Part shown: piece after piece, positions 1 to 64,000 of the stretch | Layout: each line of letters begins with the position of its first letter | Position numbering within the stretch: the first letter of the stretch is position 1 | Source: Splendidivirga corallicola | Lineage (GTDB): Bacteria > Bacteroidota > Bacteroidia > Cytophagales > Cyclobacteriaceae | Reading direction: 5' to 3' | DNA: 64,000 nucleotides | NCBI RefSeq assembly: GCF_030442035.1 | Contig: NZ_JAUJEA010000001.1 | Coordinates: forward strand, 525,559-589,558 | The notes under the pieces: generated by a model | Databases searched by the model: none | What the model was told of the DNA's origin: nothing | Seen by the model: the letters and a program-made list of their open reading frames with translations, nothing else | Position numbers and translations under genes: made by a program

Positions 1-73
1 TTTAGGCATTTTACAATTTCCATTCATAGCCTGGTGGGCCAGGGTATTTTTTAAAAAAAGTGGTTATAATTTT

Positions 74-361
74 TTGGAAAATACTGTCTTTGCATTTTAC
101 GCCAGTTCTCACCCATTAATTATTTCAACAGCTTTATTGCCTCTTACCGGACTTTCTTCCAGTGTTTATTATACATTTAACCTTTTGTTCTCACTAGTTT
201 ATTTCATCTGGTGCACCATCCAATTTTACAAAATCAAAAACATCATCGCCGGGATATTGAAAGGATTGTTCTTTTATATAGTAATTTTTATAAGCTTTAT
301 TATTTGTATAGGGATTTTGGCTGGCCTTATTGGAATCGTCATTGGATTAACTCAGGGCTGA
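74..361 (+). CDS. small hydrophobic membrane protein (hypothetical)
   Basis: 95-aa ORF. Translation is almost entirely hydrophobic, with 2-3 predicted TM helices. No recognisable family. Could be spurious. Confidence 0.3.
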   Translation: MENTVFAFYASSHPLIISTALLPLTGLSSSVYYTFNLLFSLVYFIWCTIQFYKIKNIIAGILKGLFFYIVIFISFIICIGILAGLIGIVIGLTQG

Positions 362-434
362 AAGAATACATAAAAGAAAAATTCCGGTGATTAAAAACAA
401 CCACCGGAACTACTATTTAAAGTAACCGCTTAAA

Positions 435-1361
435 CTACGCTTTAAGTCTTCTCTTCTTCCTTTCTTCCTTCAAGTCAACAACTATGCTTTCACCTTCTTT
501 CGTAATGGTTACTAAGCTATCACACTCCCCATCACCGAAGTCTACAAGAACATCAGGTTGTCCGTCTTTCTTAATTGACTTTATACCTTGTACAGCAATG
601 TGGATACCCTGTCTTCTACATTTTCTCTTGTAGATCATTTTGGAAAGTATTTCTACGCTATATGCTACACCTTCTTTGGTTGTCCCGCTAGCTTCACCTT
701 CTACCCAGAATTCATCATTGATCGGATGTGCTTCCCTTACCCATGTGAAGGTTTTGTTAACCTCTCTGGTGGCTACTGCTCCATCAGGCCAAGTGGCTTT
801 ACCACCTTCCAGTACTTTATTGAAGCTTAAATAATCATCTAAACTTTCAGATACATTTGTCAATGTTTTTGTTCCTTCCAGCGCAATTCCATTCACAGTA
901 TAATTTTCCAAAGTATATACCCACACTGCACCCGGAACATATTTACGGTCTGTATAAGTAATGATTATTTTACCACTTCTTTCCACACCACCAGGTCCAA
1001 CACATCCATCTCCGAAATCAATCGTTATGGTTTTATTTTCCTCATCGTGTGTAATTTCAGCACATCTTGTAATTTCATCGGAATTATCCAAACCCGATCT
1101 TCCGTTGATGGCACCATTATCAATTTTAGTATTTGCCTCAAAAGCGATGTCATCTGTTTCATCAAAATAACTATCTACAGTCTCTTCCTGGCTCGTTAGG
1201 TCAGTTTCTATGGACAGATCATCAGTAATTATTCCCTCTTCCTTGTCACACGCAGCCAAACCAATCATTAGAAAGGCAGCAAGCATAAACATGGCATTCT
1301 TCATTAACCCTGGGATCATTATTCTATTTTTCATAAGATTTAATATTTTAATTTGATTCAC
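435..1361 (-). CDS. lipoprotein, hypothetical
   Basis: 308-aa ORF. N-terminus is MKNAMFMLAAFLMIGLAAC, a lipobox (internal Met at 1334 or 1304 is a possible true start). Remainder is acidic, Asp/Thr-rich then a Gly-rich beta-type domain. No family recognised. Confidence 0.5.
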   Translation of the reverse strand: MNQIKILNLMKNRIMIPGLMKNAMFMLAAFLMIGLAACDKEEGIITDDLSIETDLTSQEETVDSYFDETDDIAFEANTKIDNGAINGRSGLDNSDEITRCAEITHDEENKTITIDFGDGCVGPGGVERSGKIIITYTDRKYVPGAVWVYTLENYTVNGIALEGTKTLTNVSESLDDYLSFNKVLEGGKATWPDGAVATREVNKTFTWVREAHPINDEFWVEGEASGTTKEGVAYSVEILSKMIYKRKCRRQGIHIAVQGIKSIKKDGQPDVLVDFGDGECDSLVTITKEGESIVVDLKEERKKRRLKA

Positions 1362-1568
1362 GTTATTAGGTTTTCTCGAATTCGAATTTGGTACTTAGAT
1401 GTGGTGGGTTGAGAAAGGTTTAATGAGGATTAAAAAAAAATTATTTTTTTTCGCTATGGGATAGCCGGAAGAAATGTAGCAAACTATTAATCAGTTATTT
1501 ACAAAGGAGAATCAATTAAAAATAAACATCAATATATCCGTGAATGGTGTAAATTGAATTTGTTCAAA

Positions 1569-1595
1569 CAAAAAAAGGAGCCAAAACTTGGCTCC
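1569..1595 (-). terminator. rho-independent terminator downstream of the PspC-domain gene
   Basis: GGAGCCAAAACTTGGCTCC hairpin at 1577-1595. On the minus strand it is followed by a T7 run (A-run 1570-1576 on plus). Confidence 0.5.
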
Positions 1596-1619
1596 TCTAT
1601 CATATATACTCAAAATAAT

Positions 1620-1817
1620 CTAATATTCATCTGGCATCACTATCCATAGAATAATATAGACCAGGGTACCTGGAAATCCTACACTAACCACGGAAAGTAT
1701 TACATATAAGATCCTTACCAAAGTGGGATCCCAACCGAGATAATTGGCAATTCCTCCACATACGCCCCCCAGTATTCGATCTCTTGAGCGTGCTAATCTC
1801 TGATTCATAGTTTTCAT
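1620..1817 (-). CDS. PspC-domain protein (phage-shock protein C family, stand-alone 65-aa form)
   Basis: Translation shows ...RDRILGGVCGGIANYLGWDPTLVRILYVILSV..., the canonical PspC-domain motif, followed by one TM helix. Confidence 0.8.
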   Translation of the reverse strand: MKTMNQRLARSRDRILGGVCGGIANYLGWDPTLVRILYVILSVVSVGFPGTLVYIILWIVMPDEY

Positions 1818-1942
1818 CTTTTTAAAATTTGTACCCTTGAGCAGCTTATTGGTATGAAATGTACAATCCTATATCTTACTCCATAAAATGATCTTCGAAT
1901 GTACTAAAATATACTTAGCCTCAAAGGGTATGTTCCATATAT

Positions 1943-2281
1943 TTATTGATTGTTTCCAGTCTGAATTAAATAATAAGTAGTGTTATGATCCGTAAACATT
2001 AAATCACTTCGATTCATTAATTTCACGAAATTGTCATCTTTCAAAGGTTTTCCAGCTACCATTTTCTTTTCAGCCACCAATCCGTCATTCAGGTTGTAAA
2101 TTTTGATAACCTTTATATTGTTTGGTTGATCAACATCTATTGCCTCCCCTACTTTTTCTTCTACGGGAATTGCAGATGTTTTAAAATCTGTGCTGACTTT
2201 ATCATTGGCCAATGATGTTGAATAAACAGTCACGGTCAATACAGCCATAAAAAATAGTTTGATTAAATTATTGTGTATCAT
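1943..2281 (-). CDS. small secreted protein, paralog of 51012..51371
   Basis: 112-aa ORF with N-terminal signal peptide (LFFMAVLTVTVYSTSLA). Its C-terminal half aligns by eye with the 119-aa protein at 51012-51371 (KIYN.N..LV.E...L.D.N...S..LM..HN.TYY). Confidence 0.45.
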   Translation of the reverse strand: MIHNNLIKLFFMAVLTVTVYSTSLANDKVSTDFKTSAIPVEEKVGEAIDVDQPNNIKVIKIYNLNDGLVAEKKMVAGKPLKDDNFVKLMNRSDLMFTDHNTTYYLIQTGNNQ

Positions 2282-2462
2282 GATCGTTAAGTTATTTCTA
2301 AAGTTAGCTTAAATATCAATTTGACAATTTATACCCAATTCACATGCCACAATAGTTAAAAGTCTGAAATTAAACAAGTTAACTCCTTAATATTCAGTTT
2401 TTATTACAAAAAATTGTATCAAAAACGAACACTTTTATGAACAATAGTGCACAATTGAAATT

Positions 2463-2506
2463 GGTTTCAGGTTTCAGGTTTCAGGTTTCAGGTTTCAGGT
2501 TTCAGG
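2463..2506. repeat. (GGTTTCA)x6 tandem heptanucleotide repeat
   Basis: Six perfect direct copies read directly in the sequence. Lies about 180 bp upstream of the minus-strand gene 1943-2281. Confidence 0.9.
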
Positions 2507-2613
2507 CAAAGCAAACTTTATATGAAAAAAGAAGATTCATTTCTTTTATAAAAAAGGGGAAATTATTTGAATATCAAAATAGGTAAACTCTACATACTTT
2601 TGAGTAGCTGGTT

Positions 2614-2901
2614 CTAGGAGGATTGATCTTCGACTATTTTCTTAACTTTTTGCTTTTCTGTGATGGCATCCACCATTTTCAGCCATATCACTTGCTTGCC
2701 GTTTTCAAGTGATTCATAGTGAATCTTGCCTTCCAGATTAATCACTTTACATTTACCAAGACCATATCTCAGGGATTCCACGATATCCCCTTCAAAAATG
2801 GGAACATCGTTCAGATCAAATAAGTCAGGGATATTTTTTTCTTCTTTTTTCTTTTTGTTCTTCTTAAAAAAACCGAACATCTCACATCTCAAATTAGTCA
2901 C
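2614..2901 (-). CDS. hypothetical protein
   Basis: 95-aa ORF with a Lys-rich N-terminal tract and a globular-looking C-terminal part. Overlapped by a less protein-like plus-strand ORF. No family recognised. Confidence 0.3.
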   Translation of the reverse strand: MTNLRCEMFGFFKKNKKKKEEKNIPDLFDLNDVPIFEGDIVESLRYGLGKCKVINLEGKIHYESLENGKQVIWLKMVDAITEKQKVKKIVEDQSS

Positions 2902-3097
2902 GCCGAAGATAATTCAAATATTTTCCAAGACCAAATCAAGTGAGGCAACCGCCTATTCCCAGGTTTAACCAATCTACTTTAAAGGCACTTCTTGCGTACT
3001 TTTAGATCATGGAACATGTGTAATAAAGTCAAATATTCTTGGTTAAAAAAAAGCTTTTGGGCCTTTATTTTTGATGTAAAATATACAGCTTGGAAGC

Positions 3098-4213
3098 ATG
3101 GATCTAAAAGGAAAGATATTTGATGTAAAAATTTTTCATTTCATTAAAGGCAGTATCCTTGTTTTTATATTGATGGGGGTCGGTTGCTCTTCAGATACCA
3201 ATGTTGGCCCTGATGTCAAACTCAAAGGTGACAGAACCCTGTCGGTAGATATTACAGAATCTGAAGTCGGCGGCTATAACCTGGCACTGGCAAGAGGAAG
3301 AGAGTTGGGAATAGAAGATGTCAAACTTTCATTTGATTGGAACTTAATGGAAACATCTCAGGGATTTGATTTTAGCTTTATTGATATTGCCAATACGTAT
3401 TATCCCGATATCAATATCCCCGTTTCGCTTATCTTAAGACCAATTGACACCAATCGAGCCACATTACCTGAAGACATAACCTCACGTCCATTTGATGATC
3501 CTTTGGTGATCCAAAGGTTCAATGCATTGCTAGATTCTATTTTCAACAGAACACCGGATCTCACAATCAACAGTATTCTTATAGGTAATGAAATAGATGC
3601 CTATTTGGGTACGGATGCGGATGCCTGGGAGGCTTTTGAAACTTTTTTTAAAGCCACACGAGATCACACAAAATCACTTTTTGGTGAATCCATGAAGGTC
3701 GGAACTATCGGCCAACTCTACGGTTTGGTAGGTGATCAGGAAGTTTTTTTTAAGTCAATCAATCAACATTCAGACTTTACCGCAGTAACTTATTACCCTT
3801 TAAATGATGATTTTACTGTGAAAGATCCACTGAGCATTGGTGAAGATTTTGACAATCTCGTCTCCAAACACGGATCAAGATCTATCCATTTTATAGAATG
3901 TGGTTATCCTTCGGGAACACTCAATGAAAGTTCGGAAGCTATGCAAGCAGAGTTCGTAGCACAGGTTTTTATAGCCTGGGACAAACACATAAACCAGGTG
4001 GAGCATATCACTTTCTCCTGGTTGACAGACATTTCCGAGCAGACTGCCAATGAGTTTGTTCAACAGTATGGTCTATCCGGCTCACCATTTCAATCTCAGT
4101 TTAAGGAGTACCTTTGGACGCTTGGATTAAGAAGCCATGATGGCACAGGTAGGGATAAACCAGCATTTATCCAGGTGCGTGATGAAGCCAGAAAACGTGG
4201 CTGGGACATTTAA
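3098..4213 (+). CDS. putative glycoside hydrolase, clan GH-A-like TIM barrel (lipoprotein)
   Basis: Lipoprotein signal (FILMGVGCSS). ILIGNEIDAY resembles the conserved N-E-P acid/base strand of clan GH-A. ECGYPSG fits a nucleophile-Glu strand. Confidence 0.5.
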   Translation: MDLKGKIFDVKIFHFIKGSILVFILMGVGCSSDTNVGPDVKLKGDRTLSVDITESEVGGYNLALARGRELGIEDVKLSFDWNLMETSQGFDFSFIDIANTYYPDINIPVSLILRPIDTNRATLPEDITSRPFDDPLVIQRFNALLDSIFNRTPDLTINSILIGNEIDAYLGTDADAWEAFETFFKATRDHTKSLFGESMKVGTIGQLYGLVGDQEVFFKSINQHSDFTAVTYYPLNDDFTVKDPLSIGEDFDNLVSKHGSRSIHFIECGYPSGTLNESSEAMQAEFVAQVFIAWDKHINQVEHITFSWLTDISEQTANEFVQQYGLSGSPFQSQFKEYLWTLGLRSHDGTGRDKPAFIQVRDEARKRGWDI

Positions 4214-4418
4214 AAGGCATTATTTTTTGAATCTATCAGCTTAGATCACGTCTAGATCGACGCCAAGAATGTCTCTGAATGGCATTAGCAGTTTGTCATC
4301 ATCGTGCAGGATTCATCCTTATTTTATTCAAAACCGTATATATCTTAATTATTCCTCTCTAACTTTGGAACTGAATAATGTTATTTTTGATTTAAATTTT
4401 AAATCTAAAAGATTATAT

Positions 4419-6530
4419 ATGCGAGGTTTTGTAACATTCTTTTCTCTGATCATATTTGTTTCCAGTTTGTCAAACTCCTGTGGACAAAAAAACAGTGCCA
4501 TGCAGCAAGATAGCGATCATCAATACACCAATAAATTAATTAACGAAAGCAGCCCGTATCTTCTACAACATGCCCATAATCCGGTAGACTGGTATCCATG
4601 GGGCGAAGAAGCGCTTGAAAAGGCTAAAAAAGAGAATAAATTAATGGTCATCAGTATTGGTTATGCAGCATGTCATTGGTGCCATGTAATGGAAAAAGAA
4701 TCGTTTGAAGATTCTGCAGTAGCTAAGCTGATGAACGAAAAGTTCATTTCAATAAAAGTTGACAGAGAGGAAAGACCGGACGTTGATCAAATATACATGA
4801 ATGCCGCTCAGCTTCTTACGGGAAGTGGCGGATGGCCACTCAATGCCATAGCTTTGCCTGATGGGAGGCCTATTTTTGCCGGCACCTATTTCCCAAAGGA
4901 GAATTGGATGAATCTACTGGAGAGAGTCCAGGAATTCTATGTAAATACACCTGAAAAAGCGGAAGAACAGGCAAGCAGGTTAACAGAAGGGATTCAGACC
5001 GTCGAGCTGATATCACTTAATACTTCGGAAGAAACATTCACCCAGGAAGATCTGGCTGTGATATTTGAGGGTTGGAAAGAAATGATGGATTTTAAATTCG
5101 GAGGCCAGAGAGGCGCTCCTAAATTTCCAGTGCCCATCGGCCATCAATTTCTTTTAAAATATTATCATAATTCGGGAGATAAAAAGGCTCTTGAGGCCGT
5201 TACTACAACACTTGATAAAATGGCTCTTGGTGGCATTTATGATCAAATAGGTGGAGGGTTCGCCAGATACTCTACAGACAAGTACTGGAAAGTGCCACAC
5301 TTTGAGAAGATGTTATATGACAATGCCCAGTTAGTAAGCCTATATGCTTCAGCCTACCAACTTACCAAGGATCCCTTATATAAAGAAGTCGTCTACGAAA
5401 CACTGGAATTTATTAAAAGAGAATTAACCTCTGAAGAAAATGGTTTCTATTCATCCCTGGATGCCGATAGTGAGGGAGAAGAAGGTAAATTCTATATATG
5501 GAAAAAACCGGACATTGATAAAATCATTGGAGCGGACTCTGATTTTATCATTGACTACTATAGTATTGAAGAAGATGGCAATTGGGAACATGGTAATAAT
5601 ATTTTGCTCAGAGAGATGAAAGACGAAGACTTCGCAGAAGCACATGGCTTATCAGTGGCGGATCTAAAAGAGCAAGTGAGCAAAGCCAAAAAACTCCTCT
5701 TGGAAGCCAGAGAAAATAAAATAAGGCCCGGTTTGGATGATAAGATTCTCACTGCATGGAATGCCTTGATGATCAAAGGATATGCCGATGCCTATCGTGT
5801 TTTCGATGAAGAGACATTCTTGGAAATGGCATTAAAAAATGCTGCGTTTATTAAAGATAAAGCACTTTCCAAGAATGGTCAGCTCACCAGAAATTATAAA
5901 GATGGAAAAGCATCCATTAATGCTTTTTTGGATGATTACGCTTTTACCATAGAAGCATTCATCGCATTGTATCAGGCCACATTTGAAGAGCAATGGTTAT
6001 TTGAGGCTGAAAAGTTACTTAAATATAGCCTGGATCACTTCTTTGATGAGGCTAGCGGCATGTTCTTTTACACATCTGATCTTGATCCTGATTTGATCGC
6101 CAGGAAGATGGAAGTAGCTGATAATGTAATACCCTCTTCCAATTCAGCCATGGCAAAGAATCTCTATATTTTAGGAGAATATCTTTACAATGAGGATTAT
6201 ATTTCCAAAGCTCGTCAGATGTTGAACAATGTAAAGGACAAACTAAATGAAGGCGGTCCTTACTATGGAAACTGGGACATTGTTATGAGCTATTTCGTCA
6301 ATCAGCCCTATGAGGTGGCCATCGTGGGAGATGATTTTGAGGCAAAAAGAAAGGCCATGGACCAGCACTTCCTGCCAAACGTTCTATTTATGGGCGGGAA
6401 GAATGAAGGCAAACTCCCTCTCTTGGAAAATAAATTGGTCGAGGGCCGAACCACCATCTATGTTTGCCAAAACAAATCCTGCCGACTACCAGTAACGGAA
6501 GTTGACAGAGCACTGACTCAAATAAAATAA
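4419..6530 (+). CDS. thioredoxin-domain protein of the DUF255 / YyaL (SSP411-like) family with C-terminal alpha/alpha-toroid domain
   Basis: Motif [46 protein letters not shown] is diagnostic of DUF255 thioredoxin-like proteins. Start moved to the internal Met at 4419, which gives a signal peptide ([16 protein letters not shown]). Confidence 0.8.
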
Positions 6531-6545
6531 CAAACGAAAGATATC

Positions 6546-6581
6546 AAAAAGACCTGCTTAAGTTTTTAGGCAGGTCTTTTT
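6546..6581. terminator. bidirectional rho-independent terminator between convergent genes
   Basis: AAAAAGACCTGC-loop-GCAGGTCTTTTT hairpin flanked by A-run and T-run. Sits between the 3' ends of 4419-6530(+) and 6594-7316(-). Confidence 0.55.
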
Positions 6582-6593
6582 GCGTATCTAAAG

Positions 6594-7316
6594 TCAATCC
6601 GTACGGTTGGTTCTTATCCTATTCACATTTTTATTCATCAAATGACGGATCAAATTTCTAAAAAGGACAGATTTTAAGAATGAAAGGTCCTGGCCATGAT
6701 CTTTATAAAATGAATCGGGATTGTCAAACAAACCGAAATCCTGATTGATACCTAATTTTTGAATATAAGTGTGATTCTCCTGCCAGTCTATCTCCGGGTT
6801 TCTGAAATTATCGGTAAAAGCTCCATAACCACAAAAGGTTTTATTGCAGTCACTAAACTTATTTTGTAATTGCTCAAGGTATTTCCTGTCCAAAATGACT
6901 CCTTCCAAATGGAACCACTGGTTTTTGTAAAAAACTTCCACCCAACTATGGACTATATTTTGCGGTGCTAGTTTATACCAAATTCCCTTAATTGCTCCTT
7001 GTTGCAAAGCTTTATCAATCGTGAAACCATGGAACCTGCAAGGAATATCAAGTACTCTTAACAGAGCCATTAGTAACGTGGATTTTGTATTGCATTGACC
7101 ATAACCATCTTTTAATACCTTTGAGGCCGGAATCTCATCATGCAGGTTATAGCCAAATGCCATTTCATCTCTTACAAATAAATAGATAGCCTTTATCTGC
7201 TCTTTTAAATCCAGATCTTTCCAATTTCTTTCCTTTATGAGTTGCTGAATGCGTTTGTTTGAGAAATCAAGAAGCTTTGTTTCATTCAAATATTTTTGCA
7301 TGTTTTTTTCATACAA
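6594..7316 (-). CDS. transglutaminase-like superfamily protein (putative cysteine protease fold)
   Basis: Core GYGQCNTKSTLLMALLRVLDIPCRFHGFTI matches the transglutaminase-like Cys region, followed by conserved His/Asp-bearing segments. Confidence 0.6.
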   Translation of the reverse strand: MYEKNMQKYLNETKLLDFSNKRIQQLIKERNWKDLDLKEQIKAIYLFVRDEMAFGYNLHDEIPASKVLKDGYGQCNTKSTLLMALLRVLDIPCRFHGFTIDKALQQGAIKGIWYKLAPQNIVHSWVEVFYKNQWFHLEGVILDRKYLEQLQNKFSDCNKTFCGYGAFTDNFRNPEIDWQENHTYIQKLGINQDFGLFDNPDSFYKDHGQDLSFLKSVLFRNLIRHLMNKNVNRIRTNRTD

Positions 7317-7336
7317 AACTATTTCCGCAAAAGGTC

Positions 7337-8128
7337 TTAAGCTTGAATAAACTGGCTATTGTTGAATAATGCTGACGGTACTAAACCAAATGTTTCCTTA
7401 AATGTTCTACTGAAATGAGCGCTATCGGAAAAGCCACAAGCATATGCCAGTTCTGTAAGTGAGTTCATTCCGGGTACCAAATCAAAGGCATGCATTAATT
7501 TTATCCACAACTGCATTCTTCGATAGGTCACACCTGTTTCCTGTTTGAACAGGTGAAGAAACCTGCTCTTCGAAAGATAAGTTTTTTGAGCAATTTCCTC
7601 TAACGGTACAATCTCTTCCGAATGCTCTCTGAGATATTTCATGCCCTTCAAGATACGATCATCCGGTTGATGTGAAGAATCAGTACAGAATTGCATGAAC
7701 ACATCAGCTAGTTTTTGATAGTTGGTTTGAAACTCCTGAATTTTTATTTTTTCATACAAAAAATCACTTCCAAGTTGCCTCAAACTATTTGTCCAGTGGT
7801 TTTTAAATTCCTGAAAATTACTTGTCATTAAGTGCCTGCTTATGAAATGACCGATTAAGCTTGCCGGATTTATCAAAAGTAACATTACCGCTCCCTCGCG
7901 ACATCGAATACTATGTGCCACATTTGGTTGAATAGCTACGGCTTGGGAAGAATATTCTTTTCCTTTTAATGAGGCCACAAATTCCCCTTCCAAAGCAATG
8001 GTTACTTGCAAAGCATAATGTTGATGTAACACATTATCAGAAAATTTTCCAATAAATATGCCCATACCATCGGTTTTAACAATACGGTTATGTATCAGAT
8101 TTTTTTCAACCATTATTAAGCTGACCAC
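7337..8128 (-). CDS. AraC-family transcriptional regulator
   Basis: C-terminal dual HTH region (...LAYACGFSDSAHFSRTFKETFGLVPS...) typical of AraC/XylS. N-terminal cupin-like ligand domain. Confidence 0.8.
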   Translation of the reverse strand: MVSLIMVEKNLIHNRIVKTDGMGIFIGKFSDNVLHQHYALQVTIALEGEFVASLKGKEYSSQAVAIQPNVAHSIRCREGAVMLLLINPASLIGHFISRHLMTSNFQEFKNHWTNSLRQLGSDFLYEKIKIQEFQTNYQKLADVFMQFCTDSSHQPDDRILKGMKYLREHSEEIVPLEEIAQKTYLSKSRFLHLFKQETGVTYRRMQLWIKLMHAFDLVPGMNSLTELAYACGFSDSAHFSRTFKETFGLVPSALFNNSQFIQA

Positions 8129-8346
8129 ATCACATAACTTGTGCTGAGGAAATCCAAAAGTAATTAATAAAGATCAAGATAATTATGACAGTTTAAATAT
8201 GGCATATGCATATAATTATCCGGAGCACATTCAATTCAAAGAAATCCAACAATTCTTAAACTTAACTTATATTATTTTTAATTTTATTAAAAGTTAAATT
8301 AAATAAATTAAACTTTTGTATACATTTGTTAAACAATCTTAAAGAA

Positions 8347-8637
8347 ATGACAATAAAAAAGCTTCCGGTGATTTGCCCAAGTTGTAGTGGTAAGCTCAAA
8401 GTACAGTCATTGCACTGTGAAGCTTGTGAAACAACTGTGAGTGGATTGTACAGCCTCCCAATCCTATCGAACTTAAGCAATGAAGAACAAACTTTTATTC
8501 TCGATTTTGTAAAAAACAGCGGTAGCTTAAAAACCATGGCACAGAAATTAGGATTGAGCTATCCCACCGTAAGAAATCGTCTTGATGATATTATTGAAAA
8601 GATCAGAAACATTGAGAGTGAGGAAGATCATCATTGA
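8347..8637 (+). CDS. DUF2089-family protein (zinc-ribbon + HTH)
   Basis: CPSC...C..C zinc-ribbon at the N-terminus, then ...KTMAQKLGLSYPTVRNRLDDII... HTH. Start set at MTIKK. Confidence 0.55.
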   Translation: MTIKKLPVICPSCSGKLKVQSLHCEACETTVSGLYSLPILSNLSNEEQTFILDFVKNSGSLKTMAQKLGLSYPTVRNRLDDIIEKIRNIESEEDHH

Positions 8638-8713
8638 GGTAAATAAGGAGTTATGGCTGAATATGGATTAATCGTAATGACTTACTCCTCATTGAATTGT
8701 AAATTTTTGTTAA

Positions 8714-9340
8714 ATGACGACTGAATTGGCAGCAAATATGAAACAATGGCTCTTTAATCCATTCATATATATTGCAGGCTCGAGGGCTTTATCTATTGGG
8801 GTAATTGGCGCCTTGTTAAGTGCACTTATCAATACCTATAGTAATACTCATTTCGATGGTGCTTTAGATGTGCACTTCCATGTTCAGCGTAATATCAAAG
8901 TGCCAATTGCTGAAAACATCATCAGTTTGTTAAGCTTGTGGATCGCCTTTCTTCTAATCGCGAAATTCTTCACAAAATCCAGTTTTCGAATTATTGATCT
9001 GTTCGGCACAGTGGCATTGGCAAGATTACCTTTGATTTTATTGTCTTTATTGGGTTTTCTTCCATTCCATAAACTTGTCAGTGACTATGCTAAAAAAGCT
9101 ATTTTGCAAAGCGGAGAATCCATCGATTTTTCAAATCTGGACCTCTCTCTAATGGCTGCCATGGGTGTAGTGACCATTGTCATTTCGGCTTGGATGATCG
9201 CACTGCTGTACAATGCCTATGGCATATCTACTAATCTGAAAGGCACAAAACGATGGCTGTCATTTGTCATTGGGCTGATTGTAGCAGAAATAATATCAAA
9301 GATCATATTGTCTTATACATATCCCATTTTGATGGGTTAA
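8714..9340 (+). CDS. polytopic membrane protein, hypothetical (DUF2089 partner)
   Basis: 208-aa ORF with about 5 predicted TM helices, immediately downstream of the DUF2089 gene. No family recognised. Confidence 0.4.
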   Translation: MTTELAANMKQWLFNPFIYIAGSRALSIGVIGALLSALINTYSNTHFDGALDVHFHVQRNIKVPIAENIISLLSLWIAFLLIAKFFTKSSFRIIDLFGTVALARLPLILLSLLGFLPFHKLVSDYAKKAILQSGESIDFSNLDLSLMAAMGVVTIVISAWMIALLYNAYGISTNLKGTKRWLSFVIGLIVAEIISKIILSYTYPILMG

Positions 9341-9379
9341 AACATTGAATACATGAATTCACCTTATAAATACCAACCT

Positions 9380-10699
9380 ATGAAACATATTATATTTTTT
9401 CCAGCCGTTTTCCTGATAACATCCGGCATTTCCTTTTCACAGGCTCAGGAATCAAAAATTGACATAACAAAAAAGGTACTCACCTATTTTCAAGAAAACA
9501 AAACGGATGAGATCGTCAAATACTTTGATGATAATATGAAGGCCCAACTACCAAGTGAAAAACTAAGTCAGGTTTGGCAAACACTCAATGTACAGGCTGG
9601 CAAGTTCAAAGAAGCCTCTGATATCGAAACTCAAGAGGTGCAAGGTTCCGAGGTGGTAGTATACACTTGCATTTTTGAAAAAGCCAATCTTGATCTCAGA
9701 TTGTCATTTGACCCTAACAACAAAATCAACGGAATGTTTTTCGTTCCTTCTAAAAAAAAAAGGATAAATGAAAATAAACCGGTCCTCATTGAAAATGATT
9801 TATTCAGAGAAGAATCAATCAACGTTATTACTGGTGACTTTAGCTTACCAGGCATTTTAACCCTTCCAAAAGGACATGGTAGTTTTCCTATCGTCGTGCT
9901 CGTTCATGGGTCTGGTCCCGGCGATATGCATGCTTCAATAGGTCCAAGCAATCCTTTCCAGGATATAGCCAGGGGCTTGGCATCAAGAGGCATTGCCAGT
10001 ATCCGTTATGATAAGCGAACAAAAGTATATGGTATTAACAGCGCTAAGAATTACAACACAATTACCGTACTTCAAGAAACAATAGAAGATGCCATTTCTG
10101 CGGCAGAAATAGCAAAAAGAATTAAAAATGCAGACTCAAAAAAAGTATTTATCATTGGACACAGTCTTGGTGGCATGTTGGCCCCGAGAATTGCAGAGAG
10201 TCATCCTGAGTTGAGTGGGATCATTATGATGGCAGGTAATGCCAGGCCGCTGGAAGATCTTATTATTGAGCAATTCAATTACTTATTTTCATTGGATGGT
10301 ATTTCGGAGGAAGAACAAAGGGAGTTGGATAATATGCAAGTAAAAGTTGCCAATGTAAAATCTCTCAATGAAAAAGATTCACATAATCTTCCATTTAATA
10401 TGCCCATGTCCTATTGGAAAGATTTGAAAAACTATGATCCGGTAGAAACCATTCAAGAAATACATAACGATATATTGATTTTGCAGGGTGAAAGAGATTA
10501 TCAGGTTACTATGGAAGATTTTGCTATCTGGAAGAAAGCTTTAAACAATCGTAGCAATGCCACCTTCAAGTCTTATGCAAAACTAAATCATTTCTTTTTT
10601 GAAGGTACAGGTCCAAGTGTACCAATGGAGTATCAGACTGAAAGCCATATCCCGGATTATGTAATACAAGACATTGCCGATTGGATAAAGGAAAATTAG
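9380..10699 (+). CDS. secreted alpha/beta-hydrolase (serine hydrolase)
   Basis: Signal peptide, then HGSGPGD oxyanion-type motif and GHSLGG nucleophile elbow. Contains an A10 homopolymer at 9753-9762 inside the CDS. Confidence 0.7.
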   Translation: MKHIIFFPAVFLITSGISFSQAQESKIDITKKVLTYFQENKTDEIVKYFDDNMKAQLPSEKLSQVWQTLNVQAGKFKEASDIETQEVQGSEVVVYTCIFEKANLDLRLSFDPNNKINGMFFVPSKKKRINENKPVLIENDLFREESINVITGDFSLPGILTLPKGHGSFPIVVLVHGSGPGDMHASIGPSNPFQDIARGLASRGIASIRYDKRTKVYGINSAKNYNTITVLQETIEDAISAAEIAKRIKNADSKKVFIIGHSLGGMLAPRIAESHPELSGIIMMAGNARPLEDLIIEQFNYLFSLDGISEEEQRELDNMQVKVANVKSLNEKDSHNLPFNMPMSYWKDLKNYDPVETIQEIHNDILILQGERDYQVTMEDFAIWKKALNNRSNATFKSYAKLNHFFFEGTGPSVPMEYQTESHIPDYVIQDIADWIKEN

Positions 10700-10870
10700 T
10701 CTGTTGAAAAGTGTTAAAGTTGGAAAGTATAAAAGTAGTAAAATTCGATGCAAGCCTTTAAGTTCAAGGGATTGGTTTTATGACCTTCAAATTGTTCATA
10801 GACAAAATAAACCCTGAAACCTGCTACCTGAAAGCACAACTTAATACCATTGATTCATATATTTACTACT

Positions 10871-11629
10871 ATGAAACACCTCATGGTAGTTGGTCTTTTT
10901 TTCCTGTTAACCTTGTCAGGTTGTAAGCCAAAAGATCAAAAGAAACTTACTATTGCTGCAGCTGCCAATGTCAGATTTGCCATGGTTGAATTACTGGATA
11001 AGTTTCAGGAGGAAACTGGCATTGATGCTGAGATCATCATCTCCTCTTCTGGTAAGTTAACAGCACAAATCATGCAAGGAGCTCCTTATGATGTGTTTGT
11101 ATCAGCAGATATGAAATATCCCTCCGAGCTTTTTGAAAACGGGCTGACCTCAACAGTTCCTGAAATATATGCCCAAGGTGCGCTAGTACTTTGGACATCC
11201 GGAGCAACGATGGAACCATCACTGGAACTGCTTCTGAAAGAAAATATCAAGAAAATTGCCATTGCCAATCCCAGAACTGCGCCTTATGGCAAAGCGGCTA
11301 TTGAGACCTTAATTTATCATGATATTTATGATAAGGTCAAACACAAATTAGTATTTGGAGAAAGCATATCACAAACCAGTCAGTTTATTTTATCAGGATC
11401 TGCAGATATTGGTATTACGGCAAAATCGGTGGTAGTTTCAGGACAAATGAGCAACAATGGAAAGTGGGTTGAAATACCTCAGCCTAGTTATTCTCACATT
11501 AAGCAAGGTGTTGTGATTTTAAAAAAAGAGGGCAATTACACAAAAGATGCTGAAAGATTCTATAATTTTCTATTTTCGGAAAAAGCAAAACGTATCCTGG
11601 ATAAAAATGGATACAAGTCCGGTATTTGA
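10871..11629 (+). CDS. modA: molybdate ABC transporter substrate-binding protein
   Basis: Lipoprotein signal. ModA-like sequence (…AAAANVRFAM…SSSGKL…ADVFVSAD…). Followed by Mop, permease and ATPase genes. Confidence 0.75.
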   Translation: MKHLMVVGLFFLLTLSGCKPKDQKKLTIAAAANVRFAMVELLDKFQEETGIDAEIIISSSGKLTAQIMQGAPYDVFVSADMKYPSELFENGLTSTVPEIYAQGALVLWTSGATMEPSLELLLKENIKKIAIANPRTAPYGKAAIETLIYHDIYDKVKHKLVFGESISQTSQFILSGSADIGITAKSVVVSGQMSNNGKWVEIPQPSYSHIKQGVVILKKEGNYTKDAERFYNFLFSEKAKRILDKNGYKSGI

Positions 11630-12028
11630 ATGAATATCTTAAAAGGAGAAATAACAGAAATCGAGTCTCAGGGTAATCTGTCTCTTGTTAAAATACAAGT
11701 AGGGCAAACCGTGCTCAAATCTATTGTCATAGAAACTCCTGCAACATCCAACTATCTCACAAGGGGGAATCCTGTAAATGTATTATTCAAGGAAACTGAA
11801 GTTGTCATAGGCAAAGACATCAATGGTCACATCAGTCTACAAAATCAACTTTTATGTACGATAAATGCTATTGAAAAAGGCAAACTACTAAGCAAGTTAA
11901 CACTTGAATATAACAGCGAAAAAATCATATCCATCATAACTACCGGTGCTGTTGATCAATTGTCCCTTCAAAAGGGAGATACTGTTATGGCTATGGTTAA
12001 AACCAACGAAATAATGTTATCAACCTGA
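11630..12028 (+). CDS. molybdopterin/molybdate-binding TOBE (Mop-like) domain protein
   Basis: 132-aa ORF, tandem TOBE-like halves (…LKGEITEIESQGNLSLVKIQVGQTVLKSIV…). Sits between modA and modB. Confidence 0.65.
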   Translation: MNILKGEITEIESQGNLSLVKIQVGQTVLKSIVIETPATSNYLTRGNPVNVLFKETEVVIGKDINGHISLQNQLLCTINAIEKGKLLSKLTLEYNSEKIISIITTGAVDQLSLQKGDTVMAMVKTNEIMLST

Positions 12029-12699
12029 TGGAGTGGGGACCGATCATACTTACTTTTAAGCTAGCCACCGTAACTACCCTGGTATTATTAATGATATCCA
12101 TCCCACTAGGATACTGGTTGGCTTATACCCGGACACGAATCAAGCCTGTTATTGAGGCACTCATTAGTATGCCGCTGGTACTCCCTCCGACAGTCCTGGG
12201 TTTTTACCTGTTGATAGCTTTCAGTCCGTCAAATTTTTTTGGTCGTTTTTTGAATGACGTTTTTGGCTTACAACTTGTTTTCTCATTCGAGGGATTGGTG
12301 CTGGCTTCAATCATATACAGCTTGCCTTTTATGGTGCATCCTATTCAGTCTGGATTGAGTAATCTTCCTCCCAACTTATTGGAAGCATCTTTTACATTAG
12401 GAAAATCCAAGACTGTCACGTTATTTAAGGTATTGTTGCCTAATATCAAGCCTTCTTTATTAACAGGCATTGTACTGGCATTTGCTCACACCATCGGTGA
12501 ATTTGGTATCGTGCTCATGATAGGCGGTAATATTCCCGACAAAACAAGAGTTGCTTCGATTGCGATCTATGATGAAGTAGAAGCATTGAATTACGGCGCT
12601 GCAAATTTCTATTCCATTGTTTTATTCGGGATAGCATTTGCCATTTTGCTAACTGTGTTCCTTATAAACAAAGGTGTCTTTAAAAGATTTTGGGGATGA
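12028..12699 (+). CDS. modB: molybdate ABC transporter permease
   Basis: Five to six TM helices. EAA-like loop region (…EASFTLGKSKTVTLFKVLLP…) typical of ModB/CysTW-type permeases. Confidence 0.8.
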   Translation: MEWGPIILTFKLATVTTLVLLMISIPLGYWLAYTRTRIKPVIEALISMPLVLPPTVLGFYLLIAFSPSNFFGRFLNDVFGLQLVFSFEGLVLASIIYSLPFMVHPIQSGLSNLPPNLLEASFTLGKSKTVTLFKVLLPNIKPSLLTGIVLAFAHTIGEFGIVLMIGGNIPDKTRVASIAIYDEVEALNYGAANFYSIVLFGIAFAILLTVFLINKGVFKRFWG

Positions 12700-13571
12700 T
12701 ACAGCTTTCGCTATACAAAAAGCTTCAAGCCAATCATGGTGAAATGATATTGGATATTGACATCCAAATACAGTCGGGACGATTAGTTGCTATCTATGGT
12801 GAATCAGGTGCCGGCAAAACATCAATTCTTCGTATGCTGGCTGGATTGTTTCATCCTGAAAAGGGTAAGATCATTGTTAACAATCAAACATGGTTAGACT
12901 GTAGTGAAGCCATAAATCTCAAACCACAAAAAAGAAAGATTGGCTATGTATTTCAGGATCTGGCTTTGTTCCCAAACATGTCGGTCAGAGAAAATCTGTT
13001 GTTCGCATTGGATAAAGGTCAAAAAAGTGATATTGTGGATGAATTGATCTCCATAATGGAACTTCATAAGCTGGAAACCCGTAGTCCGGATACATTGTCA
13101 GGTGGTCAAAGACAGCGTGTCGCTTTGGCCAGGGCACTTGTTAAGCAACCCGATCTTTTACTTCTGGATGAGCCTCTCTCTGCGATAGACCATCAAATGC
13201 GTAGCAAATTGCAAGATTACATTTTGGAAGTTCACAAGAAATTCCAGCTCACCACAATCCTCGTGAGTCATGATATTACAGAAGTCTTTAAACTATCCGA
13301 TCATATCATAGTATTAGAAAATGGCCGCATTCAAAAACAGGGAAGTCCTTCCGAAGTATTTTCCGGAAAAAATATGAGTGGCAAATTTCAGTTCACAGGA
13401 GATATTCTAAGCATAGAAAAAGAAGAGGTAGTCCACATTGTCTCCGTGTTAATTGGAAATAATATCGTCAAAGTAATTGTTACTGAAGAAGAAGCAAATG
13501 ATCTATCGGTAGGCAACAAAGTCATCGTAGCCTCCAAAGCGTTTAATCCGATTATCAGGAGGATTGGATAG
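12690..13571 (+). CDS. modC: molybdate ABC transporter ATP-binding protein with C-terminal TOBE domain
   Basis: Walker A GESGAGKTS, signature LSGGQRQRVALARAL, Walker B LLLLDEP, and a C-terminal TOBE-like extension. Confidence 0.8.
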   Translation: MGMIQLSLYKKLQANHGEMILDIDIQIQSGRLVAIYGESGAGKTSILRMLAGLFHPEKGKIIVNNQTWLDCSEAINLKPQKRKIGYVFQDLALFPNMSVRENLLFALDKGQKSDIVDELISIMELHKLETRSPDTLSGGQRQRVALARALVKQPDLLLLDEPLSAIDHQMRSKLQDYILEVHKKFQLTTILVSHDITEVFKLSDHIIVLENGRIQKQGSPSEVFSGKNMSGKFQFTGDILSIEKEEVVHIVSVLIGNNIVKVIVTEEEANDLSVGNKVIVASKAFNPIIRRIG

Positions 13572-13670
13572 CAGCTGCTTGAAACATCGGATTTTAATTA
13601 TTCTTTTCTTCATAGCAGAAATGAAGATCAGCATTTATCATTCATTTGTATTTTAATTTTTAGCAATAGT

Positions 13671-13898
13671 TTGAATACAAAAAAATATATAACCGATGGA
13701 GAAGGGCTTCCCAAATGGACTAATCCGATCAGTCACGCAGTTGTTGTCAATAATATGTGCTTTGTCAGTGGTCAGTTATCTGTTAATGAAGAAGGAGAAT
13801 ATGTGCCAGGTGATATTTTAGCCGAGACAAAACTGGCTTTCTCCAATTTGTTTACTGCTCTTCGACATGCAGGATTCACAAAAGAAGATATCAATTAG
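13671..13898 (+). pseudogene. RidA/YjgF-family (endoribonuclease L-PSP-like) gene fragment truncated at a repeat insertion
   Basis: The 75-aa translation (…ISHAVVVNNMCFVSGQLSVNEEGEYVPGD…ETKLAFSNL…) matches the N-terminal ~60% of RidA proteins (about 125 aa expected). The frame stops at TAG 13896-13898, 2 bp before the repeat unit that begins at 13901. Confidence 0.5.
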
Positions 13899-13900
13899 GG

Positions 13901-14348
13901 ATATATCGTCCCCAGGGGACTCTTATTTAGAGGAATAATCGTCTATAAATATTAGGTCCCTAACGGGACCATGTATTTACAATGCATAAACTTATGAAGA
14001 GTAGAAGTAATCTCAGTTCGATGATAGAATCCACCTTAATCGCTCGCAACCGCAATTATTTCTTGGTTATGGAAACTTATTGACGACAGAATGTCAAGGT
14101 TAAAAGCATTTAAGATTGTTGTCTGAATCAAAAACCTTTCCTGTCTCTAATTTAATTTCAGGCATTTGAGCTTATTCAGTCCCACGGGGGATTTAAATAT
14201 TTATAAACTCAGATAATCAAGTCATATTATTCCCAAAAAGATTCACTTAACATTAAAGAAACATAATGTATGCTTCGTGTCCCGCTAGGGACTCAATATT
14301 TATAGATAATATTCAACCACCACAGAAGTCCCATTAGGGACGATATAT
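13901..14348. mobile_element. composite MITE/BIME-like element: two inverted ~72-bp double-palindrome units flanking ~300 bp
   Basis: The unit 13901-13970 (ATATATCGTCCCCAGGGGAC…CTATAAATATTAGGTCCCTAACGGGACC) is the reverse complement of 14278-14348 (GTCCCGCTAGGGACTCAATATTTATAGA…GTCCCATTAGGGACGATATAT). Each unit carries two GTCCC-N3-4-GGGAC palindromes. A degenerate third palindrome lies at 14179-14191. Confidence 0.5.
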
Positions 14349-14431
14349 AAAATTTATAATCAAATCATGGTAACAGCAAAGCAATTATGTTTAAGTTAGC
14401 ATTTTTTCAACGCTTAAAATTGATATAAAAA

Positions 14432-15331
14432 ATGAAACCTTTTCATTTATTTTTATTGCTTGTTCTTTGTGCATGTAATCAATCTTCCGATCAGACAGAT
14501 GTAAATCAAGGAGAATGGATCTCCCTTTTCAATGGTAAAGACCTCGATGGCTGGAATATCAAGATCGCCGGATTTGATCTGGATGAAAATTATAATCAAA
14601 CTTTCCTGGTGCAGGACAGTATGATCCGCATCAGCTATGATGCCTATGAGGAGTTTAATGATGCTTATGGTCACATGTATTATGAACAACCTTTTTCTCA
14701 CTATAGGCTGCGTTTTGAATATCGCTTTGTAGGAGAACAATTAAAAGGCGGTGCCAGTTGGAATATTCGAAATAGTGGAATTATGCTTCACTCTCAATCT
14801 GCTGCGAGTAATGAAAAAGGTCAGCATTTTCCGGTATCGGTAGAATTACAATTACTAGGAGGTTTGGGAGAAGGTAACAGAACTACAGCTAATGTTTGTA
14901 CTCCGGGAACTGCAGTTGAAATGAACGGTGAAGTGAACTATCAGCATTGCATAAGTTCGAACTCAAAAACATACCATGGAGACCAATGGGTGCAGGCTGA
15001 AGCTATTGTAATGGGAGATGAATCAATGGTATTTCTTATCGAAGGTGACACTGTTCTTAGCTTTGAAAAACCACAAATTGGCGGTGGCTTTATTACTCGG
15101 AACAACACTGAAGAGGATTGGAAAAGCTTTGGCATTCATGATTACAAAAGTTGGATTGAAAAAGCCGGAATCACTTTAAAGGAAGGTTATATAGCACTTC
15201 AGGCTGAAAGTCATCCCATTGATTTTCGAAATATTGAATTGCTCAATCTTTGCGGATGCATGGATATTAAGGCCAAGAACTACAGATCTTATTATGTAAA
15301 AGATGATAAAGCTAGTTGTGTGTATGAGTGA
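14432..15331 (+). CDS. DUF1080-family (3-keto-disaccharide hydrolase-like) lipoprotein
   Basis: Lipobox (LLLVLCAC), then GEWISLFNGKDLDGWNIK, the characteristic DUF1080 N-terminal motif. Overall concanavalin-like beta-sandwich composition. Confidence 0.65.
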   Translation: MKPFHLFLLLVLCACNQSSDQTDVNQGEWISLFNGKDLDGWNIKIAGFDLDENYNQTFLVQDSMIRISYDAYEEFNDAYGHMYYEQPFSHYRLRFEYRFVGEQLKGGASWNIRNSGIMLHSQSAASNEKGQHFPVSVELQLLGGLGEGNRTTANVCTPGTAVEMNGEVNYQHCISSNSKTYHGDQWVQAEAIVMGDESMVFLIEGDTVLSFEKPQIGGGFITRNNTEEDWKSFGIHDYKSWIEKAGITLKEGYIALQAESHPIDFRNIELLNLCGCMDIKAKNYRSYYVKDDKASCVYE

Positions 15332-15359
15332 TTGTTAACATCGGAAATATTCGAAACGT

Positions 15360-15395
15360 ACGCTGCAATGATAATAAACTTCATTGCAGTGCATT
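15360..15395. terminator. hairpin terminator between convergent genes
   Basis: CTGCAATGA-loop-TCATTGCAG 9-bp stem followed by a T-rich tract. Lies between the 3' ends of 14432-15331(+) and 15443-16519(-). Confidence 0.45.
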
Positions 15396-15442
15396 GTTTC
15401 CATTTATATTTTTAACAGAAGGAATGCTTTCAGAACTGAGCG

Positions 15443-16519
15443 CTACTTCAATTCATTCATAACACTCGAAAAAGTGCCCCAGTCCTCATCATTCAGGCTA
15501 TTCCCCATGAAAAAAGTGACTCCTTGTGCTCCATTTTCAATGCATGTTTCCACCACCTTGGGAATACCAAATTGACGGACATGACCAAGGTGTAGCCCTG
15601 CATATAATTTGGCTTTCTTCTTTTTTAATATTTTGGCATCTTCTTTTACCACATTTGCTACCCATTCCAGATCACCATTGTAATCTTTAAAATAGATCAT
15701 CGGCATAAAAGCATCCAGATTAAAACGCTCCCAATCCTGGCGCACCAGGTCTCTTGCTATGGTTGGTGTTGGAAAAACTGCTGCTGAAATTTCCTTTCCG
15801 GTCTTATGCACTTCGTCAGCCACAGCATTCACTACTTCTACCAATTGATCAAGTCGCCATTGTCTCCATACTTTACTTTTTGTAGGATCCTCCATTTCCA
15901 ATGGGTCTGTCCCGTGTTCTTCCTTGAATTTGCTCCGGCAAACCTCACAGTAGCAAAAATCAAATTCCGGCATTTCATGATCCTGGACAAGATTATATTT
16001 GGGTTGTAAAGCTATGGGGAGAATCACATCGCAATATCTCACATAATCAAGATGTACACCGGTAAGGCCATCAATTTTGCAAAGGGTAGTATAATCCTCT
16101 ATCAACAATTGTTTCACTTCCGGTCTTGAAGGACATAACCAGCGATAGTAACCTACATAGGGTGGTTTATCAACTACTGAATCTCCATTACGGCTAACAG
16201 CATACCATTCCGGATGATCCTTCATATGGCCTCCTCTGTTCATAGTCCATCGCCAGGCATGGAACTCCAGACCTACCTCTTTGCAGAGTTTGCCAAGTCT
16301 TTCATAATAGCTGTTACCACCTGAAGGCAATATGCCATGAATATGGTTGTCCTTCATTTTCAACAGGAAATCCCTTAGCTCCTGATCGCTACTTTTAGCA
16401 CCTCCACGCAGCCATGCCCAATTTTTATATTGCTTTTTTTTCTCCGAAATGCCAGTAAATCCGGAGCTAAGTGCCACTGTGGTAATTCCTAATACCTCTA
16501 TAAATTTTCTCCTTTTCAT
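15443..16519 (-). CDS. Tat-signal secreted TIM-barrel protein, glycoside-hydrolase-like family 10 (GHL10/DUF187)-like
   Basis: N-terminus MKRRKFIEVLGITTVALSSG is a twin-arginine-type signal. Segments …GLEFHAWRWTMNRGG… and …GVHLDYVRY… resemble GHL10 family proteins. Assignment from memory, not searched. Confidence 0.45.
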   Translation of the reverse strand: MKRRKFIEVLGITTVALSSGFTGISEKKKQYKNWAWLRGGAKSSDQELRDFLLKMKDNHIHGILPSGGNSYYERLGKLCKEVGLEFHAWRWTMNRGGHMKDHPEWYAVSRNGDSVVDKPPYVGYYRWLCPSRPEVKQLLIEDYTTLCKIDGLTGVHLDYVRYCDVILPIALQPKYNLVQDHEMPEFDFCYCEVCRSKFKEEHGTDPLEMEDPTKSKVWRQWRLDQLVEVVNAVADEVHKTGKEISAAVFPTPTIARDLVRQDWERFNLDAFMPMIYFKDYNGDLEWVANVVKEDAKILKKKKAKLYAGLHLGHVRQFGIPKVVETCIENGAQGVTFFMGNSLNDEDWGTFSSVMNELK

Positions 16520-16792
16520 CTTAATTTGGTTTGCCGTTCCGCCTTTAATGACATTAAATCATAAAGCAAACCCCGATACATTGGAAGCTCAGATTTCCTT
16601 TATTTGAAACCCATCGACATCTTCACCATGGATCTCCCTGATTATGAGTACAAAGCAGCATTATAAAAAAATTGAATATGAAACAAAAAATTACTCTTTT
16701 CCTTCCTGCAAGAAAATGAGCATGTATTCAATTCAAAAAAGTGTATTTTGGCAGCAAATTTTTTTGTTTTATTTGAAAAAAATCAAAACCAA

Positions 16793-17500
16793 ATGAACGA
16801 AACTCAATCACACTTTCAACCACTAAATGTTGTCTCAGAATCTGAGAAAGCAGAATTTATCAGGCAAACTTATTTGCATGTAACCTTTGCCGTATTGGGC
16901 TTTGTAGTGCTGGAATTAATTTTATTTCAAACCGGTGTGGCCTACAGTATTGCATCACTGATGTTGAGCGGACAATACACCTGGCTCATTGTTCTTGGTG
17001 GATTTATGTTCGTCTCCTATCAAGCTGAAAAATGGGCAAGATCCAGTACTTCCAAGCAAATGCAATATGCCGGACTATTCCTTTATACTTTGGGAGAAGC
17101 CATCATTTTTGTGCCGTTATTAATGATTGCAGCTTCTTTTTCCGGTGGAGAATTAATCCAAAAAGCAGCACTTATGACGATTTTCTTATTTGTTGGTTTG
17201 ACCATTGTAGTATTCACAACAAAAAAGGACTTTTCATTTTTAAGAAATGTGCTGGTTGTTGGAGGTTTTGTAGCTATGGGACTTATTGTTTTAGGCATCA
17301 TTTTTGGCTTTGAACTGGGGCTTTTCTTTTCATTTGCCATGGTAGCGCTGGCAGCTGGTAGTATTCTGTACCAAACTTCCAATTTAATTCATCACTATCA
17401 AACAGGACAGCATGTAGCTGCAGCACTAGCTTTATTTGCTTCATTGATGCTATTATTTTGGTACATTCTAAGAATCTTCATTGCATTGAGTGATGATTAG
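16793..17500 (+). CDS. BAX inhibitor-1 / YccA-family membrane protein
   Basis: Seven TM helices. N-terminal …IRQTYLHVTFAVLGFVV… and overall length are typical of the BI-1/YccA family. Start set at MNETQ. Confidence 0.7.
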   Translation: MNETQSHFQPLNVVSESEKAEFIRQTYLHVTFAVLGFVVLELILFQTGVAYSIASLMLSGQYTWLIVLGGFMFVSYQAEKWARSSTSKQMQYAGLFLYTLGEAIIFVPLLMIAASFSGGELIQKAALMTIFLFVGLTIVVFTTKKDFSFLRNVLVVGGFVAMGLIVLGIIFGFELGLFFSFAMVALAAGSILYQTSNLIHHYQTGQHVAAALALFASLMLLFWYILRIFIALSDD

Positions 17501-17530
17501 GAGTAAACATTGATTAAGAGAATTGAATAA

Positions 17531-17925
17531 ATATATCATCCCTACAGGACTAGGCTAATTTACTTGATAATGCTACAAATATCTGGTCCCTAATGGGACC
17601 GGATACTCCTGTTTGTTCACAACAATATGGAATCAAAAACCGGCCATGACCGTCATTAGAATCAAATAATCTATGGGTATCTAAATTAATAAGATAAAAA
17701 ATCTAAAATATGGGTCAAAATTAAAGCATTTTGAAATAATTGAATTTGCGAAACCTGTCAGCTGATCCTCAATTATGATTTTTCATCAAAGAAAGAACTT
17801 TGGAATTGAACCTCTTTTGACTTTATATCCATTAGATTGAAAAATGTAGTATGTCCCAATAGGGACTCAATATTTATAGAAAAAAATATCAACCAAAATA
17901 AAGTCCCATAGGGACGATATATTTA
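17531..17925. repeat. second composite element of the ~72-bp double-palindrome repeat family
   Basis: Direct unit 17853-17925 (GTCCCAATAGGGACTCAATATTTATAGA…GTCCCATAGGGACGATATAT) is near-identical to 14278-14348. A degenerate inverted unit lies at 17531-17602 (ATATATCATCCCTACAGGAC…GGTCCCTAATGGGACC). The ~250-bp sequence between them is not similar to copy 1. Confidence 0.45.
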
Positions 17926-17967
17926 AATCAGGAAGGATCTTTATTCAAAAGCCTTTGATTATTGTTT

Positions 17968-19521
17968 CTAATAAAGCTCCCACTTCCCTTTTCTGTAATA
18001 TTGATAAAGCACGGGGTTATGGATTTTGTTGACCTCAACTTCGGTGCCGGCATCAAGGAAAACATCCTTTCCAAAAGATGTCATGAGGGTCATGGCATCA
18101 TGGTTAAGCCATTTAGTCTCTATCTCATCAAAATGCAATGATTGAAGTGCTCTTTTAAAAGCTTCCGCACTCAAAGCCTTAGAGCCTGCAATCCATCCCC
18201 ATTCTCCCAGAGTCAATACCTGATTGTGCATTGGAACCGTTGAAAAACCTGCTTCCTGCATGGAAATTTCTATGCACTTAAAGGCCCTGGATGCATAATA
18301 AGGACTAGTAGCCTGCGTGATGATCAAACCGTCCGGTCGAAGTTGTTTATAACATAGTTTATAGAACTCAAAGGAATACAACCGGCCTAATTCAACTGTT
18401 TTGGGATCAGGAAGGTCAATGATAATTACATCAAAATACTGCTTTGAACGTTCCATGAAAGAAAAAGCATCTTCATTAATTACCTGCACCAGAGAATCAT
18501 TCAAAACTCCTTCATTGAGCTCCAATAAAACAGGGTGGGTTTTACCCAGATCAGTCATTGCCGGATCCAGATCGACAAGTACAACTTCCTCCACAGACGG
18601 ATATTTTAAAATTTCCCGGACAGCACAACCATCCCCTCCTCCCAATACCAATATGTTTTTAGGATATCTATGAAGCGACATCAGCGGCAATACCAGCGGT
18701 TCATGGTACATTTCTTCATCAACAGTACTAAGTTGCTGATTGCCATTGATAAATAACCAATAATCATTTTTATTCCTCGTAAGAACGATTTTCTGGTATT
18801 TACTTTGTTCTGTATAGACTACTCTGTCAGTGTATCTTCTTTCTTCCCCAAAACTTATGAGCGGCTTTGATACAATAACACCACCCAACAGCGCTAATGT
18901 GATGGCACATGCAAAAGCCGTGAACTTACGTTTTACGTTTGTTTCGATATGCTTCCAAAGCATAAAAAACAAAAGCAGCGCCACCAAAAAATTGATGGTA
19001 CCAAGAATAAAGGGTGTATAGGTAAGTCCTAAATAAGGCAATCCAACAAAGGCAAAAAAAACACCACCCAGCAGGCTGCCATAGTAATCTTTCTCCAGTA
19101 TTGATGAGACATTTATACGCAGTTCTTCAAATGCATCATTAAGGCGAATCACCAGGGGAATTTCCATACCGATCAGCAATCCTATAATGATACTTAAGCC
19201 ATAAATAACCAATCCAGTATAAATACCGAATGCTGAGGTTGTATAGGTAAGCAAAGACACGTAAGCAGCAAGGATTGAAAGAAAAAACTCAATGGTTATG
19301 AACTTTTGCAGGAGATTTCGTTCAAAGTATTTGCTGATCCTACTACCCAGCCCCATCGAAAATAACATGATGGATACAATCATGGTCCATTGAAACACTG
19401 AATTCCCCAGAAAATAAGTGGCTAGTGTCGAAAGTATATACTCAGCCACAATTCCGGAAAGTCCGGTAGCAAACAAGGCAATTTTCAGAATGTTGGACCT
19501 GATCTTATGAGTAAGTTGCAT
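17968..19521 (-). CDS. membrane-anchored spermidine-synthase-like polyamine aminopropyltransferase (SpeE-like)
   Basis: N-terminal ~220 aa with 6-7 TM helices. C-terminal SpeE fold with ILVLGGGDGCAVREILKY…VVLVDLDPAM…IIIDLPDP, the SAM-binding and catalytic-D motifs of aminopropyltransferases. Confidence 0.8.
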   Translation of the reverse strand: MQLTHKIRSNILKIALFATGLSGIVAEYILSTLATYFLGNSVFQWTMIVSIMLFSMGLGSRISKYFERNLLQKFITIEFFLSILAAYVSLLTYTTSAFGIYTGLVIYGLSIIIGLLIGMEIPLVIRLNDAFEELRINVSSILEKDYYGSLLGGVFFAFVGLPYLGLTYTPFILGTINFLVALLLFFMLWKHIETNVKRKFTAFACAITLALLGGVIVSKPLISFGEERRYTDRVVYTEQSKYQKIVLTRNKNDYWLFINGNQQLSTVDEEMYHEPLVLPLMSLHRYPKNILVLGGGDGCAVREILKYPSVEEVVLVDLDPAMTDLGKTHPVLLELNEGVLNDSLVQVINEDAFSFMERSKQYFDVIIIDLPDPKTVELGRLYSFEFYKLCYKQLRPDGLIITQATSPYYASRAFKCIEISMQEAGFSTVPMHNQVLTLGEWGWIAGSKALSAEAFKRALQSLHFDEIETKWLNHDAMTLMTSFGKDVFLDAGTEVEVNKIHNPVLYQYYRKGKWELY

Positions 19522-19600
19522 GGTTTTGATGACTGTGTCTGCCTCGTTTACTTTTGTGAAACCTCGAATATGAGTTCAACCTCAATGATAAGAGAAAGGG

Positions 19601-19685
19601 GGAAATTACGAATTCCAAATGACGAATTACGAATGAAAATAGCTCATTATTCGCCATCGTAATTCGTAATTTAAAATTCGTAACT
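19601..19685. promoter_or_regulatory. clustered TTACGAAT-type repeats forming a 13-bp stem-loop in the DUF350 to SpeE-like intergenic region
   Basis: GAAATTACGAATTCC at 19601-19615. ACGAATTACGAATG (19621-19634) pairs with ATCGTAATTCGT (19655-19667). Further ATTCGTAA copies to 19685. Also AGAAAGCG-GCAC-GCTTTCT hairpin at 19717-19739. Confidence 0.3.
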
Positions 19686-19740
19686 GTATAAGATACTGTT
19701 TGCAATGGAACTGTAAAGACAGAAAGCGGCACGCTTTCTA

Positions 19741-20586
19741 TTAAAGGCTCCAGGTGATCAAAACCGATCCGCCGATATAAGCGAAGGCTTCAATGACCGC
19801 AGCACCAAGATTCGGATGTTCCTGATTGATAATTTCATCCGTCAGATTTCTTCCCGGAAGCAGGATCTTATCCGTTAACAGCCTGGCCAATGGCAGGAAC
19901 AATAGTCCTATGACCACGTCAAAAGAAACATTCTCAATCGTGATCAGCCAATCTTCAAAATCGTGCATCAGTGCGAAACGGATCAAATTAGCGATGGCAA
20001 TCAGGGCTCCTGCAAAACCAATACCCACCGCCACATTATCTCTTTCTATATGAATATGAATGTCATAGGGTGTGATCCAATTATAAACATAGGAGGTAAT
20101 GATCAGAATGGCTTGTCCTATTACCCAATATACAATAGCACTTAGGATCCCTCCTTCACCATAAATCGATCCCATAATGATCAGCCCGGTTGCAATGCTG
20201 ATAGCCCCTTCAACAATGCCAACACCGGCATTCCTGTCTTCAATCACCTCCTTGCGAATGCTGAATTTCCTAAGGATGATCTTATCATTGACCAACACTG
20301 AAAGGTTCAACAAAATCACCGCCATACCACCATATATTCCAATGTTGATCATGTCGTACATCAGGCCTTCCGACTCACCCAGCATCACACTTCCGATGGA
20401 AATCAAAAGCCCCACAAAGTAACCTGTATGTGAGAGTGCAAAAGCAAAATTATCTTTCTCAACCAGTTCCTCCTGCACTTTGATTTTTTTGTGCAGTAAC
20501 TGATAAATGAGTTTTCCTATGAAAAATAGAACAAAGCTGCTTGCCAGATAGACGAGCGTAGTTAACAGGCCATCTACGATCTCCAT
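19741..20586 (-). CDS. DUF350-family membrane protein (YjfL-like, duplicated domains)
   Basis: 281-aa ORF with multiple short TM hairpins. N-terminal …LTTLVYLASSFVLFFIGKLIYQLL… matches the DUF350 repeat pattern. Sits directly upstream of the SpeE-like gene, as in known DUF350-SpeE pairs. Confidence 0.55.
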   Translation of the reverse strand: MEIVDGLLTTLVYLASSFVLFFIGKLIYQLLHKKIKVQEELVEKDNFAFALSHTGYFVGLLISIGSVMLGESEGLMYDMINIGIYGGMAVILLNLSVLVNDKIILRKFSIRKEVIEDRNAGVGIVEGAISIATGLIIMGSIYGEGGILSAIVYWVIGQAILIITSYVYNWITPYDIHIHIERDNVAVGIGFAGALIAIANLIRFALMHDFEDWLITIENVSFDVVIGLLFLPLARLLTDKILLPGRNLTDEIINQEHPNLGAAVIEAFAYIGGSVLITWSL

Positions 20587-20649
20587 ATTAGTAATAATGA
20601 TTTAAACGATTTCAATTTAACAATTAAATAAAAGCAAAAAAATTCAAGA

Positions 20650-21414
20650 TTATTTACCAAATCCACCACCACGTGACCGCGATCGTGAGCCGCTCGAATA
20701 ACGAGATCTGGATCTTGAGTTTGAACTGGTACTTCTTTGGGTCCTGCTTCTAACCCGATCTCGAAAGCTTCTATTTGATGCTTTGTTATACCAGGTGCTA
20801 GTGGGTTTTGATTTTCTGTTGTAATCACTATAGGTACCATAGTATGTTCCTCCCGTTCCAGTGGCGGGTCCATAGTAAGGCCTCCTTCCATAATATCCTC
20901 CACGCCAGTCATCATAATACGATCTTCTTACAGGATAAGCGAACATGTTGAACATAGAGCTCATAAAGGCATATTGTCCATAAAATTCCCAAAAGCTGGT
21001 ACCATTTCTTTGCGTCCAACGACCATACTTTTCATTACCTACATAATTCGAGTAACCTGGCGGAGCAGCAGTTTTAGAAACCTTCCCATCTGAAGTTTTT
21101 GCTGCGATCTCCATTCCCATATTGTTTTCATTTCTAAAAAAATAATCTTCATCCACTTCGTACCAGTCGGTAATCTCTTCAGAAGGAGTCCCATTGTTAT
21201 CTTTGATGACCTTGTACTGATGTTTGTAAGTTTTAAAGAAAGAGCCATCCGCATCCATATCATAAAGAATTATTGAAAAAAGTGGCTCATCGGACATATC
21301 CCGGATCAAATTATCTACCGGATTTTTTACAAATTCCCGTCCCCCTCCACAGGAGGCTAATATCAACAAAAAAAATGTGGAGATCAGGACCTTGTTAGTT
21401 TTCATAATAATCAA
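20650..21414 (-). CDS. lipoprotein with Arg/Ser-rich C-terminal tail
   Basis: Lipobox (FFLLILASCGGG). Tyr/Gly-rich middle (…YYDDWRGGYYGRRPYYGPATGTGGTYYGTYSDY…). The C-terminal 50 aa is RS-repeat-like (…RSTSSNSRSRSRYSSGSRSRSRGGGFGK). Confidence 0.45.
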   Translation of the reverse strand: MIIMKTNKVLISTFFLLILASCGGGREFVKNPVDNLIRDMSDEPLFSIILYDMDADGSFFKTYKHQYKVIKDNNGTPSEEITDWYEVDEDYFFRNENNMGMEIAAKTSDGKVSKTAAPPGYSNYVGNEKYGRWTQRNGTSFWEFYGQYAFMSSMFNMFAYPVRRSYYDDWRGGYYGRRPYYGPATGTGGTYYGTYSDYNRKSKPTSTWYNKASNRSFRDRVRSRTQRSTSSNSRSRSRYSSGSRSRSRGGGFGK

Positions 21415-21539
21415 ATTTCATTGGTTTTATCAAAGTGCAAAGCACTTAGTTCCTGCGGTTTTAGGCCGCTCAAATACCGTTTTTCTAAAGATAAGGCTTT
21501 GAAAAATATCCTAAAACCTAAATTATATAAACGGAAAAA

Positions 21540-22094
21540 TTATGAGCCCGGAAGTATGTTTGAAAATTCATAAGCCTCAACACTTTTTCCAATGGAAGCT
21601 TCAAATTCACGCTCACCCCACTGCTCTACATTTAGAATTAATTTCTCACTTTTGTCATAATATTCCCATGAGATCAATTCCGACCAGGCATCATCACCAT
21701 CTCCATCAGCCACATCTCTAAAATAACCCGCACTTTCCTCATCCAAAAGGTATTTGACATCCTCATAAACTATCTTCTTGGGAGGTCTTTCATTGTTGAT
21801 GATCTCTTCGGGCAGGTCTTCATTGATGGCCCTTATTTTTACTTTTCTGCTGACAGACAGTTCCAGTTCTTCGTTATCATCGACATACAAGTAAATGAGC
21901 TCTTTGCCATTATCAAGTTGAAACTCTCTCGTAAAATAATGATTTCCCCAATCGTATTCGTACTCTTCTTTGACGATCCATGAGTCCATTTCATAATCAA
22001 CCAGAAAACCTTTTTTAAGATCTGTGATCTTCAAATTGGTAGGATCATATTCCGGTTCCGATTCTTTCTTTTTGAATAGATCAAATAATCCCAT
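21540..22094 (-). CDS. DUF4178-family protein
   Basis: 184-aa acidic protein. …LKKGFLVDYEMDSWIVKEEYEYDWGNHYFTREFQL… fits DUF4178, which is recurrently linked to DUF350/SpeE-like genes. Assignment from memory. Confidence 0.5.
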   Translation of the reverse strand: MGLFDLFKKKESEPEYDPTNLKITDLKKGFLVDYEMDSWIVKEEYEYDWGNHYFTREFQLDNGKELIYLYVDDNEELELSVSRKVKIRAINEDLPEEIINNERPPKKIVYEDVKYLLDEESAGYFRDVADGDGDDAWSELISWEYYDKSEKLILNVEQWGEREFEASIGKSVEAYEFSNILPGS

Positions 22095-22229
22095 CTTATT
22101 TTTATTAATGAGTTTTTAGAAATTACCTAAGCTTATTTTTATTACCACCAAGATATAAATAATACCGCACCTCCCCTATTTTGCTACTTATATTTAATAA
22201 GGAAGAAATGATAGTTATTAACACCTTGT

Positions 22230-25200
22230 TTAGTCATTCTTTTTGTTCTTTTGTATAGCATCTTTTATTCCTGATAATCCACTTGTAATCGACTCCATTT
22301 GCTCCAATACCTGCCCCATTTGATTACCAACACCAAAACCTTTTAACCTTTGTTTTCTTTGGAAAGCACTTTTAATTTCCTCCCATCGCTTCTTCTCATC
22401 TTTAGAGATTGCTTTACGCATTTCCTTGAACTTTAACAAATTGGCTTCCGCTCCCGTTGTCAAAGTTTGTGCCTCATTTTCATAATGCGACATGATTAAA
22501 GTGTTCAGCTCATCATCGTTCATCACAGGCACAATCTTTTCGGAAATTTTATTCATATCTCTGTAGGAGCCTTGTAGTTTGAATTGAGGCTCAGTTCTGT
22601 ATTCATCAGCCTGTCCGGCGGAATAGATATATTCCTTGTTAACCATCAAAATGATATCACGGGCAAATAGCAATTTTTTAATTATGCTGATATACTCATT
22701 GATTTCTTCAGCGGCATGATTTGTTTCGAATTCGATTCCTTCTCTATCACCGGTTTCTGCCACATTTATTAAAGTATAAACATCTTTTCTACTCTTACTT
22801 TGCAGTTTATTTAAAATCGGATTAGAGGTAAGACTGTTTTCTAAATAGCTGAGTTTAAATACATCATCAGAGTCCCCAATGATGTCTCCAAGATTATAGA
22901 TATCAGCCCTGTTGGCCAACATATCAGGTATTCTAAACTTCTCACCACTCTCAGTATAAGGGTTACCGGCCATCACCACACAAACCTTTTTACCTCTAAA
23001 ATCATAGGTTTTACTTCTCCCCTTATAAACACCTTCTATCTTTCTTTGTGCATCACATAATGAAATGAATTTCTGTAAGAACTCCGGATTGCAATGCTGA
23101 ATGTCATCCAGGTAGATCATCACATTGTCGCCCATCTCAAAGGCTAAATTCAATTTTTCCAGCTCTTCTCTTGCTCCGGCATTTGGTGCTTCCTCCGGAT
23201 CCACGGCAGTAACTTCATGTCCGATGGCCGGACCGTTTATCTTCATGAAAATCAGGCCTAATCGGTTGGCTAGATATTCCATTAGTGTGGTCTTTCCATA
23301 ACCTGGCGGAGAGATCAATAATAACATTCCCATTAAATCCGTCCGCTTACCTTCGCCTGCTGCTCCGATTTGTTTGGCTAAGTTGGCTCCGATCAATGGC
23401 AGATACACCTGATCAATTAATCTGTTTCTGACAAAAGATGAAAGCACCCGAGGTCTGAACTCATTGAGTCTTAGTTCACTTTCAAACTCATGAATAAGTT
23501 GTTTTTTCAGATCGGTATATTTATCATAGAGAGGAACTATGTGGCTTTCGTAGTGATCAAGTTTCTTAATAAAGGTGTTATAATTGAAATGATAAACTTG
23601 CTCCTCAATGGTGGCATGTGATCCTTGAAGGCCTGTCAGATCTTCATGCAAAGCAACATGAATAATATTCTGTTTCTTAAAATCCTTTGTTAATAATAAA
23701 CATGCGGTTTCATCAATGTAATCAATCCATTCAATTTTGTCCTCCTGTGTAACATAGGCCTTTAACCAATGCTGGATAAGATTGAACTGCAGAAGTGGCT
23801 TATCATTAAGAGAATTAATGGATTTGTCATATTCATTTTTGACTCTTTTCTTTTTTAAGTAAGCGCCGAAGGCCTCATAAAGTGCCGCTGATTCCATATC
23901 AATTACAAAATTGTCCCCTCGGCTCAACTCATAGAATAAATATTCTGACGCCTGCTGACTAATGGCAGGCTCAAACAATTGTGTTTGCTCTAAGAAAAGG
24001 TCGAGCGCTCTTTTGAGCCTCATTTTAATGTTATCAAATTCCCTGGTCTCAGGAAACACCTGGAGTATTGTACCAACACCTTTTAACTGATTTTGCAAGT
24101 CTTGTTTTTCTTCAATCGAAGCAAAGGTCTTCCAATAGAGTGTTGCACATGCTCTTGCCTCTGAAGAATACCTTAAAAGGTCAGCTGTACTGATTATTTT
24201 GATAAGTGCCTGCAAAATAATGCTGGCATCATGATCATGAATTCCTTTTACATAGCCCTCATTATATCGAACAGCCATAAAGCTTCTCACATAATCGATT
24301 AATTCTTTATTGCTTAATTTGAATAAAGCCTCAACTCCCGGTACACTTTGTTCTTGCTCTTTCCTACTTTTATGTATGGAAGCCTGCAATACCTTAAAGG
24401 CTAAATACTCTCCTCTGTAGACTGCGTTATTCTCTGAAATGATATGCTGATCCCAAACTTCTCTGCAGGAATTAAACGTTTCATGGATAATTTCCTCAAA
24501 AAAATTGGTTCCCGTAAGATGATATTGCATCGACCCATCCCTATAAATAATAGTAAGGTCAAGGGGTTGTGTGTTAACTGAGAACTGATATTTACCAAAT
24601 TGAATCAAATTCTCACCATCCACGAAAAGCTCCGTTTTATCCTTTAACTGCCGGATGGCATCCTCTTTAACTGTCTTCAAACGACTCTGAATGTCATCTG
24701 ACTTCACAGTATCACCAATATCAATAAGCTCCTGAACGATATCTCTTATCTTTTCTATCATGAGGTCAGAAGCGAAATAGCCATTTATTTCTTTTGGATC
24801 ATCAAATCTGGCGACCCTGCTTTTGGCAGCATTTAATATTCTATCGGCAGCTTGTAATAAGTTATTAGCTCTTCTGTTTCTATTCTCAATGAGATTTACC
24901 TTTTTGGACTCAAAGGCATTGTATATCTCTTCCCTTTTAATGGTGATTTTTTCAATGAACTCATCGAATTCCGAGAATTTACCTTCCAGTTCCTCCAGTT
25001 GCACCATTAACTTAGTGAGGTATTCATCACATTTTTCCGGGGTATCACAAATATCCAGATAGTTGATTACACCCTGATCAATCAATTTGACTTGAGCGTT
25101 GAACTCAGCTTTTCCTTCAACGCTTAGTAATTCCTTTCTTCTCCTTTTTAGTGATGCCCTTATTTGATTAAAACCGGAGTAGATAGCCGAAATATTATCT

Positions 25201-27170
25201 ATGATCTTAGTCGTGTGGGTAGCATCCTCAATATTAAGGTTGGTAACTATTTCAATGAGCATTTCCAGTTCTTGTGAAACAATATCAATTTCATTCTCCA
25301 GCTCATTGGCATCAAATACTTTTTTAACTTTCGTTACAGCAGATTCAATTTTCTCCACCCGTGTTTGATATGGTTTCAGCGCCTGCTCCTTCAAAAGGAA
25401 GCTTACACAAGCTGATGAAACTTTATCAGTTATTTCATAAATACCCTTTTCCAAAAGTTCCACCTTTTGAACCTCTACGTAACGGAGTTCTTTAAGACCG
25501 ATCAATTCTCCTTTTATTGTTCGAAGCGCAGCCAGATATTGAACAAAGTCATCGATATTGGCGGCCTTTTTCCTTTTAATGTCTGTAACCAACTTCTCAG
25601 ATGCCTGCGTTACTCTGAGGACTTCTCGTTCGGTATTCTTTTTAATGCTGCTTACCTTCTCATACTCCGAAACAGCTGATGAAGCTGTTTCCTTGATAGC
25701 AAACAGTGGTTCACTTAGTTCATAGGATTCCTGTTTTCCCAGCCAATGATAACTATCAACAATATCTGTCGTGCGCTTGATAAGCTCACCATACAAGTCA
25801 GTATAGCTATCCTCTTTTTGCAAGAGTGTTAGTATTTCATGGCATTCTGCCATGGCCCTAACCACTTCCTTATTACCTATCTTGTATAAATAGGAATCAT
25901 TATTAGCGTTAATTTGAAAATCCGGCCCTACATAAGGCGTTTGCCAAATTTGAATAGCATGATGCTTTTTTGCCTCTTCATCAGCCCTGAAATTGATTTG
26001 CTCGCCATTTTCAAATAAGGAATAACCATGGCAAACCAATGGATTCTCCACGGCCTGTTCAATAAGATTATAAGGAAGCAAAAGGTATATCCCGGATTCT
26101 TTATTGTAAAAAACATAAAGAAAATCTTCTCCATTTGGAGAGGCGATTCTCTTTTCAAAGAGCATATGGTCTAACTGATTATCAAATTGCTTAACCTCTC
26201 CGGTCTGCAGATAATAACCATTGGAAAAGATGACGCCATGATCGTCCGGCAACAACACACAGGCATCTTTTAAGGCATCTATTCTTCTAGCTTCTTGCAG
26301 CTTGGCATTGTACACAATATATCGGTAGTCTTTCTCCTGGTAAGGCCTGATTTTTAAAACAATAATGTTACCAACGATTGCATAGTAAATCTCGGCATCT
26401 TCCAATCTCTGTTCCCGGTGTTCAACTTTCTCTGTATAAATGCCGCTTCCTTCATCCGTATTATCTTCAATCTTGATGGTTAAAGATCCTCCAATAGTTT
26501 CTACGAAAACCTTGTCTTCAATACTGATATGAGGAAATTTACCTTCTCTATGTAGATCCCGGTTAGTCCTTTTCCACTCGAATTCATGCTGCTGGGGGAA
26601 TACATATTCATGATCGCTTCGATTGTCGACATACTCAAGTTTGTCCCCTTTTACTAACCATTTAAATGTTTTGATATCCTCAGCATCTTTTCCAACTCTG
26701 AAAACCATATGAATATGAGGTCCGATCTCGGCAAACTTTATAAACCTTGTATTTTTATAATATTTATAAAGCTTTGAAAAATCATCCTTGAATACCTTGT
26801 CCTCAATTAATGTCAAGGGCATGGTATGAAAGCTATGATCACTATACCGATAAACACTAAAAACATCTGATAAGGCTGTCTCTGTCTTTAGGCCTAGGTG
26901 AACATTGTATCCAAAAATGAAAAATGACCCTATTGCTACCATGTCTGTGGGAACACAGTTGTTTTCCGTATTCACCCTTTCAGTGGATTTCAGCACAGTA
27001 TCAATAGAGCCAAATACTTCTTTCCGTACATTATTAAGCTGGTTCAACCGTTTTCTAAGCTCCTGTCCACTTTGGAGTATACGGTTGCGCAATATTTCAT
27101 ACGTTCCTTCTTCCAATTGTACAGATTGAACCTGATCAGAATTGTTTTCTATATTTTGATTTTCAGACAT
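22230..27170 (-). CDS. 1646-aa coiled-coil protein with C-terminal AAA+ ATPase domain (AAA_5 / dynein-MoxR-like subtype); function unknown
   Basis: Single uninterrupted ORF. Walker A ISPPGYGKTT encoded at about 23289-23315 (minus strand). Walker B and downstream helix MIYLDDIQHCNPEFLQKFISLCD fit the AAA_5 hhhhDEin..p.vl..L..ll pattern. Arg-finger candidates in …GNPYTESGEKFRIPDMLANRADIY…. The preceding ~1280 aa are E/K/L-rich heptad-type coiled coil plus unassigned globular segments. No TM helices. Confidence 0.75.
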   Translation of the reverse strand: MSENQNIENNSDQVQSVQLEEGTYEILRNRILQSGQELRKRLNQLNNVRKEVFGSIDTVLKSTERVNTENNCVPTDMVAIGSFFIFGYNVHLGLKTETALSDVFSVYRYSDHSFHTMPLTLIEDKVFKDDFSKLYKYYKNTRFIKFAEIGPHIHMVFRVGKDAEDIKTFKWLVKGDKLEYVDNRSDHEYVFPQQHEFEWKRTNRDLHREGKFPHISIEDKVFVETIGGSLTIKIEDNTDEGSGIYTEKVEHREQRLEDAEIYYAIVGNIIVLKIRPYQEKDYRYIVYNAKLQEARRIDALKDACVLLPDDHGVIFSNGYYLQTGEVKQFDNQLDHMLFEKRIASPNGEDFLYVFYNKESGIYLLLPYNLIEQAVENPLVCHGYSLFENGEQINFRADEEAKKHHAIQIWQTPYVGPDFQINANNDSYLYKIGNKEVVRAMAECHEILTLLQKEDSYTDLYGELIKRTTDIVDSYHWLGKQESYELSEPLFAIKETASSAVSEYEKVSSIKKNTEREVLRVTQASEKLVTDIKRKKAANIDDFVQYLAALRTIKGELIGLKELRYVEVQKVELLEKGIYEITDKVSSACVSFLLKEQALKPYQTRVEKIESAVTKVKKVFDANELENEIDIVSQELEMLIEIVTNLNIEDATHTTKIIDNISAIYSGFNQIRASLKRRRKELLSVEGKAEFNAQVKLIDQGVINYLDICDTPEKCDEYLTKLMVQLEELEGKFSEFDEFIEKITIKREEIYNAFESKKVNLIENRNRRANNLLQAADRILNAAKSRVARFDDPKEINGYFASDLMIEKIRDIVQELIDIGDTVKSDDIQSRLKTVKEDAIRQLKDKTELFVDGENLIQFGKYQFSVNTQPLDLTIIYRDGSMQYHLTGTNFFEEIIHETFNSCREVWDQHIISENNAVYRGEYLAFKVLQASIHKSRKEQEQSVPGVEALFKLSNKELIDYVRSFMAVRYNEGYVKGIHDHDASIILQALIKIISTADLLRYSSEARACATLYWKTFASIEEKQDLQNQLKGVGTILQVFPETREFDNIKMRLKRALDLFLEQTQLFEPAISQQASEYLFYELSRGDNFVIDMESAALYEAFGAYLKKKRVKNEYDKSINSLNDKPLLQFNLIQHWLKAYVTQEDKIEWIDYIDETACLLLTKDFKKQNIIHVALHEDLTGLQGSHATIEEQVYHFNYNTFIKKLDHYESHIVPLYDKYTDLKKQLIHEFESELRLNEFRPRVLSSFVRNRLIDQVYLPLIGANLAKQIGAAGEGKRTDLMGMLLLISPPGYGKTTLMEYLANRLGLIFMKINGPAIGHEVTAVDPEEAPNAGAREELEKLNLAFEMGDNVMIYLDDIQHCNPEFLQKFISLCDAQRKIEGVYKGRSKTYDFRGKKVCVVMAGNPYTESGEKFRIPDMLANRADIYNLGDIIGDSDDVFKLSYLENSLTSNPILNKLQSKSRKDVYTLINVAETGDREGIEFETNHAAEEINEYISIIKKLLFARDIILMVNKEYIYSAGQADEYRTEPQFKLQGSYRDMNKISEKIVPVMNDDELNTLIMSHYENEAQTLTTGAEANLLKFKEMRKAISKDEKKRWEEIKSAFQRKQRLKGFGVGNQMGQVLEQMESITSGLSGIKDAIQKNKKND

Positions 27171-27281
27171 TTAGTGTTTTAAATTTCTGCTTTCAGTTCT
27201 TAGCTTTAATTAATTACAAATTTCAAATTACCAAATAGCGACTTACAGTTGATAACACTAACGGTTAACAGCTTAGATAAA

Positions 27282-27983
27282 TTAAACCGTAAAGTATTCT
27301 TCCAACTCTTTCAAAGTATTCTCACTGGTTTTAATATCATGGATGATATTTCCTTTCTCTAACACCACGATTCTTTCACATACTTCCGTTACATGGTTTA
27401 AGTCGTGACTGGATATCAGCATGGTTACCTGTTTTTCATGTTTCAATTCCAACAATCTCTTTTTCAACCTTATTTGGGTAGTAGGATCAAGGTTGGCAAA
27501 TGGCTCGTCTAAAACTATTATTTCAGGATCAATCATCAAAGCTGCCGCAATACCTACCTTTTTTTGATTTCCCTTGGAAAGATCCCGAATGTATTTCTTC
27601 ACTCCTCTGATCTCACCATTGAACACTTCCTCAAAAGAATTTAGAAAACTTTCCACATCTCCTTTTGAAAGCCCATGAATATTTGCAATAAAGTTGAAAT
27701 ATTCATCAGGTGTCAGGAAATCAATCAAAAACCCCTCATCCAGGTAAGATCCGGTATATTTCTTCCACTCTTCGTTTTCACTTACGACTACATCATTGGA
27801 TTTAACCATTCCGTTATTTGGTCTAATGAGATCCAGGATCATTCTGAAAAGTGTTGTTTTTCCAGCGCCATTGTTACCAACAAGACCGAAACTTTCCCCT
27901 TTTGAAATGTTCAATTCGGGAACGTTAACAACTTCTATTTCTTTATAGGATTTTTTAAGATCGTTTATTTCTATTATGTTCAT
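27282..27983 (-). CDS. ABC transporter ATP-binding protein
   Basis: Walker A GNNGAGKTT, ABC signature LSKGNQKKVGIAAAL, Walker B IIVLDEP, H-loop SSHDL. Confidence 0.85.
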   Translation of the reverse strand: MNIIEINDLKKSYKEIEVVNVPELNISKGESFGLVGNNGAGKTTLFRMILDLIRPNNGMVKSNDVVVSENEEWKKYTGSYLDEGFLIDFLTPDEYFNFIANIHGLSKGDVESFLNSFEEVFNGEIRGVKKYIRDLSKGNQKKVGIAAALMIDPEIIVLDEPFANLDPTTQIRLKKRLLELKHEKQVTMLISSHDLNHVTEVCERIVVLEKGNIIHDIKTSENTLKELEEYFTV

Positions 27984-28031
27984 CTCTTCGATTTTATTTA
28001 TTTGTGAATTGTGTAATGGTTTGACTTGAGA

Positions 28032-29510
28032 TCAGACTTGCCTGAAACCTGATGCTATAATGTATTTTCTATTATTATATCTTTTTTCTAAAAGTTGAAG
28101 CCAGTAGTCCTTCAAAATAAATCCTACTATACCCATTGTTGCCAACAAGCCCACTCCTACCCACGGAATATCAAACAACATGAATGGCACCGCCAGAAGT
28201 ATCGGCCCAAGCAAGAATGGAAGAACCAAAATAAACTGCGTAGCGCTTATACCTTCATAATTGAAAGCTGCACCCTTACTCAGATCTACCTTCTTAGGGT
28301 TTTTTAACCCAAAATAAAGGATCGTAAATGAGTTCACGCCTATATTAAAAAGACAGCATGCCAGGTTGATGATTACTACTTTCCACCCAAAATATATATA
28401 AGGTATGCTTAAGACAAAGGCAATGGCTGAACTGGCCACAAACAACCACATTTTCGATTCAAGGTAATCCCTTGCACTGATATTGCTTGATAGTATTTTA
28501 TCAAAAAAACTACTGTGCCAGCTCAAGAGTAACTGGCCATAGTTGCTTAGGAAAATCCCGGTAATGAAAATCCCAACAAATATTAGAAAGCCAAATCCCT
28601 CCAGGTAGATATCATTGGTGTAAAAGATCAATCCATACAACAAAAAAGCAACGCTCAGATAGAATATTGATTTTGGTCTTTTGTTTCTTAGAATAAGCTT
28701 CATTTCCAAGGCTATGAAGTGACCAATTTTGCCATATCTATCCAAAAATGAAGTATTGAGTTCTTTGTATTCGTTTTTCTTCCTTCCAATTTGAATCTCT
28801 TCTAAGTAAGCATTTCGTTTTAAAAAATTATAGTTGATATAATAGGCGAGCCCTATCATTCCTAAGATAACCAGTAGCAGTAAAGGATTTCCGGCAATGG
28901 CGGAAAAAGTAGCAGACGCAAACTGAGAAATATTCAAAAGTTGAAAATAATCAGCAGCAGCCAGTGAGAGTAGCAGCAAAGCAAAGATCAACACAACCTT
29001 GGCATTTCCAGCTAATTGTCTCTTTATATGGATGGCCAGGAAGTTGCTGAATAAGATCATTCCGCATACTCCCAAAAACCAGTAAAGTGCACCATTACTA
29101 CCCACAGTTCCGGGTGCCACTTTAATAGCGAATGGAATAAAGATCAGCAAAGGCAGGTAATTGAAAAAGCTTACCAGCGATTTGGAGAGCATAAAATGTA
29201 TCATTTTGCCCTTCTTGATAGGTAAGTGAAGATAGGGTGTTATGGAAAGTACGGGTACATCCTGCAGGAAGAACCTCATTAGTATATCCATACCCAAATA
29301 GTAAAATAAGAAACTGTTAAATACGGTAAATGGATCTTGGTCAGGAAAAACATTTTTTAGGATCTCATCAATAAAAAAACCAAGCAATAAGAGATAGGCC
29401 ATCATTATAAAAATGAAGATGCCCAACACAATGTTAACACCAGTGCTACTATTAAATCTCGTTGCCCGGAAAGTCTCCTTCCATTGATGATCAATGAGCC
29501 ACTTTATCAT
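28032..29510 (-). CDS. polytopic membrane protein, putative permease partner of the ABC ATPase
   Basis: 492-aa ORF with about 12 TM helices. Sits immediately upstream of the ABC ATPase with a 48-bp gap. No family recognised by eye. Confidence 0.55.
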   Translation of the reverse strand: MIKWLIDHQWKETFRATRFNSSTGVNIVLGIFIFIMMAYLLLLGFFIDEILKNVFPDQDPFTVFNSFLFYYLGMDILMRFFLQDVPVLSITPYLHLPIKKGKMIHFMLSKSLVSFFNYLPLLIFIPFAIKVAPGTVGSNGALYWFLGVCGMILFSNFLAIHIKRQLAGNAKVVLIFALLLLSLAAADYFQLLNISQFASATFSAIAGNPLLLLVILGMIGLAYYINYNFLKRNAYLEEIQIGRKKNEYKELNTSFLDRYGKIGHFIALEMKLILRNKRPKSIFYLSVAFLLYGLIFYTNDIYLEGFGFLIFVGIFITGIFLSNYGQLLLSWHSSFFDKILSSNISARDYLESKMWLFVASSAIAFVLSIPYIYFGWKVVIINLACCLFNIGVNSFTILYFGLKNPKKVDLSKGAAFNYEGISATQFILVLPFLLGPILLAVPFMLFDIPWVGVGLLATMGIVGFILKDYWLQLLEKRYNNRKYIIASGFRQV

Positions 29511-29711
29511 AATTCGTTAGTTTTTGTTTTAGTATTGTATACAAATTGTTTATTTCTTTTTTCTAAACAGGTTCAGGTAATACCTTCAAAAAAATTAGGT
29601 ATTAGTAATCATTATTGTAGTATTTACAGTATTGGTACTATTGATAGCAACTTGTGTGGCCACTCTTGCATTTAACACAGATTTATGAATAGCTTCGGCC
29701 AACTCATGCTT

Positions 29712-30287
29712 TTATATCAAATTTTTAATTTTGTGTTTTGCATTTCTCAACCCATCTTTCTCTAAAAAAATTTGCCGCAGCAGATTGCAAGTATAACTCA
29801 AACATACCAACAGTGTCATGTCATCAGATAGATTACTCTCATATTGAATAAAATCTTTCAACGTCCGAATAAGCTCATCTTTATGTTTGATATTGACAAT
29901 TGGATATCTTTTAGACTTGAATATCCACAATGTCCTTTGTTCTTTTTGTTCAAGTATTCTTTTTTCGATCAGTTGACGGATATAGTAATTTTGAATTTTC
30001 CTTCCGTTTCTTGCCAATCGACTAATCCAAAAAGACAACTTACGAGCCTTCTTGTCCTGTGCTATAAGTTCAAGAGCCAGATTGTGCATAGGGTTATCAT
30101 TTCTTCCGGAAGACACAATGTTCAGTTTATTATTATCATCGATTTTAATCTTATTTTGCTTTATAAGTTCGTATAATAATATGCCGCTCAATGAATAAAC
30201 CATACCCAAATGAGTTGTAACAAGGCTACCCCTTTGGGTATCAATTCCCAATAAAATAAGTTTTTCTGAAAGTTGAAGTGTCTGCAT
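29712..30287 (-). CDS. GPP34 (GOLPH3/Vps74)-family protein, bacterial form
   Basis: 191-aa ORF. N-terminal LSEKLILLGIDTQRGSL… resembles the conserved start of bacterial GPP34-family proteins (L.EELLLLALDDEKG). All-helical composition. Assignment from memory, moderate. Confidence 0.45.
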   Translation of the reverse strand: MQTLQLSEKLILLGIDTQRGSLVTTHLGMVYSLSGILLYELIKQNKIKIDDNNKLNIVSSGRNDNPMHNLALELIAQDKKARKLSFWISRLARNGRKIQNYYIRQLIEKRILEQKEQRTLWIFKSKRYPIVNIKHKDELIRTLKDFIQYESNLSDDMTLLVCLSYTCNLLRQIFLEKDGLRNAKHKIKNLI

Positions 30288-30303
30288 ATTATTTATTTTG
30301 TTC

Positions 30304-30615
30304 TTATAAGTTTAACCAAAATGTTACGGCAAAATATAACCATATGATTGTTATTAATAGTAGACCCATTGTGACTAACCGGTAGAACTTCGACTTTTTA
30401 CCGGCCAATTCAATTTTCTTTTTCTTGCGCTGCTTCTTTTGCTCATCAGCCCTTTTTTCTTTGATCCATTGTTGTATCTCCTCTTTTGTAGTATCTGAAT
30501 TGTTATTAGTGGCCCTAGTTACATTATTATTACTAGAAGGAACTTTTTTTTCAGAATCAATGGTCATTGTAGGCTCCGCGATAGTGTTATTTACTGTTAA
30601 GTCTTTTGAATACAT
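30304..30615 (-). CDS. small tail-anchored membrane protein (Lys-rich N-term, one C-terminal TM)
   Basis: 103-aa ORF. …KEKRADEQKKQRKKKKIELAGKK… then a single TM helix (LVTMGLLLITIIWLYFAVTFWL). Confidence 0.3.
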   Translation of the reverse strand: MYSKDLTVNNTIAEPTMTIDSEKKVPSSNNNVTRATNNNSDTTKEEIQQWIKEKRADEQKKQRKKKKIELAGKKSKFYRLVTMGLLLITIIWLYFAVTFWLNL

Positions 30616-30847
30616 TATTTATTAAACTCATATATACTATGTTAATAGCGACCAGTCCTAAGGTAGCAATAGTAAAAGCGATCCAGGTGGAAATTCTATC
30701 TTGATCGGCATTTGCTAAGAGTATCAGGAGCATTCCGAATATTGAAAAACTAAGGACGAATCCGGACAATTTACAGGCTATTTTCTCATGGGAACTCTTC
30801 ATTTTTCGATGTTTAAGTGATTTGATGTGCACACACCTCCTCTGCAC
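30587..30847 (-). CDS. small two-TM membrane protein
   Basis: 86-aa ORF with two hydrophobic helices. Overlaps the next ORF by 29 bp. Confidence 0.3.
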   Translation of the reverse strand: MQRRCVHIKSLKHRKMKSSHEKIACKLSGFVLSFSIFGMLLILLANADQDRISTWIAFTIATLGLVAINIVYMSLINNVFKRLNSK

Positions 30848-30932
30848 AGATCACATGAACGATCCACCAATTTTTTCACAAATGGTTATAAAAAGTTTGA
30901 AAAAGGGCTCCATCACAGAGCCCTGTTAGAAG

Positions 30933-33068
30933 CTAAATGATTCCTAAACTATTTACGGCTTTATCATCAATACCTAATGCTTTAGCTACATTGGATAATT
31001 GATTCAAAACATCCTTGGAATCACTATCTTTTGCTTGATCAATCAATTTCAGCAACAACGCCGAAACACTCAAATTTTTGATATCATTGGTGTTTAAGCC
31101 AAATTGACCAACAAACTGACGCAATTTATCCTTAAAGCTTTGTCCGGTATCAGTAGTGAAGAAAACGTCTTTAACATCCTGTATCACGTGACTATTATCA
31201 ACCATTCTGTCCACAGTTTTACCTTTAGTAATCGCGCCCATGATTTGGTTAAAGAACATGGTTTCTCCTCCAACGATATCTATATTGGCCGCTTTTAACG
31301 CTTCGGATATAACCTCAGCTTGTGCCATGGCTATGTCTCGTTGAATGTTGATAGAAGCCAGCTCAATTTCTTTATCCTTCTCCAGGTTCAATTTAAACTC
31401 TTCATGTTCTTTACCAACACCATCCAACTTCTTCATGGCATCAGCCTTCTGCTCAATACCCTTGGCATCAACCGCTAATTTCTCGGCGATTACTCTTGCT
31501 TCTGCCAGTCCTTTTTTCTCCTCAGCCTCAGCTTTTGCTTCGACAACTTTGGCTTGTGCCAATCCAAGTTTTTGATCGCCAATGGCCTGAGCCTCTGATC
31601 TGACCTCAATACCCTTCGCTTCCGCCTCAGCCTTGTCTTCAATCAGGCTGGCCTCTGCTTCACCTTGTTTTATCTTGGCTGCAGCTTTTGCTTCCATTAC
31701 CTGTGCTTCCGACATACCCAATGCCGCAGCTTCAGCTGCCTTCGCCTCAGCTAGTGTTTTAACTGCATCGGCCTTGTGGCCCGCAGAGGCCTGCTCAGCT
31801 TCTGCATCGATCAGGATTTGCTTGGCTCTGTGCTCAGCGGCCTGCTTTTTAGCTTCCGCGTCTTTTATCTCTTTAACCAAGGCCTGTTCAGCATCCCTTT
31901 CAGCATTGGTAATGGCTACCTTTTTATTTCTTTCCGCTTCGGAATAAGCTTTGGTATCCTTAATTTTTTCTTCTTCTTCCACTACGGCCTTTTCCACCGC
32001 TACTCTTTCTCTGATAACATCCTGGATATTCTTTCTTTCTTCTTCCACGGCCTTTTCCTTTTCTATCTGGGCTAAAGTCACAATTCGCTCTCTTTCTGTG
32101 GCTTCCAACATTCTCGCCTGCTCCACTCTCTCGGTCTCCACGGCATCGGTTTTCTCTTTATTTTTCTGAGCCACCAATACTTCTCTTGCTTTATTTTGTT
32201 CTGCTACCTGAACTTCTTCATCAGTCTGAATTCTTGATTTTTCTGATTTTAATCGTTCCTGTTCCTGAACAATTTTTATTTCGGCCTCTTCTCTGGCTTT
32301 GATAGATTCCACTTCCTTTCGTTGTTTTTCCTCTGTTTCGGCCAATTGCTTTTCAAGCTCAAGTATTGTCTCCCTGGCCTCAACATTTTGTTTTGTGATC
32401 GTTTTCTCTTTTTCCTTTTCGATTAAGTTTGCTTTGATCTTTTCTCTGGAAGTGATATCAATAATTTTCTTGATACCTTCAGCGTCCAAAATGTTGCTCT
32501 CGTTTAAAGAATCGAGCGGTGTTTGCTCTAAATAATCTATAGCACAATCATCAAGGATATAACCGTTAAGATTGGTTCCTATTTCTTCGATGATTCTTTC
32601 CCTGAACTGTGCTCTGGAATTATACAATTCAACGAAATCAAATTGCTTTCCAACAGTTTTCAATGCTTCGGAAAATTTGGCATCGAATAACAATTCAAGT
32701 TGCTCTTTCGAAGATGCTCTTTGACAACCAATTGATTGTGCAACGTGTATCACATCCTCCTTCGTTTTATTTACCCTAACAAAAAAGGTTACTTTTATAT
32801 CCGCTCTCAGATTGTCTTGACATATCAATCCATCTTTACCTGTTCTTGATATTACCATTGTCTTTAAAGTAATATCCATTACTTCCATCTTGTGTAGAAC
32901 AGGAATTACGAACATTCCTTCGAATGATACTTTAGTTCCTCCTTTGCCGGTTTTTACAATAGCCTCTCCCTGTATTACCTTTTTGTACATTTTTATAAAT
33001 GCTACTAAGGCACCAAACAGGAAAATGCTTCCAATAATTATTAATGCATAAATTACAGATCCTGCCAT
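30933..33068 (-). CDS. flotillin (SPFH/band-7 family, YqiK-like) with ~450-aa Ala/Glu/Lys-rich coiled-coil
   Basis: N-terminal TM helix and SPFH domain (…GEAIVKTGKGG…MEVMDITLKTMVISR…DNLRADIKVTFFVRV…). Long EA/KA-repeat coiled-coil. Conserved flotillin C-terminal region. Confidence 0.85.
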   Translation of the reverse strand: MAGSVIYALIIIGSIFLFGALVAFIKMYKKVIQGEAIVKTGKGGTKVSFEGMFVIPVLHKMEVMDITLKTMVISRTGKDGLICQDNLRADIKVTFFVRVNKTKEDVIHVAQSIGCQRASSKEQLELLFDAKFSEALKTVGKQFDFVELYNSRAQFRERIIEEIGTNLNGYILDDCAIDYLEQTPLDSLNESNILDAEGIKKIIDITSREKIKANLIEKEKEKTITKQNVEARETILELEKQLAETEEKQRKEVESIKAREEAEIKIVQEQERLKSEKSRIQTDEEVQVAEQNKAREVLVAQKNKEKTDAVETERVEQARMLEATERERIVTLAQIEKEKAVEEERKNIQDVIRERVAVEKAVVEEEEKIKDTKAYSEAERNKKVAITNAERDAEQALVKEIKDAEAKKQAAEHRAKQILIDAEAEQASAGHKADAVKTLAEAKAAEAAALGMSEAQVMEAKAAAKIKQGEAEASLIEDKAEAEAKGIEVRSEAQAIGDQKLGLAQAKVVEAKAEAEEKKGLAEARVIAEKLAVDAKGIEQKADAMKKLDGVGKEHEEFKLNLEKDKEIELASINIQRDIAMAQAEVISEALKAANIDIVGGETMFFNQIMGAITKGKTVDRMVDNSHVIQDVKDVFFTTDTGQSFKDKLRQFVGQFGLNTNDIKNLSVSALLLKLIDQAKDSDSKDVLNQLSNVAKALGIDDKAVNSLGII

Positions 33069-33079
33069 GTATTTAAGTG

Positions 33080-33757
33080 TTATATGTTTTCATAAGGTTC
33101 AACCAAATAGACATTGTTGTCGTGATTGTAATCAATCACCAAACCAGATTCCCCTACCTTCAAGCTGGTTCCCTGTTGTGTTTTTATGTTCAGCAGTATT
33201 GGGGATCCGTCAGTTTCAATTCTAGCCTGTCCAACTTTGCTCTCCGTTATTTCACTATTTGCAATGCAAATTTTACCTATTAGTGAGTTATCAGCATCTC
33301 CCATTTCATCATTGGCAAACAATTTCATGAATGGCATCGTGATAAACTTGGCTATGAACAGGCTGACCACAAAATTTGGTATTAAAAAAATCAGTCCTAG
33401 AATAAACGATTCGTTTCCGAAAAAGTCATTTAATAAAATAGAAATCGCCCACATTGGAAGAATCAAAAAACTCATAAAGATCATCAATGGGATTTTTCCA
33501 ATGTTGAAGAAAGCAAGTACGGAATTAAATGAAGCACCACCAGAACCACTTCCAACATCTGTGTCCAAGTCAGCATCGGCATCGATATCCAAATCAGCAT
33601 CAACATCAAGGTCCACATCCGTATCGACATCAACATCAAAAGAACTGATGTCCAATGCACCCAAAAAAACTGAAAGCCAATAGATCAAAAGAAAAATGAG
33701 CAATGCAGTTGGGATGACATTGGGAGCAGAAATTGCTGCGTCAAAAAGTTCTTTCAT
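33080..33757 (-). CDS. NfeD-like / YqiJ-family membrane protein with acidic (D-x)n dipeptide repeat
   Basis: TM helices. DVDVDTDVDLDVDADLDIDADADLDTDV repeat. C-terminal OB-fold-like segment (…LIGKICIANSEI…GQARIETDGSPILLNIK…). Sits immediately upstream of the flotillin gene, as yqiJ does for yqiK. Confidence 0.6.
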   Translation of the reverse strand: MKELFDAAISAPNVIPTALLIFLLIYWLSVFLGALDISSFDVDVDTDVDLDVDADLDIDADADLDTDVGSGSGGASFNSVLAFFNIGKIPLMIFMSFLILPMWAISILLNDFFGNESFILGLIFLIPNFVVSLFIAKFITMPFMKLFANDEMGDADNSLIGKICIANSEITESKVGQARIETDGSPILLNIKTQQGTSLKVGESGLVIDYNHDNNVYLVEPYENI

Positions 33758-34061
33758 ATTTATACCGTTTGGTTCTTGAAGGTCTCATGAAATTAACGTA
33801 AACTTTATTCGTCCTTGATTGGTACTGCTAAAGACAATTAGAGAATGACGTTCATTTCATGAATGTTAAAGTTAAAAGTGATAAAAAATGGGAGCTTCAG
33901 GAGATTGTCTAAAGACAGTATCATTCAGTGCTAACAAAATAAATCTCTAAAAAAATAAGCCGTCAACTCACCCAATGCACTGGAATGATACTATCGAAAG
34001 TAGATGAAAGGTTGATTTATTGGTATATCCATTAGGACAATCAACCTCTACCAGAAAAATA

Positions 34062-34793
34062 TTATTCTTTCGATTCTTCGGTACTTTCGTCACTAAGGCC
34101 CATTTTAGCCTTCAGTGCTGCGAGATCATCTTTTGCCTTGATTTCTGATTCTCCTTCAAGGGCTTTATCTATCTCGTCATCTACCGTTTTACTTTCATTG
34201 GCAATTTCTCCGTAAGACTCTGCCAAGGCTTCTTCCTGCGCAACTTTATCCTTCATCTTTTCAAGCATAGCGACAGTACTGGAAGAATCAATCTGTGCCA
34301 TTTGCTTATTTAAAGTCTTTGTTGCAGTACTCACCTTTACACGGGCTTTTAAAGTTTTAAGCTCATTTTCCCATTTACTTATATTTGATCTCAAGGTCTT
34401 GACATTTTTCTCCAACTGAGCCACGTTGACCTCAAATTTGTCTTTTTCCTCCTTTGCCCTAGCCATATGTTGTACGTTTTCTTCTTTTTTCACGAGCGCT
34501 TCACTAGCTAATCTATCAGCTTCAGCCGCATCAATTTGACCGGATTGACCTTTTTTCAATAAAAGCATCGCTTTATTTTCGTAGTCTTTTGCCTTATTTC
34601 TATAGGTTTCAACGTCATTTCTGGATCTGATAGCAAGGGCTTTTACCTCTGCCAATGCCTGTAAACTTTTATCAAGGTCCTTTTTCATGTCTCTAATACC
34701 TTGCTCAGTCATTTTAATAGGATCTTCCAATTTATCAATCGCCGAATGCGCCTCTGCTTCACCTATTTTAAAAATTCTCTTAAAAATGTTCAT
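34062..34793 (-). CDS. pspA: PspA/IM30/Vipp1-family protein (bacterial ESCRT-III homolog)
   Basis: MNIFKRIFKIGEAEAHSAIDKLEDPIKMTEQGIRDMKKDL… is the canonical PspA N-terminus. 243 aa, all coiled coil. Confidence 0.85.
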   Translation of the reverse strand: MNIFKRIFKIGEAEAHSAIDKLEDPIKMTEQGIRDMKKDLDKSLQALAEVKALAIRSRNDVETYRNKAKDYENKAMLLLKKGQSGQIDAAEADRLASEALVKKEENVQHMARAKEEKDKFEVNVAQLEKNVKTLRSNISKWENELKTLKARVKVSTATKTLNKQMAQIDSSSTVAMLEKMKDKVAQEEALAESYGEIANESKTVDDEIDKALEGESEIKAKDDLAALKAKMGLSDESTEESKE

Positions 34794-34808
34794 GACTCTA
34801 TTTTCTAT

Positions 34809-35204
34809 TTAGTTTTTTGAAAATTTGATTAACTCGTTTGAATACTCGCTTAACAAAAGTCCCAATGAATTTAAAGTAGCTTCTATTTCATTTAAATCAA
34901 GGTTCTCCAATTCATGAGTATTTCTGAAAATAACTTTCTTACCCGATTCATCCAGTACAAATGCTCCGTGAATGATATCTCTGTTTTTTTGTAACAGCCC
35001 TTTATAAACATCCGTGGATTCGTTATTTACTTCTAAAATGAATTGTTCAACAATTAATAAAGGGTCTGCGACACCAAGTACAAGGTTTTTAACACCTTCT
35101 GTTTCATGTTCAATTACAATGATGCCATCATCATCATTTTCATAAGTAATTGAGTAGTTTAACTCAAGGACGTAGTCTTTTACTTTTTGAAAGTAATTAT
35201 TCAT
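34809..35204 (-). CDS. YjfI-like (DUF2170) protein, PspA-associated
   Basis: 131-aa acidic protein immediately upstream of pspA with a 15-bp gap. Size, composition and position mirror yjfI-yjfJ in Enterobacteria. Similarity judged by eye only. Confidence 0.5.
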   Translation of the reverse strand: MNNYFQKVKDYVLELNYSITYENDDDGIIVIEHETEGVKNLVLGVADPLLIVEQFILEVNNESTDVYKGLLQKNRDIIHGAFVLDESGKKVIFRNTHELENLDLNEIEATLNSLGLLLSEYSNELIKFSKN

Positions 35205-35367
35205 AGTTTGATATTAGTTTAGGAATTTCAAAATAGCTTACTAACGATTACAATTTATAAAAATTAAGCTTAGTCAAAACATAATTTTCTTTGAAAAAAT
35301 TAAACTAAGGAGGAGCAAGCGATCTTGATACTAATTTTATAAATTTCATTTTTAAAGTTTTGATTGA

Positions 35368-35442
35368 AATTCACGGATCTTTTGTTTTCTAAAAAATATG
35401 CTAATGTTTTGAGCTTTATTGAAAATTATTGATCCGTGAATT
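35368..35442. promoter_or_regulatory. 12-bp perfect inverted repeat pair (AATTCACGGATC … GATCCGTGAATT), candidate operator in a divergent promoter region
   Basis: Half-sites at 35368-35379 and 35431-35442, separated by 51 bp. Lies between the divergent yjfI-like/pspA array (-) and the XRE/S24-like regulator gene (+). Confidence 0.4.
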
Positions 35443-35590
35443 AAATTAACTATATATGTGATTGTTTAAATTTCTTTTGTTTATTTTGTATTGATTTTTA
35501 AAGTAAATCACTAACTTTAATTTTTAATACGAATCAAATATACTAAAAGTTTTAGATAAGCTCAAAATATTAGCCAAAAATTTTTTACAA

Positions 35591-36373
35591 ATGTCGTACA
35601 TTGGAAAAAATATAAAGAAAATAAGAACGGTCAAAAAACTCAGTCAAGCCGCTTTTGCAGAGCTTTTCAACTTAGCGAGACCAAGTGTAGGAGCTTATGA
35701 AGAAGAAAGGGCCGAACCAAAAATTGATACAGTTATACAAATAGCTAATTATTTTGGCTTATCTGTTGATGTACTTTTGACCAAAGAATTAACAGTTAAC
35801 GAGCTCTATAGATTTGACATTTTTACTGACGGAATGAATGTCAATAAAATTAGCGGTTCTCAAAAATTAGACAGAACTCATCCCAAAAATGGCATCGCGC
35901 TGGTTAATCTTAAGCAATATATTGAGTATATTGTAAACCATCAAAATAAAGACTTTCTGGACAAACTTTCCAAAATAAACCTCCCAGTTACCTTTAAAAG
36001 AAAATCAAGAGCTTTTCAATTGAATGGTAGTGAAATGGAGTACAATCATAATGGGTTACATCATGGTGATATTCTGTTATGCGTTGAAAGAGAAAAAACC
36101 AATAAGAAAGATTTAAATACAGGGTCTGTTTATGTAGCTGTTCACAAGGAGGACATTATTTGTCGTAGATTATCCGGTCTTAGCAAAGACAAATTAATTT
36201 TGAAATCAGATGATCCCAACTATGAATTGATAGAAGTTAATATTGAAGATCTTCTGGAGCTGTGGGAGGTAAAAGGTGTATATAGTACTTATTTAAATCC
36301 ACCAACGGTTGTTGAATCCAGAATTCTACAAATTGAAAACGAACTGATCGAATTAAAGAAGAAAATGAAATAA
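35591..36373 (+). CDS. XRE-family HTH regulator with C-terminal LexA/CI-like S24 peptidase-fold domain
   Basis: N-terminal HTH …LSQAAFAELFNLARPSVGAYEEERAEPKIDTVIQIANYFGLSVDVLL…. C-terminal …NGSEMEYNHNGLHHGDILLCV…VAVHKE… resembles the S24 Ser/Lys region. Confidence 0.6.
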   Translation: MSYIGKNIKKIRTVKKLSQAAFAELFNLARPSVGAYEEERAEPKIDTVIQIANYFGLSVDVLLTKELTVNELYRFDIFTDGMNVNKISGSQKLDRTHPKNGIALVNLKQYIEYIVNHQNKDFLDKLSKINLPVTFKRKSRAFQLNGSEMEYNHNGLHHGDILLCVEREKTNKKDLNTGSVYVAVHKEDIICRRLSGLSKDKLILKSDDPNYELIEVNIEDLLELWEVKGVYSTYLNPPTVVESRILQIENELIELKKKMK

Positions 36374-36445
36374 CTTCTCTGAGAGGATCAACCATTATTC
36401 TTTATCCTGCAACTATTTATTTTACAAACTTTACAGTAAACCTAT

Positions 36446-37135
36446 ATGGAAAAAATTATCGACCTATTTAATAAAACTTTAGAAGATCTTATTTTTTCCC
36501 GTACTGAAAAAAGAGCTTTAAAAAATACACTAAAAGAAATCGGGCTGAATAAGCAACAAAGAGATTTTATGAGAAGTAAAATCTTTGACATGGCCAGAAA
36601 TGTCACCAGTAGTGAACAAAGTATTGCAGCAATCAATTGGCTTGAAACTGCCAATAAAGTGCTTTTAAATACAGGTGAATCCAACTCCCAAACATTGTCA
36701 GAAGCATATTTCAGCCCTGGAGATGATTGCCTCAATGCCATTCTGGATCAAATGAACCAGGCGATCGGAACTGTAAGGATCTGTGTATTTACGATAAGTG
36801 ACAATCGATTATCTGAGGCTATTGTGAACTGTCACAAAAGAAACATTAATATCAAAATCATCACAGATAATGATAAAACATTTGACAAGGGCTCTGACAT
36901 CCACTGGCTTTATGAAAAAGGTATAGATATCAGGATTGACAATACCGACAATCATATGCATCACAAATTTGCTGTAATTGATAAAAAGATTTTATTAACC
37001 GGAAGTTATAATTGGACAAGGAGTGCAGCCAAATATAATCAGGAGAACTTACTGGTGACAAATGATGCCAAAGCTGTCAAACAATATCAGACAGAATTTG
37101 ATAAACTATGGACAAGACTTGTCCCTTACCGCTAA
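36446..37135 (+). CDS. phospholipase D-family protein, single HKD motif (Nuc-like)
   Basis: HHKFAVIDKKILLTGSYNWTRSA is the H-x-K-x4-D-x6-G-S-x-N motif, present once. Preceded by a ~100-aa helical N-terminal domain. Confidence 0.75.
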   Translation: MEKIIDLFNKTLEDLIFSRTEKRALKNTLKEIGLNKQQRDFMRSKIFDMARNVTSSEQSIAAINWLETANKVLLNTGESNSQTLSEAYFSPGDDCLNAILDQMNQAIGTVRICVFTISDNRLSEAIVNCHKRNINIKIITDNDKTFDKGSDIHWLYEKGIDIRIDNTDNHMHHKFAVIDKKILLTGSYNWTRSAAKYNQENLLVTNDAKAVKQYQTEFDKLWTRLVPYR

Positions 37136-37239
37136 AAAGATCATGGTATAGCCACAAGCTGACTATTACTACGATTAAACCTTCATTTTCATTTGAGTTG
37201 GTAAATACTGATATTTAGATAACAGAGCCAAATAAACAA

Positions 37240-37719
37240 ATGGAATCAGCAGAAAGGATCATTTCACAATTCTATCATTCTTTTCAAAATAAAGACCATC
37301 AGGGCATGCATGCATGTTACCACCCCGATTTATCATTTTCGGATCCGGTGTTTCAAAATCTTGATTATAAGAAAACTTGCGCCATGTGGCATATGTTAAT
37401 TGAGCGCGGGAAAGATTTGAAATTACAATATGATAATGTTCAAAATCACGGAGATAAGATTACATGTAACTGGGAAGCATTTTATACTTTTTCCTCAACC
37501 GGAAATAAGGTTCACAACCTCATAACCGGAACATTTATTTTGGAAGAGAATAAAATCATCAGACATATTGATCATTTTAATTTCTGGAAATGGTCATCAA
37601 TGGCACTGGGCACCACAGGAACATTGCTTGGTTGGACTTCTTTTGTACGCAGCAAAGTAAGAAAAACTGCTTTGAACAGTCTTGAAAAGTTCATTAAGAA
37701 TCATCCGGTATATCAATAA
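37240..37719 (+). CDS. NTF2-like / SnoaL-like small protein
   Basis: 159 aa. Pattern …FYHSFQNKDHQGMHACYHPDLSFSDPVF… is typical of SnoaL-like cone-shaped folds. Weak. Confidence 0.4.
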   Translation: MESAERIISQFYHSFQNKDHQGMHACYHPDLSFSDPVFQNLDYKKTCAMWHMLIERGKDLKLQYDNVQNHGDKITCNWEAFYTFSSTGNKVHNLITGTFILEENKIIRHIDHFNFWKWSSMALGTTGTLLGWTSFVRSKVRKTALNSLEKFIKNHPVYQ

Positions 37720-37965
37720 AACGCGATTTTCATTAATGAATAGTGGAATTGGATCATTACCTATTTTCCTTCAAGCCATATATTCCATCTAAAAGGCCGT
37801 TGCAAAGTTTAAGAAGCCCCATTTAAATCCCCATTTTCAATGAAGTGCCTTTTATTTCAGAAGTAATATCTCATCGATATTGATAAATATTACAGTTCCA
37901 AAAATGCTATCTTTGGGCATATTTGATTATCAACCTAGAAATTTGAATTCATAATTTTCTTCAAT

Positions 37966-38418
37966 ATGGGAGCCATAATATCAAAAAAAGTTGTTGCATT
38001 TGAAACCTGGCAAAAAGCGTTGACTATCCATCCCGGATACTCGGTCTATATTCATTATAAGGAAGGGCTTTGGAATATAAATCCGGGAAAGCATGGCCCC
38101 GAAATGTATGGACCTGAGGGAGGGCCGGTTATCACGGAAAATCCTAAATATCCCATGATTGGTGTCAATGAAGGTTGTTTATTGGGTCGTGTGATATTTC
38201 CAAAGAATTATGAGTCGAACAATTCTTTGGATCTGTTATTGAAAGATTTGGATGAAGGCAACAATGAAAATGAAATTTTAATGTTCCCAATTAACAGAGA
38301 TGGTTTTCTAGTTCCCAAAACCGATTTCCCTAAAACTTTGTACCTACGATGCAACGACATCGACAGTGGTATTTTTGATAACGAGGGAGAACTGGTTATG
38401 GAGCTTGAGATCTGGTAA
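37966..38418 (+). CDS. PA-IL (LecA)-like lectin-domain protein, tentative
   Basis: …WNINPGKHGPEMYGPEGGPVITENPKYPMIGVNEGCLLGRVIF… resembles the central strands of PA-IL galactophilic lectins. By-eye similarity only. Confidence 0.3.
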   Translation: MGAIISKKVVAFETWQKALTIHPGYSVYIHYKEGLWNINPGKHGPEMYGPEGGPVITENPKYPMIGVNEGCLLGRVIFPKNYESNNSLDLLLKDLDEGNNENEILMFPINRDGFLVPKTDFPKTLYLRCNDIDSGIFDNEGELVMELEIW

Positions 38419-38428
38419 ACGAACTCCT

Positions 38429-39028
38429 ATGAGTCGATCTGCGGAACATATTGCCATTGACATAGTTCTGCTACCCTCGAATGAAGTTAGTAACACCGCA
38501 ATTATGCTCAATAAGAAACTGGTTGAGCAACATGGCAGTACCATAGTCTTGGGAAGGGAGATGACCGTTCCACATGTTTCAATGCTAATGGGCGGACTCA
38601 CCATCGGTCAGATTCCTGCAATGGAACGAGAAATACGCCATATTTTAAGTAATTTCACTGCTTTTGAGATTCAAATCAGATCACTGGTCTATAAGAATGG
38701 CATAAGCAGCTTTGAGATCGATCAAACTGAAACACTATTGTCGCTGCACACCGAACTCGCAACACATCTGGAAAATCACCTATCGTTTAACCTCACTGAA
38801 TCTTCATTGTATGGAAACCCAAAGGAAAGTTCTTCTGCAATCAATTGGATCAACTCTTTTATAACGAAAAACAGTTTTAGCAATTTCTGGCCGCATATAA
38901 CCTTAGGTCATGGACAGGTTCAATTTGAAGACCTTCCTTTATGTTTTGAGGCAAATACCGTTGCTGTATATCATCTGGGAACACATTGCACCTGCCAAAA
39001 AAAGCTTTTTTCGATTAAATTAGTGTAA
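38429..39028 (+). CDS. 2H phosphoesterase superfamily protein (LigT / cyclic phosphodiesterase-like)
   Basis: Two H-x-[ST]-x motifs (…VPHVSML… and …WPHITLGHG…) at the spacing expected for 2H enzymes. Start set at MSRSAEH. Confidence 0.5.
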   Translation: MSRSAEHIAIDIVLLPSNEVSNTAIMLNKKLVEQHGSTIVLGREMTVPHVSMLMGGLTIGQIPAMEREIRHILSNFTAFEIQIRSLVYKNGISSFEIDQTETLLSLHTELATHLENHLSFNLTESSLYGNPKESSSAINWINSFITKNSFSNFWPHITLGHGQVQFEDLPLCFEANTVAVYHLGTHCTCQKKLFSIKLV

Positions 39029-39397
39029 CTTACCAGGGAAAATGCTTTTGAAAATTTGAAATAATACTGCCGAATCCATTGCATTTGTTATAGAACAGAT
39101 AGATGGAGCTGTGTTGAAGTGTTCAAAGATTTGAGTTGAAAATATTCAGACATTTGTTTGATTGAATTCCCAGAATTGGTAAAAAAAGTCTTTAGCACGA
39201 ATTTTCATTGACTAAGTGAAGTGGTAATTTTCAAATGTGTTTTACCTGTAAAACTAACAGTCTGAACCTTAAAAGAATCAAATAGATCAAACCAGCAAAC
39301 CGAGTATATAAAAGGGTTTATCATTTAGTGAATTATATGATAAGCATGTAAATTTGATTACAATGTTTTAATTTTATTTCGAGTATCTCCCAAGTAG

Positions 39398-42300
39398 TTG
39401 GAAGCAAGAAAGGCACATAAAAAGAAGCAAATCAGGCCCGGTAGAGCAAAACGAAGAATATTACGCACTGTAATATCTTTAATTAGCTTTCTGGTGATAC
39501 TACAATTGATCCTGTTTTATTTCTCCGGGCCTATTGTAAAGACCTACCTTCAAGAGGTTGTTCAAAGTGAAAGCAGAGGGACATATATTCTTGATTTTGA
39601 ACAAGTCAATGTAAACATTGCGACCAGAGGATTTAAGATCAAGGCCTTGAGACTTACTCCCAACTGGAAAATTATTGAAAGGCTAAATGAGGGCACAAGG
39701 CCATACTACGAAATCTATTTCCCTGAACTGACCATAAGCGGTATTGCTATCCTTGATCTTTACTCAAAAAAAATACTTAACATCAGGCGAGCTACCGTTG
39801 CAGAACCCGATATTGATCTTATTGGGCAACCTAACCTTCTTTTAAGTGAAAAGTATGATAAGGTTTTAGATGAAATTCAACCGCTTGTTTCAAAATACAT
39901 CAAGGCACTAAATATCAAAAGATTAGAATTGATCAACGGATCATTTGGGCTGTTCAATGAGTCCAAAAATCCAAATCAATCCGCTACTGCCTCCAATGTT
40001 TCTCTAATATTAAGTGCTTTTAAAATTGATTCGACAACAAGCAATAATCAACGTAGGTTATTATTCTCCGATGATATTGAATTGCAGATTGAGAATTACA
40101 AACTTAAATTAAGTGATAGCATTCATGTGCTTGAGGCAAAACAGGTAAAAGTATCTACTGCAGAGTCCAGGGTGCATGCGAAGGCTATTTGGTTATTGCC
40201 AAGTTATGCCAACGATAGTTTGAAACAGGCAGGCAACGTAAATTTCTATGACATATACGTACCTGAACTGGACTTTACCGATGCGGATATTTACAAGGCC
40301 TATTTTGATCATGCCTTAAGTATTTCGAAAGTAACACTATCAAATCCTGAAATTCGTTTTGCCACCAGCTCCAAATTGGCCTCACTTGAAAAAAGTGAAA
40401 TTAAGAATCATTTGCATGCTTTAATTGCTGGCTATCTGGATATAGTAACTGTCGACACATTTAATATTAGCAACGGAAATTTTACACTCCTCAAACACCT
40501 GGACCAGGCAAAACCAAATCTTTTAGCGAAAAATATATCGGTTGATTTAAGTTCTTTCAGGCTGGATTCCAATGCTTTCAGAAGTAAGGACAAAATTTTC
40601 TATGCTGATAACCTGGACATTAAGCTCCACCAATATTCTATGAATCTATCGGATGAAGTTCATCGATTGGTTTGTGAAAACGTAGCGTTTTCCACGAGGA
40701 ATTCCATTGCTCTGGCAGAAAAGGTAATGCTGAAACCCTTATCATTGAAGACAGAATTAATCAAAAGCCGCGGAGAAAACCTTTACGATATTGAAGTACC
40801 ACAACTTACATTAAAGGGTGTAAATTTCAAGAAGGTTTACAACTTTAAAGAGCTTTCTTTTAGCACATTATTGTTGGCACAACCCAAGGTTAAAATCAAT
40901 AGTTATTCGGATTATTATGCAAAAAGGGTCTCTAAAAAACAGAGTAAAGCAACCATTTATAATCTTATTGCCGATTATCTTAAATCAATTCATGTTAACA
41001 ATGTTCAATTGAACGAAGGGAATCTGCGTTTTGCAAACCATTTCAGAGGAAACAAAAAAGATACACTCAGCACTGAAAGAATATCCTTCACGTTAGATAA
41101 TTTCAAGCTGGATTCTACTACGGCCTTCAGCAATTCCAATCGTATATTCTACGCCGACAACATTGACTTCACATTGCATCAATATGTAATGAGATTATCG
41201 GATGACCTACATATATTGAAGGCGGAAGAGGTTGGTATTTCCACAAAGAACTCTGATATTTTTGCAAAAGAGATACAATTATTTCCCTTACCTGTAGACG
41301 ATATAAAAATTCGTCTTCAAAAATCCGGAAAAAAATCATTGTTTAATATCCGTGTCCCAAATCTTAAGATCAGAGGTGCCGACATTCGCAGGGCTTATTT
41401 CAAAAACATATTGAATATCAATCAAATCTTGATCGAGAATCCTTCTATTGACTTGAATAATTATTCCTTTATGAAAAAAAATAAACGGAATGAAAGGATC
41501 AATCTGGAATTGTATTCTTTGTTCAAGAACTACTTGAGAAGCATCAATATTAAAAAGTTCAACTTGAATAATGGCGTTTTCAACTTAGTAACAAATACCA
41601 CTAGTAAAGCAAATGTGCTTTCCCAGAATCACGTGAGCATTTCGGCTGATAACTTCGTTCTGAATAAAGATTCCGAATCAAACCCGAATCGTATTTTTTA
41701 CTCAGATGCCATAGATGTAAAACTCAATGATTATGTCATCAATTTGCCTGATAGCATACATATCTTAAAAGCGAAGGAAATTGGTTTATCCACAGCCAAA
41801 TCTGAGATATATCTCAGATCGGCAAGGTTGTACCCAAAATCAAAACGTTTAGACACTGTTCAGCTACCTGCGTTCTACGAGGTAAATGCACCAAGAATAT
41901 TAATGGAAGGGGTAGATATTAATAAGCTTTATTACGATAATTTCCTAAAAATAAAGAAGATCACACTAGACAGAACATTGTTTGAAGTGATAAATCAATT
42001 GTCTGTCAAGAATAAAAGTGACTTTATAACCAGCTCAAGATCCGCCTCAATGCCGGCCAGGGTAAAGAATATAGAAATTCAGAATCTTGTTCTTAACAAT
42101 GGAAAAATGAAGCTTGGGAATTTGGTGGGTAACAAAAAGAAAATATTTTCCAGCACGGATATTGAGCTAAAACTGATCGATTTTCAGTTGGACTCCATAA
42201 CACTTAACAATAGCAAAAAGATTCTTTATGCAGAGGACATTGATGTAACCATGGACAACTACTCACTTAAGCTCAGTGATAGTATTCATGCTATTTATGC

Positions 42301-43831
42301 AAAGAACGTCTTTATATCCTCTGGCAACAAACGAATAAGTGCGGAAGATTTTTCCTTCAGACCCAGAAATCTTAACAGGAATTATCAAAATCAACTCAAA
42401 CAACTAGGCAAAGTGTCCCATTTCAATATCAGCTCTCCAAAAATTGATTTGAAAGGTATTGATCTTGAAAAGGCATATCTGCAAAAAGACTACGGTATCG
42501 TAAATGCTACGATTAACTCACCAAGCTTTATATTGACCAGCTATCCGGAAAATAAACCCAATAAGGACAAGATAATCCCACAAGATGTATTGAACCAATT
42601 GCTTTCCGAACATTTGAAGAAATTGACCGTCAATCAAATGGATTTTAAAAACGGTACTTTTACCCATAAACAAATTTTTCAATCCGAAAGAAAAACCTTT
42701 AACCTACAACGTATAGCCGGTCATGTAAAGAACTTCGAACTGAATGAAACATCCCGACAGCATGATCAAAGATTATTTTATTCTGATGATGTGGATCTTG
42801 TGATCAGCAATTATACATACAAAATGCCTGACAGCATGTACACCTTCAATGCCCGGAAAATTGGTGTATCAACCGCTAAATCCAGATTATTTTTGGATTC
42901 TGTGACTTTTATACCTCGTTTCGGCAAATACCAGTTTTCACGAAAGTTGGGATATGAAGCGGATCGGATCAATGCCAGTGTTCGGAGAATTGAATTCAAC
43001 AAATTCAATTTTAAGGATTATATATTGAGAGATCAGTTCGAATCTTCTTTAGTCAATGTTTATGGTCTTCATGTAGACGATTTCAGAGATAAAAGATTAC
43101 CCATATCTCAAAATCAAAAACCAAAAATGCCTCAAGAGCAACTTAGAGATCTTGACTACAACATTGTATTGGATAGAGTAAAACTAAAAGATGGCTATAT
43201 CTCATATCAAGAGTTTGTGGAGGAAGGACAACAGCCCGGAACAATTTATTTTGAGAATTTGAATGCAGATCTTAGAAATGTTACCAATGATCCAGCTCAG
43301 CTCAATAAAAATGACCGGTTCATCATGGATGCTCAGGCAGATATCATGGGAAAAGGTCGTGTTAAAGCCAAGCTCAGTTTTTCTATAAGAGATAAGCGCA
43401 ATGCCTTTGAATTCAGCGGTAATATTGGTGCAATGAACTTAGTTGAGATTAATCCAATGTTGGAGAATGTAGCTTTCGTTTCCGTTAAAAGTGGGCTTAA
43501 TCAAAATCTTGATTTCTCTATGAATGCGAATGATAATTTCGCAGTGGGAAATATGCGTTTCACCTATGACGATCTTCGTGTATCAGTAATCAAGAAAAAA
43601 ACCGGAAACACAGGGGGTTTGGCCTCATTCTTTGCCAACACATTTGTTATCAACAACAAAAATCCCGAAGGCAAGAATCAAAGAGTAGGCGACATCTATT
43701 TTGAAAGAGACAAGTCAAAATCAATATTCAATTATTGGTGGAAATCTCTTCTCAGTGGTATTAAACCTTCGCTTGGAATAAATGACCGAAATAAAAAAGA
43801 TAAAGAAGAAAAGGCGGCAAGCAATAAGTAG
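39398..43831 (+). CDS. 1477-aa inner-membrane-anchored repetitive protein, AsmA/TamB-like candidate
   Basis: Basic N-terminus plus one TM helix. Six ~180-aa repeats, each with [IL]FY[AS]D[DN][IV]D…LSDS[IV]H…K…[IV]S[TS]. C-terminal ~300 aa reminiscent of AsmA_2 domains. Assignment tentative. Confidence 0.5.
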   Translation: MEARKAHKKKQIRPGRAKRRILRTVISLISFLVILQLILFYFSGPIVKTYLQEVVQSESRGTYILDFEQVNVNIATRGFKIKALRLTPNWKIIERLNEGTRPYYEIYFPELTISGIAILDLYSKKILNIRRATVAEPDIDLIGQPNLLLSEKYDKVLDEIQPLVSKYIKALNIKRLELINGSFGLFNESKNPNQSATASNVSLILSAFKIDSTTSNNQRRLLFSDDIELQIENYKLKLSDSIHVLEAKQVKVSTAESRVHAKAIWLLPSYANDSLKQAGNVNFYDIYVPELDFTDADIYKAYFDHALSISKVTLSNPEIRFATSSKLASLEKSEIKNHLHALIAGYLDIVTVDTFNISNGNFTLLKHLDQAKPNLLAKNISVDLSSFRLDSNAFRSKDKIFYADNLDIKLHQYSMNLSDEVHRLVCENVAFSTRNSIALAEKVMLKPLSLKTELIKSRGENLYDIEVPQLTLKGVNFKKVYNFKELSFSTLLLAQPKVKINSYSDYYAKRVSKKQSKATIYNLIADYLKSIHVNNVQLNEGNLRFANHFRGNKKDTLSTERISFTLDNFKLDSTTAFSNSNRIFYADNIDFTLHQYVMRLSDDLHILKAEEVGISTKNSDIFAKEIQLFPLPVDDIKIRLQKSGKKSLFNIRVPNLKIRGADIRRAYFKNILNINQILIENPSIDLNNYSFMKKNKRNERINLELYSLFKNYLRSINIKKFNLNNGVFNLVTNTTSKANVLSQNHVSISADNFVLNKDSESNPNRIFYSDAIDVKLNDYVINLPDSIHILKAKEIGLSTAKSEIYLRSARLYPKSKRLDTVQLPAFYEVNAPRILMEGVDINKLYYDNFLKIKKITLDRTLFEVINQLSVKNKSDFITSSRSASMPARVKNIEIQNLVLNNGKMKLGNLVGNKKKIFSSTDIELKLIDFQLDSITLNNSKKILYAEDIDVTMDNYSLKLSDSIHAIYAKNVFISSGNKRISAEDFSFRPRNLNRNYQNQLKQLGKVSHFNISSPKIDLKGIDLEKAYLQKDYGIVNATINSPSFILTSYPENKPNKDKIIPQDVLNQLLSEHLKKLTVNQMDFKNGTFTHKQIFQSERKTFNLQRIAGHVKNFELNETSRQHDQRLFYSDDVDLVISNYTYKMPDSMYTFNARKIGVSTAKSRLFLDSVTFIPRFGKYQFSRKLGYEADRINASVRRIEFNKFNFKDYILRDQFESSLVNVYGLHVDDFRDKRLPISQNQKPKMPQEQLRDLDYNIVLDRVKLKDGYISYQEFVEEGQQPGTIYFENLNADLRNVTNDPAQLNKNDRFIMDAQADIMGKGRVKAKLSFSIRDKRNAFEFSGNIGAMNLVEINPMLENVAFVSVKSGLNQNLDFSMNANDNFAVGNMRFTYDDLRVSVIKKKTGNTGGLASFFANTFVINNKNPEGKNQRVGDIYFERDKSKSIFNYWWKSLLSGIKPSLGINDRNKKDKEEKAASNK

Positions 43832-44020
43832 AATATTTCAAAGGTTTAATAAAAGACGGTCTTCGGTTTTCTTTCGAAAATTTCCTGATAGTACTAATTT
43901 TCCTGAGAAATATTACATCCTTCATGGTTCTCTTTAAAACTGTTTATTAAAAGCATCAAAATTCCTAAATTGACTTTATCAAATTTTGAGCTGAAATTCT
44001 AGTTGAATAAATGTTTAGGA

Positions 44021-46477
44021 ATGAAAAAGAATAAGACTAGTTGGAAATTGATTTATTCACTTTTAGTCGTTGTATGCTCACAATCGGCATATGCTGATGA
44101 TAGGTCGACTTTTTTAACTAGCTGGGATAATTATTCCTATATTGAAAAAACAACGAAAAAGCTTTCAAAGACTACAAAATTTTCAAGTGATCTTCCATTT
44201 GGATTCACATATGTAAAAAAGCTCAAAACGGAAAATGAGCTAAAAATCAGAATAAATAGAGGTAGGAAATTCACAAATAAAAGAGAAATTGAGGTTGAAA
44301 TACGACCAATTAAAATAAGTTCTACGCTTATCGCTCAAATGAAAGTTGGATTCAAGCCCGACTTAAGTGATGCTTCCTGGGAGAAATATGCAGCCAGTAA
44401 GAAATTAACAATCAGTGGTGAAGACAGAGAAATAATGGTCTATGCCATATTAAAAGACAAGGCAGGTAACAACTCGTCCATTGCCGAGGATCGAATCACT
44501 TTTGACACAAAACCACCTATCCCTAAAAACATTATAATCAACAATGGCGCCGAATACACTAACGATCAAGACTTAAGGGTCCGCTTAAACCTGGAGGCTC
44601 AGGATGCCTACAGAATGCAATTAAGCAACTCCGGGCAGTTCAATGATTCCGACTGGGAAGAATTTGTACCTGAGAAAAGCTGGACGTTGGGTCCTAGAGA
44701 TGAAGGTGAAAAATTTGTATATGCAAGATTTGTTGATCGTGCAGCCAACATCAGTGAAATCATAAAAACATCTATTATCCTTGATTTAACACCACCTTCA
44801 GGTTCTGTTATCATCAACGACAATAAAAAAATCACAGGATCCAGAAAGGTAAAGCTTAAAATCACTTCCAATGATGCAGCTGTCGTAAGAATTGCAGGAC
44901 CTGGCGTTCAAAATCTACCATTTTCACCACAAGGAGGGCAAAACTATATAATTAAGGAATGGGAATTGGATTCTATTCAAGGGCAAAAATTTGTAAAAGT
45001 ATATTTTAGAGATTATGCTGGTAATATTACCAGAAAAGCCGTTGTTGACGATATCATACTTGACACCAAAAGCCCTGAAATAGGTTTTTTCCGTATCAAT
45101 GATGGTAATAAGTACACCACAAACAAGGAAGGAAAGGTTACCTTGAAAATTGGTACAAGAGAAAATCCGCAAACATTTAAAATGTTGGTAAGTAACGATC
45201 CCGATTTCAAAAATGCAGAGCCACGTTCATTCTCTCCAAGAATTGAAAATTGGCAACTGGAAGCGACAGAAGATGGGCTAAAAAATGTGTATCTGAAATT
45301 TGTGGATGAAATAGGAAATGAATCTAAGATACGATCCGCTAAGGTATACCTGGATAGAGAGGCGCCCATTGTGACCAAAGTAATTGTAAATGAGGATGAA
45401 AAATGGGTGAATAAAGAATATGCTACCATCAAGATAGAAGCGGAAGGAGCTACACAGATGGAGTTGAGTAATAGTCCAAAATTTTCCGAAGCGGATACTT
45501 GGGAAAAATTTGCTACTGTTCGGCGAAACTGGGGACTATTGAAAAAAGATGGTAAAAATACTGTTTATGTCAGGTTAAGAGACCAGGCCGGTAATATTTC
45601 CGAAACCAGCTCGGACTTTATTTTAAAGGATACCAAAGCTCCAAGTGGTAAATTGGTAATTAATGATGCAGCAAGATTCACCCGGGCCCAAGATCGAAAA
45701 GTAAAACTCAACTTCAGCTATGATCGGGATGTTGTGGAAATGCAGGTCGGAAATGAACCTAATTTCAACGATATTTCATGGCAGCCCGTAACCACAGGTA
45801 ATAGCAATTGGATCTTGGATGGTGAAGATGGGGAAAAGCGTGTATTTGTCAGGTATAAAGATGAAGCCGGGAATCTATCCGAAATTATTGCCTCAAGAAT
45901 TGTGCTGGACAGACAGGCACCATTATATCCCTCGGTGATTATCAATGCCGATTCACTCTTTACTACCGCTTTTGATAAAATTGTTGAGCTGGAAATAAGT
46001 GCTGAGGATGCAGATTTTATGATGGTATCGGATAATTCCAGATTCGAAGGTGTTGTTTGGGAGAAATATGGATCCGTAAAAAAGATTCCTTTACCCGGTA
46101 GCGATGGTGAAAAGCAGGTATTTGTAAAGTTTAAAGATAAAGCAGGGAACATTTCCGAGGTAGCCAGCGATAAAATCATATTGGATCGATATCCTCCAAA
46201 ACCCATATCATTCAAAATTAACAATGGAGCAGAATGGACAAATGATCCCGAGAAAAAAGTAATATTAAATATTAAAGCAGAAGGAGCATCTGAAATGATC
46301 ATTTCTGACAGTCCGGAGTTTCAAAATGCCGAGTGGCAGGACTATCAGAATGAGCTCAAAGATTATGTTTTAGTCGGAGAGGATGGTAACAAAATTCTTT
46401 ATATCTCTTTTCGAGATGACGCAGGCCACCGTTCACGGCCATTAATGGCTAAAATTAATCTCAAAAGGGAATTCTAA
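44021..46477 (+). CDS. secreted protein with seven tandem ~90-aa beta-sandwich (Ig-like) repeats
   Basis: Signal peptide. Repeats each read …D[TR]x[PA]P…I.IN.G…T……V.L.I.A……M.[LV]SN…F….WE.[FY]…K.W.L…DG.K.VYV.F.D.AGN.S……I.LD…. Start set at MKKNK. Confidence 0.55.
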   Translation: MKKNKTSWKLIYSLLVVVCSQSAYADDRSTFLTSWDNYSYIEKTTKKLSKTTKFSSDLPFGFTYVKKLKTENELKIRINRGRKFTNKREIEVEIRPIKISSTLIAQMKVGFKPDLSDASWEKYAASKKLTISGEDREIMVYAILKDKAGNNSSIAEDRITFDTKPPIPKNIIINNGAEYTNDQDLRVRLNLEAQDAYRMQLSNSGQFNDSDWEEFVPEKSWTLGPRDEGEKFVYARFVDRAANISEIIKTSIILDLTPPSGSVIINDNKKITGSRKVKLKITSNDAAVVRIAGPGVQNLPFSPQGGQNYIIKEWELDSIQGQKFVKVYFRDYAGNITRKAVVDDIILDTKSPEIGFFRINDGNKYTTNKEGKVTLKIGTRENPQTFKMLVSNDPDFKNAEPRSFSPRIENWQLEATEDGLKNVYLKFVDEIGNESKIRSAKVYLDREAPIVTKVIVNEDEKWVNKEYATIKIEAEGATQMELSNSPKFSEADTWEKFATVRRNWGLLKKDGKNTVYVRLRDQAGNISETSSDFILKDTKAPSGKLVINDAARFTRAQDRKVKLNFSYDRDVVEMQVGNEPNFNDISWQPVTTGNSNWILDGEDGEKRVFVRYKDEAGNLSEIIASRIVLDRQAPLYPSVIINADSLFTTAFDKIVELEISAEDADFMMVSDNSRFEGVVWEKYGSVKKIPLPGSDGEKQVFVKFKDKAGNISEVASDKIILDRYPPKPISFKINNGAEWTNDPEKKVILNIKAEGASEMIISDSPEFQNAEWQDYQNELKDYVLVGEDGNKILYISFRDDAGHRSRPLMAKINLKREF

Positions 46478-46682
46478 CCAGCTATTCCCATAAATAGATC
46501 CATTTTCCTGTATCGAATCACGATTGCTCTTGCCGAAAGATCCTTAATTTTCTTTCAGAAAACATATTTTAAATCTGGATTTTATTTAAAAATATTTGTA
46601 TTCAGGTTAAATTGGGGACTCACAAGGCAAAGGGACAAGCAGATTTCCACTAAGATTAGGAATAGCTTGACAGGACAAACCA

Positions 46683-47756
46683 ATGAGCAAATTCTTTCAC
46701 AAGGCATTTCTTATTCTAACTGTAATAGTATATCTGAGCATATTTATTTCACCTGGTGTATTTTGGCCATTGGGTTTCCTTTCATTTCTTATTCCAATTC
46801 TGGTGATTCTTAATTTGATTTTATTAGGAATTTATATTGTGAAGAGAAAACCTATGCTTATGTATCCACTGATAGGGGTTATAACAGGTTTACCATTTAT
46901 TCTGGTAACGTTGGTAGTCAATCGTTCAAAAAGTGCCAATGCCGATTTTACGGTATTAAATTTTAATGCAAGAGTATTCAATGTTTACGCTCATTTGAAT
47001 CAAGACTATAAAAGTTCCAAAGACATGATTAAATGGGCTTCAAATGATGATGCTGATATCAAATGCATTCAGGAATTTTACAATGACAAAAATTCCTCAA
47101 TATTCAATACTACCCAAAGGCTGGGAGACAACAAGGATTACAATTATTATTTCAAGCCACAGTTTACTAATAAACAAGGAGCAGAATTTGGTTTGGCTAT
47201 CTTTAGCAAATTCAGGATCATCAACAAGGGATTTGTAAAACTCAAGGGCCGCAAAAATAACCATGCGATCTTTGTTGATGTGATCAAAGGAATTGACACA
47301 TTGCGAGTTTATAATCTTCACCTGGAATCGATGAGTATTGACGAAAACAATATTGTCAATGCAAAAAAACTTAAAAATACTTATATCGATCTTTTTCACA
47401 GGTTAAAAAGCGGAATTGTAATACGGGCAAATCAAGTAGACCAATTATTAGAGCACTTCAATAATTCTCCCTACCAAATAATCGTTTGCGGCGATCTTAA
47501 TGAATTACCCTACAGCTACACTTATTTCACATTAAAAAGTAAATTAAACAATGCGTTCGAGGATGGTGGCAATGGTTTTGGCTTTTCTTACAATGGAAAA
47601 CTTCCATTCCTAAGAATAGATAACCAGTTTTACAGCGACGAAATAGAAGTTTTCAATTTTGAAACATTAAGCGATGTAACCTATTCCGATCATTTTCCGA
47701 TAAAAGCAAACTATAGAATCAAAAGAAAAAAACAGAATAATTCCGAAGAAAATTGA
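46683..47756 (+). CDS. membrane-anchored endonuclease/exonuclease/phosphatase (EEP)-family protein
   Basis: Three N-terminal TM helices. EEP-like core (…FTVLNFNARVFN…, …LRVYNLHLESM…, …IIVCGDLNE…, …SDHFPI…). Confidence 0.6.
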   Translation: MSKFFHKAFLILTVIVYLSIFISPGVFWPLGFLSFLIPILVILNLILLGIYIVKRKPMLMYPLIGVITGLPFILVTLVVNRSKSANADFTVLNFNARVFNVYAHLNQDYKSSKDMIKWASNDDADIKCIQEFYNDKNSSIFNTTQRLGDNKDYNYYFKPQFTNKQGAEFGLAIFSKFRIINKGFVKLKGRKNNHAIFVDVIKGIDTLRVYNLHLESMSIDENNIVNAKKLKNTYIDLFHRLKSGIVIRANQVDQLLEHFNNSPYQIIVCGDLNELPYSYTYFTLKSKLNNAFEDGGNGFGFSYNGKLPFLRIDNQFYSDEIEVFNFETLSDVTYSDHFPIKANYRIKRKKQNNSEEN

Positions 47757-47793
47757 TTATCTAGTTTCGCTTTCGCCTAACCAATAAAGAATA

Positions 47794-48969
47794 ATGCAAT
47801 CCATACTAAATCACAAGCTCGTTTGCCAAAGAGACCAGTTTTTCATTCCGAATGATGTGGCCTATTTGAACTGTGCATATATGTCACCGTCTTCTAAAAG
47901 AGTGGATGATGTTGGACAGAAGGCTTTAATGCTGAAAAGATTTCCATACCAGATAACCGCACAGGATTTCTTTGATAATGTTTCAAAACTTAGGTCTGCA
48001 TTTGGGAACTTGATCAATACCATTGATTCCGATAGAATAGCAGTAATTCCCTCCGTATCGTATGGACTAAGTAGTGTTGCCAATAACATTCGCATTGGAA
48101 AGGGTGATAATATCATCATGGCGCATGAGCAATTTCCCAGCAATGTATATACCTGGAAATCATTGGCACAGAAATCTGGTGCAGATCTTTTGACTGTTAA
48201 GCCACCTTTAGATACTGATAATAGAGGAAAACAATGGAATGAAAGAATTTTAGAGGCTATTGACCAGAATACCAAACTCGTCGCTATTTCCAATGTTCAT
48301 TGGGCAGATGGTACTTTATTCGATTTAAAAAGAATACGGGAAAGAACAAGAGAAGTAGATACCCTTCTTGTGATTGATGGAACACAATCAGTAGGTGCAC
48401 TTCCTTTTGATATAGCTGATATCGAACCTGATGCACTTGTTTGTGCAGGATACAAGTGGTTGACCGGCCCTTATTCCATAGGGCTTGCCTATTATGGACC
48501 TTATTTTGATGATAAAGAGCCAATTGAAGAGAATTGGATTAACCGAAAAGAAAGTGAAGATTTTGCCAACCTGGTCAATTATCAAGATGAATATAAACCA
48601 AAAGCATTGCGGTATTCCGTAGGAGAGCAAAGTAATTTCGTATTGGTTCCAATGTTGCTGGAAGCAATAATTCAACTCAAAGAATGGGGTATTGAGAACA
48701 TTCAAAGTTATTGTACGGAACTGATGAGTACACCGATTGCTGAATTGCAGGATCTGGGATGTAAAATTGAAGACGGTGAATACCGGGGTAATCATTTGAT
48801 TGGAGCAAGATTACCGGAGCACTTGCAACTCGAACAATTGACCAACGAGTTGGTCAAAAGAAAAATTTATGTTTCTATTCGGGGTGATGCTATCAGGATC
48901 TCCACAAACATATATAACCATGCCGAAGATCTAAACAGGCTTGTTGACTGTATAAGAGATCTGAGCTAA
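47794..48969 (+). CDS. aminotransferase class V-fold PLP-dependent enzyme
   Basis: …LLVIDGTQSVGALPFDIADIEPDALVCAGYKWLTGPYSIGLAYY… contains the class V fold PLP-Lys region (AGYKWL). Confidence 0.6.
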   Translation: MQSILNHKLVCQRDQFFIPNDVAYLNCAYMSPSSKRVDDVGQKALMLKRFPYQITAQDFFDNVSKLRSAFGNLINTIDSDRIAVIPSVSYGLSSVANNIRIGKGDNIIMAHEQFPSNVYTWKSLAQKSGADLLTVKPPLDTDNRGKQWNERILEAIDQNTKLVAISNVHWADGTLFDLKRIRERTREVDTLLVIDGTQSVGALPFDIADIEPDALVCAGYKWLTGPYSIGLAYYGPYFDDKEPIEENWINRKESEDFANLVNYQDEYKPKALRYSVGEQSNFVLVPMLLEAIIQLKEWGIENIQSYCTELMSTPIAELQDLGCKIEDGEYRGNHLIGARLPEHLQLEQLTNELVKRKIYVSIRGDAIRISTNIYNHAEDLNRLVDCIRDLS

Positions 48970-50630
48970 TCCAATAATTTAATTTCAATTCGCCTATTTT
49001 TCATCCTGTTCCCATAGGTATCATTGGTTGTAAGTGGCTGAGAATCGCCAAATCCTGAGATACTCAATCTGTCGGGTGGAACTCCCTTATCGATGAAATA
49101 GTTAAGAAGTGTTTCGGCTTGTTTTTGCGTTCTATCATTGTGATAGGTATATTTTAATTCGTAAGCTTCGGTCACTGATTCTTCCGAATGGGTAGTAAAC
49201 GTGGAATCCTCCTCCATTTCCACACTAGTGCTGGCACTGTCCGTATCATAATTCGGAATTTCAGGTTGAGCCAGGTAAACAGTATCCACAGACATTTCTG
49301 TGAGCCCCTCCCGGTAGATCGAATCTCTCAGGACTTCGTCCGTATGGATCCCAATTTCTAAATTAATATTTGGATGATCCTTGAGGATTTTCATAAGCCT
49401 CCTAAGTTCTAAGTTGGATTCGGGTCTCAGAGCTGCTGAATTAGGTTCAAAAACAATATTCTGACTAACGAAATTCAAGCCAGGTTTAATCCTTTTTAAA
49501 GGCACTTCAATCTTTTCTTTGATCGAGGAATCCAATGAATCTTTGTAATAAATTTTTGAATAATAAAAGTGTTCTTTATCTAGCGAAACAACTGAGAAAT
49601 CATAGGCATCTCCGACAGGGAAAATCATTTGAAAATGTCCGTTATGCTCGCTTGTTCTTGCATATTGTACACGTTTTTGGCTATTAGCATCATACACCTG
49701 AACAAATGCTTTAATAGGTTCGCCTGATACTTCATCTATTGCCGTTCCTTCCATTAAAACCACCTTTTGAGGACGAAACTGCTCGGGCAATTTGGATACC
49801 ATTATATTGTGAAAATCGCGAAACTTTGATGAAAAGTAAACCTCTGTCCCTTTGGCTGGTACACTCGCAAAAAGGTCATCTGACGATGTATTCAGAAAAT
49901 ACAAAGGTTCCGGCTGGCTCCAAACTCCATCCATATTTTTCGCAATAAACAAATCCATACCCCCTTTCCCACTTCTGTCTGATGCGAAGATTAATGTTTT
50001 ATTATCAGGAAGAATTTTTGGCATCGATGCATTTCCATTATTGATGATACCTGAAAGTCGTGTTGGCTCATTCCAAAGCTCTTTATTCCTTCTTTGTGCT
50101 ACCCAAAGTTCACAACCTCCGGCCTCATTTTTATTCATTTGACTACAGCGCATGAAATAAATGGTTTGTCCATCGGGAGAAACAGATGGTGCACCATCAT
50201 GCCCTCCGGAATTAACAGGTTTCCCAATGTTCCGTGCAGGAGTCCAGTACCCTCCTTTCTTTTCAGTGAACATAATATCATATCCTCCAATTCCCTGCCC
50301 TCTTCTTGAACTGAAATAAATGGTTTTCCCATCATAACTCAAACTAAACCCCCTTATATAATTATAATCACTTGTTTTGTTCACTTCAGTAACACTTTCA
50401 GGGGTAGCCCATACCCCCGGTCTTGTTTGATAGGTATACATTAGCTCCAGTTGTTCACTTGGAGAATATGTGGAAAGGAAAATCATGGTTTTACCATCAC
50501 CACTTATGCTTGGAGCGATTTGATGTCTGCCGGTTATGTTGATGGTTTTGGGTAAAACCTTTCTGGCTATTTGGGCATTTATTTGGCTAATTGATGTCAG
50601 GGCGATTAAAGCAAAAATAATTCTTTTCAT
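48966..50630 (-). CDS. OmpA-family protein with N-terminal TolB-like (PD40) beta-propeller repeats
   Basis: Signal peptide. Repeated …SPDGKTIYFSS… type PD40 blades. C-terminal OmpA-like domain (…NLELRRLMKILKDHPNINLEIGIHTD… … GFGDSQPL…N…RRIEIKLL). Confidence 0.75.
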   Translation of the reverse strand: MKRIIFALIALTSISQINAQIARKVLPKTINITGRHQIAPSISGDGKTMIFLSTYSPSEQLELMYTYQTRPGVWATPESVTEVNKTSDYNYIRGFSLSYDGKTIYFSSRRGQGIGGYDIMFTEKKGGYWTPARNIGKPVNSGGHDGAPSVSPDGQTIYFMRCSQMNKNEAGGCELWVAQRRNKELWNEPTRLSGIINNGNASMPKILPDNKTLIFASDRSGKGGMDLFIAKNMDGVWSQPEPLYFLNTSSDDLFASVPAKGTEVYFSSKFRDFHNIMVSKLPEQFRPQKVVLMEGTAIDEVSGEPIKAFVQVYDANSQKRVQYARTSEHNGHFQMIFPVGDAYDFSVVSLDKEHFYYSKIYYKDSLDSSIKEKIEVPLKRIKPGLNFVSQNIVFEPNSAALRPESNLELRRLMKILKDHPNINLEIGIHTDEVLRDSIYREGLTEMSVDTVYLAQPEIPNYDTDSASTSVEMEEDSTFTTHSEESVTEAYELKYTYHNDRTQKQAETLLNYFIDKGVPPDRLSISGFGDSQPLTTNDTYGNRMKNRRIEIKLLD

Positions 50631-51011
50631 AAGCGTTATACTTTATGATTAAAAAGTATTTCAGTTATAACTAAAATTAGAGAAGATTTCTTGTCTTTTT
50701 CAATGAAAATTCAAGCTTTAATTGCAGATGACATAAATCAAAAAAGAGTAAAATCCTTAGTACATTTGCCCATAGTAACAGGAAAAACTCACGTTATTTG
50801 AGTGATAAATTATTTGATTTTTTGATAAACTTGTACAAAATCGATCGATCAAGTGTTCGGTTTTGTAACAAGCGAACAGAATTTCAGATAAATCATTTTC
50901 ATAAAACATTAAAAATCAATAACTTAAAAAAGTTGGCACATTCATGGTAGAAGAATGTGCAAAGGTCAAAACTCAAAAACTCATTAATTTTAGGATTCAA
51001 ACTCAACAACA

Positions 51012-51371
51012 ATGAAAAGGTCAACAATATCCACACTTTGCATCTGCCTGGCATTAGGCCTTCTACATGTGGCCTCTTACGCTGCAACCGATCCTAATAA
51101 CAATACCGATAAGAAGAAGAAAAAACAACATCAGGAAATAGCCAAAGAGCTTGATCTTGATTTAGAGCTTCAGGTTCTCAATGACGAAGTATTGGATTTA
51201 GAGCCTTTTCCTAAGATTAAGATTTACAATACCAACAATGTCCTGGTCTACGAGGAAGATGTTGCCAGTTTGAATGATATAACAGATGAGAACATTCAAA
51301 GATGTTTCAGCAACAGCAACGTATTGATGAGTCACAATAACGTGACCTATTACATTTTAGAAAACAAATAA
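51012..51371 (+). CDS. small secreted protein, paralog of 1943..2281
   Basis: Signal peptide (LCICLALGLLHVASYA). C-terminal half aligns with the 112-aa protein at 1943-2281. Lys-rich linker (TDKKKKKQHQ). Confidence 0.45.
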   Translation: MKRSTISTLCICLALGLLHVASYAATDPNNNTDKKKKKQHQEIAKELDLDLELQVLNDEVLDLEPFPKIKIYNTNNVLVYEEDVASLNDITDENIQRCFSNSNVLMSHNNVTYYILENK

Positions 51372-51560
51372 ATTCAGAGAAATCTGAATTCTCTTCATAA
51401 GCGTTAGGTTAAGTTTAAAAATCTTACCCACTCCGGGTAAGATTTTTTCTTTGTTGCACTTTACACCAATCTTTTTTTAAATCCTCCTAATTAGTAGCTT
51501 TGGTATGCAATCCTCAAATTGATTTTAATTGGGGTTTCGAGATCTTCCAAACCATGTTTT

Positions 51561-52370
51561 ATGCAGACAATCACTCCCTATGATATCATTGAACCCAAGG
51601 TTCAAAAAATACCGATCTTGGTAAGTGTACCACATTGCGGCACAAATTTTCCAACCAATATAAAAAATGATTTCAAGTCAACATTGATCCAATCTCCTGA
51701 TGATACGGATTGGTTTGTGGATAAACTTTATGAGTTTGTTTTAGAATTAGGTATCACCATTATCAGGGCCAAATTCAGCAGATGGGTGATTGATTTAAAC
51801 AGGGATCCTGAAAGTAAGCCATTGTATGATGACGGTAGGATTATCACCTCACTCACACCAACCACCACTTTTCTTGGAGAATCAATTTATGTGAAAGAAT
51901 TTCCTGATACGGAGGAAATTGAAAACAGGAAAAAGTTATATTATTGGCCTTACTACAAACAAATAGATACCATTCTTGAGGAACTGGAGCAACAATTCGG
52001 CAAAGTACTACTTTTTGATGCACATTCGATCAGACAGTATGTCCCTTCAATTTACGATGATGAATTTCCTGATCTGGTCCTTGGTGATAATAATGAACAA
52101 AGCGCAAATCCAGAACTTATCTATGCAGCCCTGAATAGTTTAAGTAATAGTCGTTATTCACTTCAACATAATGATCCTTTTAAAGGAGGCCATATCACAC
52201 GCTATTTCGGCAGACCCTCTCAAAACAGACACGCTCTCCAGTTAGAAATGACGAAGGTGAATTACATGGATGACGATGAAATAAAATATGATGATAACAG
52301 GGCTAAAAAAATGCAACAGGTTCTCACACAAATGTTTATTTCACTAAGAGACGCGCTCGATAAAATTTAA
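51561..52370 (+). CDS. hutG: N-formylglutamate amidohydrolase-family protein
   Basis: …ILVSVPHCGTNFP… and zinc-peptidase-like fold features of the FGase (PF05013-type) family. Start set at MQTITPY. Confidence 0.65.
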   Translation: MQTITPYDIIEPKVQKIPILVSVPHCGTNFPTNIKNDFKSTLIQSPDDTDWFVDKLYEFVLELGITIIRAKFSRWVIDLNRDPESKPLYDDGRIITSLTPTTTFLGESIYVKEFPDTEEIENRKKLYYWPYYKQIDTILEELEQQFGKVLLFDAHSIRQYVPSIYDDEFPDLVLGDNNEQSANPELIYAALNSLSNSRYSLQHNDPFKGGHITRYFGRPSQNRHALQLEMTKVNYMDDDEIKYDDNRAKKMQQVLTQMFISLRDALDKI

Positions 52371-52431
52371 ATAAATATTCATCCGGTTCAATTGCATCAT
52401 ATCTCGGAACTCTGTACAAACTTTGAAATGA

Positions 52432-53814
52432 ATGAAACATTATAGATTTGAAGGGCTGATCCAAAATCACGAATGGTTGGCTCCCGCATACATAAGTGTA
52501 AATGAAAAGGGTGAAATAACCTATCTCTCAAACAAAAAAGAAGACGAGGACAGAGAATATGAGAAGGTTAATGGATATGCACTCCCTGGCTTTCAGAATG
52601 CACATTCACATGCCTTTCAGTATGCTATGGCCGGTCTAGCGGAGAAACATACCCACGGTTCCAACCCCGATGATTTTTGGTCATGGAGGGAAGCGATGTA
52701 TCAATTGGCCCTCAGCATCGATCCTGATCAGTTGGAAGCAATAGCAGCAATGCTTTATGCGGAAATGTTAAGGCATGGTTATACTTCAGTAGCAGAGTTT
52801 CACTATTTGCATCATCAAAAGGATGGGAATACTTATAACAATCTATCAGAGCTTGGTGAAAGGTTGATTTCCGCTGCACAAACAACCGGAATAAAAATAA
52901 CTTTGGTTCCAATGTTCTATCAAAAAGGAGGATTCGGAATGGATCCATCAACCAGGCAAAGAAGATTTATTTCAAAGGATCTTGATGCCTATATGAACCT
53001 TTTGGAAAGTTCTCAAAAGAGCACTGCCATATACAGCAATGCTAATTGCGGAATGGGTATTCACTCATTAAGAGCCGTAGAGCCGGAAACAGTTGTCAGG
53101 ACTATTCAGGAACTTCCTGATAGCATTCCTTTTCATATTCACATTTCAGAACAGTTAAAAGAAATCAATGATGCCATTTCTTTTTTGAAGAAGAGACCGG
53201 TAGAATGGCTTTCAGAAAATGTTCAGATGAATGACCATTTTCATCTTGTACATGCAACCCACGTTTCGTCCAATGAAATCAAAGTGATTGCTGAAAGTGG
53301 CGCACATGTAGTTCTTTGCCCATCCACTGAAGGCAATCTCGGAGATGGTATTTTCCCGTTGAGAGAATTTCAAGCGCTGGGTGGAAATTGGTCCATCGGC
53401 ACAGATAGCCATATCGGTCTGAATCCGCTTGAAGAATTACGAATTCTTGATTACGGGCAAAGATTAACTTCTCATAAACGTAATACATTCGTCTCATCTA
53501 CCTGTAAGGATAGTGGTTTATTTGCGTTGGAAAAATCCATTCTAGGGGGCAGAAAGGCCATGGGGAATCTAAACAACTCATACTTCGCCATTGGCGAATC
53601 GTTTGATGCTCTCATAATAGATAAGGCCCATCCTTTGTTAAGCTGTTCAAAGATTGATAACCTCATTTCAACTTTAATATATGCAGGAGATCCAACTTTT
53701 ATGCTGGGAACGATGGTCAATGGCCAATGGCTTGTAAAGAATCAACATCATAACAATATCGAATCTATCAAGAATAGATTTATGAGTGTAATGGCTGATT
53801 TAGGGATTAGATAA
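52432..53814 (+). CDS. hutF: formimidoylglutamate deiminase (amidohydrolase superfamily)
   Basis: …GYALPGFQNAHSHAFQYAMAG… is the metal-binding HxH strand typical of HutF-type deiminases. Length 460 aa. Confidence 0.7.
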   Translation: MKHYRFEGLIQNHEWLAPAYISVNEKGEITYLSNKKEDEDREYEKVNGYALPGFQNAHSHAFQYAMAGLAEKHTHGSNPDDFWSWREAMYQLALSIDPDQLEAIAAMLYAEMLRHGYTSVAEFHYLHHQKDGNTYNNLSELGERLISAAQTTGIKITLVPMFYQKGGFGMDPSTRQRRFISKDLDAYMNLLESSQKSTAIYSNANCGMGIHSLRAVEPETVVRTIQELPDSIPFHIHISEQLKEINDAISFLKKRPVEWLSENVQMNDHFHLVHATHVSSNEIKVIAESGAHVVLCPSTEGNLGDGIFPLREFQALGGNWSIGTDSHIGLNPLEELRILDYGQRLTSHKRNTFVSSTCKDSGLFALEKSILGGRKAMGNLNNSYFAIGESFDALIIDKAHPLLSCSKIDNLISTLIYAGDPTFMLGTMVNGQWLVKNQHHNNIESIKNRFMSVMADLGIR

Positions 53815-53849
53815 TCCTCGATCAGTTTGACCTCTCTTTGTACAAGGAA

Positions 53850-55640
53850 TTATATTTTTAGCTGGGCTCCAAACATAAAACCCATCCACATATTTGGATC
53901 ATTTTGATTGCTTAATTGCAATTTCTCCAATGGAATTCTGAGATCTTTTTTGGAAAAATAGGTATTCCAGGCTACACCTGTGAAAACATAAAAGTTTTTG
54001 ATCGAGGTCCTGATAAAAGGATTTACTCCAAAAAATAATCTAGGTCTAACTAACAAACTGAGTGATTCGGTAAAACCTGACTCATAATTGATATGCATTA
54101 GTTGCAGATCATAGTTGATGAATATACCCCTTCCATATTTTTCCCTGCCAAAAGCATAACCAAGTCCCCATATTGGTTCATCTTCTTGTGTAGAGAAATT
54201 TCTGCTATAGGAAATTGAATTGACCACATGCTCCGATCCGGTTCCCAGTTCTGTATTAAAAAGAAATAATTCGCTGGTATAAGTCCTAAAGTATCCCCTG
54301 GTATCACTGCTTATATTTAATAACCCTATAGGAAATCGTTGTTCACCATTCGACCAGTTAATCAATCCAAACTGAACACCATTCATATTGCTGACCCAAT
54401 TCACCAATCCAATTTGAAGGCCATCCATGTTACGTTTGGTATAATTGAAAAATCCTAGTTGCATACCGGTATTGGGTGATGAAAGCCTAGAATGTTTTCC
54501 CTCTATATTCCCTGCAAAGTTAAAAGCACCGATCTGTCCTCCGTTCAATCGTTTTTTAGTAATATTAAGAAAAGCAGTTATTTGGACTCCGGTTACTTCA
54601 TCAGCTGAAAAATTACTGATCCCAGCTAATTGAACACCTGTTGTGGATTTTCCCACAATATTCCAAATTCCTGAAATCTGAACTCCCGAAGCATATTCAT
54701 AAGCCACATTCGTAACTCCAGCCGTTTGAAATCCTTTCATCGAATTAAATAAAACATTGCTTCCGGCACTTGCCTGCCACCCCCAGGCATTTCCTCTGAC
54801 AATATTAACTAAACCCGAGGCCTGAAATCCTCGCATATTATGATGATACCCCCTCCTACTAATTTCTTTTATCTCTTTGTTGGTAAGATCATATAAATCA
54901 TCACCGCCTACTACGTTTGAAAATCCAGCAAGCTGAATACCATGCACATCATCAGTGCTAAAATTGGACAACCCCCCAATCTCTAAAAATCCACTTCCTC
55001 TTGAGTATCCTGAAAATATATTCAACGATATTGTATTAATATATTTACGAGAACCCATTCCATTAGTACCTATTCCCGGGACGAGGGAAACTTGCAATTT
55101 TCTTCTTTTTGATCGATGATCAACTTTTTCAACATCAATTCTCCTCAAATCCTTTTTTTTCAACTGTCTTAGATACAAATCATTGGTTAATTGATAACTC
55201 CCTCTGGGACGAATTTTGGATAGGTATATCTCTTCCCGGTAAATAGTATTTTGTACAGAGTTGGGTGTTTTTTGAGAATTAAGGGATTTCCTTTGCTTAG
55301 CTACTGATCTTGTTTTTTTTAAAATCATTTGAGCACCTATTATATGATACTCCACTTTTGCAATAGAAAACAACTCCTGAAGCGCAATACTTAAAGTCTG
55401 ATTATCAATTTCAATAGATATGTTTTGATGAAGCGGTAATTGATCCAGGCTATACGAAAAATCTATGTTATATTTTTTTGTAAGATCTTCTAATATATTT
55501 TCCAGAGAAGTAGAAGCATATTTAAATGAGACCTTCTCTTCAAACAAGGAAGATTGTGCAACGCCATCAAAGGATACAAAAAGGACAAATCCTATAAAGA
55601 AAAGAAAACGGCGATTAATTTTTGTTTTCCGAACACCCAT
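53850..55640 (-). CDS. STN-like N-terminal domain protein with ~12 tandem 16-20-aa G-x-Q-[IL]-[AG]-x-x-x-N repeats
   Basis: Signal peptide, then …FKYASTSLENILEDLTKKYNIDFSYSLDQL…ISIEIDNQTLSIALQELF… (secretin/TonB N-terminal-like domain). Repeats GFQASGLVNIV / GVQISGIWNIV / GVQLAGISNFS / GLQIGLVNWV / GVQFGLINWS and others. Sits where a TonB-dependent receptor is usually found after ECF-sigma/FecR. Confidence 0.5.
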   Translation of the reverse strand: MGVRKTKINRRFLFFIGFVLFVSFDGVAQSSLFEEKVSFKYASTSLENILEDLTKKYNIDFSYSLDQLPLHQNISIEIDNQTLSIALQELFSIAKVEYHIIGAQMILKKTRSVAKQRKSLNSQKTPNSVQNTIYREEIYLSKIRPRGSYQLTNDLYLRQLKKKDLRRIDVEKVDHRSKRRKLQVSLVPGIGTNGMGSRKYINTISLNIFSGYSRGSGFLEIGGLSNFSTDDVHGIQLAGFSNVVGGDDLYDLTNKEIKEISRRGYHHNMRGFQASGLVNIVRGNAWGWQASAGSNVLFNSMKGFQTAGVTNVAYEYASGVQISGIWNIVGKSTTGVQLAGISNFSADEVTGVQITAFLNITKKRLNGGQIGAFNFAGNIEGKHSRLSSPNTGMQLGFFNYTKRNMDGLQIGLVNWVSNMNGVQFGLINWSNGEQRFPIGLLNISSDTRGYFRTYTSELFLFNTELGTGSEHVVNSISYSRNFSTQEDEPIWGLGYAFGREKYGRGIFINYDLQLMHINYESGFTESLSLLVRPRLFFGVNPFIRTSIKNFYVFTGVAWNTYFSKKDLRIPLEKLQLSNQNDPNMWMGFMFGAQLKI

Positions 55641-56610
55641 TGCCTGTTAATTCAAATGTGTTCCCATTTTTTTGCTTATAAGAAACATTCATGGTAAACG
55701 CCATTACTTCCAAAATATGTTTGATATCTTCATTTTCAAACGTACCCCGGAAATGACAATTTAAAAGTTCTTTATTTATAACCTCAATATTAATGTGGAA
55801 GTGATTCTCCAAAATTTTTATCACATTATCAAGTAAATCATCCTGGAATACTAATCGATTTGTTTTCCAGGCTATCGAATTGGGATCACTTTTTTCAAAT
55901 TTACTGATTGAGTTTTTCAACTTGTCGAAGTTAGCGCTGTTCCCGGGATTAAGAAAAACCTTTTCCTGTAAATCACTTTTTAAAGACGAGAAAGCCACTT
56001 TTCCTGAAAGAACAACAACTTCTATATTGTTTTCTTTGGCGTAACTTCTAATATTAAAAGTCGTTCCCAATACTTCTGTAATAGTGTTTTGGGCATGGAC
56101 CATAAAGGGCCAATCATCTTTATGCGCTACATCAAAAAAAGCTTCTCCCACTATAAATACCTCTCTTTGGTGTTTTTCAAAATGCTCCGGAAACCGGATT
56201 ACGCTATTTTCATTCAATAATATTTTACTGCCATCTGGCAGAATAACCTCTTTCTGTTGATCGGATGAAGTAATTTCGTTCCATACCATTTCTTTGTTTT
56301 GATATTGATAAACCAGTATTGTAATACCGAACAATATCACCAAAACTGCGGCAGCTTTCAGAAACCAATGAACTGGTCTTTTTCCTGCTTTAACCGCATT
56401 AAACAAATTTTGCTCCAGGTCAATCTCCCATTTCCGAGGCAGCTCTTCTTTTTTTGAGACTTCAAAATAGTCAAATTGCGCTCGATCCGGATAAAACTCT
56501 TTGGGAAGGTCTTCACGTTCAAGCAATTTTAAAAGCAGCTCATCTTCTTCACGAGAAGTTTCTCCGTTGTAGTATTTTTCCAATAAGGATCTTAATTTAA
56601 GATCAGACAT
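55615..56610 (-). CDS. FecR-family anti-sigma factor
   Basis: Cytoplasmic N-terminus, one TM helix (…AAVLVILFGITILVY…), and a FecR/DUF4974-type periplasmic domain. Overlaps the ECF sigma stop. Confidence 0.8.
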   Translation of the reverse strand: MSDLKLRSLLEKYYNGETSREEDELLLKLLEREDLPKEFYPDRAQFDYFEVSKKEELPRKWEIDLEQNLFNAVKAGKRPVHWFLKAAAVLVILFGITILVYQYQNKEMVWNEITSSDQQKEVILPDGSKILLNENSVIRFPEHFEKHQREVFIVGEAFFDVAHKDDWPFMVHAQNTITEVLGTTFNIRSYAKENNIEVVVLSGKVAFSSLKSDLQEKVFLNPGNSANFDKLKNSISKFEKSDPNSIAWKTNRLVFQDDLLDNVIKILENHFHINIEVINKELLNCHFRGTFENEDIKHILEVMAFTMNVSYKQKNGNTFELTGNGCSENKN

Positions 56611-57106
56611 GATCGTGATATTTTACATATTTCTCTTTGATTTGTTTCCTCGCCCTTGATAAAATTACCCTAACATTATTTTCACTAAGATCTAGGATTC
56701 CGGAAATATCTCTTATGCTCAATCCTTCCACATTTCTCAATTGAAGGATAGCCCGCTGCTGTTCAGGCAAGGAACCGATAATTCGATCCATGATTTCCCT
56801 GTTATGCTTAAACGACATTACTTCCAAGGGTGTCGAATGGATGTCCTTCACTTCAATTGAATCCACGGAGAGCAGACTTGTTTTCTTTGATTTTAATTTA
56901 TTCAGACATAGATTTTTAGTGACCCTTATGGTAAAGGCCTCGAGGTTGTCATATTGACCAAGCGTTTCTTTTTTCGACCATAGTTTGAGAAAAACCTCCT
57001 GAACAACATCTTCTGCATCTTCACTGTTTTGCATCATCCATTTGGCCAATCGATACAACCTGTTCCTCAATCCATACACCTGTTCTTTAAAATCCTTTGA
57101 ACGCAT
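56603..57106 (-). CDS. ECF (sigma-70 family) RNA polymerase sigma factor
   Basis: Region 2 (…DAEDVVQEVFLKLW…) and region 4 HTH (…QRAILQLRNVEGLSIRDISGILDLSENNVRVILSRAR…). Confidence 0.85.
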   Translation of the reverse strand: MRSKDFKEQVYGLRNRLYRLAKWMMQNSEDAEDVVQEVFLKLWSKKETLGQYDNLEAFTIRVTKNLCLNKLKSKKTSLLSVDSIEVKDIHSTPLEVMSFKHNREIMDRIIGSLPEQQRAILQLRNVEGLSIRDISGILDLSENNVRVILSRARKQIKEKYVKYHDHV

Positions 57107-57276
57107 CCATAACTATAGACAAGTCTTAAACAAAAACATTACAAAAAAAGAAAAAATATTCCGGACGGTTACCTATGGAAAGAAAACAGCACATACCAAT
57201 CTCGCTGTTTAAACACTACCAAGTAAATTAAAAGGAATTATGGAGATCTTGTAGGGGAAAAATATATATCGAATTA

Positions 57277-58611
57277 TTATTTAACACTATAAAACAATCC
57301 GAACCCAAGTCCGAGTGAGTTGATAGATCTTTTTTCAGCTCCGAGCCTACCCAGGCCATATTGATAATTTACCTCCATCTGACCACTCAATCGTCTACTA
57401 AAAGCATGTTCAATTCCAAAAGATCCACTTAAAGAGCCAATATTTAAAGAAGGATTTTCAAACTTCCTATCCTCACTAAAAGCAATTACTTCTCCGTTTT
57501 CTATTTCTAAAAATGAATATTTGAATGACTGATTCACCAATATATCCAGTGTAGGTCCTGCTCCAACAAACACACCCCAGTTATAATTCAGGGACTTATG
57601 ATATCTCAAATAAAGTGGAATTTGTACCGTTGTATTTTCAATTTGGATCTCATCGGGAGTATTTTCTAATTCAAGATATCCCGGATATCTTTGCAAATCA
57701 CTATCTGTGAAGTTGTCGTCATCCACCTCATCCAGTTTGTAGTTGATCTTGCTGAAGCTCACACCGGACAATAATCTTAAATCTCTTTTAAGTTCAACCT
57801 CGGTAAATAAGCTGTGCTTTAAGGAGAGAAATCTTTCTCCGATATCCGGATCAGGGATTAACATACCACTAGCCAATCCAATATTTATGTGTAGCGGATT
57901 TCTGTTATAGCGTCTTTTACGAGAATCTTTTCTCTGATATTTTTCATTTATCTCGATCAAATCTCCATTGAGTGAAAGGTAATCACTAAGGAATGGTACG
58001 GGTTCAATCAAATTGACCGAGCTCCTATTGATTTGATCATATTCAGAATTAGGATCTCTACCAGGATCATCAAAACCACTGTAAAGAGATCTTAAAAAAG
58101 GATTCTGGCTTCTGAAAGCATCACCATTCAATATTGAAAAATTTCTATTCCATACATTGGTACCTCCTCCTTCCGTGGCTATTAATGATGATGGATGGGT
58201 AGCGTTGGAAGCATAAAGATTATTATGATGATCCCAATGGTCCCTGTAACGTTGCGACCCATAATCATTATTTCCTCTTTCAAATGCTGCACTAATAAAA
58301 ACAGTATCAGACACAATTTGCGTGATTTTAATTGTGTCTATAACAGTTTGTTTTGGTGAATGTTGCAGTTCCTGAAGTAATTGTGATATTTCATTTTTGT
58401 CACTACGAACATTCCAAAATAGCCAAAAATTGATCAATGTGAATAGGGTAAGACCTGCAGCCCAAAGGCCAGATTTCCACTTAATGAACCATGGATCGAA
58501 TCGCACATGATCCAGAAGATGGCTCATTTGCTCCCATGCTTTTTCGTCAAATCTTGGGCTAAGGGATTCTAGTTTATCCTTAATTTTGTCATCAAATGAT
58601 CTATTATCCAT
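57277..58611 (-). CDS. membrane-anchored protein co-translated with an ECF sigma factor (anti-sigma candidate) with beta-rich C-terminal domain
   Basis: ATGA start/stop overlap with the sigma gene at 58604-58611. ~45-aa cytoplasmic N-terminus, one TM helix (…LWAAGLTLFTLINFWLFW…), and a C-terminal region with alternating hydrophobic beta-strand pattern. Confidence 0.4.
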   Translation of the reverse strand: MDNRSFDDKIKDKLESLSPRFDEKAWEQMSHLLDHVRFDPWFIKWKSGLWAAGLTLFTLINFWLFWNVRSDKNEISQLLQELQHSPKQTVIDTIKITQIVSDTVFISAAFERGNNDYGSQRYRDHWDHHNNLYASNATHPSSLIATEGGGTNVWNRNFSILNGDAFRSQNPFLRSLYSGFDDPGRDPNSEYDQINRSSVNLIEPVPFLSDYLSLNGDLIEINEKYQRKDSRKRRYNRNPLHINIGLASGMLIPDPDIGERFLSLKHSLFTEVELKRDLRLLSGVSFSKINYKLDEVDDDNFTDSDLQRYPGYLELENTPDEIQIENTTVQIPLYLRYHKSLNYNWGVFVGAGPTLDILVNQSFKYSFLEIENGEVIAFSEDRKFENPSLNIGSLSGSFGIEHAFSRRLSGQMEVNYQYGLGRLGAEKRSINSLGLGFGLFYSVK

Positions 58612-59170
58612 AATGACTAAAATCCTCTTTATTCAGTTCCACAATCATCTTCTTCAGCTTCATTCGGGCCTTTGCCAAGTTTGACTTTGAGGTCCCTTCG
58701 CTGATACCCAACTTTTTCCCTATTTCTTTGTGATTATACCCTTCAACCACATATAAGTTAAAAACCATCCGGTAAGCGGGTGAGAGGTTTCCAACTATTC
58801 TAAGAATTTCCTCGGCAGATACTCTATCAATCACTTCCGGGTCAATAAATTCAGTATCTGCCTTTTCAATTTCTAATGTGTGTCTATGATTCGTGTTTCT
58901 CCTATATTGATCAATAGCCGTATTAACAAAAATTCTTCTGGCCCATGCTTTAAAGGATTGATTGGGCAAGTGTTGATCCAGTTTGGTGAATATTTTCAGA
59001 AACCCATCGTTCAAAATTTCCATTGCCTCATCCTCAGATTTCGTATATCTAAGGCAAATACTCTTGGCATAAGGAAAAAAAAGCATATAAAGCTTCTTTT
59101 GAGCTTTTCTGTCTCCTTTTTTACATTCCTTTATAAGAGGATCAAGAATATTTTTGTTCTCGAGATTCAA
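58604..59170 (-). CDS. ECF (sigma-70 family) RNA polymerase sigma factor
   Basis: Region 2 (…EDEAMEILNDGFLKIF…) and region 4 (…YRMVFNLYVVEGYNHKEIGKKLGISEGTSKSNLAKAR…). Confidence 0.8.
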   Translation of the reverse strand: MNLENKNILDPLIKECKKGDRKAQKKLYMLFFPYAKSICLRYTKSEDEAMEILNDGFLKIFTKLDQHLPNQSFKAWARRIFVNTAIDQYRRNTNHRHTLEIEKADTEFIDPEVIDRVSAEEILRIVGNLSPAYRMVFNLYVVEGYNHKEIGKKLGISEGTSKSNLAKARMKLKKMIVELNKEDFSHYG

Positions 59171-59338
59171 CTATTATTGGCCATTTGATCAACAAGACGT
59201 AACATATTCAAAAAGCGTTGCTACGGTCTTTTCGATTTAATTAAAATTTTAAATTAATAAAAATATAGCTATTTTGCCAGTTGGCAACCGTTCAAACAAG
59301 GTCTCCGTCATTATTTTCAGAATGTCAAACGCAGTACA

Positions 59339-60814
59339 ATGAAAGGGTATTTGATAATTGTAGTGGTACTGATTTTATTCTCTTGTGGGGATGATCCAAT
59401 AAACGACCGGTTTGGTCTTGCGGTTGAAGAGGAGATACTTGTGTCCAATGTTTGGAAGGTGGGTACGTTCCAGGATGGAAGCACAAATAGTGCTGCGGTA
59501 TACAATTCTGTATTCATCCAGTTTAATGACAATAACACCTTCGATCTGATTAACGAAGCAAGAAATGTCTACGGCGGAGAGTGGGCACTTACAGAAAACA
59601 ATAGTCTGCTGGTTATCCGAAATCATGAGACCACTCCGGACATTTATAAAGATATTGGTGATGAATGGGTAGTTGCCAAAATCAATGATCAGGAGCTTAG
59701 AATCATTGAAAGGGATGGAGATGGTCAAGAAGAATTTACTTTTTTACCCGCCACTCAAATAGAGCTTTCAGGCATATGCACAGCTTTACAAAAAAGATTT
59801 GTAGATAGTTTATGGACCATCAGTTATTTTTCAAATAATGGAGCCGATCTAACAAATTCATTGAGGAATTATACTTTCGATTTTGACGATTCCGGGGTGC
59901 TTAGGGCTTTTAACAACAATGTGGCTGATATCGGATCTTGGGTAACTGGTATCAGATGTGGTAAGCTTCGAATCAATCTTAAAAACTCCAGTGATCTTAA
60001 ACCTTTATCAACAAAATGGAAGGTTATTTATTCTTCACCACAACTCATAAAACTGGTTAGTGAAAGAGCGGAAAAGAATATGGAGGTGCACTTTTCAACA
60101 CAAAATGCGATCCTCTTAACTGATGATGAGATCTGCCTTCGCTCCAATGAAATCATTAAAAACGGGTATTGGCGAGCCTCAAAATACATTGAGGGTTATG
60201 ATAGGCCTACAGTTCCATTTGCAGGTTTCATTTTGAAATTTGATAGAAATGATGAACTGATTGCTATAAGTAATACAAAGAAAATAGTAGGTGAATGGAA
60301 TTTCATAGAAACCTGCAATAAAATAGCCATACACTTTTCAGATACAAGTTTAAAAGAAATATCAGGAACGACATGGCACCTTACCCATCTGTCTGACAGC
60401 CTTATTACATTGTTGGTAGAAGATGATATTGAAAGAAGGGAAATACATCTGGTAAAACAAACAGATCCTCAAGAGAAATGTAATTTTCTTAAGCAATTCC
60501 TAAACGATAATTTCTCATGGAAGGTGACAAAATTTGATGAAAATGGTGATCTACTCACCGAGGAGTTCAGCAGTTCAAAAATTGCTTTTGCTTCCGACAA
60601 CAGCCTCAAGATATTGTCCGGAAACAATGTAATTCTTGGTGAGTGGGTTCTCAATGACGATTGCGAGGCAATCACCATTTCAATTTCTGAAGATCAGGTT
60701 TCCTTCTCCAGGCTCAATGCTTTTTGGCATATTACAGAATTTTCGGAAGAACAGTTAGTACTGGTTCATGAAGAGAATGACATAAGAAAAGAAATGGTTT
60801 TAACAAAAAATTAA
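59339..60814 (+). CDS. lipoprotein with 3-4 internal lipocalin-like repeats, hypothetical
   Basis: Lipobox (VVVLILFSCGDD). Recurring …G.W………I……… modules (GSWVTGIRCGKLRINL / VGEWNFIETCNKIAIHF / LGEWVLNDDCEAITISI). Confidence 0.4.
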   Translation: MKGYLIIVVVLILFSCGDDPINDRFGLAVEEEILVSNVWKVGTFQDGSTNSAAVYNSVFIQFNDNNTFDLINEARNVYGGEWALTENNSLLVIRNHETTPDIYKDIGDEWVVAKINDQELRIIERDGDGQEEFTFLPATQIELSGICTALQKRFVDSLWTISYFSNNGADLTNSLRNYTFDFDDSGVLRAFNNNVADIGSWVTGIRCGKLRINLKNSSDLKPLSTKWKVIYSSPQLIKLVSERAEKNMEVHFSTQNAILLTDDEICLRSNEIIKNGYWRASKYIEGYDRPTVPFAGFILKFDRNDELIAISNTKKIVGEWNFIETCNKIAIHFSDTSLKEISGTTWHLTHLSDSLITLLVEDDIERREIHLVKQTDPQEKCNFLKQFLNDNFSWKVTKFDENGDLLTEEFSSSKIAFASDNSLKILSGNNVILGEWVLNDDCEAITISISEDQVSFSRLNAFWHITEFSEEQLVLVHEENDIRKEMVLTKN

Positions 60815-60872
60815 AGATCGCTCATACACGACTTCAGAGTCGTGTTCCCTCTCTAATTAATTGCTGATTGTG

Positions 60873-60908
60873 GCCGGAGTTTTTCAACTCCGGCTATTTC
60901 CTTTTAAA
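60873..60908. terminator. bidirectional terminator between convergent genes
   Basis: GCCGGAG-TTTTCAAC-CTCCGGC hairpin followed by a T-rich run. A second hairpin ACACGACT-TCAG-AGTCGTGT lies at 60826-60845. Confidence 0.5.
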
Positions 60909-60932
60909 AAAATAAATCTCTCTTAGGGAGAT

Positions 60933-61616
60933 TTAAGCCCCTACTACACTGGTATCCTTTATAACCGCTCCATCCTCTATTCTAACAATACGCTTTCCGT
61001 ACTGGGCATTTTTCTCCGAGTGGGTTACCTGTACAATGGTCATCCCCTCTTCATTCAGCTTTTGGAAAATTTCCATGATCTCCTCACCTTGTTCGGAATG
61101 AAGGTTTCCGGTTGGCTCATCCGCCAAGAGTAACTTTGGTTCGCCAACAATGGCTCTGGCCACACCAACCAATTGTTGTTGCCCTCCCGACAATTGCTCA
61201 GGAAAAAGATCTTTTTTTGCCACCATCTGAAACTTATCCAACATTTCAGCCACCATACTTTTTCTTTCTTTGGCTTTTATTCCTTTATAAAGCAATGGTG
61301 TTTCTATGTTCTCATAAACAGTAAGCTCATCAATTAAATGATAGGCCTGAAAGATAAAACCAATGTGATGCTTATGGAGCTCTGATTTCATCCTTTCCTT
61401 TAACTTATGAACGGGTTCATCCATGAAAAAATATTCTCCCTGTGATGGTTCATCAAGCATTCCTATGATATTCATTAAGGTTGATTTACCAGCACCACTG
61501 GGTCCCATGATTGTAAGAAACTCCCCTTGTTCAATATCCAGATCAACTCCCTTAAGAATAAAAATTCTTTGGTATTTTGAATCTACATATTTGTCAATGT
61601 TCCTGAGTCTTATCAT
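60933..61616 (-). CDS. ABC transporter ATP-binding protein, MacB/LolD/FtsE-like subfamily
   Basis: Walker A GPSGAGKST, signature LSGGQQQLVGVARAI, Walker B LLLADEP, H-loop VTHSE. Confidence 0.85.
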   Translation of the reverse strand: MIRLRNIDKYVDSKYQRIFILKGVDLDIEQGEFLTIMGPSGAGKSTLMNIIGMLDEPSQGEYFFMDEPVHKLKERMKSELHKHHIGFIFQAYHLIDELTVYENIETPLLYKGIKAKERKSMVAEMLDKFQMVAKKDLFPEQLSGGQQQLVGVARAIVGEPKLLLADEPTGNLHSEQGEEIMEIFQKLNEEGMTIVQVTHSEKNAQYGKRIVRIEDGAVIKDTSVVGA

Positions 61617-61790
61617 TATTCGTTATGTAATTATTAAAAATTTTAAATCCAACTTGCCAATAAACATGCCAGTAACTGTTTTACGGCTAATAAAGTTAAC
61701 CAAGCCACTTATTTAAAAGCCAACAAACAGGATACTGACCGAAATTGAACACTACCGTTCAATTTCAGACATTATATTAACATTTTAATC

Positions 61791-63140
61791 TCAGAAATGC
61801 ATGGTAAATGTGGTTCCTTTATCAGGTTCTGACTCAACATAGAGATTTCCATTGTGCATTTGCATGATTTGTTTTGAAAGGCTTAGTCCTATCCCGGATC
61901 CCGTTTTCTTGGTAGTGTAAAAAGGCATAAAAATTTTGTCGATGGCTTCAGGAATAATGCCTGAACCATTATCTGAAACTTTTATATAGATCTTTCTTTC
62001 TTCATCCAGGCCACCCTTCAAGACTACCTTACCATCTTTTCTTTCACTAACAGCTTCCTTGGCATTTTTCAGCAGATTGATCAAAACCATTTCAATTAAT
62101 TCTTCATCCGCTTTCAATTCTGTTTTGGGATACTCGGTTTCACAAATAAATTCAACATTCACCTTTTTCATTTCCTGGTTCATTAAAGTAGCCGAGTGGT
62201 CAAGCACTTCACCTAACTTCAATTTTTTGAATTGAGGAGTTGGCACATTGGTATAATCACGATAAGCTGTAACAAAATTAATAAGTCCTTTGCTCCTGTT
62301 TTCTATGGTGTACAGCCCTTCTTCCAAATCTCCCAGCGTATCGTCAGAGATCTCATAGTGTCCATTTCTCTCGGTCAGATCCTCTTTTAGAATCTCATTC
62401 ATTGTAGCAGTAAGTGAAGAAATAGGAGTAATAGAATTCATGATCTCATGGCGGAGAACACTTGTTAAATTCTGCCATGACTCCAATTCCTTTTGTTGCA
62501 ATTCCGATTGGATATTTTGTATGGAAATCAGTTTGAAAGATTTTCCGCGCAACCGGATCTCTGTGGCATGGATTGCCAGATGCATGGTATTACTTTCCCT
62601 GACCAATGTTTTGTCACCGGGATGAATTTCTTTTAGTACAGTATGTAGTCTTAAATTCTTTGAAGCCAGTTGATCTATGTTTTTTATTTTATCCAATCGT
62701 AAAAATTGCTGGGCTTTGGTATTCATCAGGCCTACCCTACCATCCTCATCGAAGGAAAGAAGCCCAACATTCACATGTTTCACTAAGGTTTGTAAATACT
62801 GAAAATGCTCTTCTTTTTCCGATCTGGCTTTCCTAAAAGCTTCAATGACTTTGTTAAAAGATCTGTTCAATTCTTTGAAGCTTGTTCCTAATTGATTATC
62901 GGAAGTAAAGGTTGAGGAGAAATCCGAGAATCTCACGGAGTCAAGGAAACGACTTAATTTGCGATTTGTATTTTCTACATACCTGAAAATATCGTAGATC
63001 TGAAAAATTATTAAGGAGGAAATGACAATCACCGTAAAATATTTATTGCCATTCAATACTAAATACAATGTTATAAAAATTGACAGGGTCAATAATGTTA
63101 CTCTAAATAATAAGCCTGTTCTAAAACTTTTAAAGGCCAT
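61791..63140 (-). CDS. sensor histidine kinase (NtrB/AtoS-like partner of sigma-54-dependent regulator)
   Basis: Two N-terminal TM helices. H-box (…[12 protein letters not shown]…). N, G1 and G2 boxes (…NLLKNAKEA…DNGSGI…GSGIGLSL…). Confidence 0.8.
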
Positions 63141-64000
63141 ATTTTTCTAATCTGCGATAAAGAGATGAACGCGTAAGCCCTAATTCATGAGCCGCCTGCG
63201 TTATATTTCCATCGTATTTCTTTAATACTTTTCTGATTAGTATTCTTTCTACCTCTTCCAAATTGAATTTTTCGAGCAAAACCCCCTCTTCCTGGCTGTG
63301 ATGTATAGGATTGAAATAAAAGTCTTCAGGTTGCAGAATATGCTCAGAACTCATAATTACCGCCCTTTCCAGTGCATGCTCCAGCTCTCTGATATTGCCC
63401 GGCCAATGATATTTCTCCATTCTTTTAATAACGGCCTGGCTTAATGACCTTACTTCCTTATTATATTTTTTAGCGTAAAATTTAAGAAAGTGTTCTGCTA
63501 ATAATTTAATATCATCAACTCGCTCTCTCAGCGGCGGTAATTTGATCTCAATGGTATTTACTCTGTACAATAAATCCTGTCTAAAGGTATTCTCTTTAAC
63601 CATTTCGTAGATTGGCATATTGGTAGCACAGATGAGCCTGATATCCACCGGGATTTGTTTGTTGGATCCAACTCTGACCACATTTCTATTTTGTATAACG
63701 GTCAGCAACTTGGCTTGTAAAGGCATAGATAAATTACCGATCTCATCCAAAAACAATGTACCGCCTGAGGCTATCTCAAACCTTCCTGCCCGGCTTTCTT
63801 TTGCATCTGTAAAAGCTCCCTTCACATGACCAAAAAGCTCACTTTCGAAAAGTGTTTGGCTTATCGCCCCCAAATCCACATTGATAAATGGCTCTGAGGA
63901 CCGAGACGAATTACTGTGTATCGCTCTGGCAATCAATTCCTTTCCTGTTCCATTTTCACCCAATATCAAGACATTGGCATCGGTTTCAGCTACCCTGTCA
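63130..64000 (-). CDS. sigma-54-dependent (NtrC-family) response regulator, 3' part; N-terminus lies beyond the window
   Basis: AAA+ sigma-54 interaction domain (GENGTGKE Walker A, …[15 protein letters not shown]… GAFTGA-type motif, …NIRELE…). C-terminal Fis-type HTH (…[19 protein letters not shown]…). Stop overlaps the kinase start. Confidence 0.8.

What the first reader, a model, noticed from the sequence alone, without database searches (positions are those of the whole stretch)
13901..14348. Novel ~72-bp double-palindrome repeat unit (2 x GTCCC-N3-4-GGGAC + ATATTTATAGA core) forming inverted-pair composite elements
Four clear units sit in the window at 13901-13970(-), 14278-14348(+), 17531-17602(-, degenerate) and 17853-17925(+). 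They are arranged as two inverted pairs about 300 bp apart with unrelated internal sequence. The outer termini share ATATATCGTCCC. The architecture resembles BIME/REP-pair or MITE organisation. The paired GTCCC/GGGAC palindromes look like a recognition site for a dimeric protein (REP-associated tyrosine transposase-like, or a nucleoid or termination factor).
Basis: seen in the sequence. Interest (0 to 1): 0.55.

Follow-up and report, generated by a model that had tools for sequence, protein, structure and literature searches.

The report
REP-like repeats of IS200-type transposase
The four double-hairpin repeats are real and belong to a widespread family of extragenic repeats that, in other bacteria, form the inverted ends of a tiny IS200-like tyrosine-transposase gene, so this is a new example of a known kind of selfish DNA, not a new kind of system.

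Summary
There are four about 72-nt units at 13901-13970(-), 14278-14348(+), 17531-17602(-) and 17852-17922(+), plus a decayed half-unit at 14180-14208. Each unit is a direct dimer of an about 50-nt subrepeat: a GTCCC-loop-GGGAC hairpin followed by an AAATAT(TTATAG) motif.

A pattern scan of one genome per species found the same unit in at least 119 loci. These span Bacteroidota, Ignavibacteriota, Acidobacteriota, KSB1, Calditrichota, Latescibacterota and others. The units are almost always intergenic, and their stems show compensatory changes.

In 13 of those loci, and in 10 of 10 loci reached independently from the protein, two inverted units tightly flank a 153-aa Y1/HUH transposase gene. 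The GATATAT tails face the gene. The protein matches Pfam Y1_Tnp and NCBIfam IS200 and carries the Y---Q--HH signature. Deletion derivatives that keep only the last transposase codons also occur.

The window's units are therefore REP/BIME-like, non-autonomous copies or relics of this element's ends. They sit inside-out relative to the autonomous element, so E1 and E2 are not MITEs bounded by ATATATCG.

The window (Fulvivirgaceae bacterium BMA10) contains no transposase gene. Genome-wide copy number could not be checked. The closest descriptions are REPtrons and TIRtrons. Interest is moderate to low.

The parts
13901..13970 (-). Unit U1. On the + strand it reads: tail ATATATC, outer hairpin GTCCCCAGGGGAC (13908-13920), T-rich variable part, core CTATAAATAT, inner hairpin GGTCCCTAACGGGACC (13955-13970).
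   Evidence: (nhmmer E 4.7e-20)
13971..14277 (.). E1 spacer (306-307 bp), unrelated to the E2 spacer. It contains one decayed half-unit.
   Evidence: no significant similarity to the E2 spacer or to the rest of the window
14180..14208 (+). Decayed half-unit: GTCCCACGGGGGAT followed by TTAAATATTTATAAA (hairpin plus core).
   Evidence: (weak profile hits, E about 0.8), and direct reading
14278..14348 (+). Unit U2: inner hairpin GTCCCGCTAGGGAC (14279-14292), core AATATTTATAGA, variable part, outer hairpin GTCCCATTAGGGAC (14328-14341), tail GATATAT.
   Evidence: (E 4.7e-19)
17531..17602 (-). Unit U3, partly degenerate: tail ATATATC, decayed outer hairpin ATCCCTACAGGAC (17538-17550), core CTACAAATAT, inner hairpin extended to 11 bp (17580-17605).
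   Evidence: (E 5.4e-16)
17603..17851 (.). E2 spacer (about 249 bp) with no similarity to the E1 spacer.
17852..17922 (+). Unit U4: inner hairpin GTCCCAATAGGGAC (17853-17866), core AATATTTATAGA, outer hairpin GTCCCATAGGGAC (17903-17915), tail GATATAT.
   Evidence: (E 9e-19)
13671..13898 (+). Truncated RidA/YjgF (Ribonuc_L-PSP) gene fragment. It stops 2 bp before the tail of U1, and only profile positions 7-66 of 121 are present.
   Evidence: PF01042, E 1.6e-10; C-terminal half absent from the window
14349..17530 (.). Three-gene block lying between U2(+) and U3(-): 3-keto-disaccharide hydrolase-like 14432-15331(+), GHL10-like 15443-16519(-) and Bax1-I family 16748-17500(+). This is the geometry in which the transposase gene sits in autonomous elements, but no transposase is present here.

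Best explanation
The four units are non-autonomous copies, or in-situ relics, of the terminal repeats of a widespread, very small (about 0.7 kb) IS200-like element. That element's only gene is a 153-aa HUH/Y1 single-strand DNA transposase. Functionally the units are the REP/BIME equivalent of this transposase family.

Anatomy. Each unit is two direct about 50-nt subrepeats. Each subrepeat has a 5-6-bp G+C-rich hairpin (GTCCC, 3-4-nt loop, GGGAC) followed by a conserved A/T motif. That motif is AAATATTTATAG after the first hairpin and GAAATAT after the second.

Shown here:
- The unit is conserved across many phyla.
- It is extragenic.
- Its stems are kept by compensatory changes.
- Two inverted units with tails inward tightly flank the transposase gene.
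- One identical transposase with its repeats sits in several different genomic contexts.
- Internal-deletion derivatives retain only the last transposase codons.

Inferred from what is known of IS608, ISDra2 and E. coli TnpA-REP: the hairpins extrude on single-stranded DNA (the lagging-strand template), are bound by the transposase, and strand-specific cleavage and rejoining next to the A/T motif copies or moves the repeats.

In this genome the units sit at gene ends. They bracket a three-gene block and abut a truncated ridA fragment, so they probably took part in local rearrangement. Read from the neighbouring genes, each begins with a hairpin followed by a T-rich run, so they may also act as terminators or 3'-end stabilisers. 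That last point is inference only.
For: - My own estimate of the chance expectation is about 4.
- Profile search of those loci: 211 units. Most also carry the second hairpin and tail, which were not part of the search pattern. Consensus: tGTCCCgtTAGGGACnaaATATTTaTAGaAaa, about 22 A-rich nt, aAGTCCCnTAGGGACGAaATAt.
- ORF clustering: a 153-aa protein occurs in 13 of 119 8-kb loci and is flanked by unit(+) on the left and unit(-) on the right. Example, L054: unit 1130-1193, gene 1208-1669, unit 1669-1740.
- Protein identity: Pfam Y1_Tnp, E 1e-25. NCBIfam IS200 model 63.6 bits against a cut-off of 55. Nearest solved structures are ISDra2-type TnpA, with the HUH motif and catalytic Tyr aligned.
- Reciprocal test from the protein side: 10 of 10 places encoding P0092 have both flanking units. 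The same protein lies in at least 2 left and at least 4 right contexts, and similarity breaks about 22-28 nt beyond the inner hairpin.
- Deletion derivatives with transposase C-terminal remnants occur in L032, L064, L068 and L112.
- Units are intergenic: 4% lie inside ORFs of 150 aa or more, against 70% for random positions.
- Covariation: 92 double-sided changes against 21.5 +/- 3.9 in shuffles (0 of 500 reach the observed value), and far above the slid controls. The outer stem varies as GCTCC/GGAGC and GTTCC/GGAAC in Acidobacteria.
- Terminator-like scan: 7 of the 11 hits in 13400-18400 are unit hairpins.
Against: - No transposase gene of this family lies in the 64-kb window.
- The rest of the BMA10 genome could not be searched, so neither a cognate enzyme nor a genome-wide copy number is shown for this organism.
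- No close relative was available for an empty-site comparison, so mobility of these particular copies is not shown.
- No target-site duplication or defined target was found.
- The window pairs have atypically long spacers (247-306 bp against a mode of 32-44 bp) and the inside-out orientation. Their origin (two independent insertions, a decayed array or a rearrangement scar) is unresolved.
- Cleavage sites and strand specificity are inferred by analogy only.
- Phylum labels come from MAG bins. However, several hits lie on contigs of 0.13-4.9 Mb (L015, L016, L020, L077, L098, L080).
Confidence: 0.75

Rival explanations
1. E1 (13901-14348) and E2 (17531-17925) are each a MITE that transposes as one 400-450-bp piece. 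On this reading they have about 70-bp terminal inverted repeats ending in ATATATCG and are moved by a DDE-type or other transposase.
For: Each pair is a clean inverted repeat with shared outer termini. Tails-outward doublets are the commonest arrangement in other genomes: 41 pairs.
Against: - The internal sequences of E1 and E2 are unrelated.
- No target-site duplication is visible.
- In autonomous elements the ATATATCG end faces the transposase gene and is not the element terminus.
- Typical doublet spacers are 32-44 bp and differ between genomes.
- No DDE transposase is enriched near the units.
Confidence: 0.05
2. The units are host regulatory elements, maintained for host function independently of any transposase. 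Candidates are bidirectional intrinsic terminators, mRNA 3'-end stabilisers, or binding sites of a nucleoid protein.
For: - The units lie just downstream of gene ends (U1 2 bp after ridA', U3 30 bp after the Bax1-I gene, U4 42 bp after the spermidine-synthase-like gene).
- Read from the gene they give a hairpin plus a T-rich run.
- Stems covary, which is also what an RNA structure would show.
- REPs in E. coli are known to have such side functions (established knowledge).
Against: - A host signal would not be expected to keep the same primary sequence, including loops and the A/T motifs, across more than ten phyla.
- The units flank one particular transposase gene with base-pair precision and decay together with it.
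- The stems are short (5-6 bp) for intrinsic terminators.
- No Rfam family matches.
Confidence: 0.1
3. The four units are a purely local duplication or rearrangement product with no dispersed family.
For: All four lie within 4 kb, and none is found in the other 60 kb of the window.
Against: The same unit occurs in at least 119 loci of other genomes, with the same two-hairpin architecture. The four window copies differ from one another by about 30% (mean column identity 71%), so they are not recent local duplicates.
Confidence: 0.03
4. The units encode or belong to a structured non-coding RNA, for example a small RNA or a guide RNA of a mobile element.
For: The hairpins covary and the units are intergenic.
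Against: - No Rfam match.
- Units occur in both orientations relative to neighbouring genes and as inverted pairs or arrays.
- The region between the hairpins is variable.
- No TnpB/IscB-type gene accompanies them.
Confidence: 0.04

Closest known systems
[quoted passage not shown] 2013, PMC3733652
   Same: A Y1 (IS200/RAYT-like) gene is flanked by long terminal inverted repeats unrelated to GTAG REPs. Some of these repeats are 'double palindromic'. Copies are scattered in the genome as singles, dimers or groups. This is the architecture found here.
   Different: The hairpin sequences found here are absent from that paper's text and supplements; its Figure 9 could not be read. That paper reported moderate, species-specific families. 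Here one sequence family is shared across many phyla, and the transposase carries the Y---Q--HH signature.
REP/BIME and REPIN elements with RAYT (TnpA-REP); REPtrons (Nunvar 2010, Bertels and Rainey 2011, Ton-Hoang 2012)
   Same: Short extragenic palindromes occur singly, in inverted pairs and in alternating arrays. A Y1 transposase gene is flanked by inverted copies. Hairpins are maintained by compensatory change. Side roles as terminators are plausible.
   Different: - There is no unpaired 5' GT[AG]G head.
- Stems are only 5-6 bp.
- The unit is a two-hairpin, 72-nt module with conserved A/T motifs.
- The protein fails the NCBIfam RAYT model (23 bits against 80) and lacks the class-2 Y motif.
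- The same protein occurs in several contexts and is more than 80% identical between phyla. That looks like an active, horizontally moving IS, not a single-copy, vertically inherited RAYT.
IS200/IS605 family (IS200, IS608, ISDra2) and their PATE/MITE derivatives
   Same: The transposase passes the IS200 model and aligns with ISDra2 TnpA, including the HUH motif and catalytic Tyr. The element has subterminal hairpins, a very small size and no visible target duplication. Transposase-less derivatives arise by internal deletion.
   Different: Canonical family members have no terminal inverted repeats: their left and right ends differ, and both are read on the same strand. Here the two ends are about 100-bp inverted copies of each other, each with two or three hairpins.
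TnpA-Y1 subclass 1.2 of Quentin et al. 2018 (PMC6006769)
   Same: The Y motif Y---Q--HH (YIINQEQHH here), the WQ motif, a length of about 150 aa, a conserved C-terminal extension and occurrence in Bacteroidetes.
   Different: The HuH motif is NH[IVL]H, not DH[IV]H, and identity to a DHIH-type member (L027) is only 38%. That paper lists 'no' associated secondary structures for the subclass, whereas this clade has a clear cognate repeat.
CGTC-tagged REPs (Di Nocera et al. 2013)
   Same: On the tail strand the unit begins ..ATAT-CGTC-CC.., and such repeats were reported in Bacteroidetes and Chlorobi.
   Different: In CGTC REPs the tag is unpaired, stems are 8-9 bp beginning with A/T pairs, and a CCA tail follows. 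No transposase is associated with them. Here CGTC overlaps a 5-bp stem and a transposase is associated.

Membership tests
REP/RAYT (REPtron) system | Short imperfect palindromes, extragenic, repeated | tested here: met
   Hairpins occur in all units. Only 4% of 211 units lie inside ORFs of 150 aa or more, against 70% for random positions. At least 119 loci were found across genomes.
REP/RAYT (REPtron) system | High copy number within the host genome | not testable with these tools
   Only 64 kb of BMA10 is available (4 units).
REP/RAYT (REPtron) system | Conserved unpaired GT[AG]G tetranucleotide at the 5' foot of the hairpin | tested here: not met
   The consensus has no such head. GTAG appears only across the loop and 3' arm (GTCCC-GTA-GGGAC) in about 45% of outer hairpins.
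REP/RAYT (REPtron) system | Y1 transposase gene flanked by inverted copies of the repeat | tested here: met
   Seen in 13 of 119 loci from the DNA side and 10 of 10 places from the protein side. Not present in the window itself.
REP/RAYT (REPtron) system | Protein is a RAYT by curated model and class-2 motifs | tested here: not met
   NCBIfam NF047646 scores 23.4 bits against a cut-off of 80. The Y motif is YIINQEQHH, not YxxxNP. There was no PDB hit to E. coli TnpA-REP.
REP/RAYT (REPtron) system | Single-copy, vertically inherited transposase | tested here: not met
   The identical protein P0092 lies in at least 2 left and at least 4 right contexts. Proteins labelled as different phyla are 82-86% identical.
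IS200/IS605 family | HUH/Y1 transposase (Pfam PF01797, NCBIfam NF033573) | tested here: met
   PF01797 E 1.2e-25. NF033573 scores 63.6 bits against a cut-off of 55. The HUH motif and Tyr align with ISDra2 TnpA.
IS200/IS605 family | Subterminal hairpins at both ends | tested here: met
   Two to three hairpins at each end.
IS200/IS605 family | No terminal inverted repeats; distinct left and right ends processed on one strand | tested here: not met
   The ends are inverted copies over about 100 bp, including 22-28 nt beyond the inner hairpin.
IS200/IS605 family | No target duplication; insertion 3' of a specific tetra- or pentanucleotide | tested here: inconclusive
   No duplication is seen at the P0092 element ends or at the window units. 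No common target could be defined.
TIRtron/TIRYT (Di Nocera 2013) | Y1 gene flanked by long inverted repeats unrelated to GTAG REPs, with repeat copies dispersed as singles, dimers or groups | tested here: met
   definition taken.
TIRtron/TIRYT (Di Nocera 2013) | Identity with one of the published TIR families | not testable with these tools
   Figure 9 is not held. The hairpin strings are absent from the text and supplements and from all searchable papers.
TnpA-Y1 subclass 1.2 (Quentin 2018) | Y---Q--HH signature, about 148 aa, conserved C-terminal domain | tested here: met
   YIINQEQHH, 153 aa and a conserved ...FREEYIELL..YDE.YILKDIQ tail (criteria).
TnpA-Y1 subclass 1.2 (Quentin 2018) | HuH motif DH[IV]H; no flanking secondary structures | tested here: not met
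   The motif is NH[IVL]H in all 12 close members. Flanking double hairpins are present.
MITE of a DDE transposon | Terminal inverted repeats plus target-site duplication, with internal sequence shared among copies | tested here: not met
   No duplication is visible, and the E1 and E2 interiors are unrelated.
CGTC-tagged REP | Unpaired CGTC head, 8-9-bp stem starting with A/T pairs, CCA tail | tested here: not met
   CGTC overlaps the 5-bp stem and there is no CCA tail.

The most novel reading that the evidence does not exclude
This is the previously unrecognised cognate repeat family of the 'subclass 1.2-like' Y1 transposases, which were reported to have no associated DNA structures. Together they form a minimal (about 0.7 kb) single-strand transposon with about 100-bp inverted, multi-hairpin ends. 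That architecture is not supposed to exist in IS200/IS605. The element moves between phyla of the FCB group, Acidobacteriota and others, and seeds REP/BIME-like arrays there. It would be a living intermediate between insertion sequences and domesticated REP/RAYT systems.
Probability: 0.4. Interest if true: 0.5.

Novelty: new member of a known kind. Interest (0 to 1): 0.35.

Why it matters
The finding extends REP/RAYT-type biology, studied mainly in Proteobacteria and Cyanobacteria, to Bacteroidota, Ignavibacteriota, Acidobacteriota and several candidate phyla.

It gives a concrete DNA partner to a Y1 transposase clade that a 2018 survey listed as having none.

It offers a compact, sequence-conserved hairpin/protein pair that could be tested in vitro for single-strand DNA recognition.

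For genome annotation, it explains a class of intergenic hairpin repeats. These break metagenome assemblies (many transposase hits lie on contigs of 0.5-1.2 kb) and can mark rearrangement points and pseudogenes, such as the truncated ridA here.

It does not reveal a new kind of system.

Tried and rejected
- **Rfam**: only chance-level hits over the units, so no described RNA family.
- **Source genome by exact protein**: four window proteins were not on record. A homology search then identified the source as Fulvivirgaceae bacterium BMA10. The next relative is only 71% identical, so no empty-site comparison was possible.
- **Metagenome scan** with the neighbouring 3-keto-disaccharide hydrolase-like protein: only relatives 62-65% identical by tblastn, with no synteny and no units.
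- **Synteny with Fulvivirga ulvae and an ENA contig**: gene order is conserved on the 5' side of the spermidine-synthase-like gene and lost exactly at its 3' end, where E2 lies. At 68% protein identity this is weak evidence.
- **Transposase and ridA in the window**: tblastn found no transposase and no C-terminal half of RidA.
- **Viral contigs**: 0 matches, so no sign of phage carriage.
- **Conserved sequence beyond the inner hairpin**: none across the family, only lineage-specific extensions. AATGTA about 13 nt upstream is shared by three window units and the P0092 element.
- **Pairing of core ATATTT with tail AAATAT**: considered and rejected, because position 89 varies while its would-be partner is invariant.
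- **Literature search by hairpin sequence**: no paper.
- **Rejected from the anatomy**: CRISPR array, integron attC and invertible promoter. The period is 50 nt without spacers, there are no R'/R'' boxes, and E2 lies between convergent gene ends.

Full report
**1.

The sequence at 13901-14348 and 17531-17925 contains four related units of about 72 nt.
- U1: 13901-13970 (-).
- U2: 14278-14348 (+).
- U3: 17531-17602 (-).
- U4: 17852-17922 (+).

GTCCC-N3-4-GGGAC occurs 7 times in 64 kb, all inside these units, against 0.02 expected from shuffles. The eighth hairpin, the outer one of U3, is decayed. A profile of the four units finds nothing else convincing in the window except a decayed half-unit at 14180-14208 inside E1. 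The two spacers (306 and 247 bp) are unrelated. Both hairpins of each unit are predicted to fold in single-stranded DNA. The window has 32-40% G+C.

**2. The family is widespread**

I scanned one genome per species for the inner hairpin plus core (GTCCCNNNNGGGACNNNATATTTNTAG, 19 fixed bases). My own uniform-composition estimate of the chance expectation is about 4 hits.

By record title the loci come from:
- Bacteroidota (about 36);
- Ignavibacteriota and Kapaibacteria (about 19);
- Acidobacteriota, mainly Pyrinomonadaceae (about 18);
- Desulfobacteraceae and a "delta proteobacterium" (7);
- KSB1 (5), Calditrichota (5) and Latescibacterota (4);
- single MAGs of Balneolales, Fibrobacterota, Neomarinimicrobiota, Edwardsbacteria, Nitrospira, Deferribacteres and Pedosphaera.

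Several hits are on contigs of 0.13-4.9 Mb, so mis-binning cannot explain the spread. The same pattern has 0 hits in 2.9 million viral contigs.

A profile search of the loci finds 211 units. Most carry the second hairpin and the tail, which were not in the search pattern. The consensus of 163 units is tGTCCCgtTAGGGACnaaATATTTaTAGaAaa, about 22 A-rich nt, aAGTCCCnTAGGGACGAaATAt.

The unit is a direct dimer of an about 50-nt subrepeat, consisting of a hairpin followed by rAAATAT. Three observations support this:
- The hairpins are 48-50 nt apart.
- The tail repeats the start of the core.
- Arrays with a 49-51-nt period occur in L014, L072 and L125.

Units are extragenic: 4% lie inside ORFs of 150 aa or more, against 70% for random positions.

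On an alignment of 136 units, the two stems show 92 double-sided (compensatory) changes against 21.5 +/- 3.9 in shuffles. None of 500 shuffles reaches the observed value, which is also far above the slid controls. In Acidobacteria the second stem is GCTCC/GGAGC or GTTCC/GGAAC. The structure is therefore selected, as well as the sequence.

**3. The partner protein**

I clustered all ORFs of the 119 loci. One small family (153 aa; MANTYTQIYLQFVFAV..INGMPNHIHVFIGYKP..WQEGYGAFSYS..KYIINQEQHH..YILKDIQ) is present in 13 loci. It is flanked within 0-40 bp by unit(+) on the left and unit(-) on the right, with the GATATAT tails facing the gene.

What the protein matches:
- Pfam Y1_Tnp, E 1e-25.
- The NCBIfam IS200/IS605 model: 63.6 bits against a cut-off of 55.
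- Not the RAYT model: 23 bits against a cut-off of 80.
- Its nearest solved relatives are the ISDra2-type TnpA proteins, with the HUH motif and catalytic Tyr aligned.

A database search returns at least 8000 clusters. Sources name them 'IS200/IS605 family transposase' or 'REP element-mobilizing transposase RayT'. Proteins labelled Edwardsbacteria or Desulfosarcina are 82-86% identical to a Bacteroidales one.

*Reciprocal test.* I started from proteins in that list.
- P0092 is flanked by both units in all 10 places fetched.
- P0109 has a unit directly after its stop codon.

The identical P0092 protein lies in at least 2 different left and at least 4 different right genomic contexts. Similarity between these copies ends about 22-28 nt beyond the inner hairpin (TTAATAAmTrATGTTAyGCAAA|GTCCC...). 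The whole element is therefore about 0.7 kb with about 100-bp inverted ends.

Pairs of units with 70-140-bp spacers in L032, L064, L068 and L112 still contain the last codons of the gene (..DYD..YI.KDIQ*). Transposase-less derivatives therefore arise by internal deletion.

**4. What the window elements are**

Across the loci, neighbouring units are mostly in opposite orientation.
- Tails outward: 41 pairs, with a modal spacer of 32-44 bp.
- Tails inward: 30 pairs, with spacers of 40-60 bp, or 474-547 bp when the gene is inside.

E1 and E2 are of the tails-outward type, with unusually long spacers. Relative to the autonomous element they are inside-out (right end, spacer, left end). Reading E1 and E2 as MITEs bounded by that sequence is therefore not supported. 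There is also no target duplication and no shared interior.

Three of the four window units keep an AATGTA about 13 nt beyond the inner hairpin, as the P0092 element does. This fits derivation from element ends.

U2(+) and U3(-) bracket three ordinary genes in the geometry where the transposase normally sits. There is no transposase anywhere in the window.

Immediately left of U1 is an ORF matching only positions 7-66 of the 121-position RidA/L-PSP profile. Its C-terminal half is nowhere in the window. Its last codons plus stop (GATATCAATTAG, then GG, then ATATATCGTCCC) resemble the end of the transposase genes (GATATTCAATAA, then (A)TATATCGTCCC). This could mean that a deletion fused ridA to the tail of a former transposase gene. 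I regard that as speculative.

Compared with Fulvivirga ulvae, gene order is conserved on one side of the spermidine-synthase-like gene and lost exactly where E2 lies. At this evolutionary distance that is weak evidence.

Read from the adjacent genes, each unit starts with a hairpin followed by a T-rich stretch. Unit hairpins make up 7 of 11 terminator-like hits in the region. A terminator or stabiliser side-effect is plausible but untested.

**5. Mechanism**

*Shown:*
- the conserved two-hairpin module;
- covarying stems;
- extragenic location;
- precise inverted flanking of a Y1/HUH gene;
- multiple contexts of one identical element;
- deletion derivatives.

*Inferred* from established knowledge of IS608, ISDra2 and E. 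coli TnpA-REP: the hairpins form on single-stranded DNA at the replication fork and are bound by the transposase. Cleavage and rejoining then occur next to a short conserved motif, here probably the AAATAT that follows each hairpin.

Which strand is cut, where it is cut, and how tails-outward doublets arise are all unknown.

**6. Comparison with what is known**

- The closest published concept is the TIRtron of Di Nocera et al. 2013 (PMC3733652). It describes Y1 genes flanked by long, sometimes double-palindromic, inverted repeats whose copies are scattered as singles, dimers or groups.
- The behaviour also parallels REP/BIME/REPIN-RAYT systems. The defining GT[AG]G head and the RAYT protein signature are not met.
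- By sequence the protein is an IS200-type TnpA with the Y---Q--HH signature of 'subclass 1.2' in Quentin et al. 2018 (PMC6006769). That paper lists no associated structures for the subclass. The clade here differs in its HuH motif (NHIH) and clearly has a cognate repeat.
- Canonical IS200/IS605 elements lack inverted ends, so that feature is not met either.
- The hairpin strings occur in no searchable paper.

**7. Verdict**

The feature is real and the family is real. Its nature is a new member of a known kind: REP/TIRtron-like repeats of a Y1 transposase. It is interesting mainly for its breadth, and because it gives a DNA partner to a little-studied transposase clade.

The main gaps are the BMA10 genome-wide copy number, the presence of a cognate gene in that genome, and any direct evidence of mobility or cleavage.

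Noticed in passing
window 13671-13898 (+): A RidA/YjgF (Ribonuc_L-PSP) gene is truncated after about 75 codons, 2 bp before unit U1. Its C-terminal half is absent from the window. Its last codons and stop resemble the 3' end of the transposase genes that normally precede such a unit.
   Followed up: partly
window 19606-19683: A 36-nt imperfect palindrome made of repeated TTACGAATT / AATTCGTAA motifs lies between the DUF350-like gene and the start of the spermidine-synthase-like gene. It looks like an operator for a dimeric regulator. The half-site motif is otherwise almost absent from the window.
   Followed up: partly
window 2462-2488 and 10810-10836: A heptamer run (GGTTTCA)n, TGGTTTCAGGTTTCAGGTTTCAGGTTT, has an 85% complementary partner 8.3 kb away (pair I10). 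No explanation was sought.
   Followed up: no
window 22100-34090: Relative to Fulvivirga ulvae, about 12 kb is inserted between the DUF4178-like gene and the PspA/YbjN/HTH-S24 genes, which are adjacent in the relative. The content was not examined.
   Followed up: no
L019 782, L034 5759, L044 332, L092 5362, L090 about 7320: In Ignavibacteria-like genomes a conserved ATTTTGGACAGATATG lies 12-15 nt beyond the tail of tails-outward doublets. It may be a lineage-specific extension of the element or a preferred target.
   Followed up: partly
L027 4000-4950; L014 4640-4900: A second Y1 transposase of the DHIH/YIKRQEEHH type (141 aa, 38% identical to the one studied) is flanked by a different set of hairpins (CCACGACC-TAAA-GGTCGTGG, CCACGGCT-TTTA-AGCCGTGG). 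Other hairpin repeats (GTCACCTGAAGGTGAC) sit next to the L014 array. This suggests that further subclass-1.2 transposases also have cognate repeats, contrary to the 2018 survey.
   Followed up: partly
L027 6715-7623: Four tandem copies (period about 240 bp) of a complete tails-outward doublet plus linker form a BIME-like array of eight units in strictly alternating orientation.
   Followed up: yes

Follow-up and report, generated by a model that had tools for sequence, protein, structure and literature searches.

A mosaic array of PspA, flotillin and polyamine genes around a giant AAA+ protein in Splendidivirga corallicola

Does the 1646-aa AAA+ protein encoded between the PspA/flotillin genes and the DUF350/SpeE genes of Splendidivirga corallicola act on PspA as Vps4 acts on ESCRT-III, or does it serve another partner, and do the genes around it form one system? 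We addressed these questions in a window of 64,000 nt (contig NZ_JAUJEA010000001.1, positions 525,559 to 589,558), to which all coordinates below refer.

Results

A sequence-only reading had proposed fourteen co-directional minus-strand genes at 17968-35204. Open reading frames occupy this interval as described, and nearly all of the domain assignments hold. The claim that the intergenic gaps are all short stands only in part, given that several measure 111-304 bp (304 bp for PspA-YqiJ, 219 bp for DUF350-SpeE, 201 bp for GPP34-DUF5687 and 111-135 bp flanking the giant AAA+ gene).

The first gene (34809..35204, minus strand, as are all fourteen) encodes a CesT/Tir-like chaperone matching PF22550 (CesT_Tir_1, 1.3e-56) over its full length. 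Its earlier designation as YjfI-like (DUF2170) was not retained, as no BLAST match to E. coli YjfI was detected and PF22550 is a different family of the CesT/Tir superfamily. After 15 bp follows the gene for a PspA/IM30 protein of the YjfJ type (34062..34793; PF04012 PspA_IM30, 5.5e-44), which shows full-length similarity to E. coli YjfJ at 23% identity (E 1e-9). The protein ends in the peptide DDLAALKAKMG, a motif kept in 27 orthologs that is amphipathic, follows a variable linker and can be likened to the MIM motifs of ESCRT-III. The same peptide is present in E. coli YjfJ, whose operon lacks the giant, so that the CesT-like partner offers the more parsimonious choice of ligand.

The next two genes encode a 225-aa YqiJ/YuaF-type (NfeD-like) 3-TM protein (33080..33757; profile match, three hydrophobic segments) and a 711-aa YqiK-type flotillin with an N-terminal TM segment, an SPFH domain and a long EA-rich coiled coil (30933..33068). 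Neither gave a significant Pfam, NCBIfam or PDB sequence match, both being too divergent for the Pfam Band_7/Flot models. The identities first assigned to them were borne out by family profiles, which aligned with E. coli YqiK (hhalign probability 100%, E 9e-42, 407 columns) and E. coli YqiJ (95.7%, E 1e-8). The flotillin profile also matched QmcA (8z5g, E 1e-3), and the YqiJ-type protein gave a weak profile match to the YuaF structure 2k14.

Downstream of flotillin lie genes for a small 2-TM protein (30587..30847, two hydrophobic segments), which probably begins at the internal Met at 30802, and for another small protein, whose N-terminus is charged and whose C-terminus carries a TM segment (30304..30615, one hydrophobic segment). 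Both are kept in four relatives (L082, L083, L084 and L089), with E about 1e-46 for the 2-TM protein. The GPP34-family protein that follows (29712..30287; PF05719, 5e-28) is so far unique to the source genome: the gene was absent from all 90 other loci of the survey described below, and a word-indexed search of 5.8 billion clusters gave the protein itself alone. Next come a DUF5687 polytopic membrane protein, a putative ABC permease (28032..29510; PF18940, 2e-163, nine wide hydrophobic segments), and its partner ABC ATPase (27282..27983; ABC_tran 1e-22, 81 bits against a cut-off of 25). With an ATPase over threshold adjacent to a polytopic partner having nine or more hydrophobic segments, this pair is a predicted exporter; the best NCBIfam similarity of the ATPase is to DrrA/GldA-type exporter ATPases, under their cut-offs. 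In every context seen, unrelated ones included, DUF5687 is followed by the ABC ATPase. The insert is common to three relatives, and the fourth (L084) lost DUF5687/ABC secondarily, keeping a 61-aa DUF5687 remnant. The insert persists in four genomes, with proteins 58-68% identical, and the two small membrane proteins and DUF5687/ABC are found only in a Fulvivirgaceae-level subclade.

The giant (22230..27170) had been described as an AAA_5 coiled-coil protein. The AAA+ domain stands, while the architecture is corrected to a beta-propeller (DUF3686, 4e-189, residues ~59-410), spectrin-like helical rods that include DUF7902, and a C-terminal AAA+ domain with a weak AAA/AAA_5 Pfam match. Its Walker A is SPPGYGKT and its Walker B YLDDIQH, and the AAA+ catalytic motifs are invariant; since Walker B carries DD rather than DE, competence for hydrolysis is assumed. 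The protein has neither a protease domain nor a TM segment. Its placement among classical-clade AAA proteins closest to Vps4/katanin/spastin is not supported. Similarity to classical-clade proteins spans ~35-65 residues around Walker A (E about 1e-3), the PDB sequence/profile matches, likewise limited to the Walker A region, are to NVL, Rix7, Rpt3, p97 and RuvB, with Vps4 absent among them, and the Foldseek matches, obtained with AF2 models of moderate quality (pLDDT 71 and 76), scatter over ClpB, NorQ, RuvB and MCM. No Pfam match to an MIT domain was found, the N-terminus being the propeller. This domain content does not support the Vps4-like role specifically for PspA that had been suggested.

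The remaining genes encode a DUF4178 protein (21540..22094; PF13785, 1.7e-21), a lipoprotein with a Tyr/Gly-rich region and an RS-rich tail (20650..21405; lipobox LLILASC), a tandem DUF350 (YjfL-family) membrane protein (19741..20586; PF03994 2e-57 in two stretches, seven hydrophobic segments) and a membrane-anchored, SpeE-like polyamine aminopropyltransferase (17968..19521; NF002956 7e-166, above cut-off; Spermine_synth 3e-38) with six hydrophobic segments at its N-terminus. The lipoprotein, with its low-complexity tail, occupies the position of the Ctha_1186 lipoprotein (Ravi et al., 2024) and is likened to it by position. The sequence-only reading held that DUF350/polyamine genes normally adjoin those of the yjfI-yjfJ type, a view backed by E. 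coli yjfIJKLMC and by Ravi et al. (2024).

As judged from sequence motifs, a single promoter next to a divergent XRE/S24-like regulator gene probably drives the whole array. A candidate Bacteroidota-type promoter, TTG-N20-TATATTTG (35535..35565, minus strand, motif match), lies ~330 nt 5´ of the CesT-like gene and contains the palindrome CTAAAACTTTTAG. It is near-identical in L082, L083 and L089 and recognisable in L059, L012, L015 and L001. Across the 14 intergenic gaps checked, it is the single minus-strand match to TTG-N17-23-TAnnTTTG, and TAnnTTTG itself occurs only twice on the 17.2-kb cluster strand. The spermine synthase-like, DUF350 and DUF4178 genes, though 12 kb from CesT-PspA, are on its strand and have the same candidate promoter. 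A terminator-like hairpin with a T-run (17903..17915, minus strand) is found 53 nt past the SpeE stop codon. No consensus promoter and no comparable terminator-like site were found in the internal gaps, where the 111-304 bp intervals could hide weaker promoters.

The regulator, the "cHTH+Protease" of Ravi et al. (35591..36373, plus strand; HTH_3 8e-10, Peptidase_S24 4e-9), is divergent from CesT in 24 of the 32 informative Bacteroidota loci. Its identity as a LexA/CI-type self-cleaving repressor (peptidase S24) was rejected, as the Ser/Lys catalytic dyad is not conserved: in a low-identity alignment to E. coli LexA, the positions of S119/K156 are Glu (or Met/other)/Arg in the homologs compared. 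The gene 3´ of the regulator encodes a PLD/HKD-superfamily protein (36446..37135, plus strand; PLDc_2 4e-31), which recurs beside the system in L015, L082, L089, L011 and L073 and is mentioned for this operon type by Ravi et al. (2024; PMC11237479).

The neighbourhoods of giant homologs were surveyed at 90 related loci from six or more phyla. The 80 genome loci among them scored highest out of at least 596, and the survey is therefore thin on distant family members, of which only L086 was checked; there, the YqiJ-flotillin-giant trio persists at 28% giant identity. In 67 of 70 informative loci a YqiK-type flotillin gene stands ahead of the giant, and in 63 of 70 YqiJ does. PspA, CesT and the regulator are found in 25 of 67 loci, all Bacteroidota. 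Of the 32 informative Bacteroidota loci, 25 have PspA in one operon with the giant; among 35 loci outside Bacteroidota, none has PspA closer than 10 kb to it. In these genomes PspA may be encoded away from the giant locus, which leaves a link between the two possible there. The DUF4178-lipoprotein-DUF350-SpeE block follows the giant in 5 of 66 loci; in the Cytophagales and Flavobacteriales loci L004, L013, L040 and L059, DUF4178 is directly 3´ of the giant, the lipoprotein is kept and the block order is the same. L059 represents the fused form without any insert. The compact 5-gene form is seen in L001, a Hymenobacter plasmid locus, and many Flavobacteriia loci are likewise compact. The non-random position predicted for giant homologs was thus confirmed with respect to YqiJ and flotillin, while the predicted enrichment near PspA and DUF350/SpeE was not found. 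Across bacteria, the giant tracks flotillin, not PspA.

Discussion

Our preferred reading, to which we give a probability of about 0.6, is that the array is a mosaic of previously described membrane-maintenance modules with a flotillin-centred mechanism, in which PspA and polyamine genes are add-ons to a fixed trio. The evolutionarily fixed machine would consist of YqiJ (NfeD-like), the YqiK-type flotillin and the beta-propeller/spectrin-like/AAA+ giant. Bacteroidota would have added the CesT-like chaperone and YjfJ-type PspA in front of it, and a few of them, including the source genome, appear to have appended the polyamine block, accompanied elsewhere by a CesT-PspA pair of its own. The slot separating flotillin from the giant would hold lineage-specific cargo, here the two small membrane proteins, the DUF5687/ABC pair and the orphan GPP34.

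The most plausible reading of the giant is that of a remodelling ATPase associated with flotillin, which Bacteroidota coupled to PspA. Analogous pairs of a membrane SPFH scaffold and an AAA+ protein are known from HflK/C-FtsH and prohibitin-m-AAA protease. Membrane stress might derepress the operon, whereupon flotillin and YqiJ would form a scaffold on the membrane's inner face. Once the giant had docked by its propeller, its AAA+ ring, driven by ATP, would assemble, turn over or extract components of the scaffold, an action that in Bacteroidota could extend to PspA polymer recruited there. That the DUF3686 giant, found in hundreds of species from at least six phyla, is a dedicated ATP-driven remodeller of YqiK-type flotillin scaffolds, coupled through them to PspA/ESCRT-III polymers in Bacteroidota, is a tentative proposal that we hold to be possible rather than probable. 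If true, the giant would match Vps4 in function without being its homologue, flotillin dynamics in bacteria would have their first assigned energy source, and the products of the flotillin-giant slot (small TM proteins, lipoproteins, here an ABC exporter and GPP34) would be lineage-specific clients or adaptors of the scaffold.

The shared Bacteroidota operon and the MIM-like peptide of PspA could also suggest that bacterial ESCRT-III has its missing Vps4-equivalent in the giant, which would bind PspA polymers and disassemble them with ATP while flotillin is a mere platform. Reviews still name no such ATPase for PspA, and the same analogy was drawn by Ravi et al. (2024). We consider this unlikely, given that flotillin is near-universal beside the giant while no PspA lies within 10 kb of it outside Bacteroidota, that a propeller stands in place of an MIT domain, that the AAA+ similarity is confined to the Walker A region with scattered fold matches and no Vps4, and that E. 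coli YjfJ carries the peptide in a giant-less operon. For the array itself, an improbable explanation is that the 17-kb "super-cluster" consists of abutting independent units, with the ABC pair, GPP34 and the polyamine module functionally unlinked to PspA, flotillin and the giant. The occurrence of DUF5687/ABC alone in unrelated contexts and its loss in L084, the restriction of GPP34 to one genome, the rarity of the polyamine block and the 135-219 bp gaps flanking these modules are consistent with this view. It fits poorly with the identical block order directly 3´ of the giant in four other loci, the established partnership of the block with PspA elsewhere, the retention of the insert in four genomes and internal gaps devoid of consensus promoters or terminators.

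The database names "DNA repair ATPase" and, for DUF3686, "ATPase involved in DNA repair", together with a LexA-family-like regulator, a nearby PLD/HKD protein and weak PADLOC matches, would point to a DNA-repair ATPase or an anti-phage defence system. This is very improbable: none of the 90 neighbourhoods contains a DNA-metabolism gene, the fixed partners being membrane proteins; against PADLOC 2.0 anti-phage systems the locus gave no specific signature-protein match, only generic P-loop, HKD and HTH similarity; the S24-like domain is without the LexA dyad; and no mention of DUF3686 was found in the literature searched.

The AAA+ link to PspA and flotillin had been presented as unassigned and new, but the architecture, the operon and the ESCRT/Vps4 analogy are already in the comparative-genomic work of Ravi et al. 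(2024; mSystems, PMC11237479). These authors described an operon of CesT/Tir, PspA, YqiJ, Band7/flotillin and a "beta-propeller + coiled-coil + AAA+ ATPase" with a divergent cHTH-protease regulator, its prototype being Dokdonia donghaensis ANH61663.1 (section 19, Table S3), and a second operon type combining CesT-PspA with 7TM-spermine synthase, DUF350, lipoprotein and DUF4178. The features of their group 1 are all found here (CesT upstream of PspA, YqiJ, YqiK-type flotillin and the divergent cHTH + protease-like regulator); genes, order and regulator are the same and the PLD/HKD neighbour is occasional, but ~3.6 kb of extra genes split flotillin from the giant and a second module lies 3´ of it. 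Compared with the polyamine CesT-PspA operon (Shewanella SO_3765) and E. coli yjfIJKLMC, the four non-PspA genes are present and contiguous, but they lack their own CesT-PspA dyad and share the one found at the array's other end, and DUF4178 comes first, no RHH regulator is present and PF22550 replaces DUF2170.

E. coli YqiJ-YqiK and B. subtilis YuaF-FloT show profile-level homology and identical gene order, but unlike here have no downstream giant AAA+ gene. The SPFH-AAA+ pairs likewise join a membrane SPFH protein to an AAA+ protein; in contrast to them, the giant has no protease domain or TM segment, and the pairing here is known from genes. As with Vps4/CdvC and ESCRT-III, an AAA+ gene lies beside an ESCRT-III-superfamily gene, here in Bacteroidota only, but the giant is ~1200 residues larger, has a propeller and spectrin-like rods instead of MIT, and has flotillin, not ESCRT-III, as its conserved partner. 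What this genome carries is a mosaic variant of an already published system.

Gene content of the cluster

An ORF listing of 17968-35204 returned 14 minus-strand genes in a row, confirming the co-directional array described in the sequence-only reading. The genes are not separated only by short gaps, as had been stated there, since several gaps span 111-304 bp. Pfam and NCBIfam searches identified CesT_Tir_1 (34809-35204), PspA_IM30 (34062-34793), GPP34 (29712-30287), DUF5687 (28032-29510), an ABC ATPase (27282-27983), DUF4178 (21540-22094), a tandem DUF350 protein (19741-20586) and a membrane-anchored polyamine aminopropyltransferase (SpeE; 17968-19521), all on the minus strand. The first gene, earlier termed YjfI-like, encodes a CesT/Tir-superfamily protein (PF22550), for which BLAST showed no similarity to E. 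coli YjfI. The earlier description holds for the lipoprotein, with its LLILASC lipobox and RS-rich tail, and for the topologies predicted from hydrophobic segments, and the two small membrane proteins can be accepted as genes given their conservation in four relatives.

Pfam, NCBIfam and PDB sequence searches did not recognize the 711-aa "flotillin" or the 225-aa "YqiJ-like" protein, and the only match of the 711-aa protein's family profile, a weak one, was QmcA. The assignment of the 711-aa protein as an SPFH/flotillin protein was settled by hhalign, with which E. coli YqiK aligned to the profile of its homologs with a probability of 100% (E 9e-42) over 407 columns that take in the TM segment and the SPFH domain. 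E. coli YqiJ matched the profile of the 225-aa protein's homologs with a probability of 95.7% (E 1e-8).

Architecture of the giant AAA+ protein

The 1646-aa giant (22230-27170, minus strand) carries DUF3686 (residues 37-475), DUF7902 (596-680) and a weak AAA/AAA_5 match (1283-1407). AF2 models were built from 14-sequence alignments. In that of the N-terminal part (residues 1-700, pLDDT 76), residues 59-410 contain about 21 beta-strands, and long helices come next. The earlier label of an AAA_5 coiled-coil protein was incomplete, as the protein consists of a beta-propeller, helical rods and an AAA+ domain. Across 18 homologs with at least 30% identity, there is no variation in Walker A (SPPGYGKT), in Walker B (YLDDIQH, which has DD in place of DE), in the sensor-1-like motif GNPYTE or in several arginines. 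The same is true for G976, H978 and D981 of an EGYxKGxHDxD motif (residues about 971-981) in the otherwise helical middle region; the motif may be a functional site.

The type of ATPase was considered from several directions. The C-terminal model (pLDDT 71) gave weak matches to several AAA+ clades (ClpB/Skd3, NorQ, RuvB, MCM), and in PDB sequence and profile searches the alignments to NVL, Rix7, Rpt3, p97 and RuvB covered no more than 35-65 residues near Walker A; the giant could not be assigned to an AAA+ clade. We found no MIT domain in the giant, and it does not qualify as a member of the Vps4 family. A 100% identical protein from Fulvivirgaceae bacterium BMA10 (Cytophagales) is named "DNA repair ATPase" at NCBI, a name that is very probably wrong for the family; the neighborhoods of the surveyed loci lend no support to a role in DNA repair. 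A role in defense was rejected, as a defense-system search gave no support.

Flotillin and YqiJ are the invariant partners of the giant

The giant family comprises more than 5000 proteins among the matches listed, and 455 clusters at 50% identity (E <= 1e-30), with the full-length architecture kept down to 28% identity. Species-representative genomes gave at least 596 matches, the best 80 of which were examined with 10-kb flanks; these loci come from Bacteroidota, Planctomycetota, Verrucomicrobiota/Kiritimatiellota, Desulfobacterota, Clostridia and Chitinispirillaceae. To these were added four close relatives, one distant relative and a Hymenobacter plasmid locus, the one useful result of a plasmid search. 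Partners were sought in six-frame ORFs of the loci with iterated HMMs seeded by each window protein, and counts are limited to loci with enough flank.

A flotillin gene lies directly upstream of the giant on the same strand in 67 of 70 loci, and YqiJ is present in 63/70. PspA was found in 25/67, all in Bacteroidota (25/32, as against 0/35 elsewhere), CesT in 24/67 and the divergent regulator, an XRE-HTH/S24-like protein, also in 24/67. The DUF4178-lipoprotein-DUF350-SpeE block directly follows the giant in 5 of 66 loci (the window, L004, L013, L040 and L059, where L-numbers denote homologous loci around relatives of the giant); in L059, from a Cyclobacteriaceae member, this fused arrangement occurs without any insert between flotillin and giant. 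In the locus of a giant only 28% identical (L086), a 239-aa protein and a Band_7 protein precede the giant and PspA is absent. These counts speak against random placement of the giant, the outcome named in the sequence-only reading as its refutation, though the fixed partner is flotillin/YqiJ rather than PspA, which is a phylum-specific addition.

In a Bacteroidota MAG (L011), PspA and a PLD gene lie on the opposite strand, downstream of the giant, and in a Pedosphaera MAG (L073), a PLD gene comes directly after the giant.

All 27 Bacteroidota PspA orthologs compared end, after a variable linker, in a C-terminal peptide (D/E)(D/E)LxxLKxx(L/M)G (34062-34100 in the window). We considered whether this could be a MIM specific for the giant, but E. 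coli YjfJ carries a counterpart, QDVLARLQRQQG, and is encoded in an operon without a giant. For this reason, the peptide more likely serves the CesT-like partner.

Accessory genes between flotillin and the giant

Three loci with giants 66-68% identical to that of the window (L082 from BMA12, L083 from TARA, and L089) have the order flotillin, small TM, small TM, DUF5687, ABC, giant, with neither GPP34 nor the polyamine block. A fourth, L084, keeps both small genes and has, exactly at the DUF5687/ABC place of its sister loci, a 61-aa ORF (5379-5564) corresponding to the N-terminus of DUF5687. This remnant points to a deletion of DUF5687/ABC and, read as its scar, indicates that the cassette is dispensable. 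In Pontibacter roseus and Roseivirga, DUF5687 and ABC form a cassette of two genes amid unrelated neighbors. GPP34 was absent from every other locus examined. The window protein passes in Pfam with 99 bits, and a word-indexed search across 5.8 billion protein clusters recovered only the protein itself, which points to a family member that is either highly divergent or a recent acquisition. Since other Bacteroidota lineages fill the flotillin-giant slot differently, with their own small TM proteins or lipoproteins (L003, L015, L025, L037, L038), the slot is a hotspot of lineage-specific accessories.

Candidate promoter and regulator

A scan for sigma-70 promoters and terminators gave as many hits as in shuffled controls and was uninformative, and the sigma-70 motif was replaced by the Bacteroidota -33/-7 motif. 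Across the 14 intergenic gaps, the sole minus-strand match (TTG-N20-TATATTTG) is at 35565-35535, adjoining the start codon of the divergent regulator (35591-36373, plus strand); the -7 motif has just 2 occurrences on the 17.2-kb cluster strand. The match is contained in a conserved element of roughly 35 nt (35535-35575) that combines the promoter-like TTG...TATATTTG with a palindrome, CTAAAACTTTTAG, and an inverted second copy of GCTAATRTTTTGAGC is found at about 35400-35414. The element is near-identical in the three closest relatives (L082, L083 and L089) and recognizable further away within Cytophagales, with L059, L012, L015 and the Hymenobacter plasmid locus (L001) among the loci that have it; it is a candidate promoter/operator. 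Together with a terminator-like hairpin 3' of SpeE, these features would fit a single regulated operon, although they fall short of proof.

The S24-like domain of the regulator has Glu/Met and Arg at the LexA Ser/Lys positions in about 24 homologs, in an alignment to E. coli LexA at low identity. Without an equivalent of this dyad in the homologs compared, self-cleavage is doubtful, which suggests a non-cleaving sensor or dimerization domain.

The regulator is followed on the plus strand (36446-39028) by genes for PLD/HKD, SnoaL_2, a 150-aa protein and a 2',5' RNA ligase-like protein, syntenic with L082, L083 and L089; the PLD protein has weak similarity to defense-associated HKD nucleases. 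Within the 219-bp DUF350-SpeE gap, 19603-19685 forms an imperfect, AT-rich inverted repeat with 36-nt arms of 81% complementarity, made up of five AATTACGAATT-like units, with one further exact copy at 53435.

A mosaic variant of a published system

Collectively, the evidence best supports a membrane-maintenance locus that is a mosaic and probably co-transcribed. YqiJ-flotillin-giant is its conserved engine, PspA and the CesT-like chaperone are a Bacteroidota addition, and further genes, those of the polyamine module and ABC/GPP34, have accreted to it. The giant would most likely act on the flotillin scaffold. By analogy with B. subtilis, where PspA is recruited by SPFH proteins (as cited in PMC7619361 and Makarova et al. 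2024), PspA drawn to that scaffold may be a second target.

The sequence-only reading had presented the AAA+/PspA/flotillin link as new. Its observation stands, and its interpretation is supported in part, with the core already published. Ravi et al. 2024 (mSystems, PMC11237479; preprint 2020) described "two novel overlapping genomic associations". The first is a CesT/Tir-PspA-YqiJ-Band7/flotillin-"beta-propeller + coiled-coil + AAA+ ATPase" operon, sometimes with a PLD/HKD hydrolase; in Table S3, the entry for Dokdonia donghaensis ANH61663.1 includes a divergent "cHTH+Protease" regulator as well, and abbreviated flotillin-YqiJ(-AAA+) operons are more widely distributed. The second joins CesT/Tir-PspA with a 7TM-spermine synthase, DUF350, the Ctha_1186 lipoprotein and DUF4178, as in Shewanella SO_3765. 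Because both associations and an explicit ESCRT-III/Vps4 analogy appear there, on purely computational grounds, the central idea is not new. A search of the literature found no mention of DUF3686.

According to a 2025 review (PMC7619361), an ATPase of the Vps4 kind "appears absent in bacteria", and Makarova et al. 2024 limit vps4 plus ESCRT-III systems to archaea and eukaryotes. As a motor for assembling and recycling PspA/Vipp1 polymers and flotillin scaffolds, the giant is a candidate that is both widespread and strongly linked. The compact five-gene loci of the Hymenobacter plasmid and of Bacteroides and Flavobacterium genomes offer a better experimental entry than the 14-gene mosaic. Our survey sharpens the published association, with flotillin/YqiJ invariant and PspA added in one phylum, and the locus described here is a new mosaic variant of that system.

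Follow-up and report, generated by a model that had tools for sequence, protein, structure and literature searches.

The closest described counterparts of the locus presented here are the PspA operons surveyed by Ravi et al. (2024, mSystems; PMC11237479). In operons that join CesT/Tir, PspA, flotillin and YqiJ genes, that survey lists a protein of the type "beta-propeller + coiled-coil + AAA-ATPase", with Dokdonia donghaensis ANH61663.1 as the prototype context. The ATPases of this family are grouped there among the PspA-linked "chaperone-like" partners, with neither an assignment of the AAA+ clade nor a test of function (PMC11237479).

The locus compared with these operons lies in a stretch of 64,000 nucleotides of Splendidivirga corallicola (contig NZ_JAUJEA010000001.1, positions 525,559 to 589,558), referred to as the window. 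The large ATPase encoded in it has the same domain order (beta-propeller, coiled coil, AAA+). Its gene stands at the end of the same series of genes: a divergent cHTH+protease gene, then CesT_Tir, PspA, YqiJ-YuaF, band-7/flotillin and the ATPase. The sporadic presence of an HKD phospholipase D and the wide distribution of a shorter flotillin-YqiJ-ATPase version are also common to both. The window differs in having four extra genes between flotillin and ATPase, and in carrying in the same string the polyamine module (DUF4178, lipoprotein, DUF350, SpeE) that forms the "second major group" of PspA operons of Ravi et al. (PMC11237479). Nothing essential differs between the two systems. The genes of the string are as follows, in window coordinates:

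36446..37135, plus strand: HKD phospholipase D-like protein of 229 aa (PF13091, E = 3.9e-31), a sporadic accessory gene
35591..36373, plus strand: divergent gene for an XRE-HTH + peptidase S24 (LexA/CI-like) protein (Pfam HTH_3, Peptidase_S24)
34809..35204, minus strand: CesT/Tir-like chaperone, the PspA partner (PF22550, E = 1.3e-56)
34062..34793, minus strand: PspA/IM30 of the ESCRT-III superfamily (PF04012, E = 5.5e-44)
33080..33757, minus strand: YqiJ/YuaF-like (NfeD-type) membrane protein of 225 aa, third member of the conserved triad
30933..33068, minus strand: YqiK-type flotillin of 711 aa, with an N-terminal TM segment at residue 5, an SPFH domain and a long E/A/K-rich helix
27282..30615, minus strand: insertion between flotillin and ATPase, with a 103-aa TM protein, GPP34, DUF5687 and an ABC ATPase (Pfam)
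22230..27170, minus strand: whole gene of the DUF3686/DUF7902/MoxR-class AAA+ protein, 1646 aa, ATG start
17968..22094, minus strand: downstream module of DUF4178, lipoprotein, DUF350 (YjfL-like) and 7TM-fused polyamine aminopropyltransferase (Pfam, NCBIfam)

MoxR ATPases usually act with a VWA partner. CbbQ of the Rubisco activase CbbQO and NorQ of NorQD, which are the nearest structures to the AAA+ module of the window ATPase at only 13-15% sequence identity, are ~260 aa long and rely on a separate VWA/MIDAS protein. The window ATPase departs from both in its ~1240 extra N-terminal residues, in having no conserved VWA gene nearby, and in a Walker B with DD rather than DE. As with Vps4 and ESCRT-III and other AAA+ disassemblases, it is encoded beside a self-assembling membrane scaffold, namely flotillin and, in Bacteroidota, PspA. 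A further likeness is found in HflK/C-FtsH, where two reports describe an SPFH scaffold coupled functionally to an AAA+ enzyme (PMC13220708, PMC12005517). FtsH, in contrast, is a membrane-anchored classical-clade AAA protease enclosed by its SPFH cage, whereas the window ATPase is soluble, has no protease domain and is of the MoxR class. Homologues of the first two triad genes are found in E. coli yqiJ-yqiK and B. subtilis yuaF-floT, with a strong match to YqiK and a weak one to YqiJ, although in the E. coli operon no ATPase gene follows. The ATPase-linked flotillins, at ~650-720 aa, are also longer than YqiK (553 aa), with the surplus inside the helical region at residues ~460-600, and they escape the Pfam Band_7 and Flot models.

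The ATPase gene is a single open reading frame, as an earlier sequence-only reading had it, and a frame of this length cannot have arisen by chance in DNA of 37% GC. The product is 100% identical to the NCBI entry "DNA repair ATPase [Fulvivirgaceae bacterium BMA10]". In line with that reading, no TM segment is found (highest Kyte-Doolittle mean over 19 residues, 1.39), and a Pfam search returns no nuclease, helicase or SMC match. The ATPase is a soluble, cytoplasmic protein. Its parts are arranged as follows, with the beta and helical units taken from AlphaFold2 models:

25746..27062, minus strand: DUF3686 domain, residues 37-475, with an N-terminal helix (17-53) and a beta-propeller-like domain (59-410) of ~26 strands
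24627..25892, minus strand: helical stalk, residues 427-848, made of bundles of 15-58-residue helices and including DUF7902
25131-25385, minus strand: DUF7902 (PF25472), residues 596-680
23451..24608, minus strand: middle region, residues 855-1240, with a five-strand beta unit (855-893), an all-alpha globular domain (919-1161) and a connecting helix (1197-1233)
22752..23423, minus strand: single AAA+ module of the MoxR class, residues 1250-1473, with a beta-hairpin before sensor 1 (residues 1377-1390)
23286..23309, minus strand: Walker A PPGYGKTT, residues 1288-1295
23103..23117, minus strand: Walker B IYLDD, residues 1352-1356
22908..22967, minus strand: sensor 1 (AGN1403P) to putative arginine finger (MLANR1421AD), roles assigned from position in the AAA+ fold
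22233..22712, minus strand: C-terminal helical lid and extension, residues 1487-1646, including QGSYR1537 as putative sensor 2

The sequence-only reading had described an undescribed protein of no nameable family, with no recognisable family at its N-terminus. This is contradicted by two Pfam families, by the identical NCBI entry and by the description of Ravi et al. PF12458 (DUF3686) matches residues 37-475 over profile positions 1-448 of 448 (629.3 bits against a gathering threshold of 25 bits; E = 3.7e-189). PF25472 (DUF7902) matches residues 596-680 over positions 1-85 of 85 (100.3 bits against a threshold of 26 bits; E = 6.9e-29). Carriers of the DUF3686 domain, which Pfam describes as "ATPase involved in DNA repair", form 747 clusters at 50% identity; the domain is always N-terminal, in proteins of ~1600-1900 aa. 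The N-terminus is thus placed in a catalogued, functionally untested family rather than in a characterized one.

In the model of the N-terminal part (pLDDT 85.5), residues 59-410 are beta-rich. The Foldseek matches of this part in the PDB are propeller proteins in every case, with a probability of ~1, although they are remote (target-normalised TM-score ~0.3-0.36). The long E/K/L-rich coiled coil proposed earlier holds for residues ~427-848 only, and there as helix bundles, the longest predicted helix being 58 residues; residues 59-410 do not conform to it, nor do residues 919-1240, which are all-alpha and globular. Residues 855-1240 have no Pfam, NCBIfam or PDB sequence match. The C-terminal part is modelled with a pLDDT of 88.1 and a pTM of 0.76. 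The predicted domain order is a beta-propeller, a helical-bundle stalk, an all-alpha middle domain, one MoxR-class AAA+ module and a helical C-terminal extension.

The AAA+ module is matched by Pfam AAA_5 at residues 1283-1407 (27.2 bits, cut-off 22) and by PF00004 AAA (28.4 bits), while the MoxR model AAA_3 gives no match at E up to 1. The assignment to the MoxR class follows the MoxR-type AAA+ proteins found as its closest profile or structure. The model builds the pre-sensor-1 hairpin from two strands, 1377-1382 and 1385-1390, which follow helix 3 and precede strand 4. The helix-2 hairpin insert of the MoxR/AAA_5 clade was sought after strand 2 and ahead of helix 2, where the model has a conserved loop (1313-1330) with one short helix and predicts no hairpin. 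Dynein and midasin were rejected as relatives on the number of modules, as the ATPase has one instead of six concatenated; Vps4 and the classical AAA clade were rejected in turn, the pairing of an MIT domain at the N-terminus with a AAA fold of the classical clade not being found.

The ATPase motifs picked out earlier, Walker A, Walker B and GNPYTESGEKFRIPDMLANR at residue 1402, all stand. Walker A of the form GxxGxGK[ST], a polar residue at sensor 1, a putative arginine finger and a putative sensor 2 in the lid are each recognizable. Of 422 full-length family members, all but one carry SPPGYGKT[TS]. Among the 421 members with a located Walker A, [LVI]DD[IVM]QH is found in 413, AGNP in 401, ML[AST]NR[AS]D in more than 410 and QGSYR in 420. 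Such conservation, with each motif in 401-421 of ~421 full-length members across phyla, suggests that the ATPase is an active enzyme. The catalytic Glu of a hhhhDE Walker B is replaced by Asp throughout the family, and D1355 and D1356 are invariant in the alignments. Judging from this substitution, hydrolysis may be slow or switch-like and not motor-like.

The family is large and widespread. Two database searches returned 5052 and 3848 homologues below E = 1e-5, and members occur in Bacteroidota, Planctomycetota, Verrucomicrobiota, Desulfobacterota, Kiritimatiellota, Clostridia, Actinomycetota, Betaproteobacteria and Myxococcota. Colinear full-length homologues are encoded at 73 of 80 related genome loci. 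The same layout is seen in over 400 database proteins (1550-1930 aa) that range from Bacteroidota to Streptomyces and stem from many independent assemblies. The ATPases of the related loci share 46-68% identity over several phyla, with full length constant in every lineage examined. In open-access papers and preprints, no experimental work on the DUF3686 family was found, nor was any mention of DUF3686, or of the name "DNA repair ATPase" together with flotillin. Papers on P. aeruginosa SPFH proteins and on flotillin-associated rhodopsins proved unrelated to the ATPase family. The window protein is an ordinary member of this catalogued but functionally uncharacterized DUF3686/DUF7902/AAA+ family. 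Its presence in Pfam, and its architecture and operon context in Ravi et al. (2024), were already known. Four points are added here: the ATPase module is assigned to the MoxR class, a DD Walker B runs through the whole family, flotillin and not PspA is by count the constant partner, and the partner flotillins go undetected by the Pfam Band_7 and Flot models.

The neighbourhood was compared across the 80 related loci, 65 of which have at least 2.5 kb of DNA upstream of the ATPase gene. In 62 of these 65, which cover at least seven phyla, the gene immediately preceding the ATPase on its strand encodes a YqiK-type flotillin; the median gap is 124 bp, and some of the genes overlap. Despite ample upstream DNA, three loci (L017, L025 and L032) have no adjacent flotillin. 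Streptomyces scabiei and Aquincola share the arrangement, as does a divergent metagenomic clade. When all neighbouring ORFs of the 80 loci are clustered, the only broadly conserved neighbours are flotillin (63 loci) and the YqiJ-like gene (53 loci); the latter has a homologue upstream of flotillin in 53-57 of the 80. No VWA/MIDAS gene is conserved beside the ATPase in the 80 loci, the sole VWA gene (L082) being ~7 kb away and not conserved.

The flotillin of the window is missed by Pfam, NCBIfam and PDB sequence searches, while BLASTP aligns it with E. coli YqiK at 30% identity over 443 aa (E = 5e-45). The YqiJ-like protein has weak matches to Pfam YqiJ_N (E = 0.007) and to E. coli YqiJ (BLASTP E = 0.004). 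A special C-terminal docking extension on the ATPase-linked flotillins was considered and rejected, as the surplus length lies in the helical region and the last 80 residues are only moderately conserved. The genes for a YqiJ/NfeD-like membrane protein, a YqiK-type flotillin and the ATPase make up, in this order, a conserved module, and the gene context led Ravi et al. to the same view of the partner (PMC11237479). The relation to flotillin is one of gene linkage, and such linkage is compatible with flotillin as a substrate, as a platform or as no more than a co-regulated neighbour.

The remaining genes of the string vary by lineage. PspA is linked to the triad in 21 of the 80 loci and the CesT/Tir-like gene in 17-19, both in Bacteroidota only. 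A homologue of the XRE-HTH/S24 protein occupies the same divergent position in 20 loci and is the counterpart of the "cHTH+Protease" entry in the table of Ravi et al. (PMC11237479); it is likely to be the regulator of the gene string. Close homologues of the HKD phospholipase D-like protein (E = 1e-52 to 1e-75) occur near the ATPase in six loci, and a gene of this type lies immediately downstream of the ATPase in a betaproteobacterial locus (L086). Its recurrence is consistent with a membrane or lipid process. The insertion at 27282..30615 is lineage-specific, being found elsewhere only in a sister Fulvivirgaceae genome (L081). The same four downstream genes follow the ATPase in loci L003, L012, L038 and L057. 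In Bacteroidota the triad is set inside a larger envelope-stress gene string with CesT/Tir-PspA and, in the window, the polyamine module as well. The presence of PspA and flotillin at the locus had been noted from the sequence, and both are encoded in the gene string.

The ATPase most likely remodels a flotillin scaffold because its gene almost always follows a flotillin gene. The balance tips slightly towards a ring-forming MoxR-class remodeler that is dedicated to flotillin assemblies. Its AAA+ modules would assemble into a ring, as in MoxR ATPases, and ATP turnover would assemble, open or dismantle a membrane-attached flotillin/YqiJ oligomer, or alternatively pull out a client that the oligomer holds. 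Docking of the motor onto the flotillin assembly would fall to the built-in propeller and stalk, in place of a separate VWA adaptor (CbbO, NorD). Against this stand the missing VWA partner, which sets the ATPase apart from usual MoxR ATPases, the three loci that lack an adjacent flotillin, the family-wide DD Walker B, the remoteness of the propeller matches and the middle domain, to which no family is assigned. A bolder form is tentative and rather to be doubted: a MoxR-class hexamer would use its propeller and stalk to attach to a flotillin dome, opening or dismantling it, and would be the first dedicated ATP-driven SPFH/flotillin remodeler. If true, it would be the flotillin counterpart of Vps4 for ESCRT-III or of NSF for SNAREs, and flotillin dynamics would be coupled to PspA-mediated membrane repair in Bacteroidota. 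The scaffold-ATPase idea of the sequence-only reading survives in part, since the conserved gene order agrees with such a function at the flotillin/PspA locus; the word "undescribed" does not.

A MoxR-style chaperone for the maturation or repair of a specific membrane client, confined by a flotillin cage and bound by the propeller, is an unlikely alternative that still has several points in its favour. CbbQO and NorQD, whose Q subunits are the closest structures, act on Rubisco and on nitric oxide reductase, respectively. One report has bacterial flotillin microdomains confining and stabilizing unfolded proteins (PMC11222466), and the accessory genes differ by lineage (phospholipase D; the ABC/DUF5687 pair; the polyamine module). 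Across the 80 loci, however, neither a candidate client gene nor a VWA/MIDAS adaptor is conserved beside the triad. The chaperone reading overlaps heavily with that of a flotillin remodeler, the substrate being the sole difference.

A Vps4 analogue that disassembles or recycles PspA polymers at the membrane, with flotillin as a mere platform, had been suggested from the sequence and seems improbable. PspA and CesT/Tir head the same gene string in the window, Ravi et al. place such ATPases with the PspA-linked partners (PMC11237479), and reviews report no Vps4-like ATPase for bacterial PspA (PMC7619361). This suggestion is weakened by the counts, with PspA restricted to its Bacteroidota minority of loci against flotillin in 62 of 65.

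A role in DNA repair, after the Pfam and NCBI names, is very improbable. Apart from these names, it is favoured by weak RuvB_N/RuvB matches over the P-loop stretch only (E = 1e-4 to 5e-5), far below curated cut-offs. Pfam finds no DNA-binding, nuclease, helicase or SMC/Rad50 head domain, the conserved neighbours in the 80 loci are membrane proteins and not repair genes, and no supporting paper was found in the open-access literature. The name may have spread, at a guess, from coiled-coil similarity to SbcC/Rad50-type annotations. A MukB/SMC-like tether, as once proposed, was rejected together with Rad50: an ABC/SMC head is missing, as neither SMC_N nor AAA_23 matches the protein; the helices do not form a long uninterrupted coiled coil; and the sole P-loop is of the AAA+ type.

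A part in anti-phage defence, with the ATPase as sensor or effector of the system, was another of the earlier proposals and is equally hard to credit. A large protein with a single NTPase module, the HKD phospholipase D-like gene that is sometimes adjacent, and weak PADLOC matches to mad8 (E = 1.2e-4) and TRIP13 (E = 8e-3) would agree with it. These matches are limited to the P-loop core, with no significant full-length match in PADLOC-DB 2.0; the neighbourhood is a conserved envelope-stress operon and not a variable defence island, and the sequence identity over several phyla at constant length is unlike that of fast-evolving defence genes. The possibility that a sequencing frameshift joined two genes, for which nothing speaks except the unusual protein length, is refuted because the homologues are full-length and colinear, and the AlphaFold2 model also packs the middle domain against the AAA+ module, leaving it virtually no credence.

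We know of no account that settles how stable SPFH/flotillin cages are opened, loaded or recycled. On membranes, SPFH/flotillin proteins form closed domes according to cryo-EM structures of 2022-2026 (PMC11260169, PMC13000311, PMC12624060). A 1600-residue ATPase that is tied genetically to one flotillin subfamily in at least seven phyla, with tractable genera such as Streptomyces among the carriers, offers an experimental handle on cage opening and recycling. The family is relevant, too, to the report that bacterial PspA lacks a known Vps4-like partner (PMC7619361). The name "DNA repair ATPase", carried by thousands of database entries, is unsupported and better not propagated.

Transcription signals were sought between 17000 and 36000 with a sigma-70 promoter and terminator scan, in which the counts equalled those of shuffled sequence; the sigma-70 scan is uninformative for a Bacteroidota genome. 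A terminator-like hairpin is located at 17903-17915, just past speE.

The ATPase is encoded by a single uninterrupted ORF with an ATG start (22230..27170, minus strand, 1646 aa). The motifs by which the sequence-only reading had classed it lie at residues 1288 (PPGYGKTT), 1352 (IYLDD) and 1402 (GNPYTESGEKFRIPDMLANR), and both the feature and its class are borne out. As that reading also held, there is no TM segment, since the highest 19-residue Kyte–Doolittle mean is 1.39. A Pfam scan returns zero nuclease, helicase or SMC head matches. Residues 1-1280 have only a slight compositional bias (E 9.8%, L 9.8%, I 8.3%, K 8.1%). A frameshift fusion of two genes is rejected on the basis of long ORFs in relatives: of 80 related genome loci, 73 have one that is colinear and measures 1600 aa or more, and databases hold 422 homologues longer than 1500 aa.

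The N-terminus had been described as lacking a recognisable family, which does not hold. PF12458 (DUF3686) covers residues 37-475 with the model matched end to end (E = 3.7e-189), followed by PF25472 (DUF7902) at residues 596-680 (E = 6.9e-29). Against the Pfam models PF00004 and AAA_5, the AAA+ core reaches 28.4 and 27.2 bits, respectively. With residues 1-480 as the query, 747 clusters are matched among 1.84 billion cluster representatives (E <=1e-3), and in complete proteins (about 1550-1930 aa) the DUF3686 region is N-terminal every time. The family extends through Bacteroidota, Planctomycetota, Verrucomicrobiota, Desulfobacterota, Kiritimatiellota, Clostridia, Actinomycetota (Streptomyces, Nonomuraea), Betaproteobacteria and Myxococcota. 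Far from being undescribed, the protein is an unremarkable representative of a family that databases already catalogue and earlier publications mention. Experimental studies of the family were not found among open-access papers and preprints. The Pfam description of PF12458 is “ATPase involved in DNA repair”, and the NCBI entry 100% identical to the protein is named “DNA repair ATPase [Fulvivirgaceae bacterium BMA10]”; support for this name was found in neither domains, gene context nor literature. Longer homologues (about 1780-1980 aa) occur in Planctomycetota, Desulfobacterota and some Verrucomicrobiota (loci L008, L013, L015, L016, L018, L021, L022, L025, L044, L069-L071 and L073), their additional 100-300 residues lying outside the part alignable to the window ATPase, apparently at the C-terminus.

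The architecture was predicted from two overlapping AlphaFold2 models, using alignments of 100 Bacteroidota and Clostridia homologues: residues 1-880 (pLDDT 85.5) and residues 841-1646 (pLDDT 88.1, pTM 0.76). The first model contains a helix (17-53), about 26 beta strands in four-strand groups over 59-410, and helices of 15-58 residues across 427-848. Foldseek matches this part exclusively to beta-propeller proteins, with probabilities near 1 and low TM-scores (IFT-A, Elp1, clathrin terminal domain, CyRPA, Vps11 WD40, KLHDC3 and prolyl oligopeptidase). The N-terminal half is therefore predicted to be a divergent beta-propeller followed by a stalk of short helical bundles; the continuous, SMC-like coiled coil suggested earlier is not seen, as no helix exceeds 58 residues. 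The second model opens with a small beta unit and an all-alpha domain (919-1161); a long helix connects these to a single AAA+ alpha/beta domain and its lid, after which the chain ends in a helical extension. The modelled fold is of the MoxR class, with midasin (12.2), ClpA (11.9), dynein (about 11.4), Vps4 (11.1) and McrB (11.1) ranking below CbbQ and NorQ. Residues 1377-1390, ahead of sensor 1, form a beta-hairpin, and the helix-2 hairpin insert is not evident. Neither single-sequence nor profile searches found solved structures related beyond the P-loop.

The nucleotide-site motifs were counted over about 421 full-length family members from distant phyla:

Walker A, SPPGYGKT[TS]: 421 of about 421 members
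Walker B, [LVI]DD[IVM]QH: 413 of about 421 members
Sensor 1, AGNP: 401 of about 421 members
Putative Arg finger, ML[AST]NR[AS]D: >410 of about 421 members
Putative sensor 2, QGSYR: 420 of about 421 members

Conservation at this level speaks for a functional nucleotide site, and the conserved arginine finger would point to ring assembly. The catalytic Glu of Walker B is Asp across the whole family, a departure from the canonical AAA+ motif.

In the window, the ATPase lies within the following gene string, in transcription order, with two divergent genes:

34809-35204, (-), CesT/Tir-like chaperone, first in the string
34062-34793, (-), PspA
33080-33757, (-), YqiJ-like membrane protein, 225 aa
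30933-33068, (-), flotillin, 711 aa
27282-30615, (-), 103-aa TM protein, GPP34, DUF5687 and ABC ATPase, between flotillin and ATPase
17968-22094, (-), DUF4178, lipoprotein, DUF350 and 7TM-fused polyamine aminopropyltransferase, downstream of the ATPase
35591-36373, (+), XRE-HTH + peptidase S24 protein, divergent from the CesT-PspA string
36446-37135, (+), HKD phospholipase D-like protein (PLD), after the XRE-HTH + S24 gene

The neighbour proteins were searched against the ORFs of the 80 loci. Two genes, one for a YqiK-type flotillin and one for a YqiJ-like protein, are near-obligately linked to the ATPase. Of the 65 loci where 2.5 kb or more of upstream sequence is available, 62 have a flotillin homologue directly upstream on the same strand (median gap 124 bp, some genes overlapping), and the YqiJ-like gene precedes the flotillin in 53-57 of the 80. 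Unsupervised clustering of all neighbour ORFs returns these two as the sole broadly conserved neighbours; downstream of the ATPase, no conserved gene was found in the 80 loci. Streptomyces scabiei, Aquincola and a divergent metagenomic clade carry this triad too. PspA, CesT and the HTH-S24 regulator (21, 17-19 and 19-20 loci, respectively) are neighbours in Bacteroidota only.

Similarity to E. coli YqiK (30% identity over 443 residues, E = 5e-45) identifies the 711-aa flotillin, which has zero matches in Pfam, NCBIfam and PDB sequence searches. Flotillins linked to the ATPase (about 600-790 aa) make up a subfamily of clear YqiK homologues (E = 1e-34 to 5e-45) without a Band_7, Flot, NCBIfam or PDB sequence match, in both our own scans and precomputed annotations, and domain-based surveys of SPFH proteins would overlook them:

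window, 30933-33068, (-)
L081 (sister genome), 4808-6940
L082, 8041-9999
L084 (S. scabiei), 5875-7911
L086, 5823-7970

About 4 kb downstream of its triad, S. scabiei encodes a second flotillin, which is canonical (Band_7 + Flot, 477 aa) and is preceded by a small gene of its own (L084 16266-18323); this genome thus carries ATPase-linked and ATPase-free flotillins side by side.

It is proposed that the ATPase forms an AAA+ ring and may use ATP to assemble, open or dismantle the flotillin/YqiJ membrane assembly, or alternatively to act on a client held within it. The propeller and stalk would do the job for which other MoxR systems have a separate VWA adaptor. The protein may be a dedicated flotillin remodeler. 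Acting on PspA in the manner of Vps4 is a second-rank possibility that would apply to Bacteroidota alone, since the constant neighbour is flotillin and not PspA; a 2025 review (PMC7619361) states that a Vps4-like ATPase appears absent from bacteria. The SMC/MukB-like (no SMC head, no continuous coiled coil), dynein-like and defence readings each fail their defining test and are rejected.

Ravi et al. 2024 (PMC11237479) placed a “beta-propeller + coiled-coil + AAA-ATPase” in operons with CesT/Tir, PspA, band-7/flotillin and YqiJ. They also described an abbreviated, more widely distributed flotillin-YqiJ-ATPase form, phospholipase D in some Proteobacteria, and a second operon group, a separate PspA operon class, with spermidine-synthase, DUF350, lipoprotein and DUF4178 genes. 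The window is a typical instance, with both groups fused in one gene string. In the window, as in four other loci (L003, L012, L038 and L057), this polyamine module follows immediately 3′ of the ATPase gene, and one CesT-PspA pair therefore heads both modules.

The XRE-HTH + peptidase S24 gene, of the LexA/CI-like, self-cleaving type, keeps its divergent layout in 20 related loci of Bacteroidota, suggesting that the CesT-PspA envelope-stress operon has a repressor controlled by cleavage. The PLD gene is directly downstream of the triad in Aquincola, and homologues recur beside the ATPase module in six loci:

L086, 13148-13855
L071, 9259-10113
L073, 16589-17293
L010, 15486-15962
L014, 1341-1826
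L081, 986-1693

The encoded protein is small (about 230 aa) and closely similar between phyla (E = 1e-52 to 1e-75), and the betaproteobacterial gene overlaps the stop codon of the ATPase.

Within the insert between flotillin and ATPase, the 103-aa protein is K-rich and the DUF5687 protein (492 aa) polytopic; GPP34/GOLPH3 is a phosphoinositide-binding Golgi family in eukaryotes. Among the loci examined, only L081 has a comparable insertion, in which the DUF5687 and ABC genes recur behind two small genes without a Pfam match. The putative lipoprotein (254 aa, 20650-21414, minus strand) has an unusual terminal tail rich in Ser and Arg (…RSRTQRSTSSNSRSRSRYSSGSRSRSRGGGFGK) and no match in Pfam or NCBIfam. 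Immediately beyond the gene string is the gene for a Bax1-I (BI-1/YccA family) membrane protein (16748-17500, plus strand), and a 1477-aa ORF with a TTG start (39398-43831, plus strand) lies beyond the PLD and SnoaL genes.
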